From an uncultured bacterium (lineage in GTDB: Bacteria > Krumholzibacteriota > Krumholzibacteriia > LZORAL124-64-63): a stretch of 64,000 nucleotides of DNA. The notes below the pieces were generated by a model. That model ran no database searches and was not told the origin of the DNA. It worked only from the letters and a program-made list of their open reading frames with translations. How positions within the stretch are numbered: position 1 is the stretch's first letter; each line of letters starts with the position of its first letter. This document shows positions 1-64,000 of this stretch, piece after piece. The stretch is taken from contig CAVSGO010000007.1 in assembly GCA_963727525.1 (NCBI GenBank), forward strand, positions 640,001-704,000, in the 5' to 3' direction. The translations under genes and the position numbers were made by a program.

Positions 1-1208
1 GCGGGGCGGTCCTTCTCGAGGTGCCGATGCCCGGTGCGCACTCCGTGAGCTTCGGCATATGGCTGCGGCGCGGCAGCAGCGACGAGGCGGCCGACCGCAG
101 CGGGCTATCGCATTTCCTCGAGCACATCGTCTTCAAGGGCTCGCAGTCGCGGTCGGCTTACGAGATCGCCGCGGCCTTCGACGCCCTCGGCGCCAGCGTC
201 GACGCCTACACCACCAAGGACCACGTGGCCTTCAGCATCAAGGTGCTGCCGGAGTACTTCCCGGCGGCCGTGGTGGTGCTGGCCGATATGGTGCTTCGCC
301 CGGCTCTCGACCCCGCCCAGATCGCCCTGGAGCAGGAGGTGGTGTGCGAGGAGATCCAGGAGGCGCGCGATACGCCCGAGGATCTCCTGCACGACGCCTT
401 CGCGGCCCACGTGTACGGCGATCACCCGCGCGGCCGGCCGATCCTGGGCACGCCCGAGTCGGTGAACGCGCTGGACGCCGGGTTGCTGCGTACCGAGCAC
501 GGGCGGCTGTTCAGTGGGGCTAACCTCATCCTCAGCCTGTCTGGCCGGCTGGAGCCCGGCTTCGCCGAGACCGTGGGGGAGGTCTTCACACCGGCCGGCG
601 ACGACGCGCCGCCGCCGCGGGCCGCCGCGGATGCGCCGGCGTCGGGTTCGGTATCGTCGCGGCTCGAGCTGCACGGCCCGATCCTGCAGAGCTACTTCGA
701 GATCGGCAACCGCGGCGTGGCCTATCTCGATGAGGACCGCGTGCCGGTCTTCTTGCTGAGTAATATTCTCGGCGGCGGCATGAGCAGCCGCATCTTCCAG
801 GCCGTACGCGAGCGGGAGGGCCTGGCCTACACGATCTACACCTACAGCGACATGGGCCGCGACGTGGGGCTCGTGAGCTGCGCCGGTAGCTGCTCTCCCG
901 GGAAGGAGGCGCGCCTGCACGATCTGGTGCGTTCCGAGTACGCCCGCTTCCTGCGCGACGGCGTCACTATCGATGAGCTGGCCGCGAATCAGGCGCAGAT
1001 CAAGTCGCAGCTCATCTTCTCCCTCGAGGGCGTCACGAATCAGATGGCGCGCGCGGCGAAGAACGAGAGCCTCTTCGGCCGCTGGGTGCCGCTGGTGGAG
1101 TTGGTGGCCCGTATCGACGCGGTCGACCGCGACACCATCGCGCGCTGCGCGGAGACGTACTTCCATCCTGATCGATTGGTGATCGCGACGCACGGGCCGG
1201 CGCGGTAG
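1..1208 (+). CDS. M16 family zinc peptidase (pitrilysin/MPP-like), 5' end outside window
   Basis: Inverted zincin motif HFLEH (HxxEH), then FKGS, AYTTKD, VCEEI and a C-terminal GGGMSSRIFQAVREREGLAY. The frame is open upstream of position 21 to the window edge. Confidence 0.92.
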   Translation, partial: GAVLLEVPMPGAHSVSFGIWLRRGSSDEAADRSGLSHFLEHIVFKGSQSRSAYEIAAAFDALGASVDAYTTKDHVAFSIKVLPEYFPAAVVVLADMVLRPALDPAQIALEQEVVCEEIQEARDTPEDLLHDAFAAHVYGDHPRGRPILGTPESVNALDAGLLRTEHGRLFSGANLILSLSGRLEPGFAETVGEVFTPAGDDAPPPRAAADAPASGSVSSRLELHGPILQSYFEIGNRGVAYLDEDRVPVFLLSNILGGGMSSRIFQAVREREGLAYTIYTYSDMGRDVGLVSCAGSCSPGKEARLHDLVRSEYARFLRDGVTIDELAANQAQIKSQLIFSLEGVTNQMARAAKNESLFGRWVPLVELVARIDAVDRDTIARCAETYFHPDRLVIATHGPAR

Positions 1209-1280
1209 GGAGCAAGCGCGTCTGCAGCAGGTCGCGCGGGAATGGGCTGGAGCTGCGCGACGGCGCTTTTCGCGGATGGG

Positions 1281-2438
1281 CTACAGCGCCAGCTTGTACC
1301 CCTGCCCGCTCTTTTCCAGTGCATACCGCCAGCCGAGTCGGTCGACGGTCGTCTGGGTGGCGGGGGCCAGCTCGCCGTCGTGGACGAGGTTCTGCAGGTC
1401 GTCGGGGAAATTTCCATGCTGGTAATGGAAGAGGACGGCGGCCTCGATGACCTCGGCCCGGACCTGGCGCAGGCGGAGGTCGCGGCAGGCTTGCTGGTTG
1501 GCGTCGAGGTAGGATATGGGCACGGCGTTGGCCGACGCCTGGAGTGGGGCGACGGGCGCGGCCAGACCGATCACTGCGCTCTCGCCGAAGACCATGGGCA
1601 GCCAGCGGAATGCGCCGACGCCCAGGACGCCGACCACCACGAGTGCGGTCACCAGCGGGTTCTTCAGGTGGCGGGCGCGGCGCTCGCGGCGTTTGCGCAA
1701 CGGATCGTCCTCGCCGGCGGTGATCTCGTCCTCCGGCTGACACACTTCGATCCAGCCCTCGTCCAGGAAGGTCTTCAGCGTCTCGCGCGTGGTGAAGCTG
1801 TCGACGCGGGCGTGACGCACGATGCGCCCGAGGGGGCGGCCGCTCAGTGCCAGCTTGTAGATGCGCGCGGCGGTGAGGGAGAGAGCGTCGTCGGCCGGCG
1901 CCGTGCGGCCGTTGCGGAACGAGATGAGGGCCGAATCGAGGATCTGCCGGAGCTGCGTCTCCTCGTCGAGGCGGCGTGCGGCTTCCATGAGTAGACTCTG
2001 CACGTCCACCTGGATGCGGCCGCGCACGCCCGGCGGCGTGTCCTTGGTGGCGGTGAAGTGGTAGCGGCCGCGGCGCAGCTTCATGCCGCGGTGGGCCATC
2101 TCCACGGCCACGGACTTGAGGACCTGGATGAGCTGCGCGTCGTCCATGAGCTGCTCGGAGATGAGGATCTCCGTGAGGTCGAGTGAGCTGTTCTTGCGCA
2201 CGAAACCGATGTGCGTCCACTTCTCATCGTTGAAGAAGCCGTAGTTGCGCAGGTAGACCTCGAGCGGATCGGGCGCCTCGCTGCGGCGGTCGCGCGTGGA
2301 GATGAGGATTCCCTTGTCGAAGATGAATACCATCTCGCGCTGGCCTTCCAGGATGAGGAAGCCCGATTTCTGCTGGCTCGCGATGAGCTGCAGGATCTCC
2401 GCGAGATTGAAGTCTTTGAGCTGGCCTTCGAGAGCCAT
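1281..2438 (-). CDS. DUF4388 (PatA-N-like) domain membrane protein with C-terminal pseudopilin/GspG-like segment
   Basis: N-terminus MALEGQLKDFNLAEILQLIASQQKSGFL is typical of DUF4388. One TM helix, then FHYQHGNFPDDLQNLV...WRY. Preceded by a GGAGG RBS. Confidence 0.8.
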   Translation of the reverse strand: MALEGQLKDFNLAEILQLIASQQKSGFLILEGQREMVFIFDKGILISTRDRRSEAPDPLEVYLRNYGFFNDEKWTHIGFVRKNSSLDLTEILISEQLMDDAQLIQVLKSVAVEMAHRGMKLRRGRYHFTATKDTPPGVRGRIQVDVQSLLMEAARRLDEETQLRQILDSALISFRNGRTAPADDALSLTAARIYKLALSGRPLGRIVRHARVDSFTTRETLKTFLDEGWIEVCQPEDEITAGEDDPLRKRRERRARHLKNPLVTALVVVGVLGVGAFRWLPMVFGESAVIGLAAPVAPLQASANAVPISYLDANQQACRDLRLRQVRAEVIEAAVLFHYQHGNFPDDLQNLVHDGELAPATQTTVDRLGWRYALEKSGQGYKLAL

Positions 2439-2478
2439 CGATGTCCTCCTGCGCGCGACGAGTCGCTACGCGACGTTT

Positions 2479-4551
2479 CTATGGGCGGCCCGGTCCGGGC
2501 GCCGTGTCTGTCGTCAATCCCTGGATCAGACGCTCGGGTAGCCGCTGGCGCAGATGCACGGCGTCGATGAGGCCGCCCAGCGCGACCAGTGCCAGCAGCG
2601 CCACACCGATACCCACCGGCCACAGCGCGAGGCCGGGCCAGCCGGCTATGGGCAGCGGCAACCACGTGGGGTGGATCGTTTCCTCGGCCAGCACCAGACC
2701 CGGCGTCTGCCAGGCGGCGGCTGGGTCGAGCGTCCAGGCGAAGCCGGCCAGGTACAAACCGCACGCCACCGTGAAGATGCGCACGACGGCCTTGCCCGTC
2801 TCGCCCAGGGCGAGGTAGCCGGCCCCAGGTACGAAGCGCGCGAGCCGGCACAGGCTGGCCGAGCGCGCCAGACCGGCGGCGCGGCTGCGGTTCTTCAGCA
2901 GAGTGGCCAGCACCATCTCGCTGCGGGCCCGATTCGCGGTCTCGCCGCAGGCATGGCAGAGCCAGGCGCCCTCGCGGTCGAGGCAGCAGTCGCGGCAGAT
3001 TTCGACGCCGCAGTTATCGCAATTGCGGGTCTCTTCCTGGTTGCTCCACCAGAACGTGAGCAGCAGGGCGACCACCAGCAGACCACCGAGCATGAGGAAC
3101 GGCGGCAGCGGCGGGGCGCCGAGGAACGCGTTCCACGCGGCGAGGTCGGCGAGCGGCGGATAGTGCGCGGCTTCTGCGTGGGCCGACGCGCGTAGCTGCG
3201 TGCGTTCGAGCCCCAGGTACACGACCGGAGAGAAGTTGTGGCTGCCTGTGGCTTCCCACACCGGCGGTTCGAAACCGAGATCGCGCGCGTCTTGCAGCGC
3301 CTGACCAGCCTCGGGCACGAAGAGCTTCTTGAAGTACACCTGGGCGAGGTTGTAAGGGATCTCCCCGCGCGTGGGCGCGAGGTCGCGCGCGCGGCGGAAG
3401 TCGCCGACAGCGTCGTCATACCGGCTCTGGAAGTAGGCGTTGTTGGCCAGGCCCACGATGGCCGGCACGAGGTCGGGCTGCTGGCCGAGGGCCTCGCGGT
3501 AGAGGTCGCTGCTGTCGGTGAAGCGTCCGCGCCGTGCTTCCTGGATGGCCAGGGCCGTCTGCAGACGCGCGCGCCGCGCCGGTTGCTCGGCGTCGGCCAG
3601 GCGTTCGCGCAGATCGGCGATGAGGGCGGGATCTGCCGGCAGCGTACTGGCGCGGCCGAGCAGTACCGTCTCGCTGCCGGGGTCGAGCGTGACCACGGCC
3701 TCGCGCAGCGGCGGCCAGTTGGGGAACACGAGCACCATGGTGGCGAGCCAGGCGCCCAGCAGCAGCGAACGGTTGCGACCGCGGGCCTGGATCATCAGCG
3801 GGATCGACAGCAGGGCCAGGCCGCCGAGCACGCCTGGCCGCGCCAGCACCACCGCGACCACCACGAATAGCGGCGTCCAGGTGGCGAAGCCGCGGCGGTG
3901 GTCGCGAAGGTTGATCGCCGCGAGATCATGGGCGATGTAGCGCCAGTAGACGGCAAGGTACGCACCCACCACGACGGCCCAGAACAGCGTCACGAAGACG
4001 AGCAGGCCTTGGTGGGCGAGCATGAGCAGGCGCGGGCTGGCCAGCGGTTCGTTCCACGCCGTGAGCACCGACTTGGGCAAGGCCCAGATCAGTCCGGCCG
4101 GATCGATGCGCTCGAGGGCCTGTGCCACCTGCCACCAGCGCACACGCGCCCGGTCGGCCCCGGACGCCACCGCCTCGTTGAGCAGGTGCTCGGCCTGGTT
4201 GAAGTCGCCCGACTCGGCGGCGCGGCGGGCCTGGAGGAAACGCAATTCCGCGGCCACCGGGTCGTCGAAGCGCGGCGGCGATTGCGGCGGCCGGGATCGT
4301 GGCAGCGATGTGGCCTCGATGTCCGGCAGCAGCGTGCGGCTGATACCGAGATTGGCCGAGGCGGCCTCCTCGGGGGAGGGCGGCACCACATGGGGCAGCG
4401 TGTCCAGCGGCGCCTCGATCGCGATCCCCATGGCCGGAATACCGACGATGAGTCCCAGCGTGACCGTCATCAACATGAAGCCGTAGCGCGAGTTGCGACG
4501 GCCGCAGGTGGCGGTTCCGGAGGCCTGTGATCTGTGTTTTTGCGTCTTCAT
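2479..4551 (-). CDS. Tetratricopeptide-repeat multi-pass membrane protein with Cys-rich zinc-finger-like segment
   Basis: TPR-like helices (AIVGLANNAYFQSRYDDAV; IPYNLAQVY), several TM segments and CDNCGVEICRDCC...LCHAC. The start is uncertain; ATG at 4551 was chosen. Confidence 0.7.
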   Translation of the reverse strand: MKTQKHRSQASGTATCGRRNSRYGFMLMTVTLGLIVGIPAMGIAIEAPLDTLPHVVPPSPEEAASANLGISRTLLPDIEATSLPRSRPPQSPPRFDDPVAAELRFLQARRAAESGDFNQAEHLLNEAVASGADRARVRWWQVAQALERIDPAGLIWALPKSVLTAWNEPLASPRLLMLAHQGLLVFVTLFWAVVVGAYLAVYWRYIAHDLAAINLRDHRRGFATWTPLFVVVAVVLARPGVLGGLALLSIPLMIQARGRNRSLLLGAWLATMVLVFPNWPPLREAVVTLDPGSETVLLGRASTLPADPALIADLRERLADAEQPARRARLQTALAIQEARRGRFTDSSDLYREALGQQPDLVPAIVGLANNAYFQSRYDDAVGDFRRARDLAPTRGEIPYNLAQVYFKKLFVPEAGQALQDARDLGFEPPVWEATGSHNFSPVVYLGLERTQLRASAHAEAAHYPPLADLAAWNAFLGAPPLPPFLMLGGLLVVALLLTFWWSNQEETRNCDNCGVEICRDCCLDREGAWLCHACGETANRARSEMVLATLLKNRSRAAGLARSASLCRLARFVPGAGYLALGETGKAVVRIFTVACGLYLAGFAWTLDPAAAWQTPGLVLAEETIHPTWLPLPIAGWPGLALWPVGIGVALLALVALGGLIDAVHLRQRLPERLIQGLTTDTAPGPGRP

Positions 4552-4907
4552 TCCAGGTTGCAAATCCCGGGAGTGGATACGACAATGACCGCGGTCCGTG
4601 CGGCGGCGCCCACTTCGGGGTTCCGGCGGACCGGGAGGTGGCGAAATGCCACATCCTTTCCCTGCGGGTCGCATGTATCAATGACCGTGCCGACCGTCGC
4701 CCGAACCGTCCGGTTCTTTCTCCGGCTTCCTTGACGCGGCGTGGACGGTCCCGGGCTCGAGGTGCAAGTGGCGTACCGTCATCAGGTTGGCAAGGATGCC
4801 CGGAAGCGGCCATTCGCGAGGGTACGGCCGCGCGGCGGACCGACCGCGGGTGCGGCCACGGCGCCGGCCGTGCAAATATCCCGCTTCGGCTCCCAAGAGG
4901 CGCATTC

Positions 4908-6689
4908 GTGAAGGTGCTGGTGCGTGCATCGCGTGATCTCTGGATCCGCGCGGTTCTGGTGGTCCTGGCCGGACTCTGTGGCCTGGCCGGGCTCCTCATC
5001 GAGATCGGTGCGCGGTCGGCCTTGCAGCGGGGGCGGATGGTCGAGGCGCTCTTCGCCGCGGCCGTGGTGTTGTTTCTCGCCGAGCAGGGCTACGCGGCCC
5101 GGCTGGCGCCCAACTGGCGCACCTTCGTGCGCGCGCGCTGGCCGGGGCTCATCCTCACGGTCTTGCTGATCCTGCAGGTGGCGGTGGTGGCTCTCGCCAG
5201 CGACGCGCACTGGCTGTCGCGTCTCACCGCCGCCGTGCACGTGCGCTCGCTCACCCAGCTCTACCTGGTCCTCGCGCAGTGCTACGTGCTCGCGTTGTTC
5301 GCGGTGAACCTGCCGCGGTTGCACACGCGCTTCGCGTCGCTGCGCCTGCGGCCGGGCCTGGCGTTCCTGCTGGTGTTCGCCCTGCTCATCTTCATGGGGA
5401 CCGGTATGCTCTGCCTGCCGCGTGCCACCCCGCTCGATGCTCCCATCAGCTTTCTCGACGCGCTGTTCACGTCCACGAGCGCCGTGTGCGTGACGGGGCT
5501 CATCGTGCGCGACACGGGCAGCATGTTCACGCCCCTTGGGCAGACGGTGATCCTCGTGCTTATCCAGCTCGGCGGCCTCGGCATCATGTCGCTCACCGCA
5601 GCGCTGAGCCAGCTTCTGGGCCAGGGCATCGGCATCCGCGAGAGCAGCTTCATGCGCGAGATCTTCCAGGTGCCGGTGCTGCACGAGGTGGGCAAGCTGC
5701 TGCGCTTCATCGTACTGTGGACGCTGCTGGCCGAGAGCGTGGGTGCCCTCGTGCTCTATGCCGCGCTGGCACCGGTGGTGCCGGACCCGCGGTCACGCCT
5801 GTTCTGCGCCGTGTTCCACTCGATTTCCGCCTTCTGCAACGCGGGCTTCAGCACTTTCAGCGACTCGCTCGAGGGGCTCGCCGGCAACACTCCGGTGATC
5901 GCCACCATCTCCGCGCTGCTCATCGTCGGGGGCCTGGGCTTCACCGTGGTGCTGAACCTGTTCGTCTGGCTGCGCGCGCGACGCCGCCGCTGGAAAGGGC
6001 GCGGAAGTCCGGCCAAGGTGCGCCTCACACTTCAGACACGTGTCATGCTCGTGGGCACCGTCGGCCTGCTCGCCGTGGGCACCGCGGCGCTCTTGCTGCT
6101 GGAATGGCGCGGCGCCTTCGCGGGCGTGCCATGGCCGCAGCGGCTGGGGCTGGCGTTCTTCCAGTCCGCCACGTGCCGCACGGCGGGGTTCAATAGCGTG
6201 AGCCTGTCATCGCTTTCGCCGCCATCGCTGTTCATGATGATCGTGCTGATGTTCATCGGGGCCGGCCCCGGTTCCACGGCGGGCGGCGTGAAGATCACCA
6301 CGCTGGCCGTGGTGTGGGCGGAGCTGCGCTCGATCGCCGGCAGCCTGAATCAGGTGCGCCTGGGCGACCGCGAGATCGGCAACCTCGCGCTGCAACGCGC
6401 GACGGTCGTGGTGGCGTCGGGCGCGGTGATCGCGGCGCTGGGCACGTTCGTCTTGCTGGTCACCGAGGGCGACGATCTGCTGACGGTGGCCTTCGAGGTG
6501 ATCTCGGCCATGGGCACGGTGGGCCTGAGCCTGGGGCTCACCATGCTGCTCTCGCCGTTCGGCCGCGTGATCATCATCCTGCTGATGTTCATCGGCCGGC
6601 TCGGCATACTCACCTTCGCCTACGGTTTCGTCGGCCAGAGCCGCGACCGGGACGTGCGGTTCCCCACGGGGAATCTGATGATCGGCTGA
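4908..6689 (+). CDS. ktrB: Ktr/Trk K+ uptake membrane subunit (KtrB/TrkH) with N-terminal TM extension
   Basis: Four pore-loop motifs (SAVCVTGL, SAFCNAGF, CRTAGF, MGTVGLS), plus PGSTAGGVKITT and LMFIGRLG. GTG start after AAGAGG. Confidence 0.9.
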   Translation: MKVLVRASRDLWIRAVLVVLAGLCGLAGLLIEIGARSALQRGRMVEALFAAAVVLFLAEQGYAARLAPNWRTFVRARWPGLILTVLLILQVAVVALASDAHWLSRLTAAVHVRSLTQLYLVLAQCYVLALFAVNLPRLHTRFASLRLRPGLAFLLVFALLIFMGTGMLCLPRATPLDAPISFLDALFTSTSAVCVTGLIVRDTGSMFTPLGQTVILVLIQLGGLGIMSLTAALSQLLGQGIGIRESSFMREIFQVPVLHEVGKLLRFIVLWTLLAESVGALVLYAALAPVVPDPRSRLFCAVFHSISAFCNAGFSTFSDSLEGLAGNTPVIATISALLIVGGLGFTVVLNLFVWLRARRRRWKGRGSPAKVRLTLQTRVMLVGTVGLLAVGTAALLLLEWRGAFAGVPWPQRLGLAFFQSATCRTAGFNSVSLSSLSPPSLFMMIVLMFIGAGPGSTAGGVKITTLAVVWAELRSIAGSLNQVRLGDREIGNLALQRATVVVASGAVIAALGTFVLLVTEGDDLLTVAFEVISAMGTVGLSLGLTMLLSPFGRVIIILLMFIGRLGILTFAYGFVGQSRDRDVRFPTGNLMIG

Positions 6690-6710
6690 CGCCGCGGGAG
6701 GTTGGATCGC

Positions 6711-7391
6711 ATGCTCAAGGTGGTCGTTTTCGGACTGGGACGTTTCGGGGCCTCGGTCGCCACGTCGCTCTACGAACAGGGTGCGGAGGTTCTCGCCATC
6801 GATCGCGCGTTACGCCTGGTGGAGGACGTGAAGGATCAGGTGTCCGTGGCCATCGCCTGCGACGCCACGCAGCGGGCGTCGCTCGAAGCGTACGACATCA
6901 GCCACATGGACGTGGCGGTGGTGGGCATCGGCACGAATTTCGAGGCGTCGGTGCTGGTGACGATGAACTGCCGCGAGCTTAAGGTGCCGAGGATCATCGC
7001 CAAGGCGCTCAACCCGATGCAGGCACAGGTGCTGCGGTCGGTGGGCGCGCACCGCGTGATCATGCCGGAGGAGGAGATGGGAGAGCGTCTGGCGAATCAC
7101 CTGTTGCACGGCTCGGTGGTGGACTTCGTGGAGCTGCCCGACGGCTTCTCGCTGCGACGCATCCCGATCCCGGCCGATTGGGCAGGCAAGAAGCTCGCCG
7201 ACCTCAAGCTGCTCGGCGACCGCCGGCTCAACCTGATCCAGATCGTGCGGCCGCAGCGCAAGCTGAGCGATCCGGCCGACCAGGAGAGCGACGTGCTCAA
7301 GATCCCGCTGCCCCATGGCGAGACCGCCCTGGAAGCCGGCGACTTCATCGATGTCATCGGGCCAGATACTGCCCTGCGCAAGTACTTATGA
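6711..7391 (+). CDS. ktrA: Ktr/Trk K+ uptake RCK regulatory subunit (KtrA/TrkA)
   Basis: Rossmann motif GLGRFG, IAKA, VIMPEEEMGERLA. GGAGG RBS; follows ktrB. Confidence 0.9.
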   Translation: MLKVVVFGLGRFGASVATSLYEQGAEVLAIDRALRLVEDVKDQVSVAIACDATQRASLEAYDISHMDVAVVGIGTNFEASVLVTMNCRELKVPRIIAKALNPMQAQVLRSVGAHRVIMPEEEMGERLANHLLHGSVVDFVELPDGFSLRRIPIPADWAGKKLADLKLLGDRRLNLIQIVRPQRKLSDPADQESDVLKIPLPHGETALEAGDFIDVIGPDTALRKYL

Positions 7392-7399
7392 CGGAGATG

Positions 7400-7418
7400 A
7401 AGGGGGAATTTCCCCTTT
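7400..7418 (+). terminator. Possible weak intrinsic terminator after ktrA
   Basis: AAGGGG-gaattt-CCCCTTT hairpin. Confidence 0.35.
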
Positions 7419-7582
7419 GCGGAACCGAGCGGTCGAGGTATGTTGAGCCCGTATTGAGAGTCGATAAGGAATTCCCTAAGGAGCGAGTGTAGCTTCCGGC
7501 GCCGGAGGCTGCGGGAGTTCCCCAACCAGCGCGGTCCATGGTCTGGCACCCGGACCTCCGCGCGGACGTAAGGAGAGAAGTC

Positions 7583-8206
7583 ATGAAGTTGCGGACCATT
7601 GCCTTGCTGACCGTTGTCGCGGCTCTCGTCGCGCTAGCCGGTTGCTCGTGCAAGGAATACGAGGATCAGATCACGGCTCTGGACCAGCAGATCGCCGACC
7701 TGCAGGGCCAGATCGGCGAGCGGGAAGCCACGCTGGCGGAGTGCAACGACATCTCCAACGAGCTGCGCGACAAGCTGAAGGATGCCAAGTCCGAGAACGC
7801 GACCCTGGTCACGCAGATGAACGAGACGGTCATCATCACGCTGGACCAGAGCGTGACCTACTCGTCGAGCCAGTACATCGTTCTGGACACCATGGTCAGC
7901 ACGCTGCAGGCCATTGCCGACGTGATCGGCCAGCATCCCGACTGGGAAGTCTATGTCGAGGGCTACACCGACGACACGAAGATCCTCGAGGAGTTCCAGG
8001 ACCGGATCCCGTCGAACTGGGAGCTTGGTGCGCTGCGCTCGGGCGCGATCACTCGCTACCTCACCAACCAGCTCAATCTGGATCCGAAGCGGTTCGCGGT
8101 GGTGAGCTACGGCCCCTACCGTCCGGTGGCCGACAACGACACCGCCGACGGCCGCGCGCAGAACCGCCGCGTGCGCATCGTGCTGCACAAGCCGGAGAAG
8201 AGCTAG
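7583..8206 (+). CDS. OmpA/MotB-family peptidoglycan-binding lipoprotein with coiled coil
   Basis: Lipobox LAGC, a coiled-coil segment, then VEGYTDD, SNWELGALRS and PVADNDTADGRAQNRRV. AGGAG RBS. Confidence 0.88.
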   Translation: MKLRTIALLTVVAALVALAGCSCKEYEDQITALDQQIADLQGQIGEREATLAECNDISNELRDKLKDAKSENATLVTQMNETVIITLDQSVTYSSSQYIVLDTMVSTLQAIADVIGQHPDWEVYVEGYTDDTKILEEFQDRIPSNWELGALRSGAITRYLTNQLNLDPKRFAVVSYGPYRPVADNDTADGRAQNRRVRIVLHKPEKS

Positions 8207-8231
8207 GCCTCACGCCGACTCTGCACGGATC

Positions 8232-8263
8232 GCGGCCCCCGACTCGCGAGAGTCGGGGGCCGC
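8232..8263. terminator. Stable hairpin between convergent genes (likely bidirectional terminator)
   Basis: GCGGCCCCCGACTC-gcga-GAGTCGGGGGCCGC, a perfect 14-bp stem with a GNRA loop. Confidence 0.7.
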
Positions 8264-8298
8264 TCGTTCTGTCTGCGGTGTCTCGGGCTCCGCCGCGG

Positions 8299-9459
8299 CT
8301 AGCGCATCGCGACGACGTCGCGGCAACCCGCGATCGCCGCGTCGATGTGGGCCTCGGTATTGAAGGGGCCGATCGAGAAGCGCACCGTGCCCTTGGGCGT
8401 GGTGCCGATGCCTTCGTGGGCGAGGGGGGCGCAGTGCAGGCCGGTGCGGGTGGCGATGTCGTGCTCCACGTCGAGGATCATGCCGGCCTCGCCGGCCTCG
8501 AAGTCGCCGATGTTACAGCAGACGACGGGCAGGTGGTGATCGCTGACTCCGGCGCAGTAGAGCGTCACCTTCGGAGTGTCGCGCAGGCCGGCGATGAGTC
8601 GCGCCGCCAGGTTCGTCTCGTGCTGACGGATGCCGTCGATCCCCTGCGCGTTCACCCAGTCGAGGCCGGCGCCCAGGCCCGCGATGCCCACGGTGTTGAG
8701 CGTGCCCACCTCGCAACGGTAGGGGAATTCGTCGAGGTGTGTGCGCACCGCCGACTTCACGCCCGTGCCGCCCCAGCGGATGGAGCGGATGGGCACGTCC
8801 ACGCCCACGATCATGCCGCCGATTCCCGTCGGCCCCATCAACGACTTGTGCCCGGTGAAAGCGAGGAGGTCGACGCCCCAGGCTTCCATGTCGATGGGCA
8901 CCACGCCCGCCGTCTGCGCGGTGTCGAGTGCGAAGAGCACACCCTTCTCCTTGCAGATGCGGCCGATCGCCGCCGCGTCCTGGATCGTGCCGATCACGTT
9001 GGAACCATGATTGACGATGACCAGCCGCGTGTTCGGCTTGATCGCGCGCGCGATGGCGTCAGGGTCGACGAAGCCCTGAGCGTCGAAGCCCACCAGGTCG
9101 TGGGTGATGACGCCGTCCCGCTCCATCACGTAGAGCGGCCGCAGCACCGAGTTGTGTTCGAGCGTGGTGGAAACCACGTGATCGCCCGGCTGGCACACGC
9201 CCTGGATGATGAGGTTGAGCCCGTCGGACGCGTTGGCGCCGAAGATGACGTGATTGTAATCGTGCGCCGGATTGTTGAAGAAGGCGTCGAGTTTGCGCCG
9301 CGTCCCATCGACCATGAGCCCCGCCTCGACCGCGAGATCATATCCCGATCGGCCGGGGTTTACCCCGTAGTTGCGGTAGAAATCGGCCATGGCATCGATG
9401 ACGACGGGAGGCTTCGGGAAGGCGGTCGCAGCATTATCCAGATAGATGACATCGCTCAT
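8299..9459 (-). CDS. Cysteine desulfurase family protein (class V PLP aminotransferase)
   Basis: IYLDNAATAFPKP, EHNSVLRP, DTAQTAG, PLP lysine in TGHKSL, catalytic RTGLHCA. GAGGAG RBS. Confidence 0.92.
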   Translation of the reverse strand: MSDVIYLDNAATAFPKPPVVIDAMADFYRNYGVNPGRSGYDLAVEAGLMVDGTRRKLDAFFNNPAHDYNHVIFGANASDGLNLIIQGVCQPGDHVVSTTLEHNSVLRPLYVMERDGVITHDLVGFDAQGFVDPDAIARAIKPNTRLVIVNHGSNVIGTIQDAAAIGRICKEKGVLFALDTAQTAGVVPIDMEAWGVDLLAFTGHKSLMGPTGIGGMIVGVDVPIRSIRWGGTGVKSAVRTHLDEFPYRCEVGTLNTVGIAGLGAGLDWVNAQGIDGIRQHETNLAARLIAGLRDTPKVTLYCAGVSDHHLPVVCCNIGDFEAGEAGMILDVEHDIATRTGLHCAPLAHEGIGTTPKGTVRFSIGPFNTEAHIDAAIAGCRDVVAMR

Positions 9460-9496
9460 GCTGACTCCTCTCGAACGACGAGACGATCCGGCCCCG

Positions 9497-9525
9497 AATA
9501 TTGCGCATGGACCCGGGGGAGGCAA
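9497..9525 (-). promoter_or_regulatory. Putative sigma70 promoter for the desulfurase gene
   Basis: Minus strand TTGCCT-17 nt-AATATT; the -35 lies in the left arm of the inverted repeat. Confidence 0.4.
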
Positions 9526-9602
9526 GGAGAGGTGGGGATGGGGGCCGGGTCCTTCGAGCGGACGCCGGGCGGACCCGGCCCCCATCCCCACCTCTCCTTG
9601 CC
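9521..9602. repeat. Perfect 32-bp inverted repeat with 18-bp spacer
   Basis: GGCAAGGAGAGGTGGGGATGGGGGCCGGGTCC (9521-9552) and its exact reverse complement (9571-9602). Confidence 0.95.
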
Positions 9603-9626
9603 ACCGCCCAGGGGCGTGGGTATGAT
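9598..9626 (+). promoter_or_regulatory. Putative sigma70 promoter for the SPOR-cyclophilin-uvrA genes
   Basis: TTGCCA-17 nt-TATGAT. Confidence 0.65.
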
Positions 9627-9666
9627 CGCGAGAGACTTGGCCCCAATGTAAAGATGAGGTGTGGGC

Positions 9667-10218
9667 ATGAAGAGATCATTGGTCGTGTTGATGGCGGTGC
9701 TGGTGCTGGCGGGGTGTGGCAAAAAGAATGAGAAACAGGAGACGATGGTACCGCAGGGGATGCAGCAGACGACGGTGACGTCGGAGGCGGCGGATTCGGC
9801 GGGAGCGCTGGGGGACTCTCTGGCGGAGGCGGCGGGGCAGATGCCGGACATGCCGGCGAGCGCGGGCGAAGTGCCGCTGCAGTCGCTGGACGAGCCGACC
9901 GGGACGCCGCCGAGGAGCGAACCGCAGCCGGTGCGGCACACGGAACCGGAAAGGCCGGCGCGCACGGCCACGGCGCCGCCCGCCGGCGGTTCGTATGCCG
10001 TGCAGGTGGGGGCATTCGAGCGCTCGGTGTACGCCGACAAGCGGGTCGCGGCCCTGGGCGACGCGGGTATCTCCGCGCGGATCGAGACGGCTCAGGTCAA
10101 TGGCGTCACCTATCACCGGGTGATCGTGCCGGGGCTGCCGACCCTGGACGAGGCGCGGAGTCTGGCGGCGCGGGTCGAACGTGATCTGGGCTTCGCCACT
10201 CTGGTCCGCAAGCGCTAG
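9667..10218 (+). CDS. SPOR-domain lipoprotein
   Basis: Lipobox LAGC, low-complexity linker, C-terminal YAVQVGAF...YHRVIVPG SPOR motif. Confidence 0.85.
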   Translation: MKRSLVVLMAVLVLAGCGKKNEKQETMVPQGMQQTTVTSEAADSAGALGDSLAEAAGQMPDMPASAGEVPLQSLDEPTGTPPRSEPQPVRHTEPERPARTATAPPAGGSYAVQVGAFERSVYADKRVAALGDAGISARIETAQVNGVTYHRVIVPGLPTLDEARSLAARVERDLGFATLVRKR

Positions 10219-10272
10219 ATTGTCCGACCGACATCCGTACGTGCCACCACCCCTCGCGCCTGGAGGACGACA

Positions 10273-11034
10273 ATGAGCCGGCTCCCATCGATCCGCCGTC
10301 TGCTGGCGGTTGCGCTGGTCCTCGCCCTGCGCGGGCTGCCGGCCGTGGCGGCCGCGCCGGCCGACCAGGCGCCGTTCGTCCGGCTGCACACCGGCGCCGG
10401 CACCATGGTCCTGGTACTTTTTCCCGAGCTGGCACCGCACCATGTCGACCAGTTTCTGCACCTGGCGACCGCGGGATTCTACGACGGCACGACGTTTCAT
10501 CGCATCGTGCCCGGCTTCGTGATCCAGGGCGGCGATCCCCAGAGCCGGGACATGGACCCACGCAACGACGGTTTCGGCGGACCGACACTCGCCGACGTGC
10601 TCACGCCCGGCGAGCAACAGGGCCTGACGCAGGCGTTCGCACCGATCGCGGCCCGCGGTTACGGCGGGCTCGATCTGAGCCTGCGGGCGAATCTCGCAGG
10701 CGAGTATTCGAAGACGGCCAAGCACCTGCGCGGCAGCGTGAGCATGGCGCACGGGCGGGACGGGTGGGCGGGTAGCCAGTTCTTCATCTGCCTCGATGCC
10801 ACACCGCAGTTCGATCGGCAGTACTCCATCTTCGGTCAGGTGATCGCCGGGATGGCGGTGGCCGATTCCATCGCGGCCGGCGCGACGATGCCCAGCATCA
10901 GCCAGCACGCCCAGCACCCGGTGCCCATCACCAGCATCGAGGTGCTCACGGGCGCGCAGGCGCTCACGGCCGACGAGCGTGCGGCCTACGAGAAGACCAT
11001 GGCCGACCTCGCGACGGCCGGCAGCACCTGGTAG
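10273..11034 (+). CDS. Exported cyclophilin-type peptidyl-prolyl cis-trans isomerase
   Basis: Signal peptide; APHHVDQF, FYDGTTFHRIVPGFVIQGGDP, HLRGSVSMA, GSQFFI, YSIFGQV. Confidence 0.92.
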   Translation: MSRLPSIRRLLAVALVLALRGLPAVAAAPADQAPFVRLHTGAGTMVLVLFPELAPHHVDQFLHLATAGFYDGTTFHRIVPGFVIQGGDPQSRDMDPRNDGFGGPTLADVLTPGEQQGLTQAFAPIAARGYGGLDLSLRANLAGEYSKTAKHLRGSVSMAHGRDGWAGSQFFICLDATPQFDRQYSIFGQVIAGMAVADSIAAGATMPSISQHAQHPVPITSIEVLTGAQALTADERAAYEKTMADLATAGSTW

Positions 11035-11050
11035 AACGGAGAGGCGGCGG

Positions 11051-13933
11051 ATGGCGTCGACAGCCAAGGCTTCGCACGACATGGCGCCATGCGGCGACGA
11101 CAGGCGCAGGCCTGGAGAGATCGTCGTCAAGGGCGTGCGGGTGCACAACCTGAAGAACCTCGACCTGCGGCTTCCGCGTCGCCGGCTCGTGGTGGTGACG
11201 GGTCCGAGCGGTTCGGGCAAGTCGTCGCTGGCCTTCGACACGCTCTACGCTGAGGGACAGCGCCGTTACATCGAGAGCCTGTCGAGCTATGCGCACCAGT
11301 TCCTCGACCAGTTGCCCAAACCCGATGTCGACCGCATCGAGGGATTGTCGCCGTCGCTGGCCATCGACCAGAAGGGACTGGGCACGAGTCCGCGTTCCAC
11401 CGTCGGCACCACCACCGAGATCTACAACTTTCTGCGCCTGCTGTACGCTCGCTGCGGCACGTCGGTATGTCCCGATTGCAATCTGCCGGCGACGAACCGG
11501 CCGCTCGCCGACATCGAGGCCGAGATCCTCGCCCTGCCGGCCGGTGCGCGCTTCCTCTTGCTGGCACCCGTGGTGCGTGGGCGGCGCGGGCAGCACCGCA
11601 AGCTGCTCGACGACCTCGTGACGCAGGGCTACGTGCGCGCGCTCATCGATGGCGAGCTGGTGGAACTGGACAGCGACCTCGACCTGGCGGCCGGCAAGCG
11701 GCACGATATCGCCGTCGTCGTTGACGGACTCACGCGGCGCGAAGGCATTCGCGAGCAGCTCCACGCCTCGCTCGAGGCCGCGGCCGCGCTTGGCGATGGC
11801 GCGGTGATCGTGTGGCAAGACGGCGACCAGACCTACTACAGTCGCGATGCGAGCTGCCCCGGCTGCGGCCGCGGATTCCCCGCCCTCGACCCGCGCCTCT
11901 TCTCGTTCAACTCACCGGCCGGATCGTGTCCAGAGTGCAACGGCCTGGGCACGCTGCGGACCATCCCGGCCGACCTGCTGGTGCCCGATCCGTCGCTCGG
12001 ACTCGCCGATGGCGCCGTGGAGTTTCTCAAGGGCAAGGAATCGAGCTGGCTCTACACGCAGATCGAGGCGCTGGCCGGAGCCATGGGATTCGAGCTCGCC
12101 ACGCCGTGGCGCGATCTGTCGACGGATGCGCGCGCGACGCTGTTGCACGGACTGAGCGGCGATACCGACCGGCGCCTGCAGGACCACGTGCACTACCAGG
12201 CCTTCCTCAAGGGCTGGCCGGGTCTGGTACCCGAGCTGGTGCGGCGTCATCGCGAGACCAAGTCGGAGCGTATCCGGGCCAACCTCGAGAAGATCATGGC
12301 CGAGGAACCTTGCCCCACCTGTGACGGCTACCGTTTGCGGCCGGAGGCGCTCCACGTGCAGGTGGCGGGCAAGCACATCGGTGAGGTGGCGTCGCTCACG
12401 TTCACCGAACTGGAGGCGTGGTCTGCCGGCGTGGAGTTCACCGGCGCGCGGGAGCGCGCGGTCGCCACGCCCATCGTGGCGCAGATCCGCCACCGCCTGG
12501 AGTTCCTGCTGCGCGTGGGGGTGAGCTACCTGTCGCTGGCGCGCGGCACGCGCACACTGTCCGGCGGAGAGGGTCAGCGCGTGCGCCTGGCCACGCAGGT
12601 GGGCTCGCAGCTCACCGGCGTGCTCTACATCCTCGACGAGCCGAGCGTGGGCCTGCATCATCGCGATATCCACCGGCTCATCGGCACGTTGCAAGCACTG
12701 CGCGATCGCGGCAACAGCGTGGTGGTGGTGGAGCATGATCGCGATGTCATGCTCGCCGCCGACCACATCATCGACCTCGGTCCCGGCGCGGGCGAGCACG
12801 GCGGCTGGCTGGTGGCACAGGGCACGGTGCGCGAGGTCATGGCCACCGAGGGCAGCGCCACCGGCGACTTCCTCGCCGGGCGCGTGGGCGGCGGCGGTCC
12901 GGCTCCCCTGTCCAACCACGGGAGTCCACCGGCGGAGCACTGGCTGAGCCTGTCCGGCCTGCGCGGCCGCAACCTCAAGGGTATCGACCTCACGCTGCCG
13001 CTGGGGCGCCTGACCGTGGTCACGGGTGTATCCGGCTCGGGCAAGAGCACGGCGGTGAACGACACGCTGTACCGCGTGCTCTCGAACCGCTTGCACCGGG
13101 CGCGCAAGCGCCCCGAGCCGTTTGACGACCTCGCGGGTCTGGAACACCTGGACGGCGTGGTCATGGTGGACCAGTCATCCATAGGACGCACGCCGCGGTC
13201 GACGCCGGCGACGTACACCGGCCTGTATGGCCACGTCCGCCGCTTGTTCGCGCAGACCGGCCTGGCGCGCATGCGCGGGTACGACGCCGGGCGATTCAGC
13301 TTCAACACCGCCGGCGGTCGTTGCGAGGTCTGCGAGGGCGCGGGCATGCGCCGGTTGACCATGGATTTTCTGCCCGACGTGGAGGTGCTCTGCGAGGAAT
13401 GCGGTGGCCGCCGGTTCGATCGCGAGACGCGCGAGGTGCACTTCAAGGGCCAGGACATCGCCCAGGTGCTCGACATGAGCGTCGACCAGGCGGCCGAACT
13501 CTTCGCCAGCGTCCCTCCCTGCCGCAAGATCCTTGAAGTCATGCAGGGCGTGGGCCTGGGTTACCTGCGACTGGGCCAGGCCGGCGCCACGCTCAGCGGC
13601 GGCGAGGCGCAGCGTCTGAAGCTGGTGAAGGAGCTGGCGCGCGGCGGCACGAGGCCCACGCTGTACATCCTCGACGAGCCCACCACCGGATTGCACTTCT
13701 GCGACGTCGACCGCCTCATGCACGTGCTGGCGCAGCTTCTGGAGCGCGGCAACACGGTGGTGGTGATCGAGCACAACCCCGAGGTGATCCGTCGGGCGGA
13801 CCATGTGATCGATCTGGGTCCGGAGGGCGGCGCCGGCGGGGGCGAGATCGTGGCCCAGGGCAGCCTGGGCGACATCATGGCCAGCGAGGAATCCTACACC
13901 GGCGCCATGCTACGTGAGCTGTTCGCGTCCTGA
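11051..13933 (+). CDS. uvrA: Excinuclease ABC subunit A
   Basis: HNLKN, GPSGSGKSSLAFDTLYAEGQRRY, zinc fingers, LSGGEGQR, second NBD GVSGSGKS / LSGGEAQR / LDEPTTGLH. Confidence 0.96.
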   Translation: MASTAKASHDMAPCGDDRRRPGEIVVKGVRVHNLKNLDLRLPRRRLVVVTGPSGSGKSSLAFDTLYAEGQRRYIESLSSYAHQFLDQLPKPDVDRIEGLSPSLAIDQKGLGTSPRSTVGTTTEIYNFLRLLYARCGTSVCPDCNLPATNRPLADIEAEILALPAGARFLLLAPVVRGRRGQHRKLLDDLVTQGYVRALIDGELVELDSDLDLAAGKRHDIAVVVDGLTRREGIREQLHASLEAAAALGDGAVIVWQDGDQTYYSRDASCPGCGRGFPALDPRLFSFNSPAGSCPECNGLGTLRTIPADLLVPDPSLGLADGAVEFLKGKESSWLYTQIEALAGAMGFELATPWRDLSTDARATLLHGLSGDTDRRLQDHVHYQAFLKGWPGLVPELVRRHRETKSERIRANLEKIMAEEPCPTCDGYRLRPEALHVQVAGKHIGEVASLTFTELEAWSAGVEFTGARERAVATPIVAQIRHRLEFLLRVGVSYLSLARGTRTLSGGEGQRVRLATQVGSQLTGVLYILDEPSVGLHHRDIHRLIGTLQALRDRGNSVVVVEHDRDVMLAADHIIDLGPGAGEHGGWLVAQGTVREVMATEGSATGDFLAGRVGGGGPAPLSNHGSPPAEHWLSLSGLRGRNLKGIDLTLPLGRLTVVTGVSGSGKSTAVNDTLYRVLSNRLHRARKRPEPFDDLAGLEHLDGVVMVDQSSIGRTPRSTPATYTGLYGHVRRLFAQTGLARMRGYDAGRFSFNTAGGRCEVCEGAGMRRLTMDFLPDVEVLCEECGGRRFDRETREVHFKGQDIAQVLDMSVDQAAELFASVPPCRKILEVMQGVGLGYLRLGQAGATLSGGEAQRLKLVKELARGGTRPTLYILDEPTTGLHFCDVDRLMHVLAQLLERGNTVVVIEHNPEVIRRADHVIDLGPEGGAGGGEIVAQGSLGDIMASEESYTGAMLRELFAS

Positions 13934-14106
13934 TTTCGCGCCGAGTCCGCATTACCGGCTTGGCTAACGCCAGTGGTCGGCTTAGATTTCTGCCCGACGG
14001 GGCCGGCCGTCCCGGTCGCGACCGCGCGCCGGTTCCTGCCACCATCAGCGTCGATCCGCCCACGGCGGATCCCGGCCATGGCGCCCCTAGCCGCAGGAGA
14101 CCCGAG

Positions 14107-15261
14107 GTGAACGACCCGATGGTGCTCAAGCTCACCCCCCTGTCAGCCTGGCACGAGGCGCACGGCGCCCGCATGGTGCCCTTCGCCGGTTTCTCCATGC
14201 CCGTCCAATACGAAGGTGTGCTCGCGGAGCACGCCACGGTGCGCGAGAAGGTGGGGCTCTTCGACATCACGCACATGGGCGAGGTGTACGTCGATGGCCC
14301 CGCGGCCGGCGACTGGATCTCGGGACTGGTGACCAACAAGACCGCCGACGTCGCACCGGGCAAGGTGGTTTACACTGCCATGTGCCGCGAGGACGGCGGC
14401 GTGCTCGACGACATGCTCGTGTACCGCCTCGCCGAAATGCGCTGGCTCATCGTGATGAATGCCTCCAATCATGACAAGATCGTCGCCTGGTTGCACGACC
14501 ACGTGCCCACCAGTGGCGTCACCCTCGACGATGCGAGCGAGCGCACGGCCCTCATCGCCGTCCAGGGCCCCGAGGCGAACGTGCTCGTGAAGCGCCTCGC
14601 CCGCCTGCGCGATCGGTCCGACGCGATCGACGCGCTCGAGTTCTACACCCACTTCACCCTGGGCGATTGGATCGTCTCGCGCACCGGCTACACCGGTGAG
14701 CATGGCTACGAGCTGTACGTGCCCAACGCCGATGCGCTCCCGGTGTGGGAAGAATTGCTAGGAGCCGGAGCCGATCTGGGCGTCAAGCCCATCGGCCTGG
14801 CGGCGCGTGATACGCTGCGATTCGAGGCGTGCTACTGCCTCTACGGTCACGAGCTGGACGAGGACACGACGCCCCTGGAGGCTGGCATCGGCTGGGCGGT
14901 GAAGCTCAAGAAGAGTGACGGCTTCGTCGGACGCGATGCGCTCGTGCGGCAGAAGGACGCCGGCGTGCCGCGCAAGCTCGTGGGTCTGGAATTCGAGGGC
15001 CGCGCCATCGCCCGGCAGGATATGCCGGTGCTGGTCGGCGGCCAGCAGATGGGCCGGATCACCAGCGGCACCTTCAGCCCCACGCTGAAACGGGCTCTGG
15101 CCCTGGCCCTCGTGCGTGTGGATGCCGTGAAGGCGGATGTCGACGAGGGGGACCTGGCGGTGGAGATCCGCGGCAAGCAGGTCGCGGCCCGTCTCGTGCC
15201 CATTCCGTTCCTGGCGGCGCGGGTCAAGGGTGATCCGCGGGCCCAGCGTACCCTGGACTAG
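14107..15261 (+). CDS. gcvT: Glycine cleavage system T protein (aminomethyltransferase)
   Basis: MVPFAGFSMPVQY, GLFDITHMGE, SRTGYTGEHGYEL, ARDTLRFEA. GTG start after AGGAG. Confidence 0.95.
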   Translation: MNDPMVLKLTPLSAWHEAHGARMVPFAGFSMPVQYEGVLAEHATVREKVGLFDITHMGEVYVDGPAAGDWISGLVTNKTADVAPGKVVYTAMCREDGGVLDDMLVYRLAEMRWLIVMNASNHDKIVAWLHDHVPTSGVTLDDASERTALIAVQGPEANVLVKRLARLRDRSDAIDALEFYTHFTLGDWIVSRTGYTGEHGYELYVPNADALPVWEELLGAGADLGVKPIGLAARDTLRFEACYCLYGHELDEDTTPLEAGIGWAVKLKKSDGFVGRDALVRQKDAGVPRKLVGLEFEGRAIARQDMPVLVGGQQMGRITSGTFSPTLKRALALALVRVDAVKADVDEGDLAVEIRGKQVAARLVPIPFLAARVKGDPRAQRTLD

Positions 15262-15272
15262 AGGAGCGAACC

Positions 15273-15650
15273 ATGGTTCCCGACGATCGCAAGTACACCC
15301 AGGAACACGAGTGGGTCCAGATCGACGGCGAGGTCGGCATGGTCGGCATCACCGATCACGCGGCGAACGAGCTGGGTGATATCGTCTTCGTCGAGCTGCC
15401 CGACGTGGGCAGCGAATTCAGCATGGGCGACGCCGTGGGCACGATCGAATCCGTGAAGGCGGTCGCCGATCTCTACATCCCGATCAGCGGGGAAGTCGTC
15501 GAGATCAACCAGGCCGTGGTGGACAGCCCGGAACTGGTGAACTCATCGCCCATGGACGACGGCTGGCTGATCAAGGTACGCCTGGTCGACGGCTCCGAAC
15601 TGGAGAAGCTGCTCGACGCCGGCGCCTACGAAGACATCCTGGGAGGCTGA
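15273..15650 (+). CDS. gcvH: Glycine cleavage system H protein
   Basis: YTQEHEW, GITDHA..LGDIVFVELP, lipoyl-Lys motif IESVKAVADL. Confidence 0.97.
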   Translation: MVPDDRKYTQEHEWVQIDGEVGMVGITDHAANELGDIVFVELPDVGSEFSMGDAVGTIESVKAVADLYIPISGEVVEINQAVVDSPELVNSSPMDDGWLIKVRLVDGSELEKLLDAGAYEDILGG

Positions 15651-15658
15651 TCCGCATC

Positions 15659-17026
15659 ATGGCCTACGTGCCGCACACGAACGAGGACGTCCAGTCCATG
15701 CTGGAGGCGATCGGGGTCGACTCCGTCGCTGATCTTTTCGCCAGTCTGCCGGAGCAGGCGCGCCTGGGGCGCGACCTCGAGCTGCCGCGCGGTCTCACGG
15801 AGGAAGAGGTGCGACGCCAGCTCAAGGCGCTGGCCGCACGCAACCTCAGCCAGGAAGACCTCACGTCGTTCCTCGGCGGCGGCGTCTACGATGCGATCAT
15901 CCCGGCCGCCTGCGAGGCGATCTGCAGCCGCAGCGAGTTTCTCACAGCCTACACGCCCTACCAGGCTGAGGTGAGCCAGGGCACGCTGCAGGTGATCTAC
16001 GAGTGGCAGACGTTCCTCACGCGGCTCACGGGTCTGCCGGTGGCCAACGCCAGCATGTATGACGGCGCCACCGCGCTGTCCGAAGCGCTGAACGTGGCGA
16101 TGGCGCAGCGTCGCAAGCGGCGCGTGATCCTGCCCGCCACGCTCAACCCGCGCTATCGCCGCGTGGTGCTGACGTCGCTGGCCGGCCTCGACGTGGAGTT
16201 CGCCACCGCACCGGCCACGCGCGACGGCGTGATCGACGTCGCCGCGCTCCGCGAGCTGGCCACCGCCGACACGGCCGCTGTCGTCGTGCAGAACCCCAAC
16301 TACCTGGGCCTGCTCGAACAGGTGGACGTGGTGAGCGCCGCGGCGAAGGCCAACGGTGCGCTGCTCGTGGCGTGCGTCAATCCGGTGTCGCTCGCCCAGG
16401 TGAAGGCGCCGGCCGAGTATGGTGCCGATCTGGCCGTGGGCGAGGCGCAACCGTTCGGCGTGCCGTGCGGCTTCGGCGGCCCGCTCCTGGGCTTCTTTAC
16501 CTGCTCCGACGCCCTCACGCGCCGCATGCCCGGCCGCGTGGTCGGCCGCACCGTCGACCGCGAGGGCCGCGACGCCTTCGTGCTCACGCTGCAGACGCGC
16601 GAGCAGCACATCCGCCGCGAGAAGGCCACGAGCAACATCTGCTCGAACCAGGGCCTGAACATGCTGCGTGCCACGGTATACCTGGCCATGCTCGGCGGTA
16701 CCGGCCTGCGCGATCTGGGCGAGGCCAACCGCGTGCGCTGCGAGGCCCTGCGCCGCAAGCTCGCCGCCGTGCCCGGGGTGACCCTGCCGTTCGACGGCCC
16801 GGTGTTCAACGAGTTCGTGGTGCGCGTGCCTGGCTCCGCCCGTGCGTTCCGGCAGTTCGCCCATGCGCACGGCATCCTCGCCGGCATACCCCTTCTGGGC
16901 ATCGCCGGCTGCGGAGAGAGGGACCTGCTCGTGGCCGTCACGGAGAAGCGCACGGCCGCGGAGATCGAACGTTACGCCGAGGTGCTGCAGACCTACGCGA
17001 CCAGCCGCCAGGAGGTGACGGCATGA
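15659..17026 (+). CDS. gcvPA: Glycine dehydrogenase subunit 1
   Basis: TAYTPYQAEVSQGTLQ, NASMYDGA, LQTREQHIRREKATSNICSNQ. Confidence 0.96.
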   Translation: MAYVPHTNEDVQSMLEAIGVDSVADLFASLPEQARLGRDLELPRGLTEEEVRRQLKALAARNLSQEDLTSFLGGGVYDAIIPAACEAICSRSEFLTAYTPYQAEVSQGTLQVIYEWQTFLTRLTGLPVANASMYDGATALSEALNVAMAQRRKRRVILPATLNPRYRRVVLTSLAGLDVEFATAPATRDGVIDVAALRELATADTAAVVVQNPNYLGLLEQVDVVSAAAKANGALLVACVNPVSLAQVKAPAEYGADLAVGEAQPFGVPCGFGGPLLGFFTCSDALTRRMPGRVVGRTVDREGRDAFVLTLQTREQHIRREKATSNICSNQGLNMLRATVYLAMLGGTGLRDLGEANRVRCEALRRKLAAVPGVTLPFDGPVFNEFVVRVPGSARAFRQFAHAHGILAGIPLLGIAGCGERDLLVAVTEKRTAAEIERYAEVLQTYATSRQEVTA

Positions 17027-18528
17027 GCGAGCCCATCCTCACGCAGACGCGCTGCCAGCGCTGGCTCGCCGATCGTCAGCCCACGCTCTTCGAGCAGGGC
17101 CGCGTCGGCCGGCGCGCCTTGACGATGCCGCCCTGGGATGGCGAGCCGGTCGACGCGTCGCTGCCCGCCGCGCACTGCCGCGCGGAGGCTGCCGATCTGC
17201 CCGACCTCAGCGAACCCGAGGTGATGCGTCACTTCACGCTGCTGTCGAACCTGAACCATCACATCGAGCGTGGCATGTATCCGCTCGGCAGCTGCACGAT
17301 GAAGTACAACCCGCGCCTCAACGAGCAAATCGCCGCCCTGCCGGGCTTCGCCGCCCTTCATCCAGAGCAGGACGCGGACGACGTCCAGGGACTGCTCGCC
17401 GCGCTGGCGCTGCTCGAGCAGTACCTGTGCGAGATCACCGGTTTCGCCGCCTGCAGCCTCATGCCGGCGGCGGGTGCGCACGGCGAGTTCCTGGGCATGC
17501 TCGTCATCCGCGCGCACCATGTCGCCAGCGGCGAGGGACAGCGCCGGGAGATCCTGATTCCCGACAGCGCGCACGGGACCAATCCGGCGTCGGTAGTGCT
17601 CGCCGGCATGACGCCCCGCACCATCGTCTCGCGCCCGGACGGCCGCATCGATCTCGACGCGCTGCGCGCCGCCGTCGGCCCGCAGACGGCCGGCATCATG
17701 ATCACCAATCCCAACACCCTCGGGCTCTTCGAGACGGACATCATCGAGGTGGCGCGCATCATCCACGATGCCGGCGGCCGCCTGTACATGGATGGCGCCA
17801 ACTTCAACGCTATCCTCGGTCAAGCCCGTCCCGGCGACATGGGCTTCGACGTCGTGCACCTGAATCTGCACAAGACGTTCTCGACGCCGCACGGTGGCGG
17901 CGGCCCCGGCGCCGGCCCCATCTGCGTCACCGCCGAGCTGGCCCCGTACCTGCCCGGTCCGCGGCTGGTCGAGAGCGATGGCCGCTTCGACTTCGACCGT
18001 CCGGTGCTGCACGACGGCGCGGCCATCCACAGCTACCTCGGCAACGTGGGCGTGTGCCTGCGCGCCCTCGCCTATATCCTGCGCAATGGGCACGATGGCC
18101 TGAAGCGCGTGAGCGAGATGGCGGTGCTCAATGCCAACTACCTGCTTGCGCAGCTGCGCGACATCCTGCCGGTCGATCACCCCGACGGTTGCCTGCACGA
18201 GTTTGTCGCCAGCGGCGTGCGCTGGCGCGACGAGTACGGCGTCAAGACGCTCGACATCGCGAAGCGCCTGCTCGACTTCGGCATCCACGCGCCGACGATC
18301 TACTTTCCGTTGATCGTGGAGGAAGCGCTGATGATCGAGCCCACCGAGACCGAGACCAGGGAGAGCCTGGACCGCTTCGTCGCGGCCCTGCGCCAGATCC
18401 AGGAAGAAGCGCGGACGCAGCCCGCGGTCGTACTCGGCGCACCGCACTCGACACCGGTGGCGCGCCTGGACGAAGCGCGCGCGGCCCGTCAGCCCGACCT
18501 GCGCTGGCTCGGCCCCTGCAACTGCTGA
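17023..18528 (+). CDS. gcvPB: Glycine dehydrogenase subunit 2
   Basis: YPLGSCTMKYNP, SAHGTNPAS, HLNLHKTFSTPHGGGGPG, EPTETE. ATGA overlap with gcvPA. Confidence 0.96.
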   Translation: MSEPILTQTRCQRWLADRQPTLFEQGRVGRRALTMPPWDGEPVDASLPAAHCRAEAADLPDLSEPEVMRHFTLLSNLNHHIERGMYPLGSCTMKYNPRLNEQIAALPGFAALHPEQDADDVQGLLAALALLEQYLCEITGFAACSLMPAAGAHGEFLGMLVIRAHHVASGEGQRREILIPDSAHGTNPASVVLAGMTPRTIVSRPDGRIDLDALRAAVGPQTAGIMITNPNTLGLFETDIIEVARIIHDAGGRLYMDGANFNAILGQARPGDMGFDVVHLNLHKTFSTPHGGGGPGAGPICVTAELAPYLPGPRLVESDGRFDFDRPVLHDGAAIHSYLGNVGVCLRALAYILRNGHDGLKRVSEMAVLNANYLLAQLRDILPVDHPDGCLHEFVASGVRWRDEYGVKTLDIAKRLLDFGIHAPTIYFPLIVEEALMIEPTETETRESLDRFVAALRQIQEEARTQPAVVLGAPHSTPVARLDEARAARQPDLRWLGPCNC

Positions 18529-18539
18529 GCGAGGACGCC

Positions 18540-19298
18540 GTGGCCCGTCTCCGAGTGATCACCGATGGACCCCGCACCGGGGCCGACAACATGCGCTGGG
18601 ACACGGCGCTGCTCGACGCTTACCGCCCCGATGACGATCCGATCCTGCGTATCTATCGCTGGTGGCCGCCCGCCGTGTCTTATGGCTACAATCAGAAGCT
18701 TGCCGACTTCGACGACGCGGCGGTCCACTCACGCGGCTTCGGACTGGTGCGCCGCCCCACGGGCGGGCGCGCAATCCTGCACGCCGACGAGCTGACCTAC
18801 TGCGTCGTGGGTGCCTCGCCGTCGGCGCTCTTCGGGGACTCGCTGCACGCCACGTACATGCGGATCAACCAGGCGCTGGTCGTGTTCCTGCGCGGACTCG
18901 GCTACCAGGCCGAGATCTCCGGCGGCGAATCGCGGCATGAACTGCGCGGTGCACTCTGTTTCAAGAGCGCGGGGCAGCATGAGATCCGCGTCGGCGGCCT
19001 CAAACTCATCGGTTCGGCCCAGCGTCGTACAGGTGGGCGCTTCCTGCAGCACGGGTCGATCCTCACCGGGCCGGGCCACGCGGAACTCGTGGAGTGCCTG
19101 ATCCCCGAGCGCCGCTCGCTCACGCGCGAGCAACTCCTCGCCTTGACGACCGACCTCGCCCAGCTCCGCGGTCGCCCGCTCACGGAGGCGGACTTCGCCG
19201 ACTTGACGCAGCGCCTTGTGGTCGCCTTCGCCGAAACGTTCGATCTCGAACCCGATGTGACGCAGTTCGCGTTGCCGAGCGCCGACGCCGAGGCGTGA
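18540..19298 (+). CDS. Lipoate-protein ligase / octanoyltransferase (LplA/LipM family)
   Basis: NMRWD..LL, VRRPTGGRAILH.DELTY, LCF, KLIGSAQRR, LQHGSI. Follows the gcv operon. Confidence 0.9.
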   Translation: MARLRVITDGPRTGADNMRWDTALLDAYRPDDDPILRIYRWWPPAVSYGYNQKLADFDDAAVHSRGFGLVRRPTGGRAILHADELTYCVVGASPSALFGDSLHATYMRINQALVVFLRGLGYQAEISGGESRHELRGALCFKSAGQHEIRVGGLKLIGSAQRRTGGRFLQHGSILTGPGHAELVECLIPERRSLTREQLLALTTDLAQLRGRPLTEADFADLTQRLVVAFAETFDLEPDVTQFALPSADAEA

Positions 19299-19355
19299 TA
19301 CCGTCGCTCATTCCCGCTGATGCCGGAACCGACGGCAGTGGCTGCAGAGGGTGAT

Positions 19356-19390
19356 GAGATTCTCCTGTCGGTTGGAATCTCCCTTTTTCT
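19356..19390 (+). terminator. Putative intrinsic terminator of the gcv operon
   Basis: GAGATTC...GAATCTC stem followed by CCTTTTTCT. Confidence 0.5.
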
Positions 19391-19519
19391 CGGTACCACG
19401 TGATGGACCTCGAGGCGGTGCGCGGCGCCGGCGTCGTCCCGCCCATGCATCAGCGACGCCGGCCCCCGAAGGAGCCGGCGCCGCCATCGCCCCCACAGCG
19501 ACGAAGGGATGTGCGAGGA

Positions 19520-20794
19520 TCAGAAGACGAGGTGGCTGCTCACGGCGACGCCGAGGCCGCGGGTGTCGCTCGGAGCGAAGCCGCCGCGGTTCATCACGGC
19601 GAGGTCGAGGCACAAGGGGCCGGCGCGCAGGCCGAGGCCGCCGGCGAGGGAGCTGCCGCTGGGGCCGCCGACGCTGGCGCCGAGGCGCGGGACGAGCCAG
19701 CCGAGGAGTCGCCATTCGGCGCCGGCACCGAGTTGTGGGCGCGTGCTGGTGTTGCCGCGGGTCTCGAAGACCTGCACCCAGTCGGCAGCGAGGAGGAGGC
19801 GGTCTGTTGCGTGGCTCGCGCCGAGGCGAACGCGTCGGGGCAGGGTGGACGTGTAGCCGGTGACGGCATACGTGGTGTCGGAATCGACAACGGCGTTGTC
19901 GAGGTTGTCGTTGTTCGCGGCGATTCCGACGGCGGTGACCGCGTAGACCCGCCGCTCCGGATTGTCGGACCAGCTCAGCGAGCTCATGGCATTGTCGATC
20001 GCCAGGCCGAACGACCAGCCGCCGCGAGCCTGGAGCGTGGCGCCCAGATCCAGGGCGTAGCCGCTGCCACCCTCCGCGGTGACGGCCGCGACCATCGCCT
20101 CGCCGTCGATGGCGTCGAAGGTGGTCGTGAGGCTACCGTGGGCGTCCTCGATGTGCATCTCGTAGAAGCCGCGCAGGTAGCGCGCGTTGGCGCCCACGGC
20201 GAGGCGGCCCACCGGTAGTGTGGCGACGGGGGTTCCGTACGAGAGCGTCGCGGCGCCGACGGCGTAGGCCTCGCCCCAGGTGTCCTGGAAGTCGACGGTC
20301 GCGCCCAGCTCGTTGCCGAAGAGCACGAGGTCGAAGAAGTCACGATCGAGGTTGCCGTGGCCAGCGCCGAAGCCCTGCACGCTGAACGCGAAGTTGGCGA
20401 CCTGCAGGCCGAGAGCGGAGGCGCGCACGTCGGCATCGAGGCTGAACCCGCTCTGGGGAACGTCGGCGAGGATACGTTCCTTGGCGGCCTGGTCGAGTGT
20501 GGCGCCGGAGACCTCGTTGTAGCGCGCCAGCGAGAACGCGTTGTTGTGCACGTCGACGGCCACGCCGAAGAGGCCCACCGTGACGCCGCGGCTGAATGCG
20601 AGATTGGCGGGGTTGTACTCCACGGCATCGAGGCCGGTGGCGGTCGCGGTCGCGGCGCCGGCCATGGCCCAGGCGCGGGTGGCTCCCTGGGCGTGGGCGG
20701 TGGCGGGCGCGCCGGCGTGCAGGAGCAGGAATATGAGCACGGGCGCCGTGATACCGCTCGGGATGCATCCGAGAGAGAGTCCATGTCGCTTCAT
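19520..20794 (-). CDS. Outer-membrane beta-barrel protein (FadL/PorV/DUF5723-like)
   Basis: Signal peptide; N-terminal plug-like RAWAMAGA...YNPANL; amphipathic strands; C-terminal Phe. Confidence 0.65.
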   Translation of the reverse strand: MKRHGLSLGCIPSGITAPVLIFLLLHAGAPATAHAQGATRAWAMAGAATATATGLDAVEYNPANLAFSRGVTVGLFGVAVDVHNNAFSLARYNEVSGATLDQAAKERILADVPQSGFSLDADVRASALGLQVANFAFSVQGFGAGHGNLDRDFFDLVLFGNELGATVDFQDTWGEAYAVGAATLSYGTPVATLPVGRLAVGANARYLRGFYEMHIEDAHGSLTTTFDAIDGEAMVAAVTAEGGSGYALDLGATLQARGGWSFGLAIDNAMSSLSWSDNPERRVYAVTAVGIAANNDNLDNAVVDSDTTYAVTGYTSTLPRRVRLGASHATDRLLLAADWVQVFETRGNTSTRPQLGAGAEWRLLGWLVPRLGASVGGPSGSSLAGGLGLRAGPLCLDLAVMNRGGFAPSDTRGLGVAVSSHLVF

Positions 20795-20830
20795 CGCCAA
20801 GTCCTTCGTGGGACCGGTTCGCACCGGTCG

Positions 20831-22891
20831 CTAGTCGTCGCTGACCCGCACGTCCAGGCGGATGACGCCGTGGACCTCGAGATAGTCGGTGGTGAGCACG
20901 CGGACGGGCTCGCCGTCGGTGCTGGGCAGGTGCACTTCCAGCACCGAGTAGAGACCTTCGGTGGCGAGCACCTGGGTGTCGTCGGCCGTGAGAGCCACCA
21001 GCGGGTGGCTCGTCACGGGTTCCGTCACGGTGTGGCCCTGGGGATCGACCTCGGCGGCCGCGATCGACAGCGGGCCGATGGCCAGGAGAGGGTCGGTCCG
21101 GATGCTGGTGGTATCGGTGGCGAAGAGCACACGCAGTTCCACGCCCACGGGGAGGTGGTTGAGCACCTCGAGGTCGGCGAGCGCGTCGCCGGCGTGGTCG
21201 CGCAGGAGGTTGCGGGTATCGGTGTCGAGGCCGAGGGCGTTCGGGTCGCCGTAGATGCGCGAATCGTCGACCACGAACTCCACCGGCGCCTCGATGTGCC
21301 AGTCCACGACGGCGTGGTCGCCGGCATGGACGGTGCCGATGGTGCCGTCGCCGCCCACGTGCACGCCGCCCGTCAGGGTGATGTGCGTGGGCAGGTTGTT
21401 CAGGAAATCGACGATCGTGCTGTTAGCCTCGTCGAGCACGATGGTGGTGACCTCGGCGCGGTCGACCTCGCCGGCGGCGATGCGCTGGGTGATGGCCAGC
21501 TCGCGCACGTCGCCGCTGGCCGAAGTGCCACTGAGAGCGAGGTCGGCGTCGGCCTCGATGCCGGCCGTGTTGGCCAGGGCGAGTGTGAGCGTGGCTCGCG
21601 TGAGCTGGAGTCCGCTCAGTTCCTCGGGCAGATCGATGTCGGCGTCGATCGCGTCGACGGTGTACTCGGTCGCGGGTACCGAACCGGTGACGCTGGCGAA
21701 GGTGATCCTGCCGGCGCCGAGCTGTGCGCGCAGGCCGTCAGTGGACGTCAGGTGCACGCTGCCGCCGGCGCTGCCGGGCGAGGTGACGTCGACCTCGGCG
21801 ACGATCGCGTTGAGGGGCACGCTGTCGGCGGCCCGCACGATGCGGCCGCCGAAGTCGACGGCGGCGGCGATGGTGGCGCCGGGTGCGAGGTCGTAGACCT
21901 GCTGCAAGGGCTGCTCGTCGAGGTCGACGATGGACGGCCACGTGACGACGGCGTGGCAGGGGATGGGCATCGCGTTGGTCACATCGAGGGTGGCGGCGCC
22001 GTCGGCGATCACGGCTTGCAGTACGCCGTAGTCGGCCGGCAGGTCCGTCGTGAACGTGGTGTGCAGCTCCTGGGCATCGATGACGGCGCTGGCCTCGTCG
22101 ACGGTGAGGTCGGCGAAGTCGGCGTGGACGGAGATGTTGGCCGCGGCATCGACGACCACGAACGCGCCCTCGCTACCGGGCGAGCCGCCGGTCAGTTGCA
22201 CGCTCACCTCGCCCGGTAGCCAGGCGCCGGTGAGGTCGGCCGTCTGCACGGCATCGGCGCCGGGGGCGATGGCGTCGAAATCGATGGTGACGAACGCACT
22301 GCCGGTGGCCGGGTCGACGAGCGCGAGCATGAGGTGGTCGGCGCCGGCGTCGGCGGAGACGGGCACCGGAAGGCCGTTGTGCACCGTCACCGTGAGCGAG
22401 CCGCTCGCGAGGTGCGCGCTGTCGACGTCGGCAAGGTCGTGAGGATCGCTCGACTGGGCGATCGGGAACGGAGGCACGGGCAGCGTCTGACCGTCGAGGC
22501 CCGCGGCAACGGGATAGAGGTCGGCGAGGGTGAAGTCGAAGTCGACCGGCGCGGCGAGGTCGAGCGTGAAAGCGCCGAGGCTGGTGTCGATGGTCTGTTC
22601 GGGGATATCGGCGGCGAGGTCGAAATCGAGGGCCACCGTGTCTGCATCGCCGTCGACGACGAAGCCGAGAACGGCGTCGCCCAGCTCGGTGAGATAGGCC
22701 TCGTCGTCGATCACATCGGCGATGTCGAGGCGCTCCTGGCCGAGCGGCACCACGACCTGCGTGGTGAACGTGGGCAGGGCGGGCTTTTCGATGTCGCAGC
22801 CCGCGGCCCCGAGCAGGGCGAGCGCGATGAGTCCCCCACCGGCAGCGGCGTGCGGCAGGTTCGGGCGACGGGGACGGTACCGGACGGGCAT
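20831..22891 (-). CDS. Large beta-rich lipoprotein of unknown function
   Basis: Lipobox AAGC followed by DIEKPALPTF..VVVPLG; acidic and beta-rich, with recurring N-x-[LM]-P units. Confidence 0.7.
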   Translation of the reverse strand: MPVRYRPRRPNLPHAAAGGGLIALALLGAAGCDIEKPALPTFTTQVVVPLGQERLDIADVIDDEAYLTELGDAVLGFVVDGDADTVALDFDLAADIPEQTIDTSLGAFTLDLAAPVDFDFTLADLYPVAAGLDGQTLPVPPFPIAQSSDPHDLADVDSAHLASGSLTVTVHNGLPVPVSADAGADHLMLALVDPATGSAFVTIDFDAIAPGADAVQTADLTGAWLPGEVSVQLTGGSPGSEGAFVVVDAAANISVHADFADLTVDEASAVIDAQELHTTFTTDLPADYGVLQAVIADGAATLDVTNAMPIPCHAVVTWPSIVDLDEQPLQQVYDLAPGATIAAAVDFGGRIVRAADSVPLNAIVAEVDVTSPGSAGGSVHLTSTDGLRAQLGAGRITFASVTGSVPATEYTVDAIDADIDLPEELSGLQLTRATLTLALANTAGIEADADLALSGTSASGDVRELAITQRIAAGEVDRAEVTTIVLDEANSTIVDFLNNLPTHITLTGGVHVGGDGTIGTVHAGDHAVVDWHIEAPVEFVVDDSRIYGDPNALGLDTDTRNLLRDHAGDALADLEVLNHLPVGVELRVLFATDTTSIRTDPLLAIGPLSIAAAEVDPQGHTVTEPVTSHPLVALTADDTQVLATEGLYSVLEVHLPSTDGEPVRVLTTDYLEVHGVIRLDVRVSDD

Positions 22892-23234
22892 GGGCGGCTC
22901 CTTGGCGACTCTTCCAGAGGCATCGAGATGAACGGGGCAATACGGCGGCTATGGAAGTTCTGTACCACCGGCCACGGCCGGGAGGCGCGATGGCGCACGG
23001 GACACGAGGTGCCACGATGGGGAATCATCGGCCACGACGCGGAGGGCACGGGAAGGGCGACAGCAGGAGCGGACGCATGTGACATTGCGCGGATGCGGCG
23101 CGCCGGGCGGGCATCTTGCACGATCGCCGCTGCTTGCTCTCGACGGGAGGCGCCCCTAGTATCTAGGATCTGATATCGAGAGCCGAACGATCGACGGACG
23201 GTCGTGCCGGCCGCAGGCAACGGAAAGGCCACGA

Positions 23235-24221
23235 GTGCTCCGCGACATTGGCCGACGACTTCTAATGGCATGCCTGCTCGTACTGGGGCTGCTCACCGCG
23301 GTCTTCTTCGTGGTCCACGCCATGCCCGGCGATCCGGCGTCGCTGGTATTCGAGTCCGACCTCTCGGCCGGCCAGCGGACGCTGATGCGCGAGCGCCTCG
23401 GACTCGATGCGCCGTTGCTGGTGCAGTACGGCCGCTGGCTCGGTGGCGCCGTGCACGGCGATCTCGGCATGAGCCTGCGCCAGCAACGACCGGTGGCCGC
23501 CGTGGTCGGCGAGGCGATCGGACCCACGCTCCTGCTCACCTTCAGCGCGTTCCTGGTGGAACTCGGCGGTGCGATCCTGGCCGGCGTGGCGATGGCGCGC
23601 TGGCGTGGTCAACGGCGCGAGTGGGCGCTGAACACCGGCGGTCTCGTGCTCTATTCGCTACCCTCGTTCTGGCTCGGACTCATGGCGATCATGGTGTTCG
23701 CGCGCGGCCTGGGCTGGTTCCCCGCCGGTGGCATGCGGGCGCCCGATGCGGCCTACTTCTCCGTCGCGCACCGCGCGCTGGACATGCTGCGGCATCTCGT
23801 GTTGCCGGTCGCGGTACTGGGACTCGGCAACTTCGCGGTGACGGCGCGTTTCGTACGCAACGCGCTGGGCGAGGTGCTCGAGCAGGACTACATCCTCGCG
23901 GCGCGCGCGCGGGGCCTGCCCGAGCGCACCATCATCTGGCGACACGGACTGCGCGCCGCCCTCCTGCCCGTGGTCACACTCGTGGGACTGGGGTTGCCGC
24001 AACTCCTGGCCGGGGCAGTGGTGGTGGAGGAGGTCTTCGCCTGGCCGGGCATGGGCCGGGTGACCATCGCGGCGCTCTTCGCGCGCGACTATCCCGTCAT
24101 CATGGCGACGACGGCGATCGCCGCGGTACTCGTGGTGCTGGGCAACCTCGTGGCCGACCTGCTCTACCAGTGGGCGGATCCCCGCGTGCGGCTGGGAGGT
24201 GAACGTTCGTGGCGCGGCTGA
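23235..24221 (+). CDS. Peptide/nickel ABC transporter permease (DppB/OppB family)
   Basis: MPGDPA, LGLDAPLLVQYGRWL..GDLG, EAA-like loop YILAARARGL, EEVFAWPGMG, RDYPVI. Confidence 0.92.
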   Translation: MLRDIGRRLLMACLLVLGLLTAVFFVVHAMPGDPASLVFESDLSAGQRTLMRERLGLDAPLLVQYGRWLGGAVHGDLGMSLRQQRPVAAVVGEAIGPTLLLTFSAFLVELGGAILAGVAMARWRGQRREWALNTGGLVLYSLPSFWLGLMAIMVFARGLGWFPAGGMRAPDAAYFSVAHRALDMLRHLVLPVAVLGLGNFAVTARFVRNALGEVLEQDYILAARARGLPERTIIWRHGLRAALLPVVTLVGLGLPQLLAGAVVVEEVFAWPGMGRVTIAALFARDYPVIMATTAIAAVLVVLGNLVADLLYQWADPRVRLGGERSWRG

Positions 24222-25102
24222 TGCGACGCGATGCGATACCGGCTCTGCGGAGCTGGCGTGCGGCGTGGCGCGGGCGTCTCGACCTGCGCATCGGCCTCGT
24301 GCTCGTGGCCCTCGCGGTGCTGCTGGCGCTGGGGGCCGACGTCTTCGCGCCGGGCGATGCGGCGGCGCCGGGGCCGAGCGCGGCGCGGTTGCTCGCACCG
24401 GGGCCCGGACACTGGCTGGGGACCGACGCGCTCGGCCGCGGCGTGGCCACGCGCCTCGTGCACGGTAGCCGTGTGTCGTTGCTCGTGGGCTGGGTGAGCG
24501 TCCTCGCGGCGGTCATGGTGGGCGCCTTCGTGGGGCTAGCGGCCGCACTCGGTCCCCGGGTGGTCGATCGCCTGCTGATGGCGGTCACGGATGTCTTCCT
24601 GGCGTTTCCCCGCGTCTTTCTCGTTCTGTTGCTCGTTGCGCTGACGCGACCGTCGCTCCTTCTGGTCATGGTCGTGCTGGGGCTCACCGGCTGGATGGAC
24701 GTGGCGCGGCTCGTGCGCGCCGAGGCGTTGAGCCTGCGCGAACGCGACTTCGTGGCGGCGGCGCGCGGGCTGGGGCAGAACCCATGGCAGGTGGCCTGGC
24801 GCCACGTGCTGCCGAATGTGCTGCCGGTGCTGGTGGTTTCGGCGACCCTGCGCGTGGGGGGGGCGATCCTGCTGGAGTCTTTCCTCAGCTACCTCGGACT
24901 CGGCGCGCAGGAACCGACGGTGAGCTGGGGGGCCATGATCGCGCAGGGACGGGCCTACCTGCTCGACGCCTGGTGGCTGACGGCGTTTCCCGGCATGGCC
25001 ATCGCACTCACGGTGCTGGGTTACAACCTGCTGGGCGACGGATTGCGCACCTGGCTCGACCCGCGCGCCGAGTTGCAGGAGGGCGGCCATGGTTCCCGCT
25101 GA
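24209..25102 (+). CDS. Peptide/nickel ABC transporter permease (DppC/OppC family)
   Basis: HWLGTDALGR, FVAAARGLG, HVLPN, LSYLGLG..SWG.MI, YNLLGDGLR..LDP. Confidence 0.92.
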   Translation: MARLMRRDAIPALRSWRAAWRGRLDLRIGLVLVALAVLLALGADVFAPGDAAAPGPSAARLLAPGPGHWLGTDALGRGVATRLVHGSRVSLLVGWVSVLAAVMVGAFVGLAAALGPRVVDRLLMAVTDVFLAFPRVFLVLLLVALTRPSLLLVMVVLGLTGWMDVARLVRAEALSLRERDFVAAARGLGQNPWQVAWRHVLPNVLPVLVVSATLRVGGAILLESFLSYLGLGAQEPTVSWGAMIAQGRAYLLDAWWLTAFPGMAIALTVLGYNLLGDGLRTWLDPRAELQEGGHGSR

Positions 25103-26855
25103 TCTGCTACGCGTGCAGGGGTTGACGGTGCAGTACGCCGGCAGCGACGTGCCGGCCCTGGATGCATGCGACCTGCAGATCGCGGCCGGCGGGACGCTCG
25201 CCGTGGTCGGCCCCTCGGGCAGCGGCAAGACGACGCTGGCTCGCGCCCTCCTCGGTCTGTTGCCGCGCGGCGCGGTGCGGGCGGGCACGCTCACGTGGCG
25301 CGGCCACGAGCTGGGCGACGAGGACCTCTGGCGGCGGCTGCGCGGCCTGGAGATCGGGCTCGTGCTCCAGGATCCGCAAACCGCGCTCAATCCCGTCCTC
25401 ACGGTGGGCGAGCAGATCGCCGCGCCGCTGCGCGCCCACCAGAAACTCGCGCCTGCGGCGGCGGCCCGACGGACCGAGGCGCTCATGGCCGAGGTGCGGT
25501 TGCCCGACCCGGCGCGGCTCGCGCGCTGCTACCCCCATGAGCTGAGTGGCGGCATGCGGCAGCGCGTGGGGGTGGCCGCGGCGCTGGCGGCATCGCCGTC
25601 CCTGCTGGTGGCCGACGAGCCGACCGCGGCGCTGGACGTGTCGACGCAGCGCGAGATCCTCAACCTGCTGCGCTCGCTGCAACGGACGCGGCGGCTCGCA
25701 CTGATCTTTGTCACGCACGACCTCGCGATCGTTCCGCTGGTCGCCGACCGCGTGCTCGTCCTCGCCGAGGGCGTGGTGGTCGAGGAGGGTTCGGTCGCGA
25801 ACGTGATGGCTGCGCCGAGGCACGCCGTCACGCGCGCCCTCGTCGGCGCCGTGCCGCCGGATCGTGCGTCGGCGGAATCGACCCTGCCCGTGCTCGCGGC
25901 GCGAGGCATCGGTGTCACGCTCACGGGGCCGCGTGGTCGGCGGCAGACCGTCGTCACCGATGTCGATCTCGATCTCGTCCCCGGTCAGACACTCGGCCTG
26001 GCCGGAGAATCGGGCTGTGGCAAGACGACGCTGGCGCGTGCGCTCGTGCGCCTCGTGCCGGCTACCGGTTCGTTGCGTTTGGCCAACCACGACCTCTTCG
26101 CGGCGCGCGGCGCGGCGCTGCGCCGGCTGCGTCGCGGCGTTCAACTCGTCTTCCAGGATCCGGCGGCCGCGCTCGATCCGCGGCAGACGGTATTCGATGC
26201 GCTGAGCGACGCGTCGACCGCCTCGGGGCGTCATGGCGAGACGGCTTGGCGGGCGGCGGCGAACCTGTTGGCCGAGGTCGACCTGCCCATCTCGGTGGGG
26301 CGCAGCTATCCCCACGAACTGTCAGGTGGGCAACAGCGCCGCGTCGTCCTGGCGCGCGCCCTGGCCGCGGAACCGTACGTGATCATCGCCGACGAGCCGA
26401 CGACCTCCCTCGATCCGCCCACCCAGGTGCACGTGCTCGAGACGCTGCACGACCTGCAGGCGCGGCGCGGTCTCGCCATTCTCCTGATCTCGCACGATCT
26501 GGGCTTGCTGATGCGGGTGTGCCACCGCGTGGCCGTGATGTTCGCCGGCCGTATCGTCGAGGTCCTGCCTACGACGGGGGGAGGGGAGGCGATGCATCCC
26601 TGCACACGCGACCTGCTCGCCGCCTCGCCGACGGCGCCTCGCGACCTGCAGGAACCCCGGAATGGCGTGCCTCCGCCGCCCGTGGACCCGGTCGCGGCCG
26701 CGCGCCATGGATGCCCCTACGCGGTGCGTTGTCGGCAGCGGCAACCGTCGTGTCTGCAAGCGATTCCCGACCTCCTGCCGGTAGGCTCGGGGCACTTTGT
26801 CCGCTGCCCCATCGTCGCAGGGCCCGTGCAAGAGCAATACATTGACACGGTATAG
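25089..26855 (+). CDS. Fused double ABC ATPase (DppD-DppF type)
   Basis: Two NBDs (GPSGSGKT/LSGGM/ADEP and GESGCGKT/LSGGQ/ADEP) and a C-terminal Cys-containing oligopeptide-ABC tail GCPYAVRC. Confidence 0.92.
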   Translation: MVPADLLRVQGLTVQYAGSDVPALDACDLQIAAGGTLAVVGPSGSGKTTLARALLGLLPRGAVRAGTLTWRGHELGDEDLWRRLRGLEIGLVLQDPQTALNPVLTVGEQIAAPLRAHQKLAPAAAARRTEALMAEVRLPDPARLARCYPHELSGGMRQRVGVAAALAASPSLLVADEPTAALDVSTQREILNLLRSLQRTRRLALIFVTHDLAIVPLVADRVLVLAEGVVVEEGSVANVMAAPRHAVTRALVGAVPPDRASAESTLPVLAARGIGVTLTGPRGRRQTVVTDVDLDLVPGQTLGLAGESGCGKTTLARALVRLVPATGSLRLANHDLFAARGAALRRLRRGVQLVFQDPAAALDPRQTVFDALSDASTASGRHGETAWRAAANLLAEVDLPISVGRSYPHELSGGQQRRVVLARALAAEPYVIIADEPTTSLDPPTQVHVLETLHDLQARRGLAILLISHDLGLLMRVCHRVAVMFAGRIVEVLPTTGGGEAMHPCTRDLLAASPTAPRDLQEPRNGVPPPPVDPVAAARHGCPYAVRCRQRQPSCLQAIPDLLPVGSGHFVRCPIVAGPVQEQYIDTV

Positions 26856-26870
26856 GCCAATCTCTATATT
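26842..26870 (+). promoter_or_regulatory. Sigma70 promoter of the TonB-dependent receptor operon
   Basis: TTGACA-17 nt-TATATT. Confidence 0.75.
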
Positions 26871-27058
26871 CAAGCACCAGTTGCAAGTATGGACGCTGGC
26901 CGGGAGTTCCGCGCTTTGCGAGTTGCAGGATGACCGGATTGAAGGTTCCCCACACAACGCCAGGCTGAAGGTCGGTGCCTGAGATCATTCAAGTCTTTCG
27001 CGGGTCCGCCCGGTACACCGTCGTGACCGAGGCGGGTTCGTTCGAAAGGAGCCACAGC

Positions 27059-30000
27059 ATGCTCCGGCGTTTCCGTGTCCTGCGGATGCTCGTCGTGTTG
27101 AGTCTAGTGGGGCTGGTCGTTGCCGGCGTCCCATCGCGCGTCTGGGCCCAGGGTGCTCCGGCGATGATCAAGGGAACCGTCGTCGATGGCGAGAGCGGAG
27201 AACTGCTCGACTACGCCAACGTCGTCATCAAGGGGACGACGCGTGGCACCATGTCGCTGGGCGGTGGCGCGTTCTACTTCCGCGACATTCCCGCCGGCAC
27301 CTACACCATCCAGATCCTCTACCTAGGCTACGAGCCGGCCGAGCGGACCGTGACCGTGGCGCCGGGCGAGACCAAGACGCTCGAGTTCCGGATGAAGGTG
27401 ACCATCGTCGAGACCCTCGGCGAGTTCGAGGTCGACGCTGCCAGCTACATGGTCGACGTGAAGGGTATGAAGACCAGCCACGACATCGGCGCGGAGAAAT
27501 TCGAGCAGTTCGCGATCGACTCCGTGGAGGACGCTCTGGCGCGCCAGGCCGGTATCGTGATGCGCGCCGGCCAGCTCTACGTGCGCGGCGGCCGCTCGGG
27601 CGAGGTCCAGACCCAGATCGACGGCGTGTCGGTGGACAACCCCATCGGTGGCGGGACGCTTTCGGTGTCGACCCTCGCCGTCGAGAACGTCCAGGCCGTG
27701 ACCGGCGGTCTCGACGCCGAGTACGGCAACGCGCTCTCCGGCGTCGTGAACATCACCACCAAGACCGGTAGCCGCGAGAAGTTCGAGGGCGGTCTGCGCT
27801 TCCTGACCGACGACTTCGGTCGCCAGGACCGCACCTACACCAACTTCGACCGCTTCGAGTACGGCTTCGGCGGCCCGTCGCCCGTGAAGAACCTCACCTA
27901 TTACGTGTCGGGCGACCTCGTCTGGTCGGACAACGAGAACTTCTCGGTGGCCAACCGTCCCGAGTACTCCATCAATTTCGGCGACAAGAACCTCTTCACG
28001 CTGCGTCGCCGTCAGGCCAACAGTGTGCGTGGGTCGGCGAAGCTGGCCTACTACTTCGACGACAAGAGCAAGAAGCTCCTTACCGCGGAATACACGTACT
28101 CGGCGTCGTGGGATCAGTACTACTCGCCGAACTGGAGCGTCGAAGGTTACGTCCAGAAGCTGATCTACATGCCGCAGGTCATCTCGTTGAGCCGATTCGG
28201 GGGCGACAATGCGGACACGTACCTGTACACGGGCTCGCAGATCCCGGTGTACTACGGTCCCTGGTACGATCAGATGCTGGCGACGGCGCGTCCGGCCGTG
28301 GTGCTCGATTCCCACAACTCCAGCGCCACCCGGCATACCGTGCCGATCATGCAGGTACGTTCGGCCGCGTCCGGCGACGTCTTCACTGTCGCGGCCCAGC
28401 CGTCGTTCGAGGGTTTTCGCTATCCGTATTCGCAGTTCTCGAACGTGGCCGAGGATTCCTCGTACGTATACTTCAATTCGGCCAATAACGACCGCCAGAA
28501 CACGAAGCTCAGCCAGAGCGCCAAGCTGGTCTGGCGCCACAGCCTGAGCGAGGATACATTCTACACGGTGCGCCTGGCGCTCGTGGCGTTCGACACGCAT
28601 GTCGACGTCAATGGCAAGGATCCTTACCAGTACAGTCACGGCGGCATCTACTCTCCGGGGTTGTTCTCGGGACAGACGACGATCTACACCACCGCGAACG
28701 ACTACTACACCGACCGGCTGAATCCGCTGTATGTGACCACAAGCGACTACCCGCGCTGGGAAGAACAGTACAGCCGCACCTATCAGCTCAAGTTCGACCT
28801 GACGAGCAGCCGGTGGAAGGGACACCTGGCGCGAACCGGTCTGCTCTTCGTCTACAACGATCTGGCCGAGACGTCGCTGAGCTCGCCGGCCATCGAGTCG
28901 CGCGACCGCTACACGCTCGAGTACCAGCTCGGTGCGAACCGCAACGTGTTCCATACGTACAATCCCGAGGCCTCGTGGTACATCCAGGACCGCTGGGAAT
29001 ACGAGGGCATGGTGGTCAACTACGGATTCCGCTGGGACATGTTCTCGCCGGGGTCGGCGGCCGAGATCCTCCTGCGGAACAACGACGTCGACCGCAACGT
29101 GGTGAAGTACAAGACGCAGTTCTCGCCGCGCCTGGGCTTCGCGTTCCCGATCACGGAGCGTGACGGCTTCAGCTTCTTCTACGGCCGCTTCATCCAGTTC
29201 CCCGATCGCGCGAATCTCTTCGCGAGCCAGCAGGTGGTGGGCAATCAGGGCACCCTGGGCAACCCCAATCTCAACGCCGAGACGACCATGACCTACCAGG
29301 CCGCCATCCAGCACCAGTTCACCGACTACCTGGCCGGTTCGTTCGCCATCTACTCGAAGGACATCTACGACCTGATCTCGGCGACGCAGGTCACCGACAG
29401 CGAGACCGGCAACACGCTGTACCGGTACATCAACAAGGCCTACGCCTCGGCGCGCGGTGTCGAGCTGTCGCTGAACAAACGGTTCAGCGACAGCTTCAGC
29501 TTCGACGTGGCGTACACCTTCGCGTATGCCGACGGCGTGGCGTCGTCCACGGAGTTCGGTACCAATTCCGAGGGTCTCGCCTACCTGCCGAGCCAGGAGC
29601 TGCCGCTGGACTGGGATGTCCGCCATGCGATCAACGTGGGTCTCTACCTCGCGGAACCTGGCTCGTGGTCAGGTTCCGTGGACATGGCCTACAATAGCGG
29701 CTTCCCCTGGACGCCGAACGACCGCTTCGCCAAGCGCCAGGATCCCTTACTCGAGAACAGCAAGCGTTTGCCGTCGACGTTCAACGTCAACATCCAGTTC
29801 CGCCGCGAGCTGAATGTCTACGGGCAGCACCTCACCCTGGAACTCCAGGGGCTCAACCTGCTCAACGAGGATGAGCCACAGGCCCCGGGGCAGAACATCC
29901 TCCCCGGCCTGCAGAACGCCACGTCCGCGTATTACTCTTACTTGACGGAAACGGGCAAGTTCGGCGGCGCATTCCTGCAGGACCAGAACGGCGACACGTT

Positions 30001-30082
30001 CAACGAATTCATTCCGATCAACGATCCCCGGGTGTTTGGGGCGCATCGCCTGTTCCGGGTCGGACTCGGGTGGAAGTTCTAG
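27059..30082 (+). CDS. TonB-dependent receptor with N-terminal carboxypeptidase-regulatory-like domain
   Basis: Signal peptide; IKGTVVDGESGELLDYANVVIKGT; plug VRGGRS..IDGV, GGLDAEYGNALSGVVNITTK; FSPRLGFAFP; GNPNL; C-terminal GLGWKF. AAGGAG RBS. Confidence 0.92.
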   Translation: MLRRFRVLRMLVVLSLVGLVVAGVPSRVWAQGAPAMIKGTVVDGESGELLDYANVVIKGTTRGTMSLGGGAFYFRDIPAGTYTIQILYLGYEPAERTVTVAPGETKTLEFRMKVTIVETLGEFEVDAASYMVDVKGMKTSHDIGAEKFEQFAIDSVEDALARQAGIVMRAGQLYVRGGRSGEVQTQIDGVSVDNPIGGGTLSVSTLAVENVQAVTGGLDAEYGNALSGVVNITTKTGSREKFEGGLRFLTDDFGRQDRTYTNFDRFEYGFGGPSPVKNLTYYVSGDLVWSDNENFSVANRPEYSINFGDKNLFTLRRRQANSVRGSAKLAYYFDDKSKKLLTAEYTYSASWDQYYSPNWSVEGYVQKLIYMPQVISLSRFGGDNADTYLYTGSQIPVYYGPWYDQMLATARPAVVLDSHNSSATRHTVPIMQVRSAASGDVFTVAAQPSFEGFRYPYSQFSNVAEDSSYVYFNSANNDRQNTKLSQSAKLVWRHSLSEDTFYTVRLALVAFDTHVDVNGKDPYQYSHGGIYSPGLFSGQTTIYTTANDYYTDRLNPLYVTTSDYPRWEEQYSRTYQLKFDLTSSRWKGHLARTGLLFVYNDLAETSLSSPAIESRDRYTLEYQLGANRNVFHTYNPEASWYIQDRWEYEGMVVNYGFRWDMFSPGSAAEILLRNNDVDRNVVKYKTQFSPRLGFAFPITERDGFSFFYGRFIQFPDRANLFASQQVVGNQGTLGNPNLNAETTMTYQAAIQHQFTDYLAGSFAIYSKDIYDLISATQVTDSETGNTLYRYINKAYASARGVELSLNKRFSDSFSFDVAYTFAYADGVASSTEFGTNSEGLAYLPSQELPLDWDVRHAINVGLYLAEPGSWSGSVDMAYNSGFPWTPNDRFAKRQDPLLENSKRLPSTFNVNIQFRRELNVYGQHLTLELQGLNLLNEDEPQAPGQNILPGLQNATSAYYSYLTETGKFGGAFLQDQNGDTFNEFIPINDPRVFGAHRLFRVGLGWKF

Positions 30083-30132
30083 TTTTCCGCTGCCGGCGGG
30101 CCGTCCCGTCGGTGGGCAGGAGAGGAACGACG

Positions 30133-33021
30133 ATGAGATTGAGCTGCAGCAGGGACACACGCCGACCAGGGATGAGTCTCGTCTCGGCCATCGCCCTCTT
30201 CGCGATCATGGTGAGCGCGGCCTCGGCCTTTGCCTGGAAAGATCCCGATACGTTCGGTGGCGGGCCGTACGATCCCCATAGCGCGCTGGTGACGCACGGC
30301 GAGTACGTCATGAACGTGGGCAACCTCCAGATCAACATCACCAACTGGGGATTGATCGGTTCCTACCCTGGCTCGGGGTACACTTTCTCGGACGCACCGT
30401 CGGCACAATGGCCGGCCGGTAGCGGCAACGAGTACCTGTTCGCCGCAGGTATCTGGATCGGCGGTGTCTTGCTGGGGCAGACGGTGGTCTCGACGGGCCA
30501 GTACCAGCAGGAGATCACGGCGCGCGGCGAGGTCGCGGAGGATACGATCTACGAGGCCAAGGCCGCGCAACTCGTCCGGCCGGCCGGGAACTCGATTGCC
30601 AGCGGCCGCCGCTTTCCCGAACCCGACTCCAATGACGACGGGGACACATTCCCGTCGCCACCGTACGCCTCGGGCGTCCCGCTGGTCGACGAGGAAGTGC
30701 TCAACGGCTACGACGACGACGGTGATGGCCTGATCGATGAGGATTTCGCGCAGATCGGCAACCAGATGTTCGTGACCACGGAGTACGACAACACGCGGCT
30801 TGCCCAGCAGCGGTACCCGGATCACACGCCGATGAATCTGGAAGTGATCCAGTCGACCTACGCCTGGGAGAGCGATCTGGCGGACAACTTCGTGGGATTC
30901 AGCTACGCCATCGCGAATATCGGCGTAACCACGATAAGCAACGTCTACATCGGATTCTTCGCCGATGCCGACATCGGCCCGCGCAGCGGAACGAACGTCG
31001 CGTCCGATGACATGGTGGGCTCCTACTCCGGACCCGTGCGTGCGTCGGATGGGTCCTGGGTACCCGTCGAGGTCGGCTACATGTACGATGCCGCGGAGAA
31101 CAACCGCCTCGACGGCTACTTCGGCATCGCGTTCCTCGGACACGACACCGACCCCTCCGGCCTCCACGCGCCGAAGCGTGTGCAGCTCCGGTCGTTCCAG
31201 CGGTTCTCAGGCTCCTCGAGCTTCCAGCAAGGCGGCGATCCGACCAACGACAACGAGCGCTACGAACTGCTCAGCCGCCAGGAGCGCGATCAGAACTCGC
31301 CCCCGGGCAAGGCCGACGACTACCGGTTCCTCGTCTCTGGCGGTCCATTCGAGACCCTTGCGCCTCAGGATACGTTGCACTTCGACGTGGCCATGGCCGT
31401 GGGGCCGGGGCTCAATGGGCTCCTTTCCGTCTGTGCGGAGGCCACGCTCACGTATTTCGGCAACTACTTCGATCAGATCACCTCGGCGACCAATCATCAG
31501 GACGAACAGTTCAATCCCGGCATGAACGGGCGGGAGGCGCGGGTTTGTCGTGACGACTTCGTGCCGCCCGAGGCCTTCGATCAGATCCGTCCGGACTTTG
31601 GCGACACGTCGTGCGTGTCGCAGAGCTATCTGCTTGCGCAGCCCGCGCTGTCGAGCGCGGAGGTCTTCTCCTACATCGATCCGCTCGGCCATCGCAAAGA
31701 CTGCGCCTACGTCAACCTCGACAACTGTTTCGAGTGCTATCGCCAGAAGCCCCATACCCTGGGACAGTCGGCCGAAGATGCCCGGTGCACCCAGGCCGAT
31801 GTCGAGCAGTACTGGGATTGCAACCAGTCGGACCACGGTCCCGGTTGCACGGGCGTCGACGGCAACGAGACGCAGGTGAAGTGGCTGGTCGGCATGGCGC
31901 CGCCTCCGCCGGGGATGCGTGTCTGGCCCACCGACGACACCGTGCACGTGTACTGGGATGATCTGAGCGAGAATACGCCGGACGTTCGCCTCAACTTGAT
32001 CGATTTCGAATCGTACCGCATCTGGCGCGCGGACAACTGGACGCGTCCCTTCGGCTCGTCCGTCGACAACGGACCGGAGTCTGCGCTCTGGCAGCTCATC
32101 GCCGAGTACGACGTGGTCGACTCCTTCACGGCTGCCATCACGATCCCGCCGGACACGTTTGTCTACTATCACCGGTTGCCGCTGGGGCGGAACACCGGGA
32201 TGAACGCCATCAAGTACCAGCCCGCCGTGCTGGGCAACCCGCGGTTCGCCGGCCTCATGGAGGCCACCGAGGCGATCGTCCTCGCGGACCGTCTGGGAGC
32301 GATCGTCGCCCGCCCGGACCTCTACGACGAGTTCGGCCAACCGATCGAAGCCTACCAGGGGCTGATTCCCTGGCAAGGCTACCCCTCCGTGCTCGATACG
32401 TTCTGGGCCGAGGCAGCCCGGCCGGGCAGCACGTACGTGGATCCGAATTCCGGCGATCTGGTCGTGGTCTCACGAGAGAAGAAGCCGACCCAGTATTACG
32501 AGTACGTCGACCACAACGTTCATAACGGGTATCTGTATTTCTACTCCGTGACGGCGTCGGATCATGGTGTCGCCCTCAATGACGGGGTTGCGAGGATCTC
32601 CGGCCCGGGACAGTCGGGCGACCCCGCGTCGTCGTTCACCGACACGTCGCCGGGCACATTGGCGCAGACGGCCGAGGAGCGCAACCGATATGGCGCCAAC
32701 ATCTTCGTGTATCCGAATCCGGCTACGCGCGACGCGCTCGCTGATTTTCAGCAGTTCCAGCCGTCGGGTACGGACCCGACCGGCGTGCGCGTGAATTTCG
32801 CGAATCTTCCGGCCGCGCATAACACGATCAAGATCTTCACGCTCAGTGGCGATCTCGTGCAGACCATCGACCACGACGGCACGGGAGGATATGGCGAGGC
32901 GAGCTGGAATCTCATGAGCCGGAATTCGCAGGAGATCGTCAGTGGCATCTACCTGTATGTCGTCCATGCGGACGACAGCAGGTTCGAGGATTTCATCGGC
33001 AAGTTCGTGGTGGTGCGGTAA
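30133..33021 (+). CDS. Secreted acidic protein with T9SS type-A CTD/FlgD-Ig-like C-terminal domain
   Basis: Signal peptide; DDDGDGLIDED Ca-binding-like motif; Cys-rich insert; C-terminus VYPNP...IKIFTLSGDLV...WNL...SGIYLY...KFVVVR. Start could be 30172. Confidence 0.8.
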   Translation: MRLSCSRDTRRPGMSLVSAIALFAIMVSAASAFAWKDPDTFGGGPYDPHSALVTHGEYVMNVGNLQINITNWGLIGSYPGSGYTFSDAPSAQWPAGSGNEYLFAAGIWIGGVLLGQTVVSTGQYQQEITARGEVAEDTIYEAKAAQLVRPAGNSIASGRRFPEPDSNDDGDTFPSPPYASGVPLVDEEVLNGYDDDGDGLIDEDFAQIGNQMFVTTEYDNTRLAQQRYPDHTPMNLEVIQSTYAWESDLADNFVGFSYAIANIGVTTISNVYIGFFADADIGPRSGTNVASDDMVGSYSGPVRASDGSWVPVEVGYMYDAAENNRLDGYFGIAFLGHDTDPSGLHAPKRVQLRSFQRFSGSSSFQQGGDPTNDNERYELLSRQERDQNSPPGKADDYRFLVSGGPFETLAPQDTLHFDVAMAVGPGLNGLLSVCAEATLTYFGNYFDQITSATNHQDEQFNPGMNGREARVCRDDFVPPEAFDQIRPDFGDTSCVSQSYLLAQPALSSAEVFSYIDPLGHRKDCAYVNLDNCFECYRQKPHTLGQSAEDARCTQADVEQYWDCNQSDHGPGCTGVDGNETQVKWLVGMAPPPPGMRVWPTDDTVHVYWDDLSENTPDVRLNLIDFESYRIWRADNWTRPFGSSVDNGPESALWQLIAEYDVVDSFTAAITIPPDTFVYYHRLPLGRNTGMNAIKYQPAVLGNPRFAGLMEATEAIVLADRLGAIVARPDLYDEFGQPIEAYQGLIPWQGYPSVLDTFWAEAARPGSTYVDPNSGDLVVVSREKKPTQYYEYVDHNVHNGYLYFYSVTASDHGVALNDGVARISGPGQSGDPASSFTDTSPGTLAQTAEERNRYGANIFVYPNPATRDALADFQQFQPSGTDPTGVRVNFANLPAAHNTIKIFTLSGDLVQTIDHDGTGGYGEASWNLMSRNSQEIVSGIYLYVVHADDSRFEDFIGKFVVVR

Positions 33022-33083
33022 GTCCCGTTCACGAGGAAACGGGCCGCCACCAAACCCGTCGCAAGACGGACCTGGAGGAGAAC

Positions 33084-34016
33084 ATGAAGCGCATTGCCCT
33101 GTTGGCCGCCATCCTCATGTTGCTACCCGCGCTCGCGCTCGGGAAGCAGTTCGAGAAGGTTGGTACCTTTGGCGCGCAGTTCCTCAAGATCGGAGTGAGC
33201 GCGCGGGCTACCGGGATGGGGTCGGCATTCACCGGCGTGGCGGACGACGCCAACTCGGTGTTCTGGAATCCGGGCGGTCTGGTGAACGTGATCACGAACG
33301 AGGTCGCGCTCAACCACGTCGAGTGGCCGGCGGACATCAACTTGACGAGCGCGTGCCTGGCGTTCAATCCCCGGTCCATTCCGGGAACGCTGGCGATCTC
33401 GGCGCGGTCGCTGTGGCTCGATCCGATGCTCGTGCGCACGGGCTACGAGCCCGACGGCAACGGCCAGGACTTCGACGCGGGCAGCACGGCGTTTGGCCTC
33501 AGCTATGCGCGCTTCTTCACGGACAAGTTCTCCGCGGGGTTCACGCTCAATTATATCCACGAGGGACTGGCGGAGACGAGCGTCAACACGATGGGCTTCG
33601 ATTTCGGTATCATGTACCGCATCGGTGTCAAGGATCTCAAGCTCGGCATGGTGATCCAGAATCTCGGCGGCAAGGAGAACTTCGACGAGATCGAGTCGAA
33701 GATGCCGACGACGTTCAAGGTCGGAACCAGCTTCGTGCCAATCCACACCGAGCACCACAAGCTGCTCACGGCCGCCGAGTTCCAGCACCCTTCGGACAAC
33801 AAGGAGCGGGCGAACATCGGTGCCGAGTACGGCATGAACGACATCTTCTTCCTCCGGGGCGGCTACAACATCGCCTACGATACCGACGGCGTGACGTTCG
33901 GGTTCGGCGTTGCCCTCAAGGCGGGCGATTCGTCGCGGCTCCAGCTCGACTACAGCGCGGTCGACATGGGCCCACTGCAGTACGTGCACCGGCTCTCCCT
34001 GAAGGTCATCTACTAG
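33084..34016 (+). CDS. PorV/PorQ (UPF0164) family outer-membrane barrel
   Basis: Signal peptide; AQFLKIGVSARATGMGSAFTGVADDANSVFWNPGGL; GAEY...LRGGY; LDYS...HRLSL. Confidence 0.88.
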   Translation: MKRIALLAAILMLLPALALGKQFEKVGTFGAQFLKIGVSARATGMGSAFTGVADDANSVFWNPGGLVNVITNEVALNHVEWPADINLTSACLAFNPRSIPGTLAISARSLWLDPMLVRTGYEPDGNGQDFDAGSTAFGLSYARFFTDKFSAGFTLNYIHEGLAETSVNTMGFDFGIMYRIGVKDLKLGMVIQNLGGKENFDEIESKMPTTFKVGTSFVPIHTEHHKLLTAAEFQHPSDNKERANIGAEYGMNDIFFLRGGYNIAYDTDGVTFGFGVALKAGDSSRLQLDYSAVDMGPLQYVHRLSLKVIY

Positions 34017-34038
34017 GCATGCCGGATCGTGTCCTCCT

Positions 34039-34070
34039 GCCGCCTCGCCAGTTTCGACCGGCGGGGCGGC
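34039..34070 (+). terminator. GC-rich hairpin after the PorV-like gene
   Basis: GCCGCCTCGCC...GGCGGGGCGGC stem without a U-tract. Confidence 0.35.
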
Positions 34071-34167
34071 CGCGTATTCCGGGGATGCCTGTTGGCTGGC
34101 GCGCTCGGTTTCCTTATCGTGATGGAGGATGCGCTGACTTGAGCCGAGGGCTCGGGAGTGACCGGAC

Positions 34168-35808
34168 ATGAACACGCGCGGATATCGAAGTCGGGTCGGA
34201 ACCCTGGCGGTCGCCATCGTGGTGGTCGGTGCATCGGTGGCCGGCGCCGCCTGGCTTCGACCCGTCGAGGGCGGCGGCAATTTCCATTGCACGGTGGACC
34301 TGGCGAATTTCCAGGAGGCCGATGGACGACTCGATGTCGTCGTCATGGTGGCAATAGAGAACCGCGAGATCGAGTTCGAAAGGGTCGATGGCCGCTGGCA
34401 GGGCAAGTTGCATGCGGTGGCCACTCTCAGTCGTGGCGCGGACGATTCGCTGGTCACGGTGACGGCTGAGGCCGACGTGCCCGTACATGCCCGGAGCGAG
34501 CAGGAGGCCGGCTCGCCGACGCTGACGCAGATCTTCACCCTCGTGCTCCGCGATGTCCCCTTCCACGACGGCACGTTCCAGCTCGATCTGAACGATCTCA
34601 ACCGACGGCGCCCTGTATTTCTCAGCTTCATCAACAAGGAACCGGCGTTCAGCCAGGCGGTGGCCGACTGGTCGGCGCCGCCCGAGGGGAACGGCCGCGG
34701 CCTCGTCGTGGGGGATCTGGTGTTCCTCGCCCACGCGCCCATTGCCGAGTGGTCGGCGCGCGCGGTGCGTCCCGACTCCCTCGCCAGTGGCGGGCCATGG
34801 GATTACCTGCACCCGCTGCGTCGCTACGGACTCGAGCAGACGCAGGTGCAGGTGTACTTCGAGCTGCAGCCGCCGCACGATTCCGCCCGGTGGCGCGAGG
34901 CGTCGGGCCGGGACCTTCTCGTCGAGGTCCTCAGCAAGGAACTCGATTTCGCGCTCCGCGACACGTTGTCGCTGACGCCCACTGCCCGGCAGGCTCTGGC
35001 CGCCGGCCGGCCGGCCGCCATCTATTACCAGCTCGACGGCTCGCTACTCCCACCTGGTGCGTTCCGGCTCGGAATAGCGCCCCTGGACTCGGTCGGGAGG
35101 GGCTACCTGGGCGAGTTCGATGTGACCTGGCGCCTCGATCAGGTGGCCCGCGGGCTCGAGGACTTGCTCGGCGAGGGCCATACCGTGCTGCGGGGAGAGC
35201 AGCTGCGAAAGTTCGACCACGCGTCGCGCATGGAGCAGGAGGTCATCCTCGATCGTTTCTGGCAATCGCTCGACCCCGATCGCTCCGACCCCTACAACGA
35301 GGTCTATGCCGAATTTCGCCGGCGCGTCTCCCATGTCCGGGAGCATCTCGGCGGTTTCGGGGCGGGCGGTGCGAGGGACGCCCGGGGGCGGGTCTATCTC
35401 CTGCTCGGCCCACCGGATGAGATCCAGACGCACGTCATGCCACTGAACGAGTCGGATCTCGAGGACGCCAGGGTCAAGGTGTATGAGCCGTACGCGCCGG
35501 ATCGGGAGGGGACCTTCGCCAAGGGAAACTATGCGACCGAGACATCGGCATCGCGAATCGTGTTCACGCCTGTCATTCCCATGCCTTACTCGTTCACGGC
35601 GGCGATGGAGATCCAGCAGAACAAGACGAGTGTCAAGCGGGAACACGGATTTGAACTGTGGCGGTACACGCGGCGTGGGGACGGGCTGTTCCCGAACGCC
35701 TATTCGGACGCCGGCGCGTTCGCCGGTTTACGTTTCCTGTTCGTGGATAGCGACGGAACCGGACGGTTCGAACTGCAGTCGTCGAACGCATTCAAACAGG
35801 GCGATTGA
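34168..35808 (+). CDS. GWxTD-domain protein (exported)
   Basis: Signal peptide; RFWQSLDP...NE...EFRRRV, GARDARGRVYLLLGPPDE, ELWRY, FLFVD..GTGRFEL. Confidence 0.8.
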   Translation: MNTRGYRSRVGTLAVAIVVVGASVAGAAWLRPVEGGGNFHCTVDLANFQEADGRLDVVVMVAIENREIEFERVDGRWQGKLHAVATLSRGADDSLVTVTAEADVPVHARSEQEAGSPTLTQIFTLVLRDVPFHDGTFQLDLNDLNRRRPVFLSFINKEPAFSQAVADWSAPPEGNGRGLVVGDLVFLAHAPIAEWSARAVRPDSLASGGPWDYLHPLRRYGLEQTQVQVYFELQPPHDSARWREASGRDLLVEVLSKELDFALRDTLSLTPTARQALAAGRPAAIYYQLDGSLLPPGAFRLGIAPLDSVGRGYLGEFDVTWRLDQVARGLEDLLGEGHTVLRGEQLRKFDHASRMEQEVILDRFWQSLDPDRSDPYNEVYAEFRRRVSHVREHLGGFGAGGARDARGRVYLLLGPPDEIQTHVMPLNESDLEDARVKVYEPYAPDREGTFAKGNYATETSASRIVFTPVIPMPYSFTAAMEIQQNKTSVKREHGFELWRYTRRGDGLFPNAYSDAGAFAGLRFLFVDSDGTGRFELQSSNAFKQGD

Positions 35809-35872
35809 AGGGACGCAAGGCCGGCCTGCGCGAGCGCCGAATATGAGAATACCGTTTGACTTAGGTAGGGCG

Positions 35873-35902
35873 TTGACACAAATTACATGCCACCGGTATA
35901 CT
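35873..35902 (+). promoter_or_regulatory. Sigma70 promoter of exbB-exbD-exbD-tonB
   Basis: TTGACA-18 nt-TATACT in an AT-rich patch. Confidence 0.7.
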
Positions 35903-36065
35903 GCCGAACCCGGTGATTTCGCGGGCGACCGAGGGTGTACGGATAGCCGACGCGGGGACAGGGACGACAGGGTCGATGAAGGCACCCACCAGAGCATCGA
36001 CCCCGGTCTCCGGTAGAATTCTGGAGCATCATCCGGGCCCCACTCAGGAAAGGGAGATTAGCGCA

Positions 36066-36935
36066 ATGGCTCGTCACGGTTCGCTGAAGAAGGCCGGCCT
36101 CTTCGCCATCGGCCTCGCTCTGCTCGTCATGGCCAATGTCGCGCCGGCGTTCGCACAGGACGACGCGGATGTGCCGTCCAACGAGCGCATCGAGAAGATC
36201 ATGGCCACGCCCGACTCCCTGGGCTTCGCCAAGACCGCGGCCGACTCGGCGAGCCTCGTGCCCGTCTACATCGAGCCGATTGGCGGCCTCATGGGTGTGC
36301 TCGAGCGCAGCCCGCTCGGCAAGACCGGTTTCGGCAAGTTCTTCGTCAAGGGCGGCAGCTTCATGTGGTGGCTGCTGCTGATCGGCATCGTGGGTCTGGT
36401 GTTCATCCTCGAACGCATGTGGACTCTCAATCGCGCCAAGGTGAACACGCGCAAGCTCATCGGCACCGTGATCACGACGCTCAAGACCGAGGGCGTGCAG
36501 GCGGCCGCCGAGGAATGCCAGAAATGGCGCGGCCCGATCGCGGCCATCCTGTACTCGGGTCTGCAGAAGTCGGACAGGGGCGACGAGGCCGTGGAGAAGG
36601 CCATCAGCACCGCCGGCGTGATCGAGATGAGCTTCCTGGAGCGAGGTCTGGTGTGGGTGTCGTCGGTGACGACCCTGGCGCCGCTCGTCGGCTTCCTCGG
36701 TACGGTGTCGGGTATGATCCATGCCTTCGAGGCGATCGCGGCCAGCGAGCAGGTGAACGCCAAGCTGGTGGCGTCGGGTATCTCCGAGGCCCTCATCACC
36801 ACCGCCACGGGCCTCGTACTCGCCGTGCCGGCGACCATCGCCTACAACTTCTTCGTGGCGTCGATCGACCGCTTCACCATCGAGATGGAAGAGGCGGCCA
36901 TGGAACTGATCGAGGCACTCGACAGTATGCGATAG
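36066..36935 (+). CDS. exbB: MotA/TolQ/ExbB proton channel protein
   Basis: KGGSFMWWLL, APLVGFLGTVSGMIHAF, GISEALITTATGLVLAVPA; N-terminal signal-like extension. Confidence 0.9.
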   Translation: MARHGSLKKAGLFAIGLALLVMANVAPAFAQDDADVPSNERIEKIMATPDSLGFAKTAADSASLVPVYIEPIGGLMGVLERSPLGKTGFGKFFVKGGSFMWWLLLIGIVGLVFILERMWTLNRAKVNTRKLIGTVITTLKTEGVQAAAEECQKWRGPIAAILYSGLQKSDRGDEAVEKAISTAGVIEMSFLERGLVWVSSVTTLAPLVGFLGTVSGMIHAFEAIAASEQVNAKLVASGISEALITTATGLVLAVPATIAYNFFVASIDRFTIEMEEAAMELIEALDSMR

Positions 36936-36980
36936 CGGTTCACGCGTGCTGATGGACCCGGACCAGAGGAACGAAGAACC

Positions 36981-37400
36981 ATGTCGGTGATGCGGAAGAA
37001 GAAGAAACAGGCGATCGGCGAGATCAACCTCGCCTCGACGTCGGATATCTCCTTCCTGTTGCTGATCTTCTTCATCGTGACGACGATCTTCGCCGAAGAG
37101 CAAGGTCTGATCATGATCCTGCCCGGCAAGCAGAAGAACAAGGAAGACATCGTCAAGGTGAAGCAGAGCAACATCGCGACGATCAGGATCAGCAAGAACA
37201 ACGCGCTCACGCTCGACCAGAAACCGATCCAGCTGGCGCACGTCGAGTACGCCATCAGGGATCGTATTCTCAACAACGAGAAGACGGTCGTCGTGCTCGA
37301 GACCGATCCGGACGCGTATTATGGCACCATGGTGGCCGTGCTCGATGAGCTGAAGCTGGCCAACGCCCGCAAACTCACGCTGAAGACGACGGGGAGGTAG
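36981..37400 (+). CDS. exbD: Biopolymer transporter ExbD/TolR
   Basis: EINLASTSDISFLLLIFFIVTT with the conserved TM Asp; D..AYYG.MVAVLDEL. Confidence 0.9.
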   Translation: MSVMRKKKKQAIGEINLASTSDISFLLLIFFIVTTIFAEEQGLIMILPGKQKNKEDIVKVKQSNIATIRISKNNALTLDQKPIQLAHVEYAIRDRILNNEKTVVVLETDPDAYYGTMVAVLDELKLANARKLTLKTTGR

Positions 37401-37405
37401 GGGCG

Positions 37406-37828
37406 GTGGACTTTAATCGGTCGGCCAGGAAAGATCCCTACATTCCCACGGCTTCCATGGGCGACATCGTCTTTCTGCTGCTCATCTTCTTCATGGTCAC
37501 GACCATCTTCCGCAAGGAAGTCGGTCTGCCGGTGGAGTTGCCGCGCGCCGAAGCGGGCGAGGAAGTGCAGCGCGATCTGGTGTCCAACATCTACATCGAT
37601 CGGTTGGGGCGTATCTCGGTGGACGACCGGCTGGTGCAGACGCGGTTCATCTCGGACATCTTCGGCAAGAAGATCCAGAATAACCCGCAACTCATCGTGG
37701 CCTTCAAGACGGACAAGATGACGCCGTACGGTACGGTGAGCGACGTGATGGAAGAGCTGAAAGACGTCAACGCGGTGAAGGTGTTCTTCCACAACGACGT
37801 GGAAGTGCGCCCGCCGACGAAGTACTAG
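37406..37828 (+). CDS. exbD: Biopolymer transporter ExbD/TolR (second copy)
   Basis: IPTASMGDIVFLLLIFFMVTT, VELPRA, D..TPYG.V.DVMEEL. Confidence 0.9.
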   Translation: MDFNRSARKDPYIPTASMGDIVFLLLIFFMVTTIFRKEVGLPVELPRAEAGEEVQRDLVSNIYIDRLGRISVDDRLVQTRFISDIFGKKIQNNPQLIVAFKTDKMTPYGTVSDVMEELKDVNAVKVFFHNDVEVRPPTKY

Positions 37829-37851
37829 GATTGGGGAGAAGCGAGAGTGCC

Positions 37852-38505
37852 ATGAGTACGTCGAGTGCCACGCCTGCCTACCGAATGTCGGCCAATGCCG
37901 AGTTCAAGGCGCAGTATGGCAAGACGCTGCGCTGGTCCTTGCTGGGTGCCATCCTCATCGTGCTCATCGCCTTTTTCGTGTCGCCGGAGATCAAGTTCAA
38001 ACCCTACAAGATGCGGCAGCAAGAGATGGAGCTTGTCGAGCTGAATGACACGCCCCAGGACTTCGAGTTGCCGCCGCCCGTGGAAGCCCCGACGCCGCCG
38101 AGGGTGATCGAGGCGGCTCCCGATGATGCGGTGACGGACGACGTCGAGATCGCCGACACGCTGATCGACCTCACGGCCGCCCTGAACGACGGTATGGGAG
38201 CGATCAGTCTGGACAATGGCGAGCAGTTCGTGGTATCCGCCGAGAATCCCAAGTTGCTGCAGCGGGTTCAGCCCGAGTATCCGGAGATGGCCCGCATGGC
38301 GCAGCTCCAGGGCACGGTCATCGTGAAGGTGCTCGTGGGACCGGATGGCACCGTGCTGGACGCCCAGGTGGTCAAGAGCGTGAACCCTACGCTCGATCAG
38401 TCCGCGCTCGCGGCCGCTCGGCGCACCAAGTGGATCCCGGGCAAACAGCGCAATATTCCGGTCAAAGCCTGGATGGCGCTGCCGTTCAATTTCAAGCTCC
38501 ACTGA
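37852..38505 (+). CDS. tonB: Energy transducer TonB
   Basis: N-terminal TM, Pro-rich linker, C-terminal PEYPEMARMAQLQGTVIVKVLV..DG.V, ALAAAR..KW.PG. Confidence 0.92.
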   Translation: MSTSSATPAYRMSANAEFKAQYGKTLRWSLLGAILIVLIAFFVSPEIKFKPYKMRQQEMELVELNDTPQDFELPPPVEAPTPPRVIEAAPDDAVTDDVEIADTLIDLTAALNDGMGAISLDNGEQFVVSAENPKLLQRVQPEYPEMARMAQLQGTVIVKVLVGPDGTVLDAQVVKSVNPTLDQSALAAARRTKWIPGKQRNIPVKAWMALPFNFKLH

Positions 38506-38751
38506 TCGGTCCCGCCTGGCCGCTGTTCGGCCACCGGAGGGAACCTCGCGGCTCGGGGCCGCGTCCTAGAGGCGCGGCCCTTCGCATCGGTCCCGCGACA
38601 TCGAGCGCTGGAACCTGCAACCCGGAGCGTTGGAGCACGTAAGTGCTGCGGTCGCCAGTGGAATCTGCCTGGCCAGGCGACCCATCCGTCGCTAGAATGC
38701 CCTTGGCCGGCGGCCGCGCCGGCCGGCAACCTGTCGCAAGGAGAGCGGTCC

Positions 38752-40215
38752 ATGTCTGCTAGCTACCCCTCGGTCTCGCCGCGACTCGCCAGCCTCTGGC
38801 TCGTCTTCATCCTCGCCGCCGGCGTGACGGCGAGCGTGGCGGCGGCGCCCGCCGCGAGCGACAGCAGCGCGGCAGTGCCCGTGCTCAGCCTCCGCGACTG
38901 CGTCGATATCGCGCTCGATGGCAGCATCCAGCTGCGCATCGCCGAGCAGCAGGACGATATCGCGCGGCAGGATATCAAGTCGGCGTGGGGCGCCTTCCTG
39001 CCCAGCGTGTCCCTGTCGTCGAGCTACCGCAAGAGCAACCGCACCGACTACGGCTCCGTGACGCCTGTCTACTCCTCGCAGCAGTTGCCGATGGTCGACA
39101 CGGGCGGTGACACGCTCTACTTCCCGACCGCGGTGGAGACGGGGACCATCACCGAGGATGTGAAGACGAAGTCCACGTACAAGGATGTCGGCGCGAATTT
39201 CGGGCTCACCCTCTTCGACGGACTGAGCAACGTCAACACGCTCAAGGCGGCGAAGGCCTCCGCGTCGGCGGCGGCTCACCAGCAGGTGTACACGCGCTCG
39301 CAGGTGATCCAGAACGTCGCCGTGGCCTACTACAACTTGCTGCGCTACCTCGCCCTGCGTGACGTGGGTGCGGAAGACCGTGACCGGGCGGCCAAGGAGC
39401 TCGAGCGCACCGAGACTTACTTCCGACTCGGTAGCGCAGCCAAGGCCGATGTACTCCAGCAGCGCGTGCGCCTCGAGAACACGAAGCTTGCCCTGGTGAC
39501 GGCCGAGAACCAGGTACAGCAGGCCTTCGCCGATCTCGCCTACGCGATGTATCGCCCACTGGAGTCCCCGTTCGACATCGATCGCTCGCCGCTCACTGCG
39601 AACATGCAGGTGGCGCCCATCGACTCGCTCTACACCGAGGCCCTGGCCAACCGCGAGGACCTGAAGGCCGATGCGATGACCATGGAGGCGCGTCAGAAGC
39701 AGGCCGCCGCCGCCGGGGGCGCACTGCTGCCCCAGGTCGACGCCTTCGCCGGCTACACGCGCTACAACAACCAGTCGCCTTACCGCTTCGGTTCGCAGAC
39801 CTCGGGGAGCTGGAGCTACGGCGTGCAGGGAAGCTGGTCCATCTTCAACCACTTCCAGAACTGGACGCGTCGGTCTCAGTCCAAGGCCAACGCGCGCATC
39901 GCGGAGTATAATTTCCAGCAGGCGCAGTTCGACGCTCAGCTCGAGGTGCGGCGCTTCCACAACTCGATGGTCGAGGCACGCGAACGTCTGGCCGTGAGCC
40001 GCGAAACCATCGCCCAGGCCGAAGAGGAACTCCGTCTGGCACAGGAACGCTTCCGCGTCGGTGCCGGTACCCAGCTCGACAAGATCACGGCCGAGGTCAG
40101 CCTGGCCCAGGCCAAGTCGGACGAGGTGCAGGCCATCTGCGACTACCTCATCGCGCGCGCTCAGCTCTACCGGGCGCTGGGGCGTCTCGACGATATCCAG
40201 AAGGTCGAACGGTGA
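38752..40215 (+). CDS. TolC family outer-membrane efflux protein
   Basis: [41 protein letters not shown]. Confidence 0.9.
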
Positions 40216-40913
40216 CAGCGGGCCACCTCATCACGCTACGCGGGCTCGTGAAGACCTACGTGGTGGGGACGCAGGAAGTCTACGCCGTGTGCGGTCTCGA
40301 CCTGATCATCGATCCGGGCGAGTACGTGGCGGTGATGGGCAGCAGCGGCTCGGGCAAGTCGACGCTGATGAACTTGATCGGCTGCCTCGACACGCCCACC
40401 GCCGGCTATTACGAACTGAACGGACGTGACGTGAGCCACCTCGACGAGGACGAGCTGGCGCGGATCCGCAACGAGGAGATCGGCTTCGTCTTCCAGACCT
40501 TCAACCTGCTTCCCCGCAGCACGGCGGCGCAGAATGTCGAGCTACCATTGATCTATGCCGGTGTGCCGGTGGCCGAGCGCCGCGAACGCGTGCAGGAGGC
40601 CCTCACCTCGGTGGGCCTGGCTGATCGTGTGCACCATCGGCCCAACGAGCTGAGCGGCGGCCAGCGGCAGCGGGTGGCGATCGCACGGGCGCTCGTGAAC
40701 CGCCCGTCGCTGCTCCTGGCCGACGAGCCCACCGGCAATCTCGATTCGCGTACCAGCGAGGAGATCATGGCCCTGCTGAGTGATCTGGAGCAGCAGGGCC
40801 AGACGATCATCCTGGTCACTCACGAGTCGGACATTGCCGCGTTCTCACAGCGCATCATCCGGCTGCACGACGGCACCATCTCGAGCGACGAGCGTAATGC
40901 AGTCCGTCGCTGA
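40212..40913 (+). CDS. ABC ATP-binding protein (LolD/MacB type)
   Basis: [47 protein letters not shown] overlap with tolC. Confidence 0.93.
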
Positions 40914-42180
40914 ATCGCGCCGCCGGGCATGCCTCATCGCACTCTGTTTTTTGATCGGGGCGGTGGTCCTGGTCGGATGCGCGGGCAGCGGTCCGGGGCT
41001 CGGCGAGTCGGGCGATTCTCACCTGCCTCTGCAGGCTTTCGTGGCTACCCGCCTCGACTCGGCCGGCCACGCCGAGGCGCAGGTCCGCGTGGAGACTACC
41101 CATCGCGCCCTGGTGTTCACCCGCGGCGACGCCGGGTTTCACAGCGAGCTGGTCGTACTCGTCACGGCCCGGCGGGGCGACGATCAGGTCGGTGGCGGAG
41201 TCGGACAGACCACGGTCGACGTGATGAGCTACGAGGCGACGCGATCGAGCGACGCCGTGATCGTGGATGTCCCCCTCGTCGTGCGCGGCGGCGACGACGT
41301 CGTCCTCGCCGTCACCGCGTCGGTACGCCAGACGCAGCGTCGCTGGCAGCGGCGCCTCGCCTTCTCGCCGCACGCCCTGGCTGCGATGCCCCTGGCCGTG
41401 CAGCATGTGCGCATGAGCCCACCGGCGGGCGCGGCCGGGACCCATGTCGTCACGGCCGACGACGACACGGTGCGCCTGGCCGTAGGGTTGCGTCGCACCA
41501 GTGAGCCCTGGCCGCAGTCGGGCGTGCGGCTCGTGGCCACCCTCACCGCCAGTGGTCTTACCGAGCCGCGGTCGGTGGTGCGCGATATCGCGCCGCCGGC
41601 GGCCGCGCGCGACTCGGTGGCGACAGATCTCGAATTCCCCGCCACGCAACTCCCGTTCGGCCGCGTCTCGATCGAGCTGTCTCTCGACCTGTTGCGCGAC
41701 GGACATCGGCAGAGCCTCCCATACGGACGTCCCCTTGCGCTGGAGGTGCTACGCGTCCCCGTGGACGACGACCACGCCTGGCGCCGCCACGTGGGCTGGC
41801 TCAAGGGTCTGTTGCCGGACGCGGTGCAGGACTCGTTGCGCGCCCTGCCTGCCGCGCAGCGTCAGGCAGCCTGGACGGCGGCGTGGCAACGCATCGCCGC
41901 GTCGCGATCCGAAGATCCGCAGACCGCGGCCCTCGACCATCTGCGCCGCATCGTGACTGCCGACGAACGATTCGGGCAGTTCGGTCGTGGCGCTCTCAGC
42001 GATCGCGGGCGCGCCATCATCCGCTATGGCGAGCCCGGCCACGTCGAGCGGTACCTGGACAACCTCTCGGGGACCGGTGTCTGGGAGATCTGGGAGTACC
42101 CGGATCTGGGACTGCGCCTGCTTTTCTTCGACGCCCACGGTATGGGCGATTTCCAGCTCTCCGACGTCCAGCACGTGTAG
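40897..42180 (+). CDS. GWxTD-domain lipoprotein
   Basis: Lipobox [41 protein letters not shown]. Confidence 0.75.
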
Positions 42181-42276
42181 TGCGGACTCAAGAATTCCGA
42201 CGCGGAGTCGAAATCAGGGAGGTCACCCGAGATCCCCGCGGGCGCTGCGCACTTGCGAGCCGGCGCTGAGGTCCAG

Positions 42277-43545
42277 ATGTACTTCTACGCGTTCTACCCT
42301 CTCGGCCTCGACGTGCGCCTTGCACGTCGTCCCTGGTTGTCGATCAGCCTCGTCGCGGTGATGGTGGGGGTCTTCCTCTGGTTGCGGTACTTTCCTTACG
42401 CCGGACCCGTCTATCCGGGCAGCCTGATCTTCTGGCCTGGCAACGGTGTGCCCGCAACCACGGTGACGGCCATATTCCTGCACGGAAGCTGGATGCACCT
42501 GCTGGGCAACCTGGTCTATCTCGGTGTCTTCGCGCCAGCGATGGAGGACCGGCTGGGGCGGGGACGATTCTTGCTCCTGTTCCTCATGCTGGGAGTCGCC
42601 GGCAATCTGGCGCACGGCGTGGTGGCGATGGAGGGCTGGCTCGGGCAACGTGGGCTGGCCGTGCTCGGTGCGTCGGGGGCGATCTCGGGGTTGCTCGGGC
42701 TCGCGCTCGTGCGGTTCTCGTTCGCGCGGGTGGCGATCGCTTACTGGGTGTTCGCGCCGCTGCAGGGGCAGAATCGCGCCGGGCGCGCGATGCTGCCGGT
42801 ACCGGTGGCCGTGCTATCGTGGTTGCTGCTGCAACTCGTGCACACGGCCGTGGCCCGCGAAGCCGCGGCCACGGTGTCGTATGGCGCGCATCTCGGCGGC
42901 TTTGGCCTGGGAATCGTACTGGGCTTCATGCTCGGTCTGCGGCGCGAAGCGCGCGCCGAGGCGAGTCTGCAGCGCGCGCGCGACTACCTCGGCCAGGGCG
43001 TGGGTTTCGCCGCCATGGGCGCCTACGACGAGTACCTGGCTCATGCGCCGGACGATGCCGAGGTCCAACGCGAGCAGGCGCGCGCCGCGCTCATGGCGGG
43101 CCAGCGGGGACTGGCGCGCCAGCGCTATCAGACGCTCGTGCGGCGTTACCGCGACGCGGGACGCCTCGACCAGGCTTGCGACGTCTATCTCGAGGGTCGT
43201 CGCCTGCAGCGTGGTCTGGGGTTGCCTCCGCACGAACTCGCGGCGGTGGCCCACTGGCTGGAGAAGTCGGGTGCGTCCGCGAGTGCCGTGCACGCGTACG
43301 AGGACCTCGTGGAGATGTACGGGAGCCATCCCGAGAGCGACCGCGCGTGGGTGCGTATCGTGATGCTGCTGCACGGCGCGCTGGGGGAGACGGAGGAGGC
43401 GCGGCAGTGGCTCGCGCGCGCCCGGAAGGCGTTGCCGTCCGGGGCATGGCGGGACTTCCTGGAAGGTGAGTTCAGGCAGGAAACAACCACGCGTGCAGGT
43501 CTGGCAGCACCTCCGGCACCCGCAACGCCGGGACGAGCACCCTGA
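42277..43545 (+). CDS. Rhomboid intramembrane serine protease with C-terminal TPR-like domain
   Basis: FLHGSWMHLLGN, catalytic GASG, YGAHLGG; helical C-terminal region. Confidence 0.88.
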   Translation: MYFYAFYPLGLDVRLARRPWLSISLVAVMVGVFLWLRYFPYAGPVYPGSLIFWPGNGVPATTVTAIFLHGSWMHLLGNLVYLGVFAPAMEDRLGRGRFLLLFLMLGVAGNLAHGVVAMEGWLGQRGLAVLGASGAISGLLGLALVRFSFARVAIAYWVFAPLQGQNRAGRAMLPVPVAVLSWLLLQLVHTAVAREAAATVSYGAHLGGFGLGIVLGFMLGLRREARAEASLQRARDYLGQGVGFAAMGAYDEYLAHAPDDAEVQREQARAALMAGQRGLARQRYQTLVRRYRDAGRLDQACDVYLEGRRLQRGLGLPPHELAAVAHWLEKSGASASAVHAYEDLVEMYGSHPESDRAWVRIVMLLHGALGETEEARQWLARARKALPSGAWRDFLEGEFRQETTTRAGLAAPPAPATPGRAP

Positions 43546-44692
43546 CGGTGCCGCCATCGCTGCGCAGATGGGCCTCGCCGAGCCCGCGGTCGGCGAGCCA
43601 GTCGCGCAAGGTCGCGAGTGCGGCCGGCCATGAGCGCGGGCGCGCGCCGGGAAGCGAAAGGCTGGCGAGCCCGACGTCCCGCACGACCTGGTGCCCCGCG
43701 TCCGCGGAGCCGCCAAGGCCACTCATGATCCGGTCGAGCGCGCGCGCCGTACCCCAGCCCTCCCAGTGTCCCGCGGCGCCGGTGGCGAGCCACTCGGCGA
43801 CGAGGGTTTCGGCGTCGACCCGGGCGATAGCCGCCGTCAACCGCTTCTCGCTCGGCCCGTCGTGCCAGGTGATGCGCATCCGCTCGCACGGCGTATCGAC
43901 GGAGATCACCAGCGGTCGGAAGTCCGGCCGCTCCGCGGAGGGCGGCGTGGGCGGCGCCGCGGCGACCATCGTGCCGGGGCCGTTGGTGAAGCTGGAGCGC
44001 ACGACGAGGGGCACGCCGTGCGCGTGCGCATAGGCCACCGCGCGCGGATGCACGACACCGCAGCCGGCGTCGGCGATGGCCTGCATCTCGTCGTAGGCGA
44101 GGATGGTATGGGGGCGGGCATCACGGACGAGGTGGGGATCGGCGGTCATGACACCGTCGACGTCTTTCAGGATCTCGCAGCGTTCGGCGCCGAGGGCCGC
44201 GGCCAGGGCTACCGCGGTGGCATCGCTGCCGCCGCGCCCGAGGGTGGTGATTTCCTTGGCATGACTGACGCCCTGGAAGCCAGCCACCACCACCACGTAC
44301 CCGGCCGCGAGCGCGCCGCGAACGCGGTCGCCCTTGACCTCGAGGATGCGGGCGTCGGTGTGGCTGCCGTCGGTGATGATGCCGCACTGGCTGCCCGTCA
44401 GGGACAGGGCGGGGCAGGTTTCGGCCGCCAGGGCCATGCACAGCAACGACATGCTGATGCGTTCGCCCACCGAGAGCAGCATGTCCAGCTCGCGTCGGGG
44501 CGGATCGGGATTCGCCGCGTAGGCGTCGGCGACGAGCTTGTCCGTGGTGTGGCCCATCGCGCTGACGACGACCACGAGGCGGTAGCCGCGGTCGCGGCAC
44601 GCTTTGAGATCGCGGGCGACCTCGCGCAGGCGCGGCACGTCGGCCAGGCTGGTGCCACCGTACTTGCGCACGAGTATGGGGACCGACGTCAC
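43472..44692 (-). CDS. lysC: Aspartate kinase (divergent C-terminal region)
   Basis: KYGGTS, VVSAMG.TTD.L, DMLLSVGE, AGFQG, TTLGRGGSDATAV, DVDGV.TADP. GGAGG RBS with GTG start. Confidence 0.9.
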   Translation of the reverse strand: MTSVPILVRKYGGTSLADVPRLREVARDLKACRDRGYRLVVVVSAMGHTTDKLVADAYAANPDPPRRELDMLLSVGERISMSLLCMALAAETCPALSLTGSQCGIITDGSHTDARILEVKGDRVRGALAAGYVVVVAGFQGVSHAKEITTLGRGGSDATAVALAAALGAERCEILKDVDGVMTADPHLVRDARPHTILAYDEMQAIADAGCGVVHPRAVAYAHAHGVPLVVRSSFTNGPGTMVAAAPPTPPSAERPDFRPLVISVDTPCERMRITWHDGPSEKRLTAAIARVDAETLVAEWLATGAAGHWEGWGTARALDRIMSGLGGSADAGHQVVRDVGLASLSLPGARPRSWPAALATLRDWLADRGLGEAHLRSDGGTVRVLVPALRVPEVLPDLHAWLFPA

Positions 44693-44862
44693 GGCAGAGA
44701 CCTCCGACAGTCCGGGGTGCGGCGGCCAGGATAGGCCAACGTCCGTGCGGGGACAAGGGGGTAGACGCAAAGGTCGCGCGCGGAACCAGCGGCAGGAAAA
44801 AGAGTTGCCGGGACCGGTCCCGTTTGCTAGTTTTCCCCTGCCTCCCATGGAGTCGTACTTTC

Positions 44863-45588
44863 TTGAAATCACTGGATTTACGACAGCCGGAGGCTGAAGA
44901 TGGCGCGATTCCGGCGGGCGGGACGCGCGCCGGTGGCAGGGAATGCGAGCGGCTCTGGCGTCACGGGGCGCGCAGCCTCGCCTCGGGCGAGCTGGTAGCC
45001 CTGGTGCTCGGACCGGGCGGATCCGTGGCGGCGCCGGTCCTGGCGCAGTTCCTGCTCAATCGCGTGGGCGACCTCGGTGGCCTGGCGCAGGCGAGCGCCG
45101 AAGCGCTGAGCGCGATTCCCGGACTCGGGCGCGCGCGCGCGGCGCGGCTGCTAGCGGCGGTCGAGCTTGGGCGGCGGTTGCAGGTGGCTCCGCGGGCGCT
45201 GCGGCCGGCCGTGCACGGACCGCACGACCTGGCCGATCTGCTGGGCGCGGAGCTGCGGGGTCTGGACCGGGAGCACTTCCTCGGTCTCTACCTCGACGCC
45301 CGCCACCGCGTGATGGTGGTGCGCACCATCTCGGTTGGGACGCTCGACGCGTCGCTCGTGCATCCGCGCGAGGTGTTCCTGCCGGCCGTCGGACTGCAAG
45401 CGGCGGCAGTGATCGTCGCGCACAATCACCCGTCGGGCTGTGCACGGCCCAGCGGGGAAGATCTGGAACTCACGCGTCGCCTGGCGAGCTGCGGCGACCT
45501 GCTCGGAATCGCGTTGCTGGACCACCTGGTGGTGGGTGACGGAGAGATCATCAGCATTCGCGAGTATGGCTGGCCCGCGACCGTCTGA
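44863..45588 (+). CDS. radC: RadC family JAB-domain protein
   Basis: ERL..HGA..L...EL; GTLDASLVHPREVF; AHNHPSG..PS.ED; LLDHLVVG. The start codon is uncertain (TTG). Confidence 0.9.
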   Translation: MKSLDLRQPEAEDGAIPAGGTRAGGRECERLWRHGARSLASGELVALVLGPGGSVAAPVLAQFLLNRVGDLGGLAQASAEALSAIPGLGRARAARLLAAVELGRRLQVAPRALRPAVHGPHDLADLLGAELRGLDREHFLGLYLDARHRVMVVRTISVGTLDASLVHPREVFLPAVGLQAAAVIVAHNHPSGCARPSGEDLELTRRLASCGDLLGIALLDHLVVGDGEIISIREYGWPATV

Positions 45589-45620
45589 CGGACGGTCGCG
45601 CTGAACGAGGACGGATCCCT

Positions 45621-46643
45621 ATGTTGAAACGCCTGCAGGGCATGTTCACCAACGACATCGCAATCGATCTGGGCACGGCCAACACTCTCGTGTATATCAA
45701 GGGCAAGGGCATCGTGCTGAACCAGCCGTCGGTGGTGGCGATCAACAAGACCACGGACAAGGTCTATGCCGTCGGCCAGCAGGCCAAGGCCATGCTCGGC
45801 AAGACGCCCGACAGCATCGCGGCCATCCGTCCTCTGAAGGACGGTGTCATCGCGGACTTCGAGGTCTGCGAGTACATGCTGCGCGAGTTCATCAAGATCG
45901 CGCAGAAGAAGCGCCATTTCATCGCGCCGCGCATCATCATCTGCGTGCCTTCGGGCATCACGGAGGTGGAGAAGCGCGCGGTGCGCGACAGCGCCAAGCA
46001 CGCGGGCGCGCGCGAGGTGTTCCTGGTGGCCGAGCCCGTGGCGGCGGCAATCGGTGTGGGTTTGCCGGTGGATCAGCCAAGTGGCAACATGATCATCGAC
46101 ATCGGCGGTGGTACCACCGAGATCGCGGTCATCGCGCTCAACGGCATCGTCTGCGACACGAGCATCCGTGTGGGCGGTGACGAACTCGACGAGGCCATCG
46201 TCAGCTACGTCAAGAAGACCCACAACCTGCTCATCGGCGACCAGACGGCCGAGATGATCAAGAAGACGATCGGCTCGGCTCACAAGTCGGCCGAGGAGCT
46301 GGAGATGGAGGTCAAGGGCCTCTACCAGGTCACCGGCGTGCCCAAGACGATCAAGGTGACGTCGTCGGAGATCCGTGAAGCACTGCAGGAATCGGTGCAG
46401 CAGATCGTCGACGCGCTCAAGCACGCACTCGAGCAGACGCCGCCCGAGCTGGCTGCTGACATCAAGGACCGCGGCATCGTCCTCACCGGTGGCGGTGCGT
46501 TGTTGCGCGGATTGCCGGAGCTGATGCGCGAGGCCACGGATCTGCCGATCAATCTCATGGACGATCCGCTTTTCTGCGTCGTCCTGGGAACCGGCAAGAT
46601 CCTCGACGACTTCGAGAAGTATCGCCCCGTCATCATGCGGTGA
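45621..46643 (+). CDS. mreB: Rod shape-determining protein MreB
   Basis: IDLGTANTL, RPLKDGVIADF, DIGGGTTE, LTGGGALL. Confidence 0.98.
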   Translation: MLKRLQGMFTNDIAIDLGTANTLVYIKGKGIVLNQPSVVAINKTTDKVYAVGQQAKAMLGKTPDSIAAIRPLKDGVIADFEVCEYMLREFIKIAQKKRHFIAPRIIICVPSGITEVEKRAVRDSAKHAGAREVFLVAEPVAAAIGVGLPVDQPSGNMIIDIGGGTTEIAVIALNGIVCDTSIRVGGDELDEAIVSYVKKTHNLLIGDQTAEMIKKTIGSAHKSAEELEMEVKGLYQVTGVPKTIKVTSSEIREALQESVQQIVDALKHALEQTPPELAADIKDRGIVLTGGGALLRGLPELMREATDLPINLMDDPLFCVVLGTGKILDDFEKYRPVIMR

Positions 46644-46692
46644 GACAGTCGACAGGCTGTGAGACCTTGCCGCGGAGGGAGCCCGGGCACGC

Positions 46693-47553
46693 ATGGTGCG
46701 TTCATCCCAGCCAGCAGTGCGCGCCGACGTCATCGCGTTGTCGAGCTGCTTGCTGCTCTCGCTGCTCCTGCTGAACCTGCCGAATCATGCGCGTGTGAGA
46801 GTGGCGTACACGCTGGCGTCTGTCATCGTCACGCCCTACCAGAACCTGCGCAATTTCGCCGAAGACGTGCTGCAGGTGCGCGCGGAGAACGCCCGCCTGG
46901 CGGCCCAGGTCGAGGTGCTGGAACTCAGGGCCGCCGTCGCCCGGCGAGCCACCGCCGACAGTTCGCGCGCGGCGGCGGTGCACGCCCTCGATCCCGGCGT
47001 GACGGGGCCACTGGCGCCGTGCCAGGTGATCGCGCGGCAACGCGCGCGCTACGCGAGCATGGTCCAGATTGTCAGCCGTGATCCGCTGCAATGGCGTTCG
47101 GGGCTGGCCGTGATCGATCCGCGCGGCTACATCGGTCGCGTGCACACGGTGATGGACTCCCGCGCCGCCTGGGTGGAGCTGCTCACGTCGCCGGACATGG
47201 CTCTGGGCGTGGAGATCGTCCGCACCGGCCTCGTGGGCGTGTTGCGCCCGCGCGCCGACACGTTCGTCCTCGAGATGGTGGGGCGCGACGAGGATGTGGA
47301 GTCGGGCGACGTGGTCGTCACCTCGGGCATCGCGGAGATCCGCGAGGATGCGAGCGACGAGCCGCGCGACCCGGTGCCGCGCGGTCTCCCGGTGGGCGTG
47401 GTGCGCGAGGTGAGCGCCCCCACCGATCAGATCTTCAAGCAGATCGTGGTGGAGCCCCTCGCGGATTTCGACCGCAACGAGGTCGTCTTCGTGGTCGGAG
47501 CCTCGCGTCTGGCACCTTCGGCGTCGGCGCCGTCGGCCGGGAATCGGCCATGA
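46693..47553 (+). CDS. mreC: Rod shape-determining protein MreC
   Basis: TM plus coiled coil (RAENARL), GDVVVTSG, PRGLPVGVV; follows mreB. Confidence 0.88.
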   Translation: MVRSSQPAVRADVIALSSCLLLSLLLLNLPNHARVRVAYTLASVIVTPYQNLRNFAEDVLQVRAENARLAAQVEVLELRAAVARRATADSSRAAAVHALDPGVTGPLAPCQVIARQRARYASMVQIVSRDPLQWRSGLAVIDPRGYIGRVHTVMDSRAAWVELLTSPDMALGVEIVRTGLVGVLRPRADTFVLEMVGRDEDVESGDVVVTSGIAEIREDASDEPRDPVPRGLPVGVVREVSAPTDQIFKQIVVEPLADFDRNEVVFVVGASRLAPSASAPSAGNRP

Positions 47554-48041
47554 GAGCCTTCGTCCGCACGTCCTTCGTCTGGATCCTGCTGGCCTTCGTG
47601 GGCGAGACGATCATCGAGCCCACCGTGGCCATTCACGGCGTCGCGCCGGATTTCGGCGTCATCGCCATCGTGGTGCTGGCCATGGCCCAGGGTTCGTTCG
47701 CCGGCACGGTCGGCGGCTTCATCCTCGGCCTGGTGCAGGACCTGTCGATCCCGAATCTCCTTGGCCTGCAGGCGCTGTGCAACTCGCTGCTCGGATTCGC
47801 GGTGGGCCGGGTGCGGGGCCGGCTCGTCTACGGCGTGCCGGTGGTCGAGGGCGCTCTCGTCCTCGTCTCCTCGCTGGCGCACGACACCCTGTTTCTGCTC
47901 GTCCAGAGCCGACTGCAGAGCGATGCGTTCCTGGGTCCGCTGCTCACGCAGGCGGTGCCCACGGCGTTCTACACGGCCATCGTGGGTATCCCGATCATCC
48001 GTCTCGCCGACATGCTCGGTGTGTTGCAGCGGGAGGATTGA
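47550..48041 (+). CDS. mreD: Rod shape-determining protein MreD
   Basis: Hydrophobic, GVAPDF, GFILGLVQDL, LGLQAL; operon position. Confidence 0.88.
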   Translation: MRAFVRTSFVWILLAFVGETIIEPTVAIHGVAPDFGVIAIVVLAMAQGSFAGTVGGFILGLVQDLSIPNLLGLQALCNSLLGFAVGRVRGRLVYGVPVVEGALVLVSSLAHDTLFLLVQSRLQSDAFLGPLLTQAVPTAFYTAIVGIPIIRLADMLGVLQRED

Positions 48042-48044
48042 CGC

Positions 48045-49826
48045 GTGGCGTACGATACCTCGCAACCGTTGCGTGGACGCCTTCTGCGGGGGGTGGTGAT
48101 CCTGCTCTTCGCCATCCTGACGGTGAATCTCGTCGGACTGATGGTGATGCGCCATCGCCACTACACGGCGCAGGCGCTGGAGAACCGGCAAGTGCGCTTC
48201 CGTGTGCGCGCCCCGCGTGGCCGCATCACGGATCGCCATGGCCGGCCGCTCGCCGACAATCGATTCGTGGCCGACATCACCATTCCGGCGAGCTGCCTCG
48301 TCGAGAATCAACCCGATTCCACGCTCTCGCGCTTGATCACGTGGTTCGACCTGCCCGAGGATACCACGCTGGCCGAGCTGGCCGCGCAGAAGGCCCGGGG
48401 CCGTCGACGCCTCGTCCTGGTCGCCGACGCGGACATGCAGCGCATCGTCGCCGTGGAGGAGCGGCGGTCGCAACTACGCGGCGTGCAGGTGGATTCGCGG
48501 CTCAGCCGGCGCTATCTCCAGGGCGCCCTCTTCGCGCACGTGATTGGCTACGTCGGAGAAGTCGACCAGTCCGACATCGACGCCGCGTCGGCCGACCTCG
48601 ACTACCGTCTGCGGGACGTCATCGGCAAGCAGGGGGTGGAAGCCGCGTTCGAGTCGGCGCTGCGCGGCATGCCGGGGCTGAAGCTGGAGGAGGTGAACGC
48701 GTCGGGCCGCATCGTCGGCCGCCAGTCGGTCTGGTTGCAACCGGTGGTGCCCGGACGCGATGTGGCGCTGACGCTGTCGCTACCGCTGCAGCAGGAGATG
48801 GATCGCCTGCTGGCTGGTCGGCGCGGCTGTGGTGTCGCCGTGGCGGTCCCCTCGGGCGAGGTGCTGGCCGCCGTGAGCTCGCCGTCCTTCGACCCCAACC
48901 AGCTCATGGGCAGCCTCTCGACGGCGGAATGGCGCGGGCTGAGCGAGGACCCGGCCAAACCGTTCTTCAACCGCATCGTCCAGGCTACTTATCCGCCAGG
49001 CTCGCTTTACAAGCCGATCACGGCACTGGCCGGCCTGAAAGCCGCCGTCATCGACACGGGCACGTATCTCGATCCATGCTACGGCGGCTACCGCTTCGGC
49101 AATCGCACTTTCCGCTGCTGGCGCGCGGCTGGCCACGGTAGCCTGAGCCTCACGGGTGCGCTCGCGCACTCGTGCGACGTCTACTTCTACCAGGTGGGGC
49201 TGAAGCTCGACATCGACACGCTGGCGTCCGCGGCGCGAGCATTCGGGCTGGGCTCGCCTTGCTCGGGCATCTTCCCCGAGGAGGTGAGTGGGAACGTGCC
49301 GACGACAGCGTGGTATGATCAGCGATATGGCCGCGGCGGTTGGAGCCGCGGCGTACTGCTGAACAACGCCATCGGGCAGGGCGAGATCCTGGTCACACCA
49401 CTGCAAGTGGCCATGCTGTCGGCGCGCCTCGCGGCAGGCGGACGGGTGCCTTCGCCGACGTTCGTGTACGGTCAGACACCCCGGGACGGGCCGACGACGC
49501 TGCCGTTCACCGCGAGCCATCTCGCCTGGTGCCGGCGCGCGCTGCGCGCCGTCGTGGACGACGGGACCGGCGGGGCGGCGCAGCAGGCGGGTGTCTCGGT
49601 GGCCGGCAAGACCGGTACTGCTCAGAATCCGCACGGTGAGGACCACGCGTGGTTCATGTGCTACGCGCCGGCGAATGCGCCCGAGGTGGCCGTGGCGGTG
49701 GTGCTGGAGAATGCAGGCCATGGCGGATCACAGGCGGCGCCGGTGGCAGGGGCGTGGTTGAAGTACTATCTCGAGCATCGCGACGAGGTGATGCCCGACC
49801 TCGACCTGGCCGGAGAGATGCCGTGA
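48045..49826 (+). CDS. mrdA: Penicillin-binding protein 2
   Basis: APRGRITDR, SxxK in YPPGSLYKP, SCDVYFY, KTGTAQ. Confidence 0.95.
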   Translation: MAYDTSQPLRGRLLRGVVILLFAILTVNLVGLMVMRHRHYTAQALENRQVRFRVRAPRGRITDRHGRPLADNRFVADITIPASCLVENQPDSTLSRLITWFDLPEDTTLAELAAQKARGRRRLVLVADADMQRIVAVEERRSQLRGVQVDSRLSRRYLQGALFAHVIGYVGEVDQSDIDAASADLDYRLRDVIGKQGVEAAFESALRGMPGLKLEEVNASGRIVGRQSVWLQPVVPGRDVALTLSLPLQQEMDRLLAGRRGCGVAVAVPSGEVLAAVSSPSFDPNQLMGSLSTAEWRGLSEDPAKPFFNRIVQATYPPGSLYKPITALAGLKAAVIDTGTYLDPCYGGYRFGNRTFRCWRAAGHGSLSLTGALAHSCDVYFYQVGLKLDIDTLASAARAFGLGSPCSGIFPEEVSGNVPTTAWYDQRYGRGGWSRGVLLNNAIGQGEILVTPLQVAMLSARLAAGGRVPSPTFVYGQTPRDGPTTLPFTASHLAWCRRALRAVVDDGTGGAAQQAGVSVAGKTGTAQNPHGEDHAWFMCYAPANAPEVAVAVVLENAGHGGSQAAPVAGAWLKYYLEHRDEVMPDLDLAGEMP

Positions 49827-51094
49827 ACTTCCTCAATGCGCTGCTGCCGCCCGGAGATCGCAAGATCGTGCTGGTCTACGTGCTGCTGCTGCTCACGAGC
49901 CTGGCGATCCTGTGGTCGGTGACCGAGCCGATCGTGGGTCCGTACGAGGTGACGAAGGCCGACGTGGCCAAGGGCATCTTCTGGCGGCAGGTGGTGTGGA
50001 TCGTCGTGTGCTGGATCGCGCTCTGGAGTGTCGCTCGCGTGCCTCTGCGCCACGTGGAAAATGTCGCCTGGCCCGCCTATCTCTTCGTGCTGCTCCTGCT
50101 GGTGGTGGTGATGCTGGTAGCCCCGCAGGTGTCGGGGGCGCGACGCTGGCTGCCGCTGGGGCCGGCGCGATTGCAACCATCGGAGTTTGCCAAGGTCACA
50201 CTGATCGTGCTGCTTGCGAGTGTGCTGGCGCGCCAGGTGGATGCCCGACGCCAGCTCCTGGTGACAGCATTCTCGCTGGTGCTGCTGCTGGTACCCTTCG
50301 TGATGATCCTGCGCGAGCCGGATCTCGGCACGAGTCTGGTGCTGCCCGCGATCTGGCTGGGGATGATCTTCTGGTTCGGAATCTCGGGCGTGTTCCTGCT
50401 CACCTCGGGCAGCGTGGCGATCAGCGCGGTGTTCATGTTCTACTCGGAATCCGTAGCTGCGCAGGTGTGGCCGTGGGCCATCTACCTGATGCTGCTGATG
50501 GCGGTGCTCTACCTTTCGCGGCTGCCGATGGTCACCAGTGTGTTCATCCTGCTGCTGAACATCGTCAGCGGGATCGGTATTCCCGTGGTCTGGGATCACC
50601 TTCAACCGTACCAGCAGGCCCGTATCCTCACCTTCTTCGACCCCACGCGCGACGCCACCGGCACCGGCTACCAGGCCATCCAGTCGAAGGTGGCGATCGG
50701 CTCGGGCGGGCTGTTCGGGACCCACTATCTCCAAGGGACGCAGAAAGGGCTCGCCTTCCTGCCGGAGCGGCACACGGACTTCATCTTCTCGGTGGTGGGG
50801 GAGGAACTCGGGCTCGTCGGCGCCCTGTTCCTGCTCGCGCTCTTCCTGGTGCTCATCCTGCAGGCGATCCAGCTCGCCACGACCACCCGGCGTCCGTTCG
50901 CCAGCCTCCTCGCGGTGGGCATCGCCAGCTACTTCACGTTCCACGTGGTCGTGAACGTGGCCATCACCACCGGCTTGATGCCTGTCACCGGTCTGCCGCT
51001 GCCGCTGATCAGCTATGGCGGGTCGAACCTCCTGGTCTCCTCGATCCTGGTGGGCCTGCTGCTGAATGTCAGCGCGCACCAGTACGAGGGCTGA
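49823..51094 (+). CDS. rodA: Rod shape-determining protein RodA (SEDS)
   Basis: GARRW, QPSEFAK, EPDLGT, QSKVAIGSGG, FLPERHTDFIFS, PLISYGGS. Confidence 0.95.
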   Translation: MNFLNALLPPGDRKIVLVYVLLLLTSLAILWSVTEPIVGPYEVTKADVAKGIFWRQVVWIVVCWIALWSVARVPLRHVENVAWPAYLFVLLLLVVVMLVAPQVSGARRWLPLGPARLQPSEFAKVTLIVLLASVLARQVDARRQLLVTAFSLVLLLVPFVMILREPDLGTSLVLPAIWLGMIFWFGISGVFLLTSGSVAISAVFMFYSESVAAQVWPWAIYLMLLMAVLYLSRLPMVTSVFILLLNIVSGIGIPVVWDHLQPYQQARILTFFDPTRDATGTGYQAIQSKVAIGSGGLFGTHYLQGTQKGLAFLPERHTDFIFSVVGEELGLVGALFLLALFLVLILQAIQLATTTRRPFASLLAVGIASYFTFHVVVNVAITTGLMPVTGLPLPLISYGGSNLLVSSILVGLLLNVSAHQYEG

Positions 51095-51105
51095 AAGGAG
51101 CCACC

Positions 51106-51861
51106 GTGCATCCCGTGCTGCTGGGGCCGATCAAGAGCTACGGATTCATGCTGGCGCTCAGCTTCCTCCTGGGCATGCTGCTCAGCTTGCGCCGCGGGCG
51201 AGCGCGCGGGATCAAGGGCGAGGACGTCTACGACCTGGTGTTCCTCATCCTGGTGTCCAGCCTCGTGGGCGTGCGCGTCGTCTATGTCGTGACCCATCTG
51301 GACCAGTTCCACCCCTGGACCCGGGCTTTCGCCATCTGGGACGGCGGACTCACGCTCTACGGCGGCATCCTGCTGGCGATCCCGGCCACGTGGTGGTTCT
51401 GCCGGCGGCGGGGCCTCGAATTTCTCGTGATCGCCGATGCCCTGGCTCCGGGTGTGATGCTCGGCATCGGCATCACGCGCATCGGTTGCTTCATGGCCGG
51501 GTGCTGCTATGGTCGTCCCTGTTCCCTGCCATGGGCCGTGCACTTCCCGGCGAGCGCACCGGCGACGCAGCAGTACGGTGCGCTGGCCGTGCATCCGTCG
51601 CAGCTCTACGCGTCGTTCGGCGGCTTCCTGATCTTTGCGGTGTTGCTGCTCTGGGACCGCCGTCCGTCGCCCCGTGGCGCCACCTTCTGGCGCTTCCTGC
51701 TGCTCTATGGCGTCGACCGCTTCCTCAACGATTTCACGCGCTATTACGAACCGACGCAACGGCTGTGGCCGGGGTGGAGCAACAACCAGTGGCTCAGTCT
51801 CCTTCTGGCCCTGGCGGCCCTCGTCATGCTGCTACGGTTGCCCCGGCCGCGCGCGTCGTAG
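51106..51861 (+). CDS. lgt: Prolipoprotein diacylglyceryl transferase
   Basis: SYG.M, IWDGGLTLYGG, RIGCFMAGCCYG, HPSQLY. AAGGAG RBS with GTG start. Confidence 0.93.
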   Translation: MHPVLLGPIKSYGFMLALSFLLGMLLSLRRGRARGIKGEDVYDLVFLILVSSLVGVRVVYVVTHLDQFHPWTRAFAIWDGGLTLYGGILLAIPATWWFCRRRGLEFLVIADALAPGVMLGIGITRIGCFMAGCCYGRPCSLPWAVHFPASAPATQQYGALAVHPSQLYASFGGFLIFAVLLLWDRRPSPRGATFWRFLLLYGVDRFLNDFTRYYEPTQRLWPGWSNNQWLSLLLALAALVMLLRLPRPRAS

Positions 51862-51936
51862 ACGCGCCCTGGACCTCGCCTCCCGGACATCGGCCCGATC
51901 GGCCGGCCGGTCGCGTGGCGACCGGGGTCGCGACCC

Positions 51937-52692
51937 ATGACGTGGTGGACCACGATCATCGGCACCGCACTCGATCTGGTGTATCCCGAGCACTGCCTCG
52001 TCTGCGGTGCCGCCCGTGACGGGCGCGCGTGGACGGCAGCCGGCGCGCGGGTACGCGGACTGGCGCGATGGGATGCCACGCACCTCTGCGCCGGATGCGC
52101 CAAGGATCTCGCGGCGCCGCCGCGGTGGGGCGCAGTCGACGCGGTGCCCGTGGTCGCGGCGCAGCCGGAGGGTGCCACGCTCGTGGCCCTCGTGGGCGCG
52201 TGCAAGTACCGGGGATTGCGCGGCGTCGCCTGGCCGCTCGGACGCTTGCTGGGGCCGGCGGCGCAGGCGGCACGCGCGCGGTATGGCGACGTCGACGCCC
52301 TCGTGCCGGTGCCTCTGCACCCGCGACGGCAACGCGAGCGCGGCTTCAATCAGGCGGCATTGCTAGCCGGGGTCGTCGCGGTCGAACTGGGTCTGCGCGT
52401 GGACGCCCATGTCCTGGCGCGCCGGCGCGCCACCGGCCAGCAGGCGAGCTTGCCGACGGAGGGTTCGGCGCGCGACGCGAACGTCGCCGGCGTGTTCGTG
52501 GCGCGTGAAGTGGGCGACGCCCGGGTGGCGCTGGTCGATGATCTCGTGACCACCGGGGCCACCTGGCGCGCGGCGCGCGATGCACTCGCGGACGCCGGCT
52601 GGACGGTGGCCTGGGGGCTCGCCCTGGGCCTGGCGGCGCGTCTGGACGCGGCGGAACCGGCCAGCCTTGACACGCCTGAAGCTCATTCGTAG
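51937..52692 (+). CDS. comF: ComF family phosphoribosyltransferase-like protein
   Basis: YP..C..C zinc ribbon, VPVPLH..R..ERGFNQA, LVDDLVTTGAT. Confidence 0.88.
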   Translation: MTWWTTIIGTALDLVYPEHCLVCGAARDGRAWTAAGARVRGLARWDATHLCAGCAKDLAAPPRWGAVDAVPVVAAQPEGATLVALVGACKYRGLRGVAWPLGRLLGPAAQAARARYGDVDALVPVPLHPRRQRERGFNQAALLAGVVAVELGLRVDAHVLARRRATGQQASLPTEGSARDANVAGVFVAREVGDARVALVDDLVTTGATWRAARDALADAGWTVAWGLALGLAARLDAAEPASLDTPEAHS

Positions 52693-52695
52693 TAT
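52667..52695 (+). promoter_or_regulatory. Sigma70 promoter of pgk
   Basis: TTGACA-17 nt-TAGTAT overlapping the comF stop. Confidence 0.65.
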
Positions 52696-52787
52696 CCGGC
52701 CACATTGACTTGTGAAGGAATGATTTAGCCTCTATCGATTTCTGGGGGCGATCCCGGACGAGGCGTGCGCGAAAAGGAGCCGTGACG

Positions 52788-53984
52788 ATGAAGAAGCTGA
52801 GTATCGAGCAGCTCGACGCGAAGGGGATCCGCGTGCTGATGCGCGTCGACTTCAACGTCCCTCTCGACAAGGATGGTCGCATCACCGACGACACGCGCAT
52901 CCGGGCTGCGCTGCCGTCGATCGAGCGCATCATCGCCGGGGGCGGCAGCGTGATCCTGATGAGCCACCTCGGGCGGCCGAAGGGCGAGATCAAGCCCGAG
53001 TACTCGCTGCGCCCGGCGGCCGACCGCCTCGCGCAGCTCGTGTCGGCGCCGGTGAAGTTCGCATCCGACACGGTGGGACCCGACGCCACGGCCAAGGCCG
53101 AAGCGCTGGCTGCCGGTGAGATCCTGGTGCTGGAGAACCTGCGCTTCAATGCGGGCGAGACCAGGAACGACGCCGGTTTCGCGCGGGCTCTCGCAGCCCT
53201 CGGCGATGCCTACGTCAATGATGCCTTCGGCACCGCTCACCGCGCCCATGCCTCCACTGTCGGCGTGGCCGGGGCGTTTCCCCTCGCCTATGCCGGCCTG
53301 CTGATGCAGAAGGAGCTCGACCACCTTGGCGGCATGCTCGAGAACCCGGCGCGGCCGTTCGTCGCTGTGCTTGGCGGAGCCAAGGTGGACAGCAAGGTCG
53401 ATGTCATCCGCAACTTGCTCGATCGGGTCGACACCCTGTTGCTCGGCGGTGGCATGATCTTCACCTTCTTCGAGTGCATGGGGCTGAGCATCGGCGAGAG
53501 CCTGCTCGACGCGGACAGTGTCCCGGTGGCAAAGGAGATCCTCGACAAGTCGAGGAGCGGCCGGGCCAAGCTCGTCCTGCCGACGGACGTCGTCGTGTCC
53601 ACCGACTTCAGCGAGCATGGTCAGCGCAAGACCGTGCTCGTGACCGACATCCCCGACGGGTGGCAGGGGCTCGACATCGGACCTGATACCATCACGCGAT
53701 TCAGCGCGGTGATCGGCGGGGCGCGCGCGATCTTCTGGAACGGCCCGATGGGAGTCTTCGAGATCCCGGCCTTCGCGGCCGGCACCCGAGCCATGGGCGA
53801 GGCCATCGCGCAGGCCACGGGTGCGGGGGCGACGAGTGTGGTGGGGGGCGGCGATAGTGTCGCGGCCCTGAACCAGCTCGGTCTGGCCGACCGCATCAGC
53901 CATGTGTCCACCGGGGGTGGCGCCTCCCTCGAGTTCATGGCGGGGGACACCCTGCCCGGCGTAACCGCGCTCACTGACGCCTGA
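52788..53984 (+). CDS. pgk: Phosphoglycerate kinase
   Basis: RVDFNVP, SHLGRPKG, LENLRF, NDAFGTAHRAHAS, WNGPMGVFE, STGGGASLE. Confidence 0.98.
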   Translation: MKKLSIEQLDAKGIRVLMRVDFNVPLDKDGRITDDTRIRAALPSIERIIAGGGSVILMSHLGRPKGEIKPEYSLRPAADRLAQLVSAPVKFASDTVGPDATAKAEALAAGEILVLENLRFNAGETRNDAGFARALAALGDAYVNDAFGTAHRAHASTVGVAGAFPLAYAGLLMQKELDHLGGMLENPARPFVAVLGGAKVDSKVDVIRNLLDRVDTLLLGGGMIFTFFECMGLSIGESLLDADSVPVAKEILDKSRSGRAKLVLPTDVVVSTDFSEHGQRKTVLVTDIPDGWQGLDIGPDTITRFSAVIGGARAIFWNGPMGVFEIPAFAAGTRAMGEAIAQATGAGATSVVGGGDSVAALNQLGLADRISHVSTGGGASLEFMAGDTLPGVTALTDA

Positions 53985-53999
53985 TCCGGGCGCGGTCAG

Positions 54000-54029
54000 T
54001 TGACAACGGGGCGCCGGACGTATTAGATT
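54000..54029 (+). promoter_or_regulatory. Sigma70 promoter of secG-tRNA-Leu
   Basis: TTGACA-18 nt-TAGATT. Confidence 0.55.
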
Positions 54030-54105
54030 GCTAGCCCTTCGACCGCTAGACCCGGCCTATCCGGGGGCGGCGTGGGTTTTGTTGTGTCAGGCGCAGGAGA
54101 TTCGC

Positions 54106-54504
54106 ATGTATACGCTACTCGTCATCGTCCACGTGATCGTCAGTCTGGTGCTGTGCGTCGTCGTCCTGCTCCAGTCGAGCAAGGGTGGCGGTCTGGCCGG
54201 AGCCTTCGGGGGGGCCGGCGGTGCGCCCCAGCAGATCCTCGGCTCGCGGGGCATGACCACGCTGCTGCACAAGCTCACGATCTATTGCGGCATCGGGTTC
54301 ATGGTGACCTCGCTCTCGCTCTTCATCCTCGGAGGGCACGCGACAAGCCAGTCTGGCGGCGTGCTCAACGAGCGGGTGCGCAAGGGCGAGATGGCGCCGG
54401 AGCAGACGATGCCCGCGCCTTCCGATCAGCAACTCCCGCCACCGCCGGCCACCGGCAACGGTCAGCCGCAGGAGACTCCGGCGCAAGGCGGCGGAGGTCA
54501 GTAG
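54106..54504 (+). CDS. secG: Preprotein translocase subunit SecG
   Basis: VVLLQSSKGGGLAGAFGG, two TM helices, L.K.T. AGGAG RBS. Confidence 0.93.
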   Translation: MYTLLVIVHVIVSLVLCVVVLLQSSKGGGLAGAFGGAGGAPQQILGSRGMTTLLHKLTIYCGIGFMVTSLSLFILGGHATSQSGGVLNERVRKGEMAPEQTMPAPSDQQLPPPPATGNGQPQETPAQGGGGQ

Positions 54505-54513
54505 AGATGTCGG

Positions 54514-54599
54514 GCCCGGGTGGTGGAATTGGTAGACACGCTATCTTGAGGGGGTAGTGGCCACAAGCCGTGCGGGTTCGAATCCCGCCCCGGGCACCA
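54514..54599 (+). tRNA. tRNA-Leu (anticodon GAG)
   Basis: GCCCGGG/CCCGGGC acceptor stem, D-arm TGGTAGAC, anticodon arm CTATC-TTGAGGG-GGTAG, long variable arm, GTTCGAATCC, encoded CCA. Confidence 0.97.
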
Positions 54600-54607
54600 C
54601 GCACATG

Positions 54608-54644
54608 ACGAGCCCTCGACCGCATGGTCGGGGGCTCGTTTCAT
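54608..54644 (+). terminator. Terminator hairpin after tRNA-Leu
   Basis: ACGAGCCCTCGACC-gcat-GGTCGGGGGCTCGT followed by TTCAT. Confidence 0.7.
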
Positions 54645-54775
54645 GGGTGACTGTGGAGTGCGCGCACCATCGCGCGACACCCGGATGACGCGTCGTCGAC
54701 GTCGCGACCATTTCAGGAGGCGTGCCGGGTCGGTCGGGGCCGCGCAGAATTCAACACGAATATGAGAAAAATTTG

Positions 54776-54805
54776 TTGACACTCTTCGCAACTGTTCGAA
54801 ATAAT
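54776..54805 (+). promoter_or_regulatory. Sigma70 promoter of the histone-like gene, with AT-rich UP-like region
   Basis: TTGACA-18 nt-AATAAT preceded by AATATGAGAAAAATTTG. Confidence 0.6.
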
Positions 54806-54935
54806 GCGGGAGCTTTCGTGCGATCCGCAAATGTACGGAAGATGTATAGCTCGCGCGACGGGACCTAAAGGTGCAGGGACCACGGGCGAGCAACAGGATC
54901 AACACAAGTGAGGTCCAAGGATGGAGGAGAGAACC

Positions 54936-55370
54936 ATGGCTGCTGCCACGGCAATGAAGAAGACGGCGAAGAAGGCCGCCAAGAAGAAGGCGACCAAGAA
55001 GAAGGCGACCAAGAAGAAGGCCACGAAGAAGAAGGTCACCAAGAAGGCCGCCAAGAAGAAGGCCACGAAGAAGAAGGCCACCAAGAAGAAGGCCACGAAG
55101 AAGAAGGTCACCAAGAAGGCCGCCAAGAAGAAGGCCACCAAGAAGCGGGCCGCGAAGAAGAAGGCGACCAAGAAGAAGGCGACCAAGAAGAAGGCGACCA
55201 AGAAGAAGGCGACCAAGAAGAAGGCCACCAAGAAGAAGGCCACGAAGAAGAAGGCCACCAAGAAGAAGGCCACCAAGAAGGCGGCGAAGAAGAAGGCCAC
55301 CAAGAAGAAGGCGACGAAGAAGGCCGCGAAGCGGCGCGTCGTGCGCAAGAAGACGGCCAAGATGGCCTAA
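54936..55370 (+). CDS. Histone H1-like Lys/Ala/Thr repeat nucleoid protein
   Basis: 144 aa made of KKK[AV]T and KKAA repeats with no acidic residues. GGAGGA RBS, synonymous variation among repeats, own promoter and terminator. Confidence 0.85.
   Translation: MAAATAMKKTAKKAAKKKATKKKATKKKATKKKVTKKAAKKKATKKKATKKKATKKKVTKKAAKKKATKKRAAKKKATKKKATKKKATKKKATKKKATKKKATKKKATKKKATKKAAKKKATKKKATKKAAKRRVVRKKTAKMA
54969..55328 (+). repeat. Coding tandem repeat, 15-bp unit AAGAAGAAGGCSACS
   Basis: About 19 KKK[AV]T units, including a duplicated 24-codon block. Confidence 0.95.
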
Positions 55371-55415
55371 GCCAAAGGGGGAGCCGACCCTTGCGGGGGC
55401 CGGTTTCCTGCCGCG

Positions 55416-55450
55416 AAAGCCGCCCGACGCAAGCCGGGCGGCTTTTTTAT
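55416..55450 (+). terminator. Intrinsic terminator of the histone-like gene
   Basis: AAAGCCGCCCG-loop-CGGGCGGC-TTTTTT. Confidence 0.85.
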
Positions 55451-55466
55451 GCCCCGAGCCGGGCCG

Positions 55467-55496
55467 AAAAAAGCCCCCGACCGGCAGGTCGGGGGC
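55467..55496 (-). terminator. Intrinsic terminator of the convergent barrel gene
   Basis: GCCCCCGACC-loop-GGTCGGGGGC with a T6 tract on the minus strand. Confidence 0.85.
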
Positions 55497-55521
55497 GCTG
55501 CGGCGAGGCTGCGATGGCGCG

Positions 55522-56370
55522 TTAGTGGCGGACGTGGTGTGATCGGGACTTCACGTCCTCGGCGTGGGCATGGCGGACGGCGGGCGGCAGGACGTCCACG
55601 AAGTACGTCAGACCGATCTGCGCGTCGACGTAGGTCAGCCGCGTGTTGTACTGGAGCTCGGACCGGTTCATGGCGAACGTGGTCGTGTTGAGACGACCGA
55701 AGATGCCGACGTTGCCGGCCAAGGGGCGCTCGAGTCCCAGGGAGGCGGCTAGGTAGAGTTCGCCGCGGTCCTTGATGTTCGTGAATCGGTTGATGATGCC
55801 GCCGAACCCCAATCCGATGGATGGGTGGATTCCCAGGACACGGAATTGCCCCAACTCGTAGTTGAGCGTCAGGCTTGCCCTGTAGATCGTGACGTTCGGG
55901 TCGCGGTCGATCTCCTCGGTGAACGGATGGTCGGGATCGTCCGGGTTCTTGTTGACCATCGTCAGGATCGCCTGGCTGCTGGCGTAGGAGGCGGCGAGGT
56001 CGATGTGGACGTCGTCGTTCAGCCAGGTGCCGAGCTTCATGCCGAAGCCGGTGCCGGTATCGAGCTTCTTGACCGGGCCGTCATAAATGTCGCGGTCGTA
56101 GACGAGATTTTCGCCGTCGAACCCGAGGATGTCGTCGCTGCCCGCGGACACGTAGGTCCGGTCGCCGCGGACCGGCAGGTTCAGGTATTCCGCGCCGCTG
56201 AACCAGCCGCCGAAGATCGAGATCGTGTAGGCCTTGACCATGAAGTCGTCATACTCCATGTCGAGCTGCGGCGCGGTCTCCGTATCCTCCGTGGGATCCT
56301 GCGCGCGCGCGGGACTCGCGGGGGAGACGGCGAGCAGGCAGAGCAGAGCCAGAGTCAACCTCGATACCAT
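55522..56370 (-). CDS. Exported protein, probable small outer-membrane beta-barrel
   Basis: Signal peptide ending ARA-Q; alternating strands (FGMKLG, PSIGLGFGG, AQIGLTYF). Confidence 0.65.
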   Translation of the reverse strand: MVSRLTLALLCLLAVSPASPARAQDPTEDTETAPQLDMEYDDFMVKAYTISIFGGWFSGAEYLNLPVRGDRTYVSAGSDDILGFDGENLVYDRDIYDGPVKKLDTGTGFGMKLGTWLNDDVHIDLAASYASSQAILTMVNKNPDDPDHPFTEEIDRDPNVTIYRASLTLNYELGQFRVLGIHPSIGLGFGGIINRFTNIKDRGELYLAASLGLERPLAGNVGIFGRLNTTTFAMNRSELQYNTRLTYVDAQIGLTYFVDVLPPAVRHAHAEDVKSRSHHVRH

Positions 56371-56599
56371 GAAAAAACACCTCGACAGATCTCGCGGTTC
56401 GGGGTCGCGGCGGCAGGCCGAGCGACCGTCATGAAGGGTGCCTCGGCCGCGCCGACCACGCGACAGGGCAACGCCTAACGGTAACGTGCCCACCAGGGGG
56501 TGTCCAGGCTTTTCGCCCGGCTAAACCCATGGAATAAGAATAGGTAACCGGGCCGATCCGCACAAGCACAGGGCGGCACGAAGGTCACGGCAGGCTGTG

Positions 56600-56628
56600 T
56601 TGACAGTCTCCTGGCTGCGGACTACTAT
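56600..56628 (+). promoter_or_regulatory. Sigma70 promoter of the EF-G paralogue-yebC unit
   Basis: TTGACA-17 nt-TACTAT. Confidence 0.7.
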
Positions 56629-56748
56629 TGATCTTCGCGCGAAAATCGGCCATCCGCCCCGCTACCAAGGAGATCCGGTCGTCGCCGGCGGGGCGGCTCG
56701 TGACGCCAGCCAGCGGGAGCGACCGCCTGCCGCTCGGGAGGACGATCC

Positions 56749-58842
56749 TTGAAGAGCTATCCAGTGGACAAGATCCGGAATATCGCCCTCATCGCTCCGC
56801 ATGGCGTCGGCAAGACGTCGATCGGCGATGCCATGCTGCACCTGACCGGGAAGGTCGGACGGCGTGGCAATGTCGACGATGGCAGCTCGGTCTTCGACTT
56901 CCTCGACGAGGAGATCGAGAAGAAGGAGACCGTCAGCGCATCGCTGGCCTGGACGGAGGTCGGTGGCTGCAAGATCAACATCATTGACACTCCGGGTGTC
57001 GATGATTTTCGCGGCGACGTCTATGCCTCCCTGGCCGCCATCGAGGGCGCGGTCTTCGTCGTCAAGGCCGACGGTGGCTGGGAAGTGGCGTCGGACAGTC
57101 TGTGGCATCTGCTGCGCGGACACGACATGCCCACCCTGGTCGTGATCAATCGCATGAATAAGGAGCACGCGCACTGGCAGGAAACGCTGGCGTCGATCCA
57201 GGAACGCGTGGGTCCCAACGCCGTGCCAGTGCAGCTGCCCTGGGGCGATGGCGAGCATTTCAAGGGCGTGGTCGACCTGCTCACGATGAACGCTTACGAG
57301 TTCGAGGGTGGCAATCGCGTGCAGCGTGACATCCCGGCTGCTCTGAAGGATACGGCGGCGCGCGCGCGCGAGGCCCTCATGGATCCGGCGGCCGAGGCCG
57401 TCGACGCGCTCATGGAGAAGTACCTGGAGGAGGGGAACCTCACCGACGAGGAACTGGCCCAGGGCCTGAATGCGGGCATCACCGCGGGCACGATCTTCCC
57501 CGTCTTCTACACCGCGGCCGACACCGAGATCGGCGTGATGACGTTGCTCGAGGCCGTCACGACGCTCATCCCCAGCCCGGCCACCCGTACCGAGATCAAG
57601 GGCATCGACCCGGACACCAAGGCCGAGGCCACGTTCGCGTGCAGCCCCGACGGCGACCAGCTCGTGTACGGCTTCAAGAAGCAGTACGAGGCCCAGGGCG
57701 GCGATATCGTGTGGCTCCGCGTGTTCAGCGGTCACGTCAAGAGTGGTGACAACCTCACGACCAGCACCGGCGCCGGTGCCGAGCGCCTGGGCCAGATGAG
57801 CGCCGCCATCGGCAAGACGAAGGACAAGGTCGAGGACGTGACCATGGGCGACATCGTGCAGGCTGCCAAGCTCAAGATCACGGCCACCGGCACCACTCTG
57901 CATTCGCAGGGCAAGGCCTTCGCCCTGCCGCCGATCCCTTACCCCGTGCCCACCTTCGCCGAGGCGATCACGCCGACCGTAGCGGGCGACGAGGACAAGA
58001 TGGCCTCCGGCATCAACCGTATCCACGAGGAAGACCCGTCCTTCGAGATGCGGCACATGGCCGACCTGCACCAGACGCTCCTGGTGACGCAGGGCGAGAT
58101 CCACACCAGCTTCATTCTCGAGAAGCTGAAGAAGCTCAACGGCGTCGAGGTCGAGCGCTCACGTCCGCGCGTCGCGTTCAAGGAGACCGTCGAGGGCAAG
58201 ACCGAGAAGCAGGGCCGGCACAAGAAGCAGACCGGCGGTCGCGGTCAGTTCGGCGACGTGCACCTGCGGATCGAGGCCCGGGCCCGCGGCGAGGGCTTCG
58301 AGTTCGCTGACGAGATCGTCGGCGGCGTGGTGCCCAACAAGTTCATCCCCGCCGTCGAGAAGGGTGCGCGTGAGACGCTCAGGGAAGGCCTGATCGCCGG
58401 CTACGAGATGGTCGACGTCAGGGTGGCCCTGTTCTTCGGTTCGTACCACAACGTCGACTCGAGCGAGGCCGCATTCAAGTCGGCCACCCGCATCGCCCTG
58501 CGCAAGGCTGTGGAGGAAGACGCCGACAAGCTGCGGCCGATCATCCTCGAGCCCGTGATGCTGGTGCGCATCGTCGTGCCGCAGGCGTACATGGGCGACG
58601 TCATGGGCGACATTTCCACGCGCCGCGGCTCCATTCAGGGTAGCGACACCGACGGCCCCTACCAGGTCGTCAAGGCGCATGTCCCGGAGGACGAGCTGTA
58701 CGGCTATGCCACCACCCTGCGGTCGATGACGCAGGGCACGGGCACCTTCACCATGGAGTTCTCGCACTACGCCAAGGTACCCGGCGACGTGCAGAAACGC
58801 CTGATGGAGGAATACAAGAAGCGCCATACCGAGAGCGAATAG
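56749..58842 (+). CDS. fusA: Elongation factor G paralogue (EF-G2-like, divergent G motifs)
   Basis: IRNIALI, GKTS, DTPG, EEDPSF, GEIH, HKKQTGGRGQFGDV, GSYHNVDSS, ILEPVM, GDVMGD, LRSMTQG. TTG start after GGAGG. Confidence 0.92.
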   Translation: MKSYPVDKIRNIALIAPHGVGKTSIGDAMLHLTGKVGRRGNVDDGSSVFDFLDEEIEKKETVSASLAWTEVGGCKINIIDTPGVDDFRGDVYASLAAIEGAVFVVKADGGWEVASDSLWHLLRGHDMPTLVVINRMNKEHAHWQETLASIQERVGPNAVPVQLPWGDGEHFKGVVDLLTMNAYEFEGGNRVQRDIPAALKDTAARAREALMDPAAEAVDALMEKYLEEGNLTDEELAQGLNAGITAGTIFPVFYTAADTEIGVMTLLEAVTTLIPSPATRTEIKGIDPDTKAEATFACSPDGDQLVYGFKKQYEAQGGDIVWLRVFSGHVKSGDNLTTSTGAGAERLGQMSAAIGKTKDKVEDVTMGDIVQAAKLKITATGTTLHSQGKAFALPPIPYPVPTFAEAITPTVAGDEDKMASGINRIHEEDPSFEMRHMADLHQTLLVTQGEIHTSFILEKLKKLNGVEVERSRPRVAFKETVEGKTEKQGRHKKQTGGRGQFGDVHLRIEARARGEGFEFADEIVGGVVPNKFIPAVEKGARETLREGLIAGYEMVDVRVALFFGSYHNVDSSEAAFKSATRIALRKAVEEDADKLRPIILEPVMLVRIVVPQAYMGDVMGDISTRRGSIQGSDTDGPYQVVKAHVPEDELYGYATTLRSMTQGTGTFTMEFSHYAKVPGDVQKRLMEEYKKRHTESE

Positions 58843-58856
58843 GAGGGGGCGCGGCC

Positions 58857-59606
58857 ATGTCGGGACACTCCAAATGGTCGACCATCAAGCACAAGAAGGC
58901 GGCCACGGACGCCAAGCGTGCCAAGGTCTGGTCGCGGATCATCCGCGAGATCACGATCGCGTCTCGTCTTGGCGGCGGTGATGCCGACGCCAACCCGCGA
59001 CTGCGCGCCGCGCTCCTGACGGCCAAGGGCGCCAACATGCCCAAGGACACCGTCGAGAAGGCAATCAAGCGCGGCGCCGGTGATCTCGACGGTGCGATGT
59101 ACGAGGAGATCATGTACGAGGGCTACGGCCCCGGCGGCGTGGCCATCCTCGTCGAGACGCAGACGGACAACAAGAATCGCACGGCGGCCGAGGTGCGGCA
59201 CGTATTCAACAAGTACGGGGGCAAGCTGGGCTCGTCCGGCTGCGTGTCGTACCTCTTCGAACGCAAGGGGCAGGTCACGCTCGCGGGCGAGGGCACGAAT
59301 CTCGACGCCGTGATGGAAGCCGCCATCGAGGCCGGCGCCGAGGACGTGGAACAGAGCGACGATGTCTTCCTCGTCACCACGGCGATGGAGGACCTCCAGG
59401 TGGTGAGCCTGGCGCTCGCAGAGGCGGGCCTCGCCGTGACCGGTTCCGAGCTGGTGCTCGAGCCGGCCACCACGGTGAAGATCCTCGAGGACGACGCGAA
59501 GTCGCTGCTGCGGCTGATCGACTACCTGGACGATCTCGACGACGTGGCCAATGTGGCGGCGAACTTCGACATCGACGACGATGTCATGAGCAAGCTAGAC
59601 TCCTGA
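58857..59606 (+). CDS. yebC: YebC/PmpR family protein
   Basis: MSGHSKWSTIKHKK, NPRLR, YEGYGPGG, TDNKNRT. Confidence 0.97.
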   Translation: MSGHSKWSTIKHKKAATDAKRAKVWSRIIREITIASRLGGGDADANPRLRAALLTAKGANMPKDTVEKAIKRGAGDLDGAMYEEIMYEGYGPGGVAILVETQTDNKNRTAAEVRHVFNKYGGKLGSSGCVSYLFERKGQVTLAGEGTNLDAVMEAAIEAGAEDVEQSDDVFLVTTAMEDLQVVSLALAEAGLAVTGSELVLEPATTVKILEDDAKSLLRLIDYLDDLDDVANVAANFDIDDDVMSKLDS

Positions 59607-59619
59607 GCACGATGCGGAC

Positions 59620-59649
59620 GGGGGGCGGTCCGCCGCTCCCCTTTTTTTT
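59620..59649 (+). terminator. Intrinsic terminator between yebC and ruvC
   Basis: GGGGGGCGG-tccg-CCGCTCCCC followed by T8. Confidence 0.75.
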
Positions 59650-59675
59650 GGCCCGGATGGACGAGGGGCAAGCCC

Positions 59676-60176
59676 GTGCACATTCTCGGCATCGATCCCG
59701 GATCGCGGGCGACCGGCTGGGGCGTGATCGTCACCGCGCCGACACTGCGCTGCGCGGGGGCGGGCGTGATCCGGCCCAGCGATGCCTTGCCGCTCGCGCA
59801 ACGCCTCGCCGAGATCCACGCCGGTCTGTGCGAGGTGCTCGAGCGCCACGAGCCGCAGACCATGGCGGTGGAGAGTCTCTTCAACGCGCGCAATGCGCGG
59901 TCGTCGCTCATCCTCGGGCATGCGCGCGGCGTGGTGCTGCTGGCAGGGGCGCAGGCAGGCCTCGCCGTCTCCGAGTACGCGCCCGGCGAGGTGAAGCGAG
60001 CCGTCACCGGCAATGGACAGGCCGGCAAGGAGCAGGTGCGCTTCATGGTGATGCGGCTCCTGGGTCTGCGCGAACAGCCACCGCTCGATCAGAGCGACGC
60101 CCTCGCGGTCGCCCTGGCCCACGCCAGCCGTCAGGCGAGTGCGCGGGTGTCGGCGGCGGCGAGGGGGGCCTCGTGA
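59676..60176 (+). CDS. ruvC: Holliday junction resolvase RuvC
   Basis: ILGIDPG..TGWG, AVE, GHARG, VK.AVTGNG.A.KEQV, DQSDALAVA. Confidence 0.96.
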   Translation: MHILGIDPGSRATGWGVIVTAPTLRCAGAGVIRPSDALPLAQRLAEIHAGLCEVLERHEPQTMAVESLFNARNARSSLILGHARGVVLLAGAQAGLAVSEYAPGEVKRAVTGNGQAGKEQVRFMVMRLLGLREQPPLDQSDALAVALAHASRQASARVSAAARGAS

Positions 60177-60796
60177 TCGCGTTCGTGGAGGGCGTGCTCG
60201 TGCGTGGCGGCACCGATGCCGTGGTCGCGGTGGCCGGCGGCGGCGTGGGGCTCGACGTGCTGCTCTCCAGCCGCGGCGCCGAACGTCTCCCCGCGGTGGG
60301 CGATCCCGTGCGGCTGTGGACCCATCTCGCCGTGCGCGAGGATGCCTGGACGCTCTATGGTTTCTCCGAGGCCGACGAGCGCGCCATGTTCCGCATGCTG
60401 ATCTCGGTGACCGGCATCGGCCCGAAGGTGGCGCTGTCCATGCTGTCGGGCGCCGCGGCGGTGGATATCGCGCGATTCCTGCAACGCGGAGATGAGGCGG
60501 CTCTCTCGCGCCTGCCGGGTATCGGCAAGAAGAGCGCGGCTCGTCTGGTGGTGGAACTGGGGCAACGCGTGCCCGCGGCCATGGCCGGCGGTGCCGAGGA
60601 GGGTCTCGTGACGGCCCACGCCGCGGGCGAAGCGCTGGGCGAGGCGGCCGCGGTGCTGGCGTCCCTGGGCCTTGCGCCGGTGGAGGCCGAGGCCCTGCTG
60701 CGCGAGGCGCGGGCGCACGCGCCGGCGGTGGCCGAGGAGATCGAGACCTGGGTGAAGGCGGCGCTCGCGCGCCTGGCACAGTCCCGTGGACGATAG
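60173..60796 (+). CDS. ruvA: Holliday junction branch migration protein RuvA
   Basis: GGVG, VREDAWTLYGF, LISVTGIGPKVAL, PGIGKKSA.RLVVEL. Confidence 0.95.
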   Translation: MIAFVEGVLVRGGTDAVVAVAGGGVGLDVLLSSRGAERLPAVGDPVRLWTHLAVREDAWTLYGFSEADERAMFRMLISVTGIGPKVALSMLSGAAAVDIARFLQRGDEAALSRLPGIGKKSAARLVVELGQRVPAAMAGGAEEGLVTAHAAGEALGEAAAVLASLGLAPVEAEALLREARAHAPAVAEEIETWVKAALARLAQSRGR

Positions 60797-60835
60797 ACCG
60801 ACCAGGTAGACGACGACGATCGAAGAGGAAGACGC

Positions 60836-61867
60836 GTGGAAGACCCGAGATGGACCGACCCGGCCGACCAGCCTGGTGACAGCGATCTCGATCGCAGCCT
60901 GCGGCCGCGTTCGCTGGACGAGTTCGTCGGGCAGGAGGCGGTGAAGGCCAACCTGCGCGTCTTCGTGGCGGCGGCCCGGCAGCGCGGCGAGGTGCTCGAC
61001 CACGTGCTGCTCTACGGTCCGCCCGGCCTGGGCAAGACCACTCTCGCGCAGATCCTGGCCCAGGAGATGGGCCTGGAGATGCGCCTTACCAGCGGACCGG
61101 CATTCCAGAACAGCGCCGAGCTGGTGGCCCTGCTCTCGGAGCAGAGCGAGCCGCGCCTTCTCTTCATCGACGAGATCCACCGCCTCAACCGGGTCATCGA
61201 GGAGCACCTGTACCCGGCGATGGAGGACTGGCGCGTCGAACTGGTCATCGACAAGGGCCCGGCCGCGCGGCATTTCAACCTGCAACTCGAGCCGTTCACC
61301 CTGGTGGGCGCCACGACGCGCGCGGGACTCATCACGCCCGCGCTGCGCAGCCGTTTCGGCATCGTCTGCCATCTCGACTTCTATCCCGCCCCTGAGCTCG
61401 CACGCATCGTCTCGCGCTCGGCGCGGCTGCTGCGCATCGCCGTCACGGACGAGGGGGCCCTGGAGATCGCGCGGCGCAGCCGCGGCACGCCGCGCGCCGC
61501 CAACCGCCTCCTGCGGCGGGTGCGCGATTTCGCCCAGGTCGACGGTCATGACACCATTGACCGCGCGGCCGCCGACCACGGGCTCGCTGCCCTGGGCGTC
61601 GACGCGCTCGGTCTCGAACCCCTCGACCGCCGCTACTTGCAGATCGTGGTCGAGCACTTCGGCGGCGGTCCGGTGGGCATCCAGAATCTCTCGGTATCCC
61701 TCGGCGAGGAGAGCGACACCCTGGAGGATGTGGTGGAACCCTTCCTCATCCAGAGCGGCCTCCTGCAGCGCACGCCGCGCGGGCGCGAGATCACCGCCAG
61801 CGGCTACCGTCACCTCGGCCTCGAGACGCCACGCCGCGGAGCCGACGCGCAGGGGGAGCTGCTCTGA
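60836..61867 (+). CDS. ruvB: Holliday junction DNA helicase RuvB
   Basis: [48 protein letters not shown]. Confidence 0.97.
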
Positions 61868-61868
61868 G

Positions 61869-63062
61869 ATGGCCCGCGTTCCGGGCGACTACCACTTCGA
61901 CCTGCCGGCGGAGCTGATCGCGCAGGACCCGACGCCCGAACGGGCGGACTCGCGTCTGTTGCGCGTCGTGCGCGGCGGCGGCGTGTTGGGCGAGACGGCC
62001 TTCGCCGCCCTGCCCACGCTGCTGGCACCCGGCGATCTGCTGGTGGCCAACGACAGCCGCGTACTGCCCGCGCGCCTGCGCACCGTCCGCACGGACACGG
62101 GCGGCCGCGTGGAGGTGCTGCTGGTGCAACCGGCGCCAGCGGGGGAGAACGCCTGGCTCGCCCTCGCGCGCCCCACGCGGCGGCTGCGCGAGGGGCTGCA
62201 CCTGCGCATCGCCGCGCCGGACGGCGCGGTCCTCAGCGACATCCTGCTGCGCCTCGATGCGGTCGGCGACGCGGGCGAGATCACGGTGAGTGCTGCGGGG
62301 CACGATCTCGTGGACGTCGCCGACCAGTGGGGCGACATCCCGCTGCCGCCGTACATCCGCCGCGACACGAGCGCGCCCGACGCGGCCGCCCACCGTGCCC
62401 GCGACCGCGCGCGCTACCAGACCGTCTACGCCCGTGCCGCCGATCTGCCCGGCGCGTCGGTGGCCGCACCCACAGCCGGCCTACATTTCACGCCTGCGGT
62501 GCTCGATGCTCTCGCGGCACACGGGGTGGTTCTGGCGCGGGTCACCCTGCACGTGGGGCCCGGCACGTTCCGGCCGCCCACTGCGGACCAGATCGCGCAT
62601 GGGCGTCTGCATCCTGAGATCTTCCGCTTTCCGGCCACGCTCGACGCGCAACTCGCGGCCACTCGCGCGCGCGGCGGCCGGGTGATCGCCGTGGGAACGA
62701 CGAGCCTGCGCGTGCTGGCAACGCGCGCGGGCCTCGGATTGCCCACCGAGGCGCCGATGTCCACGGTGGTGCCGCACGACGACGCCGACGCCGTCTTTCG
62801 CGGCGTCGCCGTGCGCGAGGCGGCGGGCTGGCGCGTCGAGGGCGTCACGCGGCTCTTCATCCAGCCGCCGCAGACGGTCACCGCGGTCGACGGACTGCTC
62901 ACGAACTTCCATCTGCCAAGCTCGAGCCTGCTGATGCTGGTGGCAGCCTTCACGGGCGACGGGTCGTGGCGAGCCGCCTACGCCGAGGCCCTGGCGCGGC
63001 GGTTGCGCTTCTTCAGCTACGGCGACGCCATGCTCATCCTGCCGGAAGGATCCCGTGCATGA
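61869..63062 (+). CDS. queA: S-adenosylmethionine:tRNA ribosyltransferase-isomerase
   Basis: FDLPAELIAQ, NDSRVLPAR, PLPPYI, RYQTVYA, AAPTAGLHF, VGTT, TNFHLP.SSL, FFSYGDAM. Confidence 0.95.
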   Translation: MARVPGDYHFDLPAELIAQDPTPERADSRLLRVVRGGGVLGETAFAALPTLLAPGDLLVANDSRVLPARLRTVRTDTGGRVEVLLVQPAPAGENAWLALARPTRRLREGLHLRIAAPDGAVLSDILLRLDAVGDAGEITVSAAGHDLVDVADQWGDIPLPPYIRRDTSAPDAAAHRARDRARYQTVYARAADLPGASVAAPTAGLHFTPAVLDALAAHGVVLARVTLHVGPGTFRPPTADQIAHGRLHPEIFRFPATLDAQLAATRARGGRVIAVGTTSLRVLATRAGLGLPTEAPMSTVVPHDDADAVFRGVAVREAAGWRVEGVTRLFIQPPQTVTAVDGLLTNFHLPSSSLLMLVAAFTGDGSWRAAYAEALARRLRFFSYGDAMLILPEGSRA

Positions 63063-64000
63063 GCCTCCAGACCCCGTTCTCCTTCACTGTCGGCACCCGC
63101 GACTCGCGCTCACGCGCGCGGCTGGGCACCCTCGTCACGCCGCACGCCACGGTAGCCACGCCGGTGTTCATGCCGGTGGGTACGGCGGGTGCGGTGAAGG
63201 CCGTCACCTTCGACCAGGTCGCTGCGGCGGGGTACCGACTCATCCTCGGCAACACGTACCATCTCTACCTGCGGCCCGGCCACGGGTTGATCGAGGCGCT
63301 GGGCGGGTTGCACCGCTTCCAGGGCTGGTCGGGCGCGCTGCTCACCGACAGCGCCGGGTTCCAGGTCTTCTCGCTCGCCGGTCTGACCAGGGTGACGGAG
63401 GAGGGGGTGCACCTGCGCTCGCACCTCGACGGCAGTCCGCACTTCTTCACGCCCGAGCTGAGCATGGAAGTGCAGCTCGCTCTGGGCGCCGACATCGTCA
63501 TGGCGTTCGACGAGTGCGTGCCCTTCGGCGCCGACGCGACGGCGGTGGCGCACGGCGTGGATCGCACGACGCGCTGGCTGCAGCGCTGCATCGATACCTT
63601 CGGGCCCGACGGCCGCACCACGCGCTCGGGTTATGAGCGCGTGCTCTTCGGGATCATGCAGGGCGGTATCGACCCGGCTCAGCGCCGTCGCTCCGCGGCC
63701 GACCTCGTGGACCTCGACCTGCCGGGCTACGCCATCGGCGGCCTCTCCGTGGGCGAGCCGCCCGCCGCGATGCACGAGACCTGCGCGCTGGCGGCCGACC
63801 TCTTGCCCGATGACAGGCCGCGCTATCTCATGGGCGTGGGCTTTCCCGACGATCTGCTCGCCGGCGTGGAAGCGGGCGTCGACATGTTCGACTGCGTTTT
63901 GCCCACGCGCATGGCCCGCACAGGTACGGTGATGACCTGGGATGGCCGCCTGGTGATTCGCAACGGCGAGTTCGCGCGCGACGACCGGCCCATAGACGCC
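63059..64000 (+). CDS. tgt: tRNA-guanine transglycosylase, 3' end outside window (absent from the ORF track)
   Basis: Manual translation: MSLQTPFSF...ARLG...TPVFMPVGT, NTYHLYLRPG, LTDSAGFQVFSL, AFDEC, QGG, AIGGLSVGE, RYLMGVG, DMFDCVLPTR. ATGA overlap with queA. Confidence 0.95.
   Translation, partial: MSLQTPFSFTVGTRDSRSRARLGTLVTPHATVATPVFMPVGTAGAVKAVTFDQVAAAGYRLILGNTYHLYLRPGHGLIEALGGLHRFQGWSGALLTDSAGFQVFSLAGLTRVTEEGVHLRSHLDGSPHFFTPELSMEVQLALGADIVMAFDECVPFGADATAVAHGVDRTTRWLQRCIDTFGPDGRTTRSGYERVLFGIMQGGIDPAQRRRSAADLVDLDLPGYAIGGLSVGEPPAAMHETCALAADLLPDDRPRYLMGVGFPDDLLAGVEAGVDMFDCVLPTRMARTGTVMTWDGRLVIRNGEFARDDRPIDA

Follow-up and report, generated by a model that had tools for sequence, protein, structure and literature searches.

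The gene cluster described here may well encode a TonB-powered import module in which a surface partner, tethered by its own PorV-like barrel, does the job of SusD/RagB; we hold this reading with moderate confidence. The cluster lies in the window (the whole 64,000-nucleotide stretch analysed), which comes from a Krumholzibacteriota MAG. Profile searches of the ORFs revealed twelve envelope genes at positions 26975–43545, all on the plus strand, in the order TonB-dependent receptor (TBDR), CTD protein, PorV-like barrel, GWxTD protein, ExbB, ExbD, ExbD, TonB, TolC, ABC ATPase, GWxTD protein and rhomboid (Table 1). The twelve co-oriented genes of the original prediction are all present, at unchanged coordinates; in the ORF-by-ORF HMM scans the TBDR, PorV-family and GWxTD assignments exceeded their cut-offs, and the CTD matches were sub-threshold.

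Table 1. Features of the cluster and of its upstream neighbour (window coordinates).
Feature	Position	Strand	Match
Dpp/Opp-type inner-membrane ABC importer (two permeases, fused double ATPase)	23235-26855	+	
Importer permease	23235-24221	+	BPD_transp_1, 135 bits
Importer permease	24209-25102	+	BPD_transp_1, 103 bits
Importer fused double ATPase	25089-26855	+	ABC_tran x2 plus oligo_HPY
Promoter candidate, sigma-70-like, TTGACA-17-TATATT	26842-26870	+	11/12 consensus match only
TBDR: N-terminal CarboxypepD_reg-like domain, plug, barrel	26975-30082	+	Pfam matches above cut-offs
Secreted multi-domain protein, ~950 aa, proposed TBDR surface partner	30133/30172-33021	+	
PorV/PorQ-family outer-membrane barrel, 310 aa, proposed private CTD anchor	33084-34016	+	NF033709, 205.8 bits (cut-off 90)
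GWxTD protein 1, 546 aa	34168-35808	+	TIGR04514, 53.9 bits (cut-off 28)
Second promoter candidate, sigma-70-like, TTGACA-18-TATACT, 5' of exbB	35873-35902	+	11/12 consensus match only
ExbB	35913-36935 (probable start 36066)	+	MotA_ExbB, 112.8 bits
ExbD	36981-37400	+	ExbD, 84.9 bits
ExbD	37406-37828	+	ExbD, 78.8 bits
TonB, 224 aa	37831-38505	+	TonB_C, 81.3 bits
TolC-family outer-membrane channel	38752-40215	+	OEP, 208.5 bits
MacB/LolD-type ABC ATPase	40212-40913	+	ABC_tran, 122 bits
GWxTD protein 2	about 40930-42180 (ORF opens 40780)	+	TIGR04514, 47.4 bits (cut-off 28)
Rhomboid intramembrane protease with C-terminal TPR region	42253-43545	+	Rhomboid, 91.3 bits

Judged by sequence comparison, this arrangement is far beyond chance, the gene order being kept across the phylum and the trio of TBDR, CTD protein and PorV-like barrel across other phyla. 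A survey of 54 distinct Krumholzibacteriota loci, with denominators that vary by gene, revealed a core (TBDR, PorV-like, GWxTD, Ton motor, TolC, ABC) kept in nearly all of them. The counts were 45/46 for the TBDR, 42/51 for the cargo-like protein, 41/45 for GWxTD protein 1, 41/43 for ExbB, 39/42 for ExbD, 33/42 for TonB, 38/40 for TolC and 36/39 for the ABC ATPase; the variable members were GWxTD protein 2 (17/39) and the rhomboid (20/39 within the sequence fetched). At 10 of 47 loci, G019 and G078 being among the lineages concerned, no large-protein gene separates the TBDR gene from that of the barrel; what the barrel serves may be the TBDR or a different partner. The same genome carries two further such trios, on contigs C8 and C3. 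In other FCB phyla (Ignavibacteria, Zixibacteria, Calditrichota, KSB1, Cloacimonadota, Kryptonia and Marinimicrobia-type lineages), 38 loci had at least 6 kb of upstream sequence and were informative; a TBDR was found in 37, a cargo-like gene in 37 and both in 36. With most Krumholzibacteriota loci, these counts indicate that trio synteny, which the original prediction proposed to survey across FCB genomes, is conserved, in no fewer than seven named lineages and with two alternative gene orders.

The large protein of the trio carries a Sec signal peptide, a conserved N-terminal domain of ~400 aa that is acidic and Ca-site-like, a Cys-rich middle and FN3-like domains, with a T9SS-type CTD at the C-terminus; its translation ends in ...YPNPA...GIYLYVV...GKFVVVR. 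The AF2 model of the protein had a pLDDT of 89.2 and a pTM of 0.83. Since Foldseek returned no functional match for this fold (TM ≤ 0.2), substrate capture is something that we purely infer. The window CTD scored 16.9 bits against TIGR04183, the type-A CTD model (cut-off 23), and its match to the PorZ C-terminus was also sub-threshold. The family is present in all 201 genomes of the phylum sample, and at E ≤ 0.01 the C-terminal part of the PorZ model was matched by 39 of 43 members, TIGR04183 by 25 and the PorU tail by 20. According to the part of PMC10202324 consulted, PorZ and PorU are the T9SS proteins that keep their CTDs, bound to PorQ and PorV, respectively; by the profile matches, the CTD of the window protein resembles these retained tails.

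The adjacent barrel scored higher with the PorQ model (96 bits) than with the PorV model (78 bits), neither equivalog cut-off being reached, and a sequence search of the PDB matched it to PorV alone (6h3i, E = 1e-10). A longer ORF over the barrel gene (32942-34171) was rejected as a wrong-frame artefact. Across the phylum the PorV-like barrels are 50–80% identical; such conservation and universality could fit a housekeeping envelope role as well, in place of nutrient uptake. As the original prediction had proposed to model, the CTD docks on the adjacent barrel: the complex reached an ipSAE of 0.84 (runs 0.84, 0.87 and 0.83) against 0.00 for the best control, a pass that may reflect likeness to known structures because PorV-CTD complexes have been solved (8gl6 and others). 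The ipSAE mark is reached by 58/80 solved complexes and 2/110 mismatched pairs; at least 86% of the contacts were common to the runs, with a partner pLDDT of at least 71. In a quick tree whose outgroup paralogues sit on long branches, all 61 TBDR-linked PorV-like proteins, the window copy included, formed one clade (SH-aLRT 97); the PorV next to PorU and five further paralogues from the genome fell outside it. Synteny, a barrel clade of its own and controlled docking thus bear out the proposal that the TBDR, the CTD protein and the PorV-like barrel form a dedicated module.

It seems rather unlikely that the region is instead a conserved neighbourhood without a common machine, one stable chromosomal stretch in which the cell's principal Ton operon, a TolC/ABC efflux pair, an unremarkable TBDR and a T9SS substrate with its PorQ-like anchor happen to be neighbours. 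The near-consensus promoter predicted before the TBDR is present, and together with the site before exbB it suggests at least two transcription units; sites of this 11/12 quality number four in the region versus 2.3 ± 1.7 in shuffles. Variability of GWxTD protein 2 and the rhomboid points the same way, as does the ABC ATPase, which has no permease gene beside it and whose best NCBIfam match is the N-terminal part of MacB (276 bits, below its cut-off). Outside Krumholzibacteriota, moreover, the trio is not linked to Ton, TolC or GWxTD genes: ExbB lay beside it in 1/50 loci and GWxTD in 0/50 by BLAST and 0/6 by HMM. The link between the Ton motor and the trio is therefore lineage-specific, and the tie of TolC, the ABC ATPase, GWxTD protein 2 and the rhomboid to the module appears to be one of neighbourhood only. 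However, the trio stays together across the lineages surveyed, and this synteny and the single barrel clade are difficult to account for unless at least these three are functionally coupled. GWxTD protein 1, which has a signal/anchor and tandem beta-sandwich domains ahead of its C-terminal GWxTD domain (AF2 pLDDT 81.7; PDB matches to generic beta-sandwiches only), is part of the conserved core in Krumholzibacteriota; that GWxTD proteins might be assembly factors is a guess. The ExbB has a signal peptide and a periplasmic N-extension.

Export of the CTD protein was considered next to the secretion machinery of the genome. Neither SprA nor PorU is encoded within the window; SprA, at C7:606746-613564, lies upstream of the window by about 26 kb, and a PorU-PorV pair follows about 85 kb past the window's downstream end. 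SprA was found in 41/41 genomes of the phylum. Among the matches listed, 51 are to the PorU model, and 44 of these are confined to its CTD end; the genome holds about 44 other CTD proteins. GldL and GldK exceeded their cut-offs in 0/41 phylum genomes each (the GldL model did so in 14/61 genomes of another phylum, as a control), and GldM and GldN gave 0/1 in a search that covered just the genome of the window and included no positive control. The genome-wide check for a T9SS that the original prediction proposed thus recovered SprA, PorU and PorV, and not GldK, GldL, GldM or GldN, which leaves the canonical system incomplete by Bacteroidota standards. Given SprA, PorU and PorV, export of the CTD protein needs no new route.

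We consider it improbable that the Ton motor and the TBDR act in secretion or surface handling, either in export as with Oar or with the motor replacing GldLM to drive SprA/PorV-type transport and the seating of CTD proteins. The missing Gld components beside a universal SprA would fit, as would a second cluster in the genome (CTD protein, PorV-like barrel, TPR protein and ExbB-ExbD-ExbD-TonB-like genes) and a Cloacimonadota locus in which the motor sits between TBDR and CTD protein. According to the part of PMC6434023 consulted, PopC secretion in Myxococcus xanthus needs Oar, a CarboxypepD_reg-type TBDR tied, as here, to an ExbB/ExbD/TonB set and a secreted protein; PopC, however, has no CTD, the Oar system has no PorV-like barrel, and the window organism has the SprA translocon available for export. 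Moreover, the motor adjoins the trio in a lineage-specific manner, the plug and barrel of the TBDR are ordinary by Pfam, the known outer-membrane steps are covered by SprA, PorU and PorV, and very divergent Gld motor proteins could evade the models. The original prediction offered two alternatives, Ton-powered export of the CTD protein and a PorV-tethered capture lid replacing SusD. The first is not needed and lacks direct support; the second fits better, because SprA, PorU and PorV can export the protein, SusD is missing from 40/41 genomes and the plug is ordinary. The one genome with SusD_RagB has a broken copy, and Bacteroides thetaiotaomicron gave a match as the search control.

SusD, RagB and BtuG are Bacteroidia lipoproteins that capture or present substrates on TonB-dependent transporters. 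Like SusC/SusD, RagA/RagB and BtuB/BtuG, the window has a large TBDR with a CarboxypepD_reg-like N-terminus directly 5' of a putative surface partner and an inner-membrane importer nearby, and one related Calditrichota locus has an endo-dextranase after its trio, as in a nutrient locus. In contrast, the window partner is neither a lipoprotein nor SusD-like and has a T9SS CTD and its own anchor barrel. The TBDR (CarbopepD_reg_2 67.4 bits, Plug 31.9, TonB_dep_Rec_b-barrel 73.8) is Oar/SusC-like in architecture; unlike SusC and RagA, it gave no match to their signature, TIGR04056, at E ≤ 1. The importer set lacks a binding-protein gene; a homologue of its ATPase lies 5' of the TBDR in 20/27 loci with enough upstream sequence, and this conserved neighbour is possibly the inner-membrane leg of the uptake route.

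The closest likeness on the secretion side is to PorZ-PorQ and PorU-PorV of the Porphyromonas gingivalis T9SS attachment complex, where a Sec/T9SS-type protein has its CTD kept on a PorV-family barrel, as proposed here. The window family's CTD matches the PorZ tail best, and the partner differs in having neither PorZ propellers nor the PorU peptidase; the genes of the window pair are also adjacent, beside a TBDR, with a separate PorU-PorV in the genome. In Flavobacterium johnsoniae, the portion of PMC12618676 consulted describes PorP/SprF-type barrels as cognate shuttles or anchors for type-B CTD substrates, and there too substrate and PorV-like barrel are encoded in adjacent genes and the barrel decides the final location. 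The window barrel differs in belonging to the PorV/PorQ family (PorP model 15 bits, cut-off 90.55), its CTD is type-A/PorZ-like, and a TBDR is part of the unit. That the barrel and its tethered protein help to build large outer-membrane proteins, the TBDR for instance, in the manner of BamG-BamH in the BAM complex of Bacteroidota, is very improbable: BamG, described in the parts consulted of PMC12611786 and PMC12578637 as a FadL-family barrel holding a surface protein, is a precedent, and the module's presence throughout the phylum and its strong conservation there would fit, but the barrel has no match at E ≤ 1 to NF053685, the BamG model (which does match a FadL-like gene of another locus), has PorV as its one PDB sequence match and adjoins the TBDR, not bamA.

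The genes, their families, their conserved order and the SprA, PorU and PorV genes elsewhere in the genome are the observed part of our explanation. In the import reading, the ~950-aa protein would cross the inner membrane via Sec and the outer membrane via the SprA translocon; its CTD would remain uncleaved and stay on the adjacent PorV/PorQ-like barrel, in the way that PorQ keeps the tail of PorZ and PorV that of PorU. The tethered protein would then sit over or beside the neighbouring TBDR and capture or present substrate, the receptor plug would be opened by ExbB-ExbD-ExbD-TonB, and the upstream Dpp/Opp-type permease would carry the substrate (peptides, perhaps, or some other oligomer) through the inner membrane. 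The cluster may thus quite plausibly be an uptake module of a non-Bacteroidia type, encoded beside its driving motor. In the literature we found no paper describing the TBDR/CTD protein/PorV-like trio; the reading, if true, would set beside the lipoprotein lids of Bacteroides import channels an alternative that has apparently not been described.

The window, with a G+C content of 67%, lies at 640001-704000 of contig C7 in a host genome of 4.66 Mb (8 contigs, 96.7% complete). Twelve co-oriented envelope genes had been predicted here, and twelve were found, consecutive and all on the plus strand, in the order listed in the table. The profile searches also agreed with the predicted complete Ton motor, since MotA_ExbB (112.8 bits), ExbD (84.9 and 78.8 bits) and TonB_C (81.3 bits) all exceeded their cut-offs in genes encoded together, and with the two GWxTD genes, which matched TIGR04514 with 53.9 and 47.4 bits (cut-off, 28 bits). 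With the Pfam model GWxTD_dom, both GWxTD proteins stayed under the threshold (16.5 and 16.2 bits), and a structure search with the first of them returned generic tandem beta-sandwich matches only, none of them for the GWxTD domain itself.

Coordinates of the features in the window, in the rest of its genome (G000) and in two loci fetched from other lineages (L134, L162)
Feature	Position	Strand	Length	Content or match
DUF5723 protein and a protein without Pfam family, divergently upstream of the Dpp/Opp genes	window 19520-22891	-	434 aa; 686 aa	
Dpp/Opp-type ABC importer	window 23235-26855			two permeases and a fused double ATPase
Promoter-like site before the TBDR gene	window 26842-26870			sigma-70-like, 11/12
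Twelve-gene cluster	window 26975-43545	+		
TonB-dependent receptor (TBDR)	window 26975-30082	+	1035 aa	CarboxypepD_reg-like N-domain, plug (Pfam, 31.9 bits, cut-off 23.9) and barrel (Pfam, 73.8 bits, cut-off 27)
Large protein with a T9SS-type C-terminal domain (CTD)	window 30133-33021	+	~950 aa	
PorV/PorQ-family barrel	window 33084-34016	+	310 aa	NF033709, 205.8 bits (cut-off 90); Pfam PorV, 31 bits (cut-off 27)
GWxTD protein 1		+	546 aa	
Promoter-like site before exbB	window 35873-35902			sigma-70-like, 11/12
ExbB, ExbD, ExbD, TonB		+		
TolC-family channel		+		
MacB/LolD-type ABC ATPase		+		no permease
GWxTD protein 2		+		
Rhomboid protease		+		TPR repeats
SprA	G000:C7:606746-613564		2272-2280 aa	480 bits, summed; ~26 kb upstream of the window
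CTD protein following PorU and PorV	G000:C7:794562-798113 (L091:10562-14113)		1183 aa	
Second PorV-like/Ton-type cluster	G000:C7:354689-369123 (L089)			
Damaged trio on contig C3	G000:C3:383104-389624 (L093)			
SusD_RagB match	G000:C5:769574-773803			in-frame TAA
Trio with Ton genes, Cloacimonadota record	L134:1449-10987			
Trio with endo-dextranase, Calditrichota record	L162:3674-12854			

The first gene of the cluster encodes a TonB-dependent receptor whose plug and barrel domains both exceed the Pfam cut-offs. Its NCBIfam matches at E ≤ 1 include no SusC/RagA signature family (TIGR04056), the gene that follows it is not SusD-like, and among the PDB sequences it was matched at the plug level only (YncD, PqqU). 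The promoter-like site predicted upstream of this gene was recovered, and a second one precedes exbB; the region holds four such sites, compared with 2.3 ± 1.7 in shuffled sequence. The two candidate sites suggest at least two transcription units. No gene for a substrate-binding protein was found beside the Dpp/Opp-type importer.

The assignment of the third gene to the PorV family was upheld by the family model, and among solved structures PorV is the only sequence relative of this barrel. Its scores stayed below the cut-offs of the models for PorV proper (NF033710, 77.9 vs 250 bits) and PorQ proper (NF033711, 96 vs 220 bits). The longest ORF over the locus (32942-34171, 409 aa, Arg-rich) was discarded as the PorV-like gene, being in the wrong frame and without family matches. 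We likewise rejected the barrel as the general PorV of the cell; the paralogue adjacent to porU, which leans toward PorV (111 bits with the PorV model vs 63 with the PorQ model), is better suited.

Docking of the CTD into the barrel was evaluated by complex prediction, using residues 21-310 of the barrel (alignment of 13 rows) and the C-terminal 95 residues of the large protein (57 rows). The predicted complex scored 0.84, and the best of three controls 0.00; 58 of 80 solved complexes attained this mark, as did 2 of 110 mismatched pairs. Three runs (0.84, 0.87 and 0.83) had at least 86% of their contacts in common, with a pLDDT of at least 71 for the partner. The predicted contacts involve invariant residues of the barrel (the N-terminal FEKVGT stretch and W81-P82-A83-D84) and the last strand of the CTD. 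The model supports the docking proposed in the original prediction, but, because PorV-substrate complexes have already been solved, as a likeness to the known PorV binding mode and not as proof that this pair binds.

The large protein starts with a hydrophobic leader, read from the sequence as ending in AFA|W, and finishes with IFVYPNPATR...SGIYLYVV...GKFVVVR. It had been described as a T9SS-CTD cargo. This description holds in its general sense, taken as a Sec signal at the N-terminus, an Ig-like beta-sandwich of ~80-100 aa at the C-terminus and SprA in the genome, all of which were found; the type A model TIGR04183 remained under its cut-off (16.9-17.0 vs 23 bits), although the source of one orthologue labels it a 'T9SS type A sorting domain-containing protein'. 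The tail matched, below threshold, the C-terminus of PorZ (21.9 bits) and also the tail of PorU. Of 43 family members searched at E ≤ 0.01, 39 matched the C-terminal region of the PorZ model, 25 matched TIGR04183 and 20 the PorU tail. According to PMC10202324, PorZ and PorU are the two proteins of the T9SS that retain their CTDs, through which they stay on PorQ and PorV.

No Pfam family was detected in the large protein at E ≤ 0.01. Its AlphaFold2 model (58-sequence alignment; pLDDT 89.2, pTM 0.83) is confident and combines a Cys-rich middle with beta-sandwich domains, of which the C-terminal one has its strands at 874-948. Foldseek found nothing globally similar in the PDB (TM ≤ 0.2); at the domain level only, its best matches were PorZ (5m11) and the sandwich at the N-terminus of GH116/GH94 enzymes, with further likeness to the PorZ/PorU tail and FN3, while the clusters retrieved from the ESM Atlas were all unnamed ones with a T9SS CTD. 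From these structure searches, we could assign neither an enzymatic nor a binding function. Acidic residues predominate among the invariant columns of the N-domain, which spans ~400 aa at about residues 35-440 (N58, E114, D156, D158, E174, D183, D185, E190, D191, D206, H218, D280, D360); by our reading, they may form calcium sites. The family comprises 210 cluster representatives at E ≤ 1e-30 and occurs in all 201 genomes of the phylum sampled, often in multiple copies per genome and in all except five at E < 1e-60.

The conservation of the gene order was assessed by comparing the window proteins by tblastn with loci from numbered genomes (29 + 5) and from named records (80). The cluster is present in 22 of the first 29 loci, and stand-alone paralogues of the large protein in the other 7. 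Removal of 2 duplicates left 54 distinct loci of Krumholzibacteriota type, which are kin and not independent samples; counting those with enough flank, we detected TBDR in 45/46, the cargo-like gene in 42/51 (with its N-domain in 37/47), GWxTD1 in 41/45, ExbB in 41/43, each ExbD in 39/42, TonB in 33/42, TolC in 38/40, the ABC ATPase in 36/39, GWxTD2 in 17/39, the rhomboid in 20/39 and the Dpp/Opp-type ATPase upstream of the TBDR in 20/27. The barrel follows the TBDR without the large protein in between at ten loci, including those of genomes G019 and G078 (L083 and L084), which encode a member of the large-protein family elsewhere. One locus (L082) has lost the TBDR and retains only a 123-aa CTD remnant, and at two (L061, L112) the large gene flanks the barrel on both sides. 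Three records named 'uncultured Fibrobacteraceae bacterium' (L099, L100, L102) have a PorV-like gene 65-67% identical to that of the window and the Krumholzibacteriota gene order; their labels are probably wrong.

The other 50 named loci belong to Ignavibacteria/Ignavibacteriales, Zixibacteria, Calditrichota, KSB1, Cloacimonadota, Kryptonia, Neomarinimicrobiota, MAGs labelled Chlorobi/Bacteroidetes and others, and their PorV-like genes are 32-38% identical to that of the window. The survey across FCB genomes that the original prediction called for showed the trio of TBDR, CTD protein and barrel to recur: 38 loci have 6 kb or more of upstream sequence, and of these 37 carry a same-strand TBDR, 37 a cargo-like gene and 36 both. 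Two orders were observed outside the phylum, either TBDR, CTD protein and barrel, or CTD protein, ..., TBDR and barrel. GWxTD was not detected downstream of the trio in these phyla (0/50 by tblastn, 0/6 by NCBIfam). Ton genes accompany the trio at 1 of the 50 loci, that of a Cloacimonadota record (L134), where ExbB-ExbD-ExbD-TonB lies between the TBDR and the CTD protein/PorV-like pair; motor and trio were joined independently here. At a Calditrichota locus (L162), the trio is followed by an endo-dextranase gene (NF052487, 623 bits, below the cut-off of 730), a context that appears polysaccharide-locus-like.

In a quick maximum-likelihood tree, one clade holds all 61 TBDR-linked barrels (SH-aLRT 97), including that of the window and a copy on contig C8, and leaves out the PorV next to PorU along with five further paralogues of the genome; a sub-clade (SH-aLRT 100) unites the barrels directly following a TBDR. 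This tree has long outgroup branches and only a midpoint root, with the Krumholzibacteriota rows thinned to one in three.

Two more trios are present in the same genome, on C8 (in the order CTD protein, TBDR, PorV-like, NHL protein) and on C3, where the PorV-like gene is spread over three frames and the TBDR over two ORFs; these apparent frameshifts represent either pseudogenes or assembly errors. The genome contains ten Plug matches, three of them in trios. In a second PorV-like/Ton-type cluster (L089), a CTD protein of 2298 aa and a PorV-like barrel whose tail is of the FlgD_ig type are accompanied by a TPR protein of 1005 aa, an ExbB-like protein of 490 aa, two ExbD and a TonB-like protein of 437 aa. 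SusD_RagB was detected in only 1 of 41 genomes of the phylum, that of the window, with a model that was positive in Bacteroides thetaiotaomicron; the gene is interrupted and adjoins an 86-aa Plug fragment, and the site looks like a decayed, possibly foreign, SusCD pair.

A canonical T9SS elsewhere in the genome had been named as an explanation that would displace a dedicated module, and it was found in part. SprA, PorU and PorV are present, and GldK, GldL, GldM and GldN were not found, so that the complete Bacteroidota-type set (GldK-N/PorK-N with SprA, PorU and PorV) was not recovered. PorU scored 436.5 bits (cut-off 420), and the next gene is the most PorV-like paralogue of the genome; 44 of the 51 PorU-model matches listed cover the CTD end only and therefore indicate other CTD proteins. 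The PorV family model gave 12 matches, 7 of them over the cut-off, most directly after a large CTD protein. Across the phylum, SprA exceeded its cut-off in 41 of 41 genomes, and GldL and GldK each in 0/41, GldK giving only partial matches within the C-terminal portion of its model. The GldL model exceeded its cut-off in 14 of 61 genomes of a phylum that holds an Ignavibacterium genome, and GldL was also absent from five trio-bearing genomes of other lineages. For GldM and GldN, the searches covered the window's own genome (0/1) and ran without a positive control. No motor-like genes were detected near SprA or near PorU-PorV. The presence of SprA throughout the sample without the known T9SS motor is the most surprising side result. 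The 1183-aa CTD protein encoded after PorU-PorV gave a partial match (186 bits, cut-off 600) to the model named 'T9SS-dependent M6-like inactivated metalloprotease'; it is followed by two unassigned ORFs (341 and 264 aa), apparently small barrels to judge by the residues at their C-termini, and by an NHL-type protein.

Because the barrel is neither BamG nor the general PorV, the TBDR is an ordinary one without the SusC/RagA signature, and SusD is nearly absent from the 41 genomes of the phylum sample, we interpret the trio as a unit for TonB-dependent uptake with a partner tethered to a private PorV/PorQ-like barrel, a reading for which we consider the chances evenly balanced. What we observed is that the genes are present and stay together; from there on, we infer. 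[quoted passage not shown] The tethered protein may then stand in for SusD, RagB or BtuG, which in Bacteroidia are lipoproteins, whereas the proposed substitute bears a CTD. In Krumholzibacteriota, this unit would be fixed beside a Ton motor and usually beside a Dpp/Opp-type inner-membrane permease, which suggests that the substrate may be peptides or other oligomers.

That these genes form a conserved neighbourhood without a common machine is doubtful for the cluster as a whole: it is likely true of TolC, the ABC ATPase, GWxTD2 and the rhomboid, but difficult to maintain for the trio. Export or handling of CTD proteins energised by the Ton motor seems unlikely; it is kept alive by the missing GldKLMN, and the second PorV-like/Ton-type cluster and the precedent of Oar (PMC6434023) speak for it, but it is weakened because the motor is unlinked to the trio outside Krumholzibacteriota. 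A bolder version, which we regard as distinctly improbable, is that Krumholzibacteriota, and probably other non-Bacteroidia FCB bacteria, have an SprA-type translocon and dozens of CTD substrates without the GldKLMN motor and ring, that a Ton-type motor wired into the TBDR/PorV-like module powers the handling of CTD proteins at the outer membrane (their extraction from SprA or seating on private barrels), and that the trio is ancestral to both SusCD-type lidded transporters and the PorQ-PorZ pair. A BAM-accessory role for the barrel is very hard to credit, given that it has no match to the BamG model NF053685 at E ≤ 1.

The tethered-partner reading combines known kinds of parts, a TonB-dependent transporter with a surface partner and CTD tethering by PorV-family barrels, and is not a new type of machine. 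Literature searches, with supplements outside their scope, returned no publication on GWxTD, nothing joining Krumholzibacteriota and type IX secretion, and no account of a TBDR/CTD protein/PorV-like unit; one of these supplements, Extended Data Table 2 of PMC12611786 (SprA/SusCD across FCB phyla), could affect the distribution claims made here. Transporters with surface partners (SusCD, RagAB, BtuBG) and PorV-type T9SS anchoring have so far been separate subjects, studied almost only in Bacteroidia. The cluster unites them in every family of an uncultured phylum, and its core trio extends to seven or more other named lineages. Should the tethered protein serve as the lid or bait of the transporter, it would show how FCB bacteria without SusD make capture devices, and would open a first way, through partners, into a large uncharacterised protein family and into GWxTD, a domain that is still unstudied. 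The contrast between SprA (41/41) and GldL (0/41) makes the power source of type IX-like secretion outside Bacteroidia directly testable.
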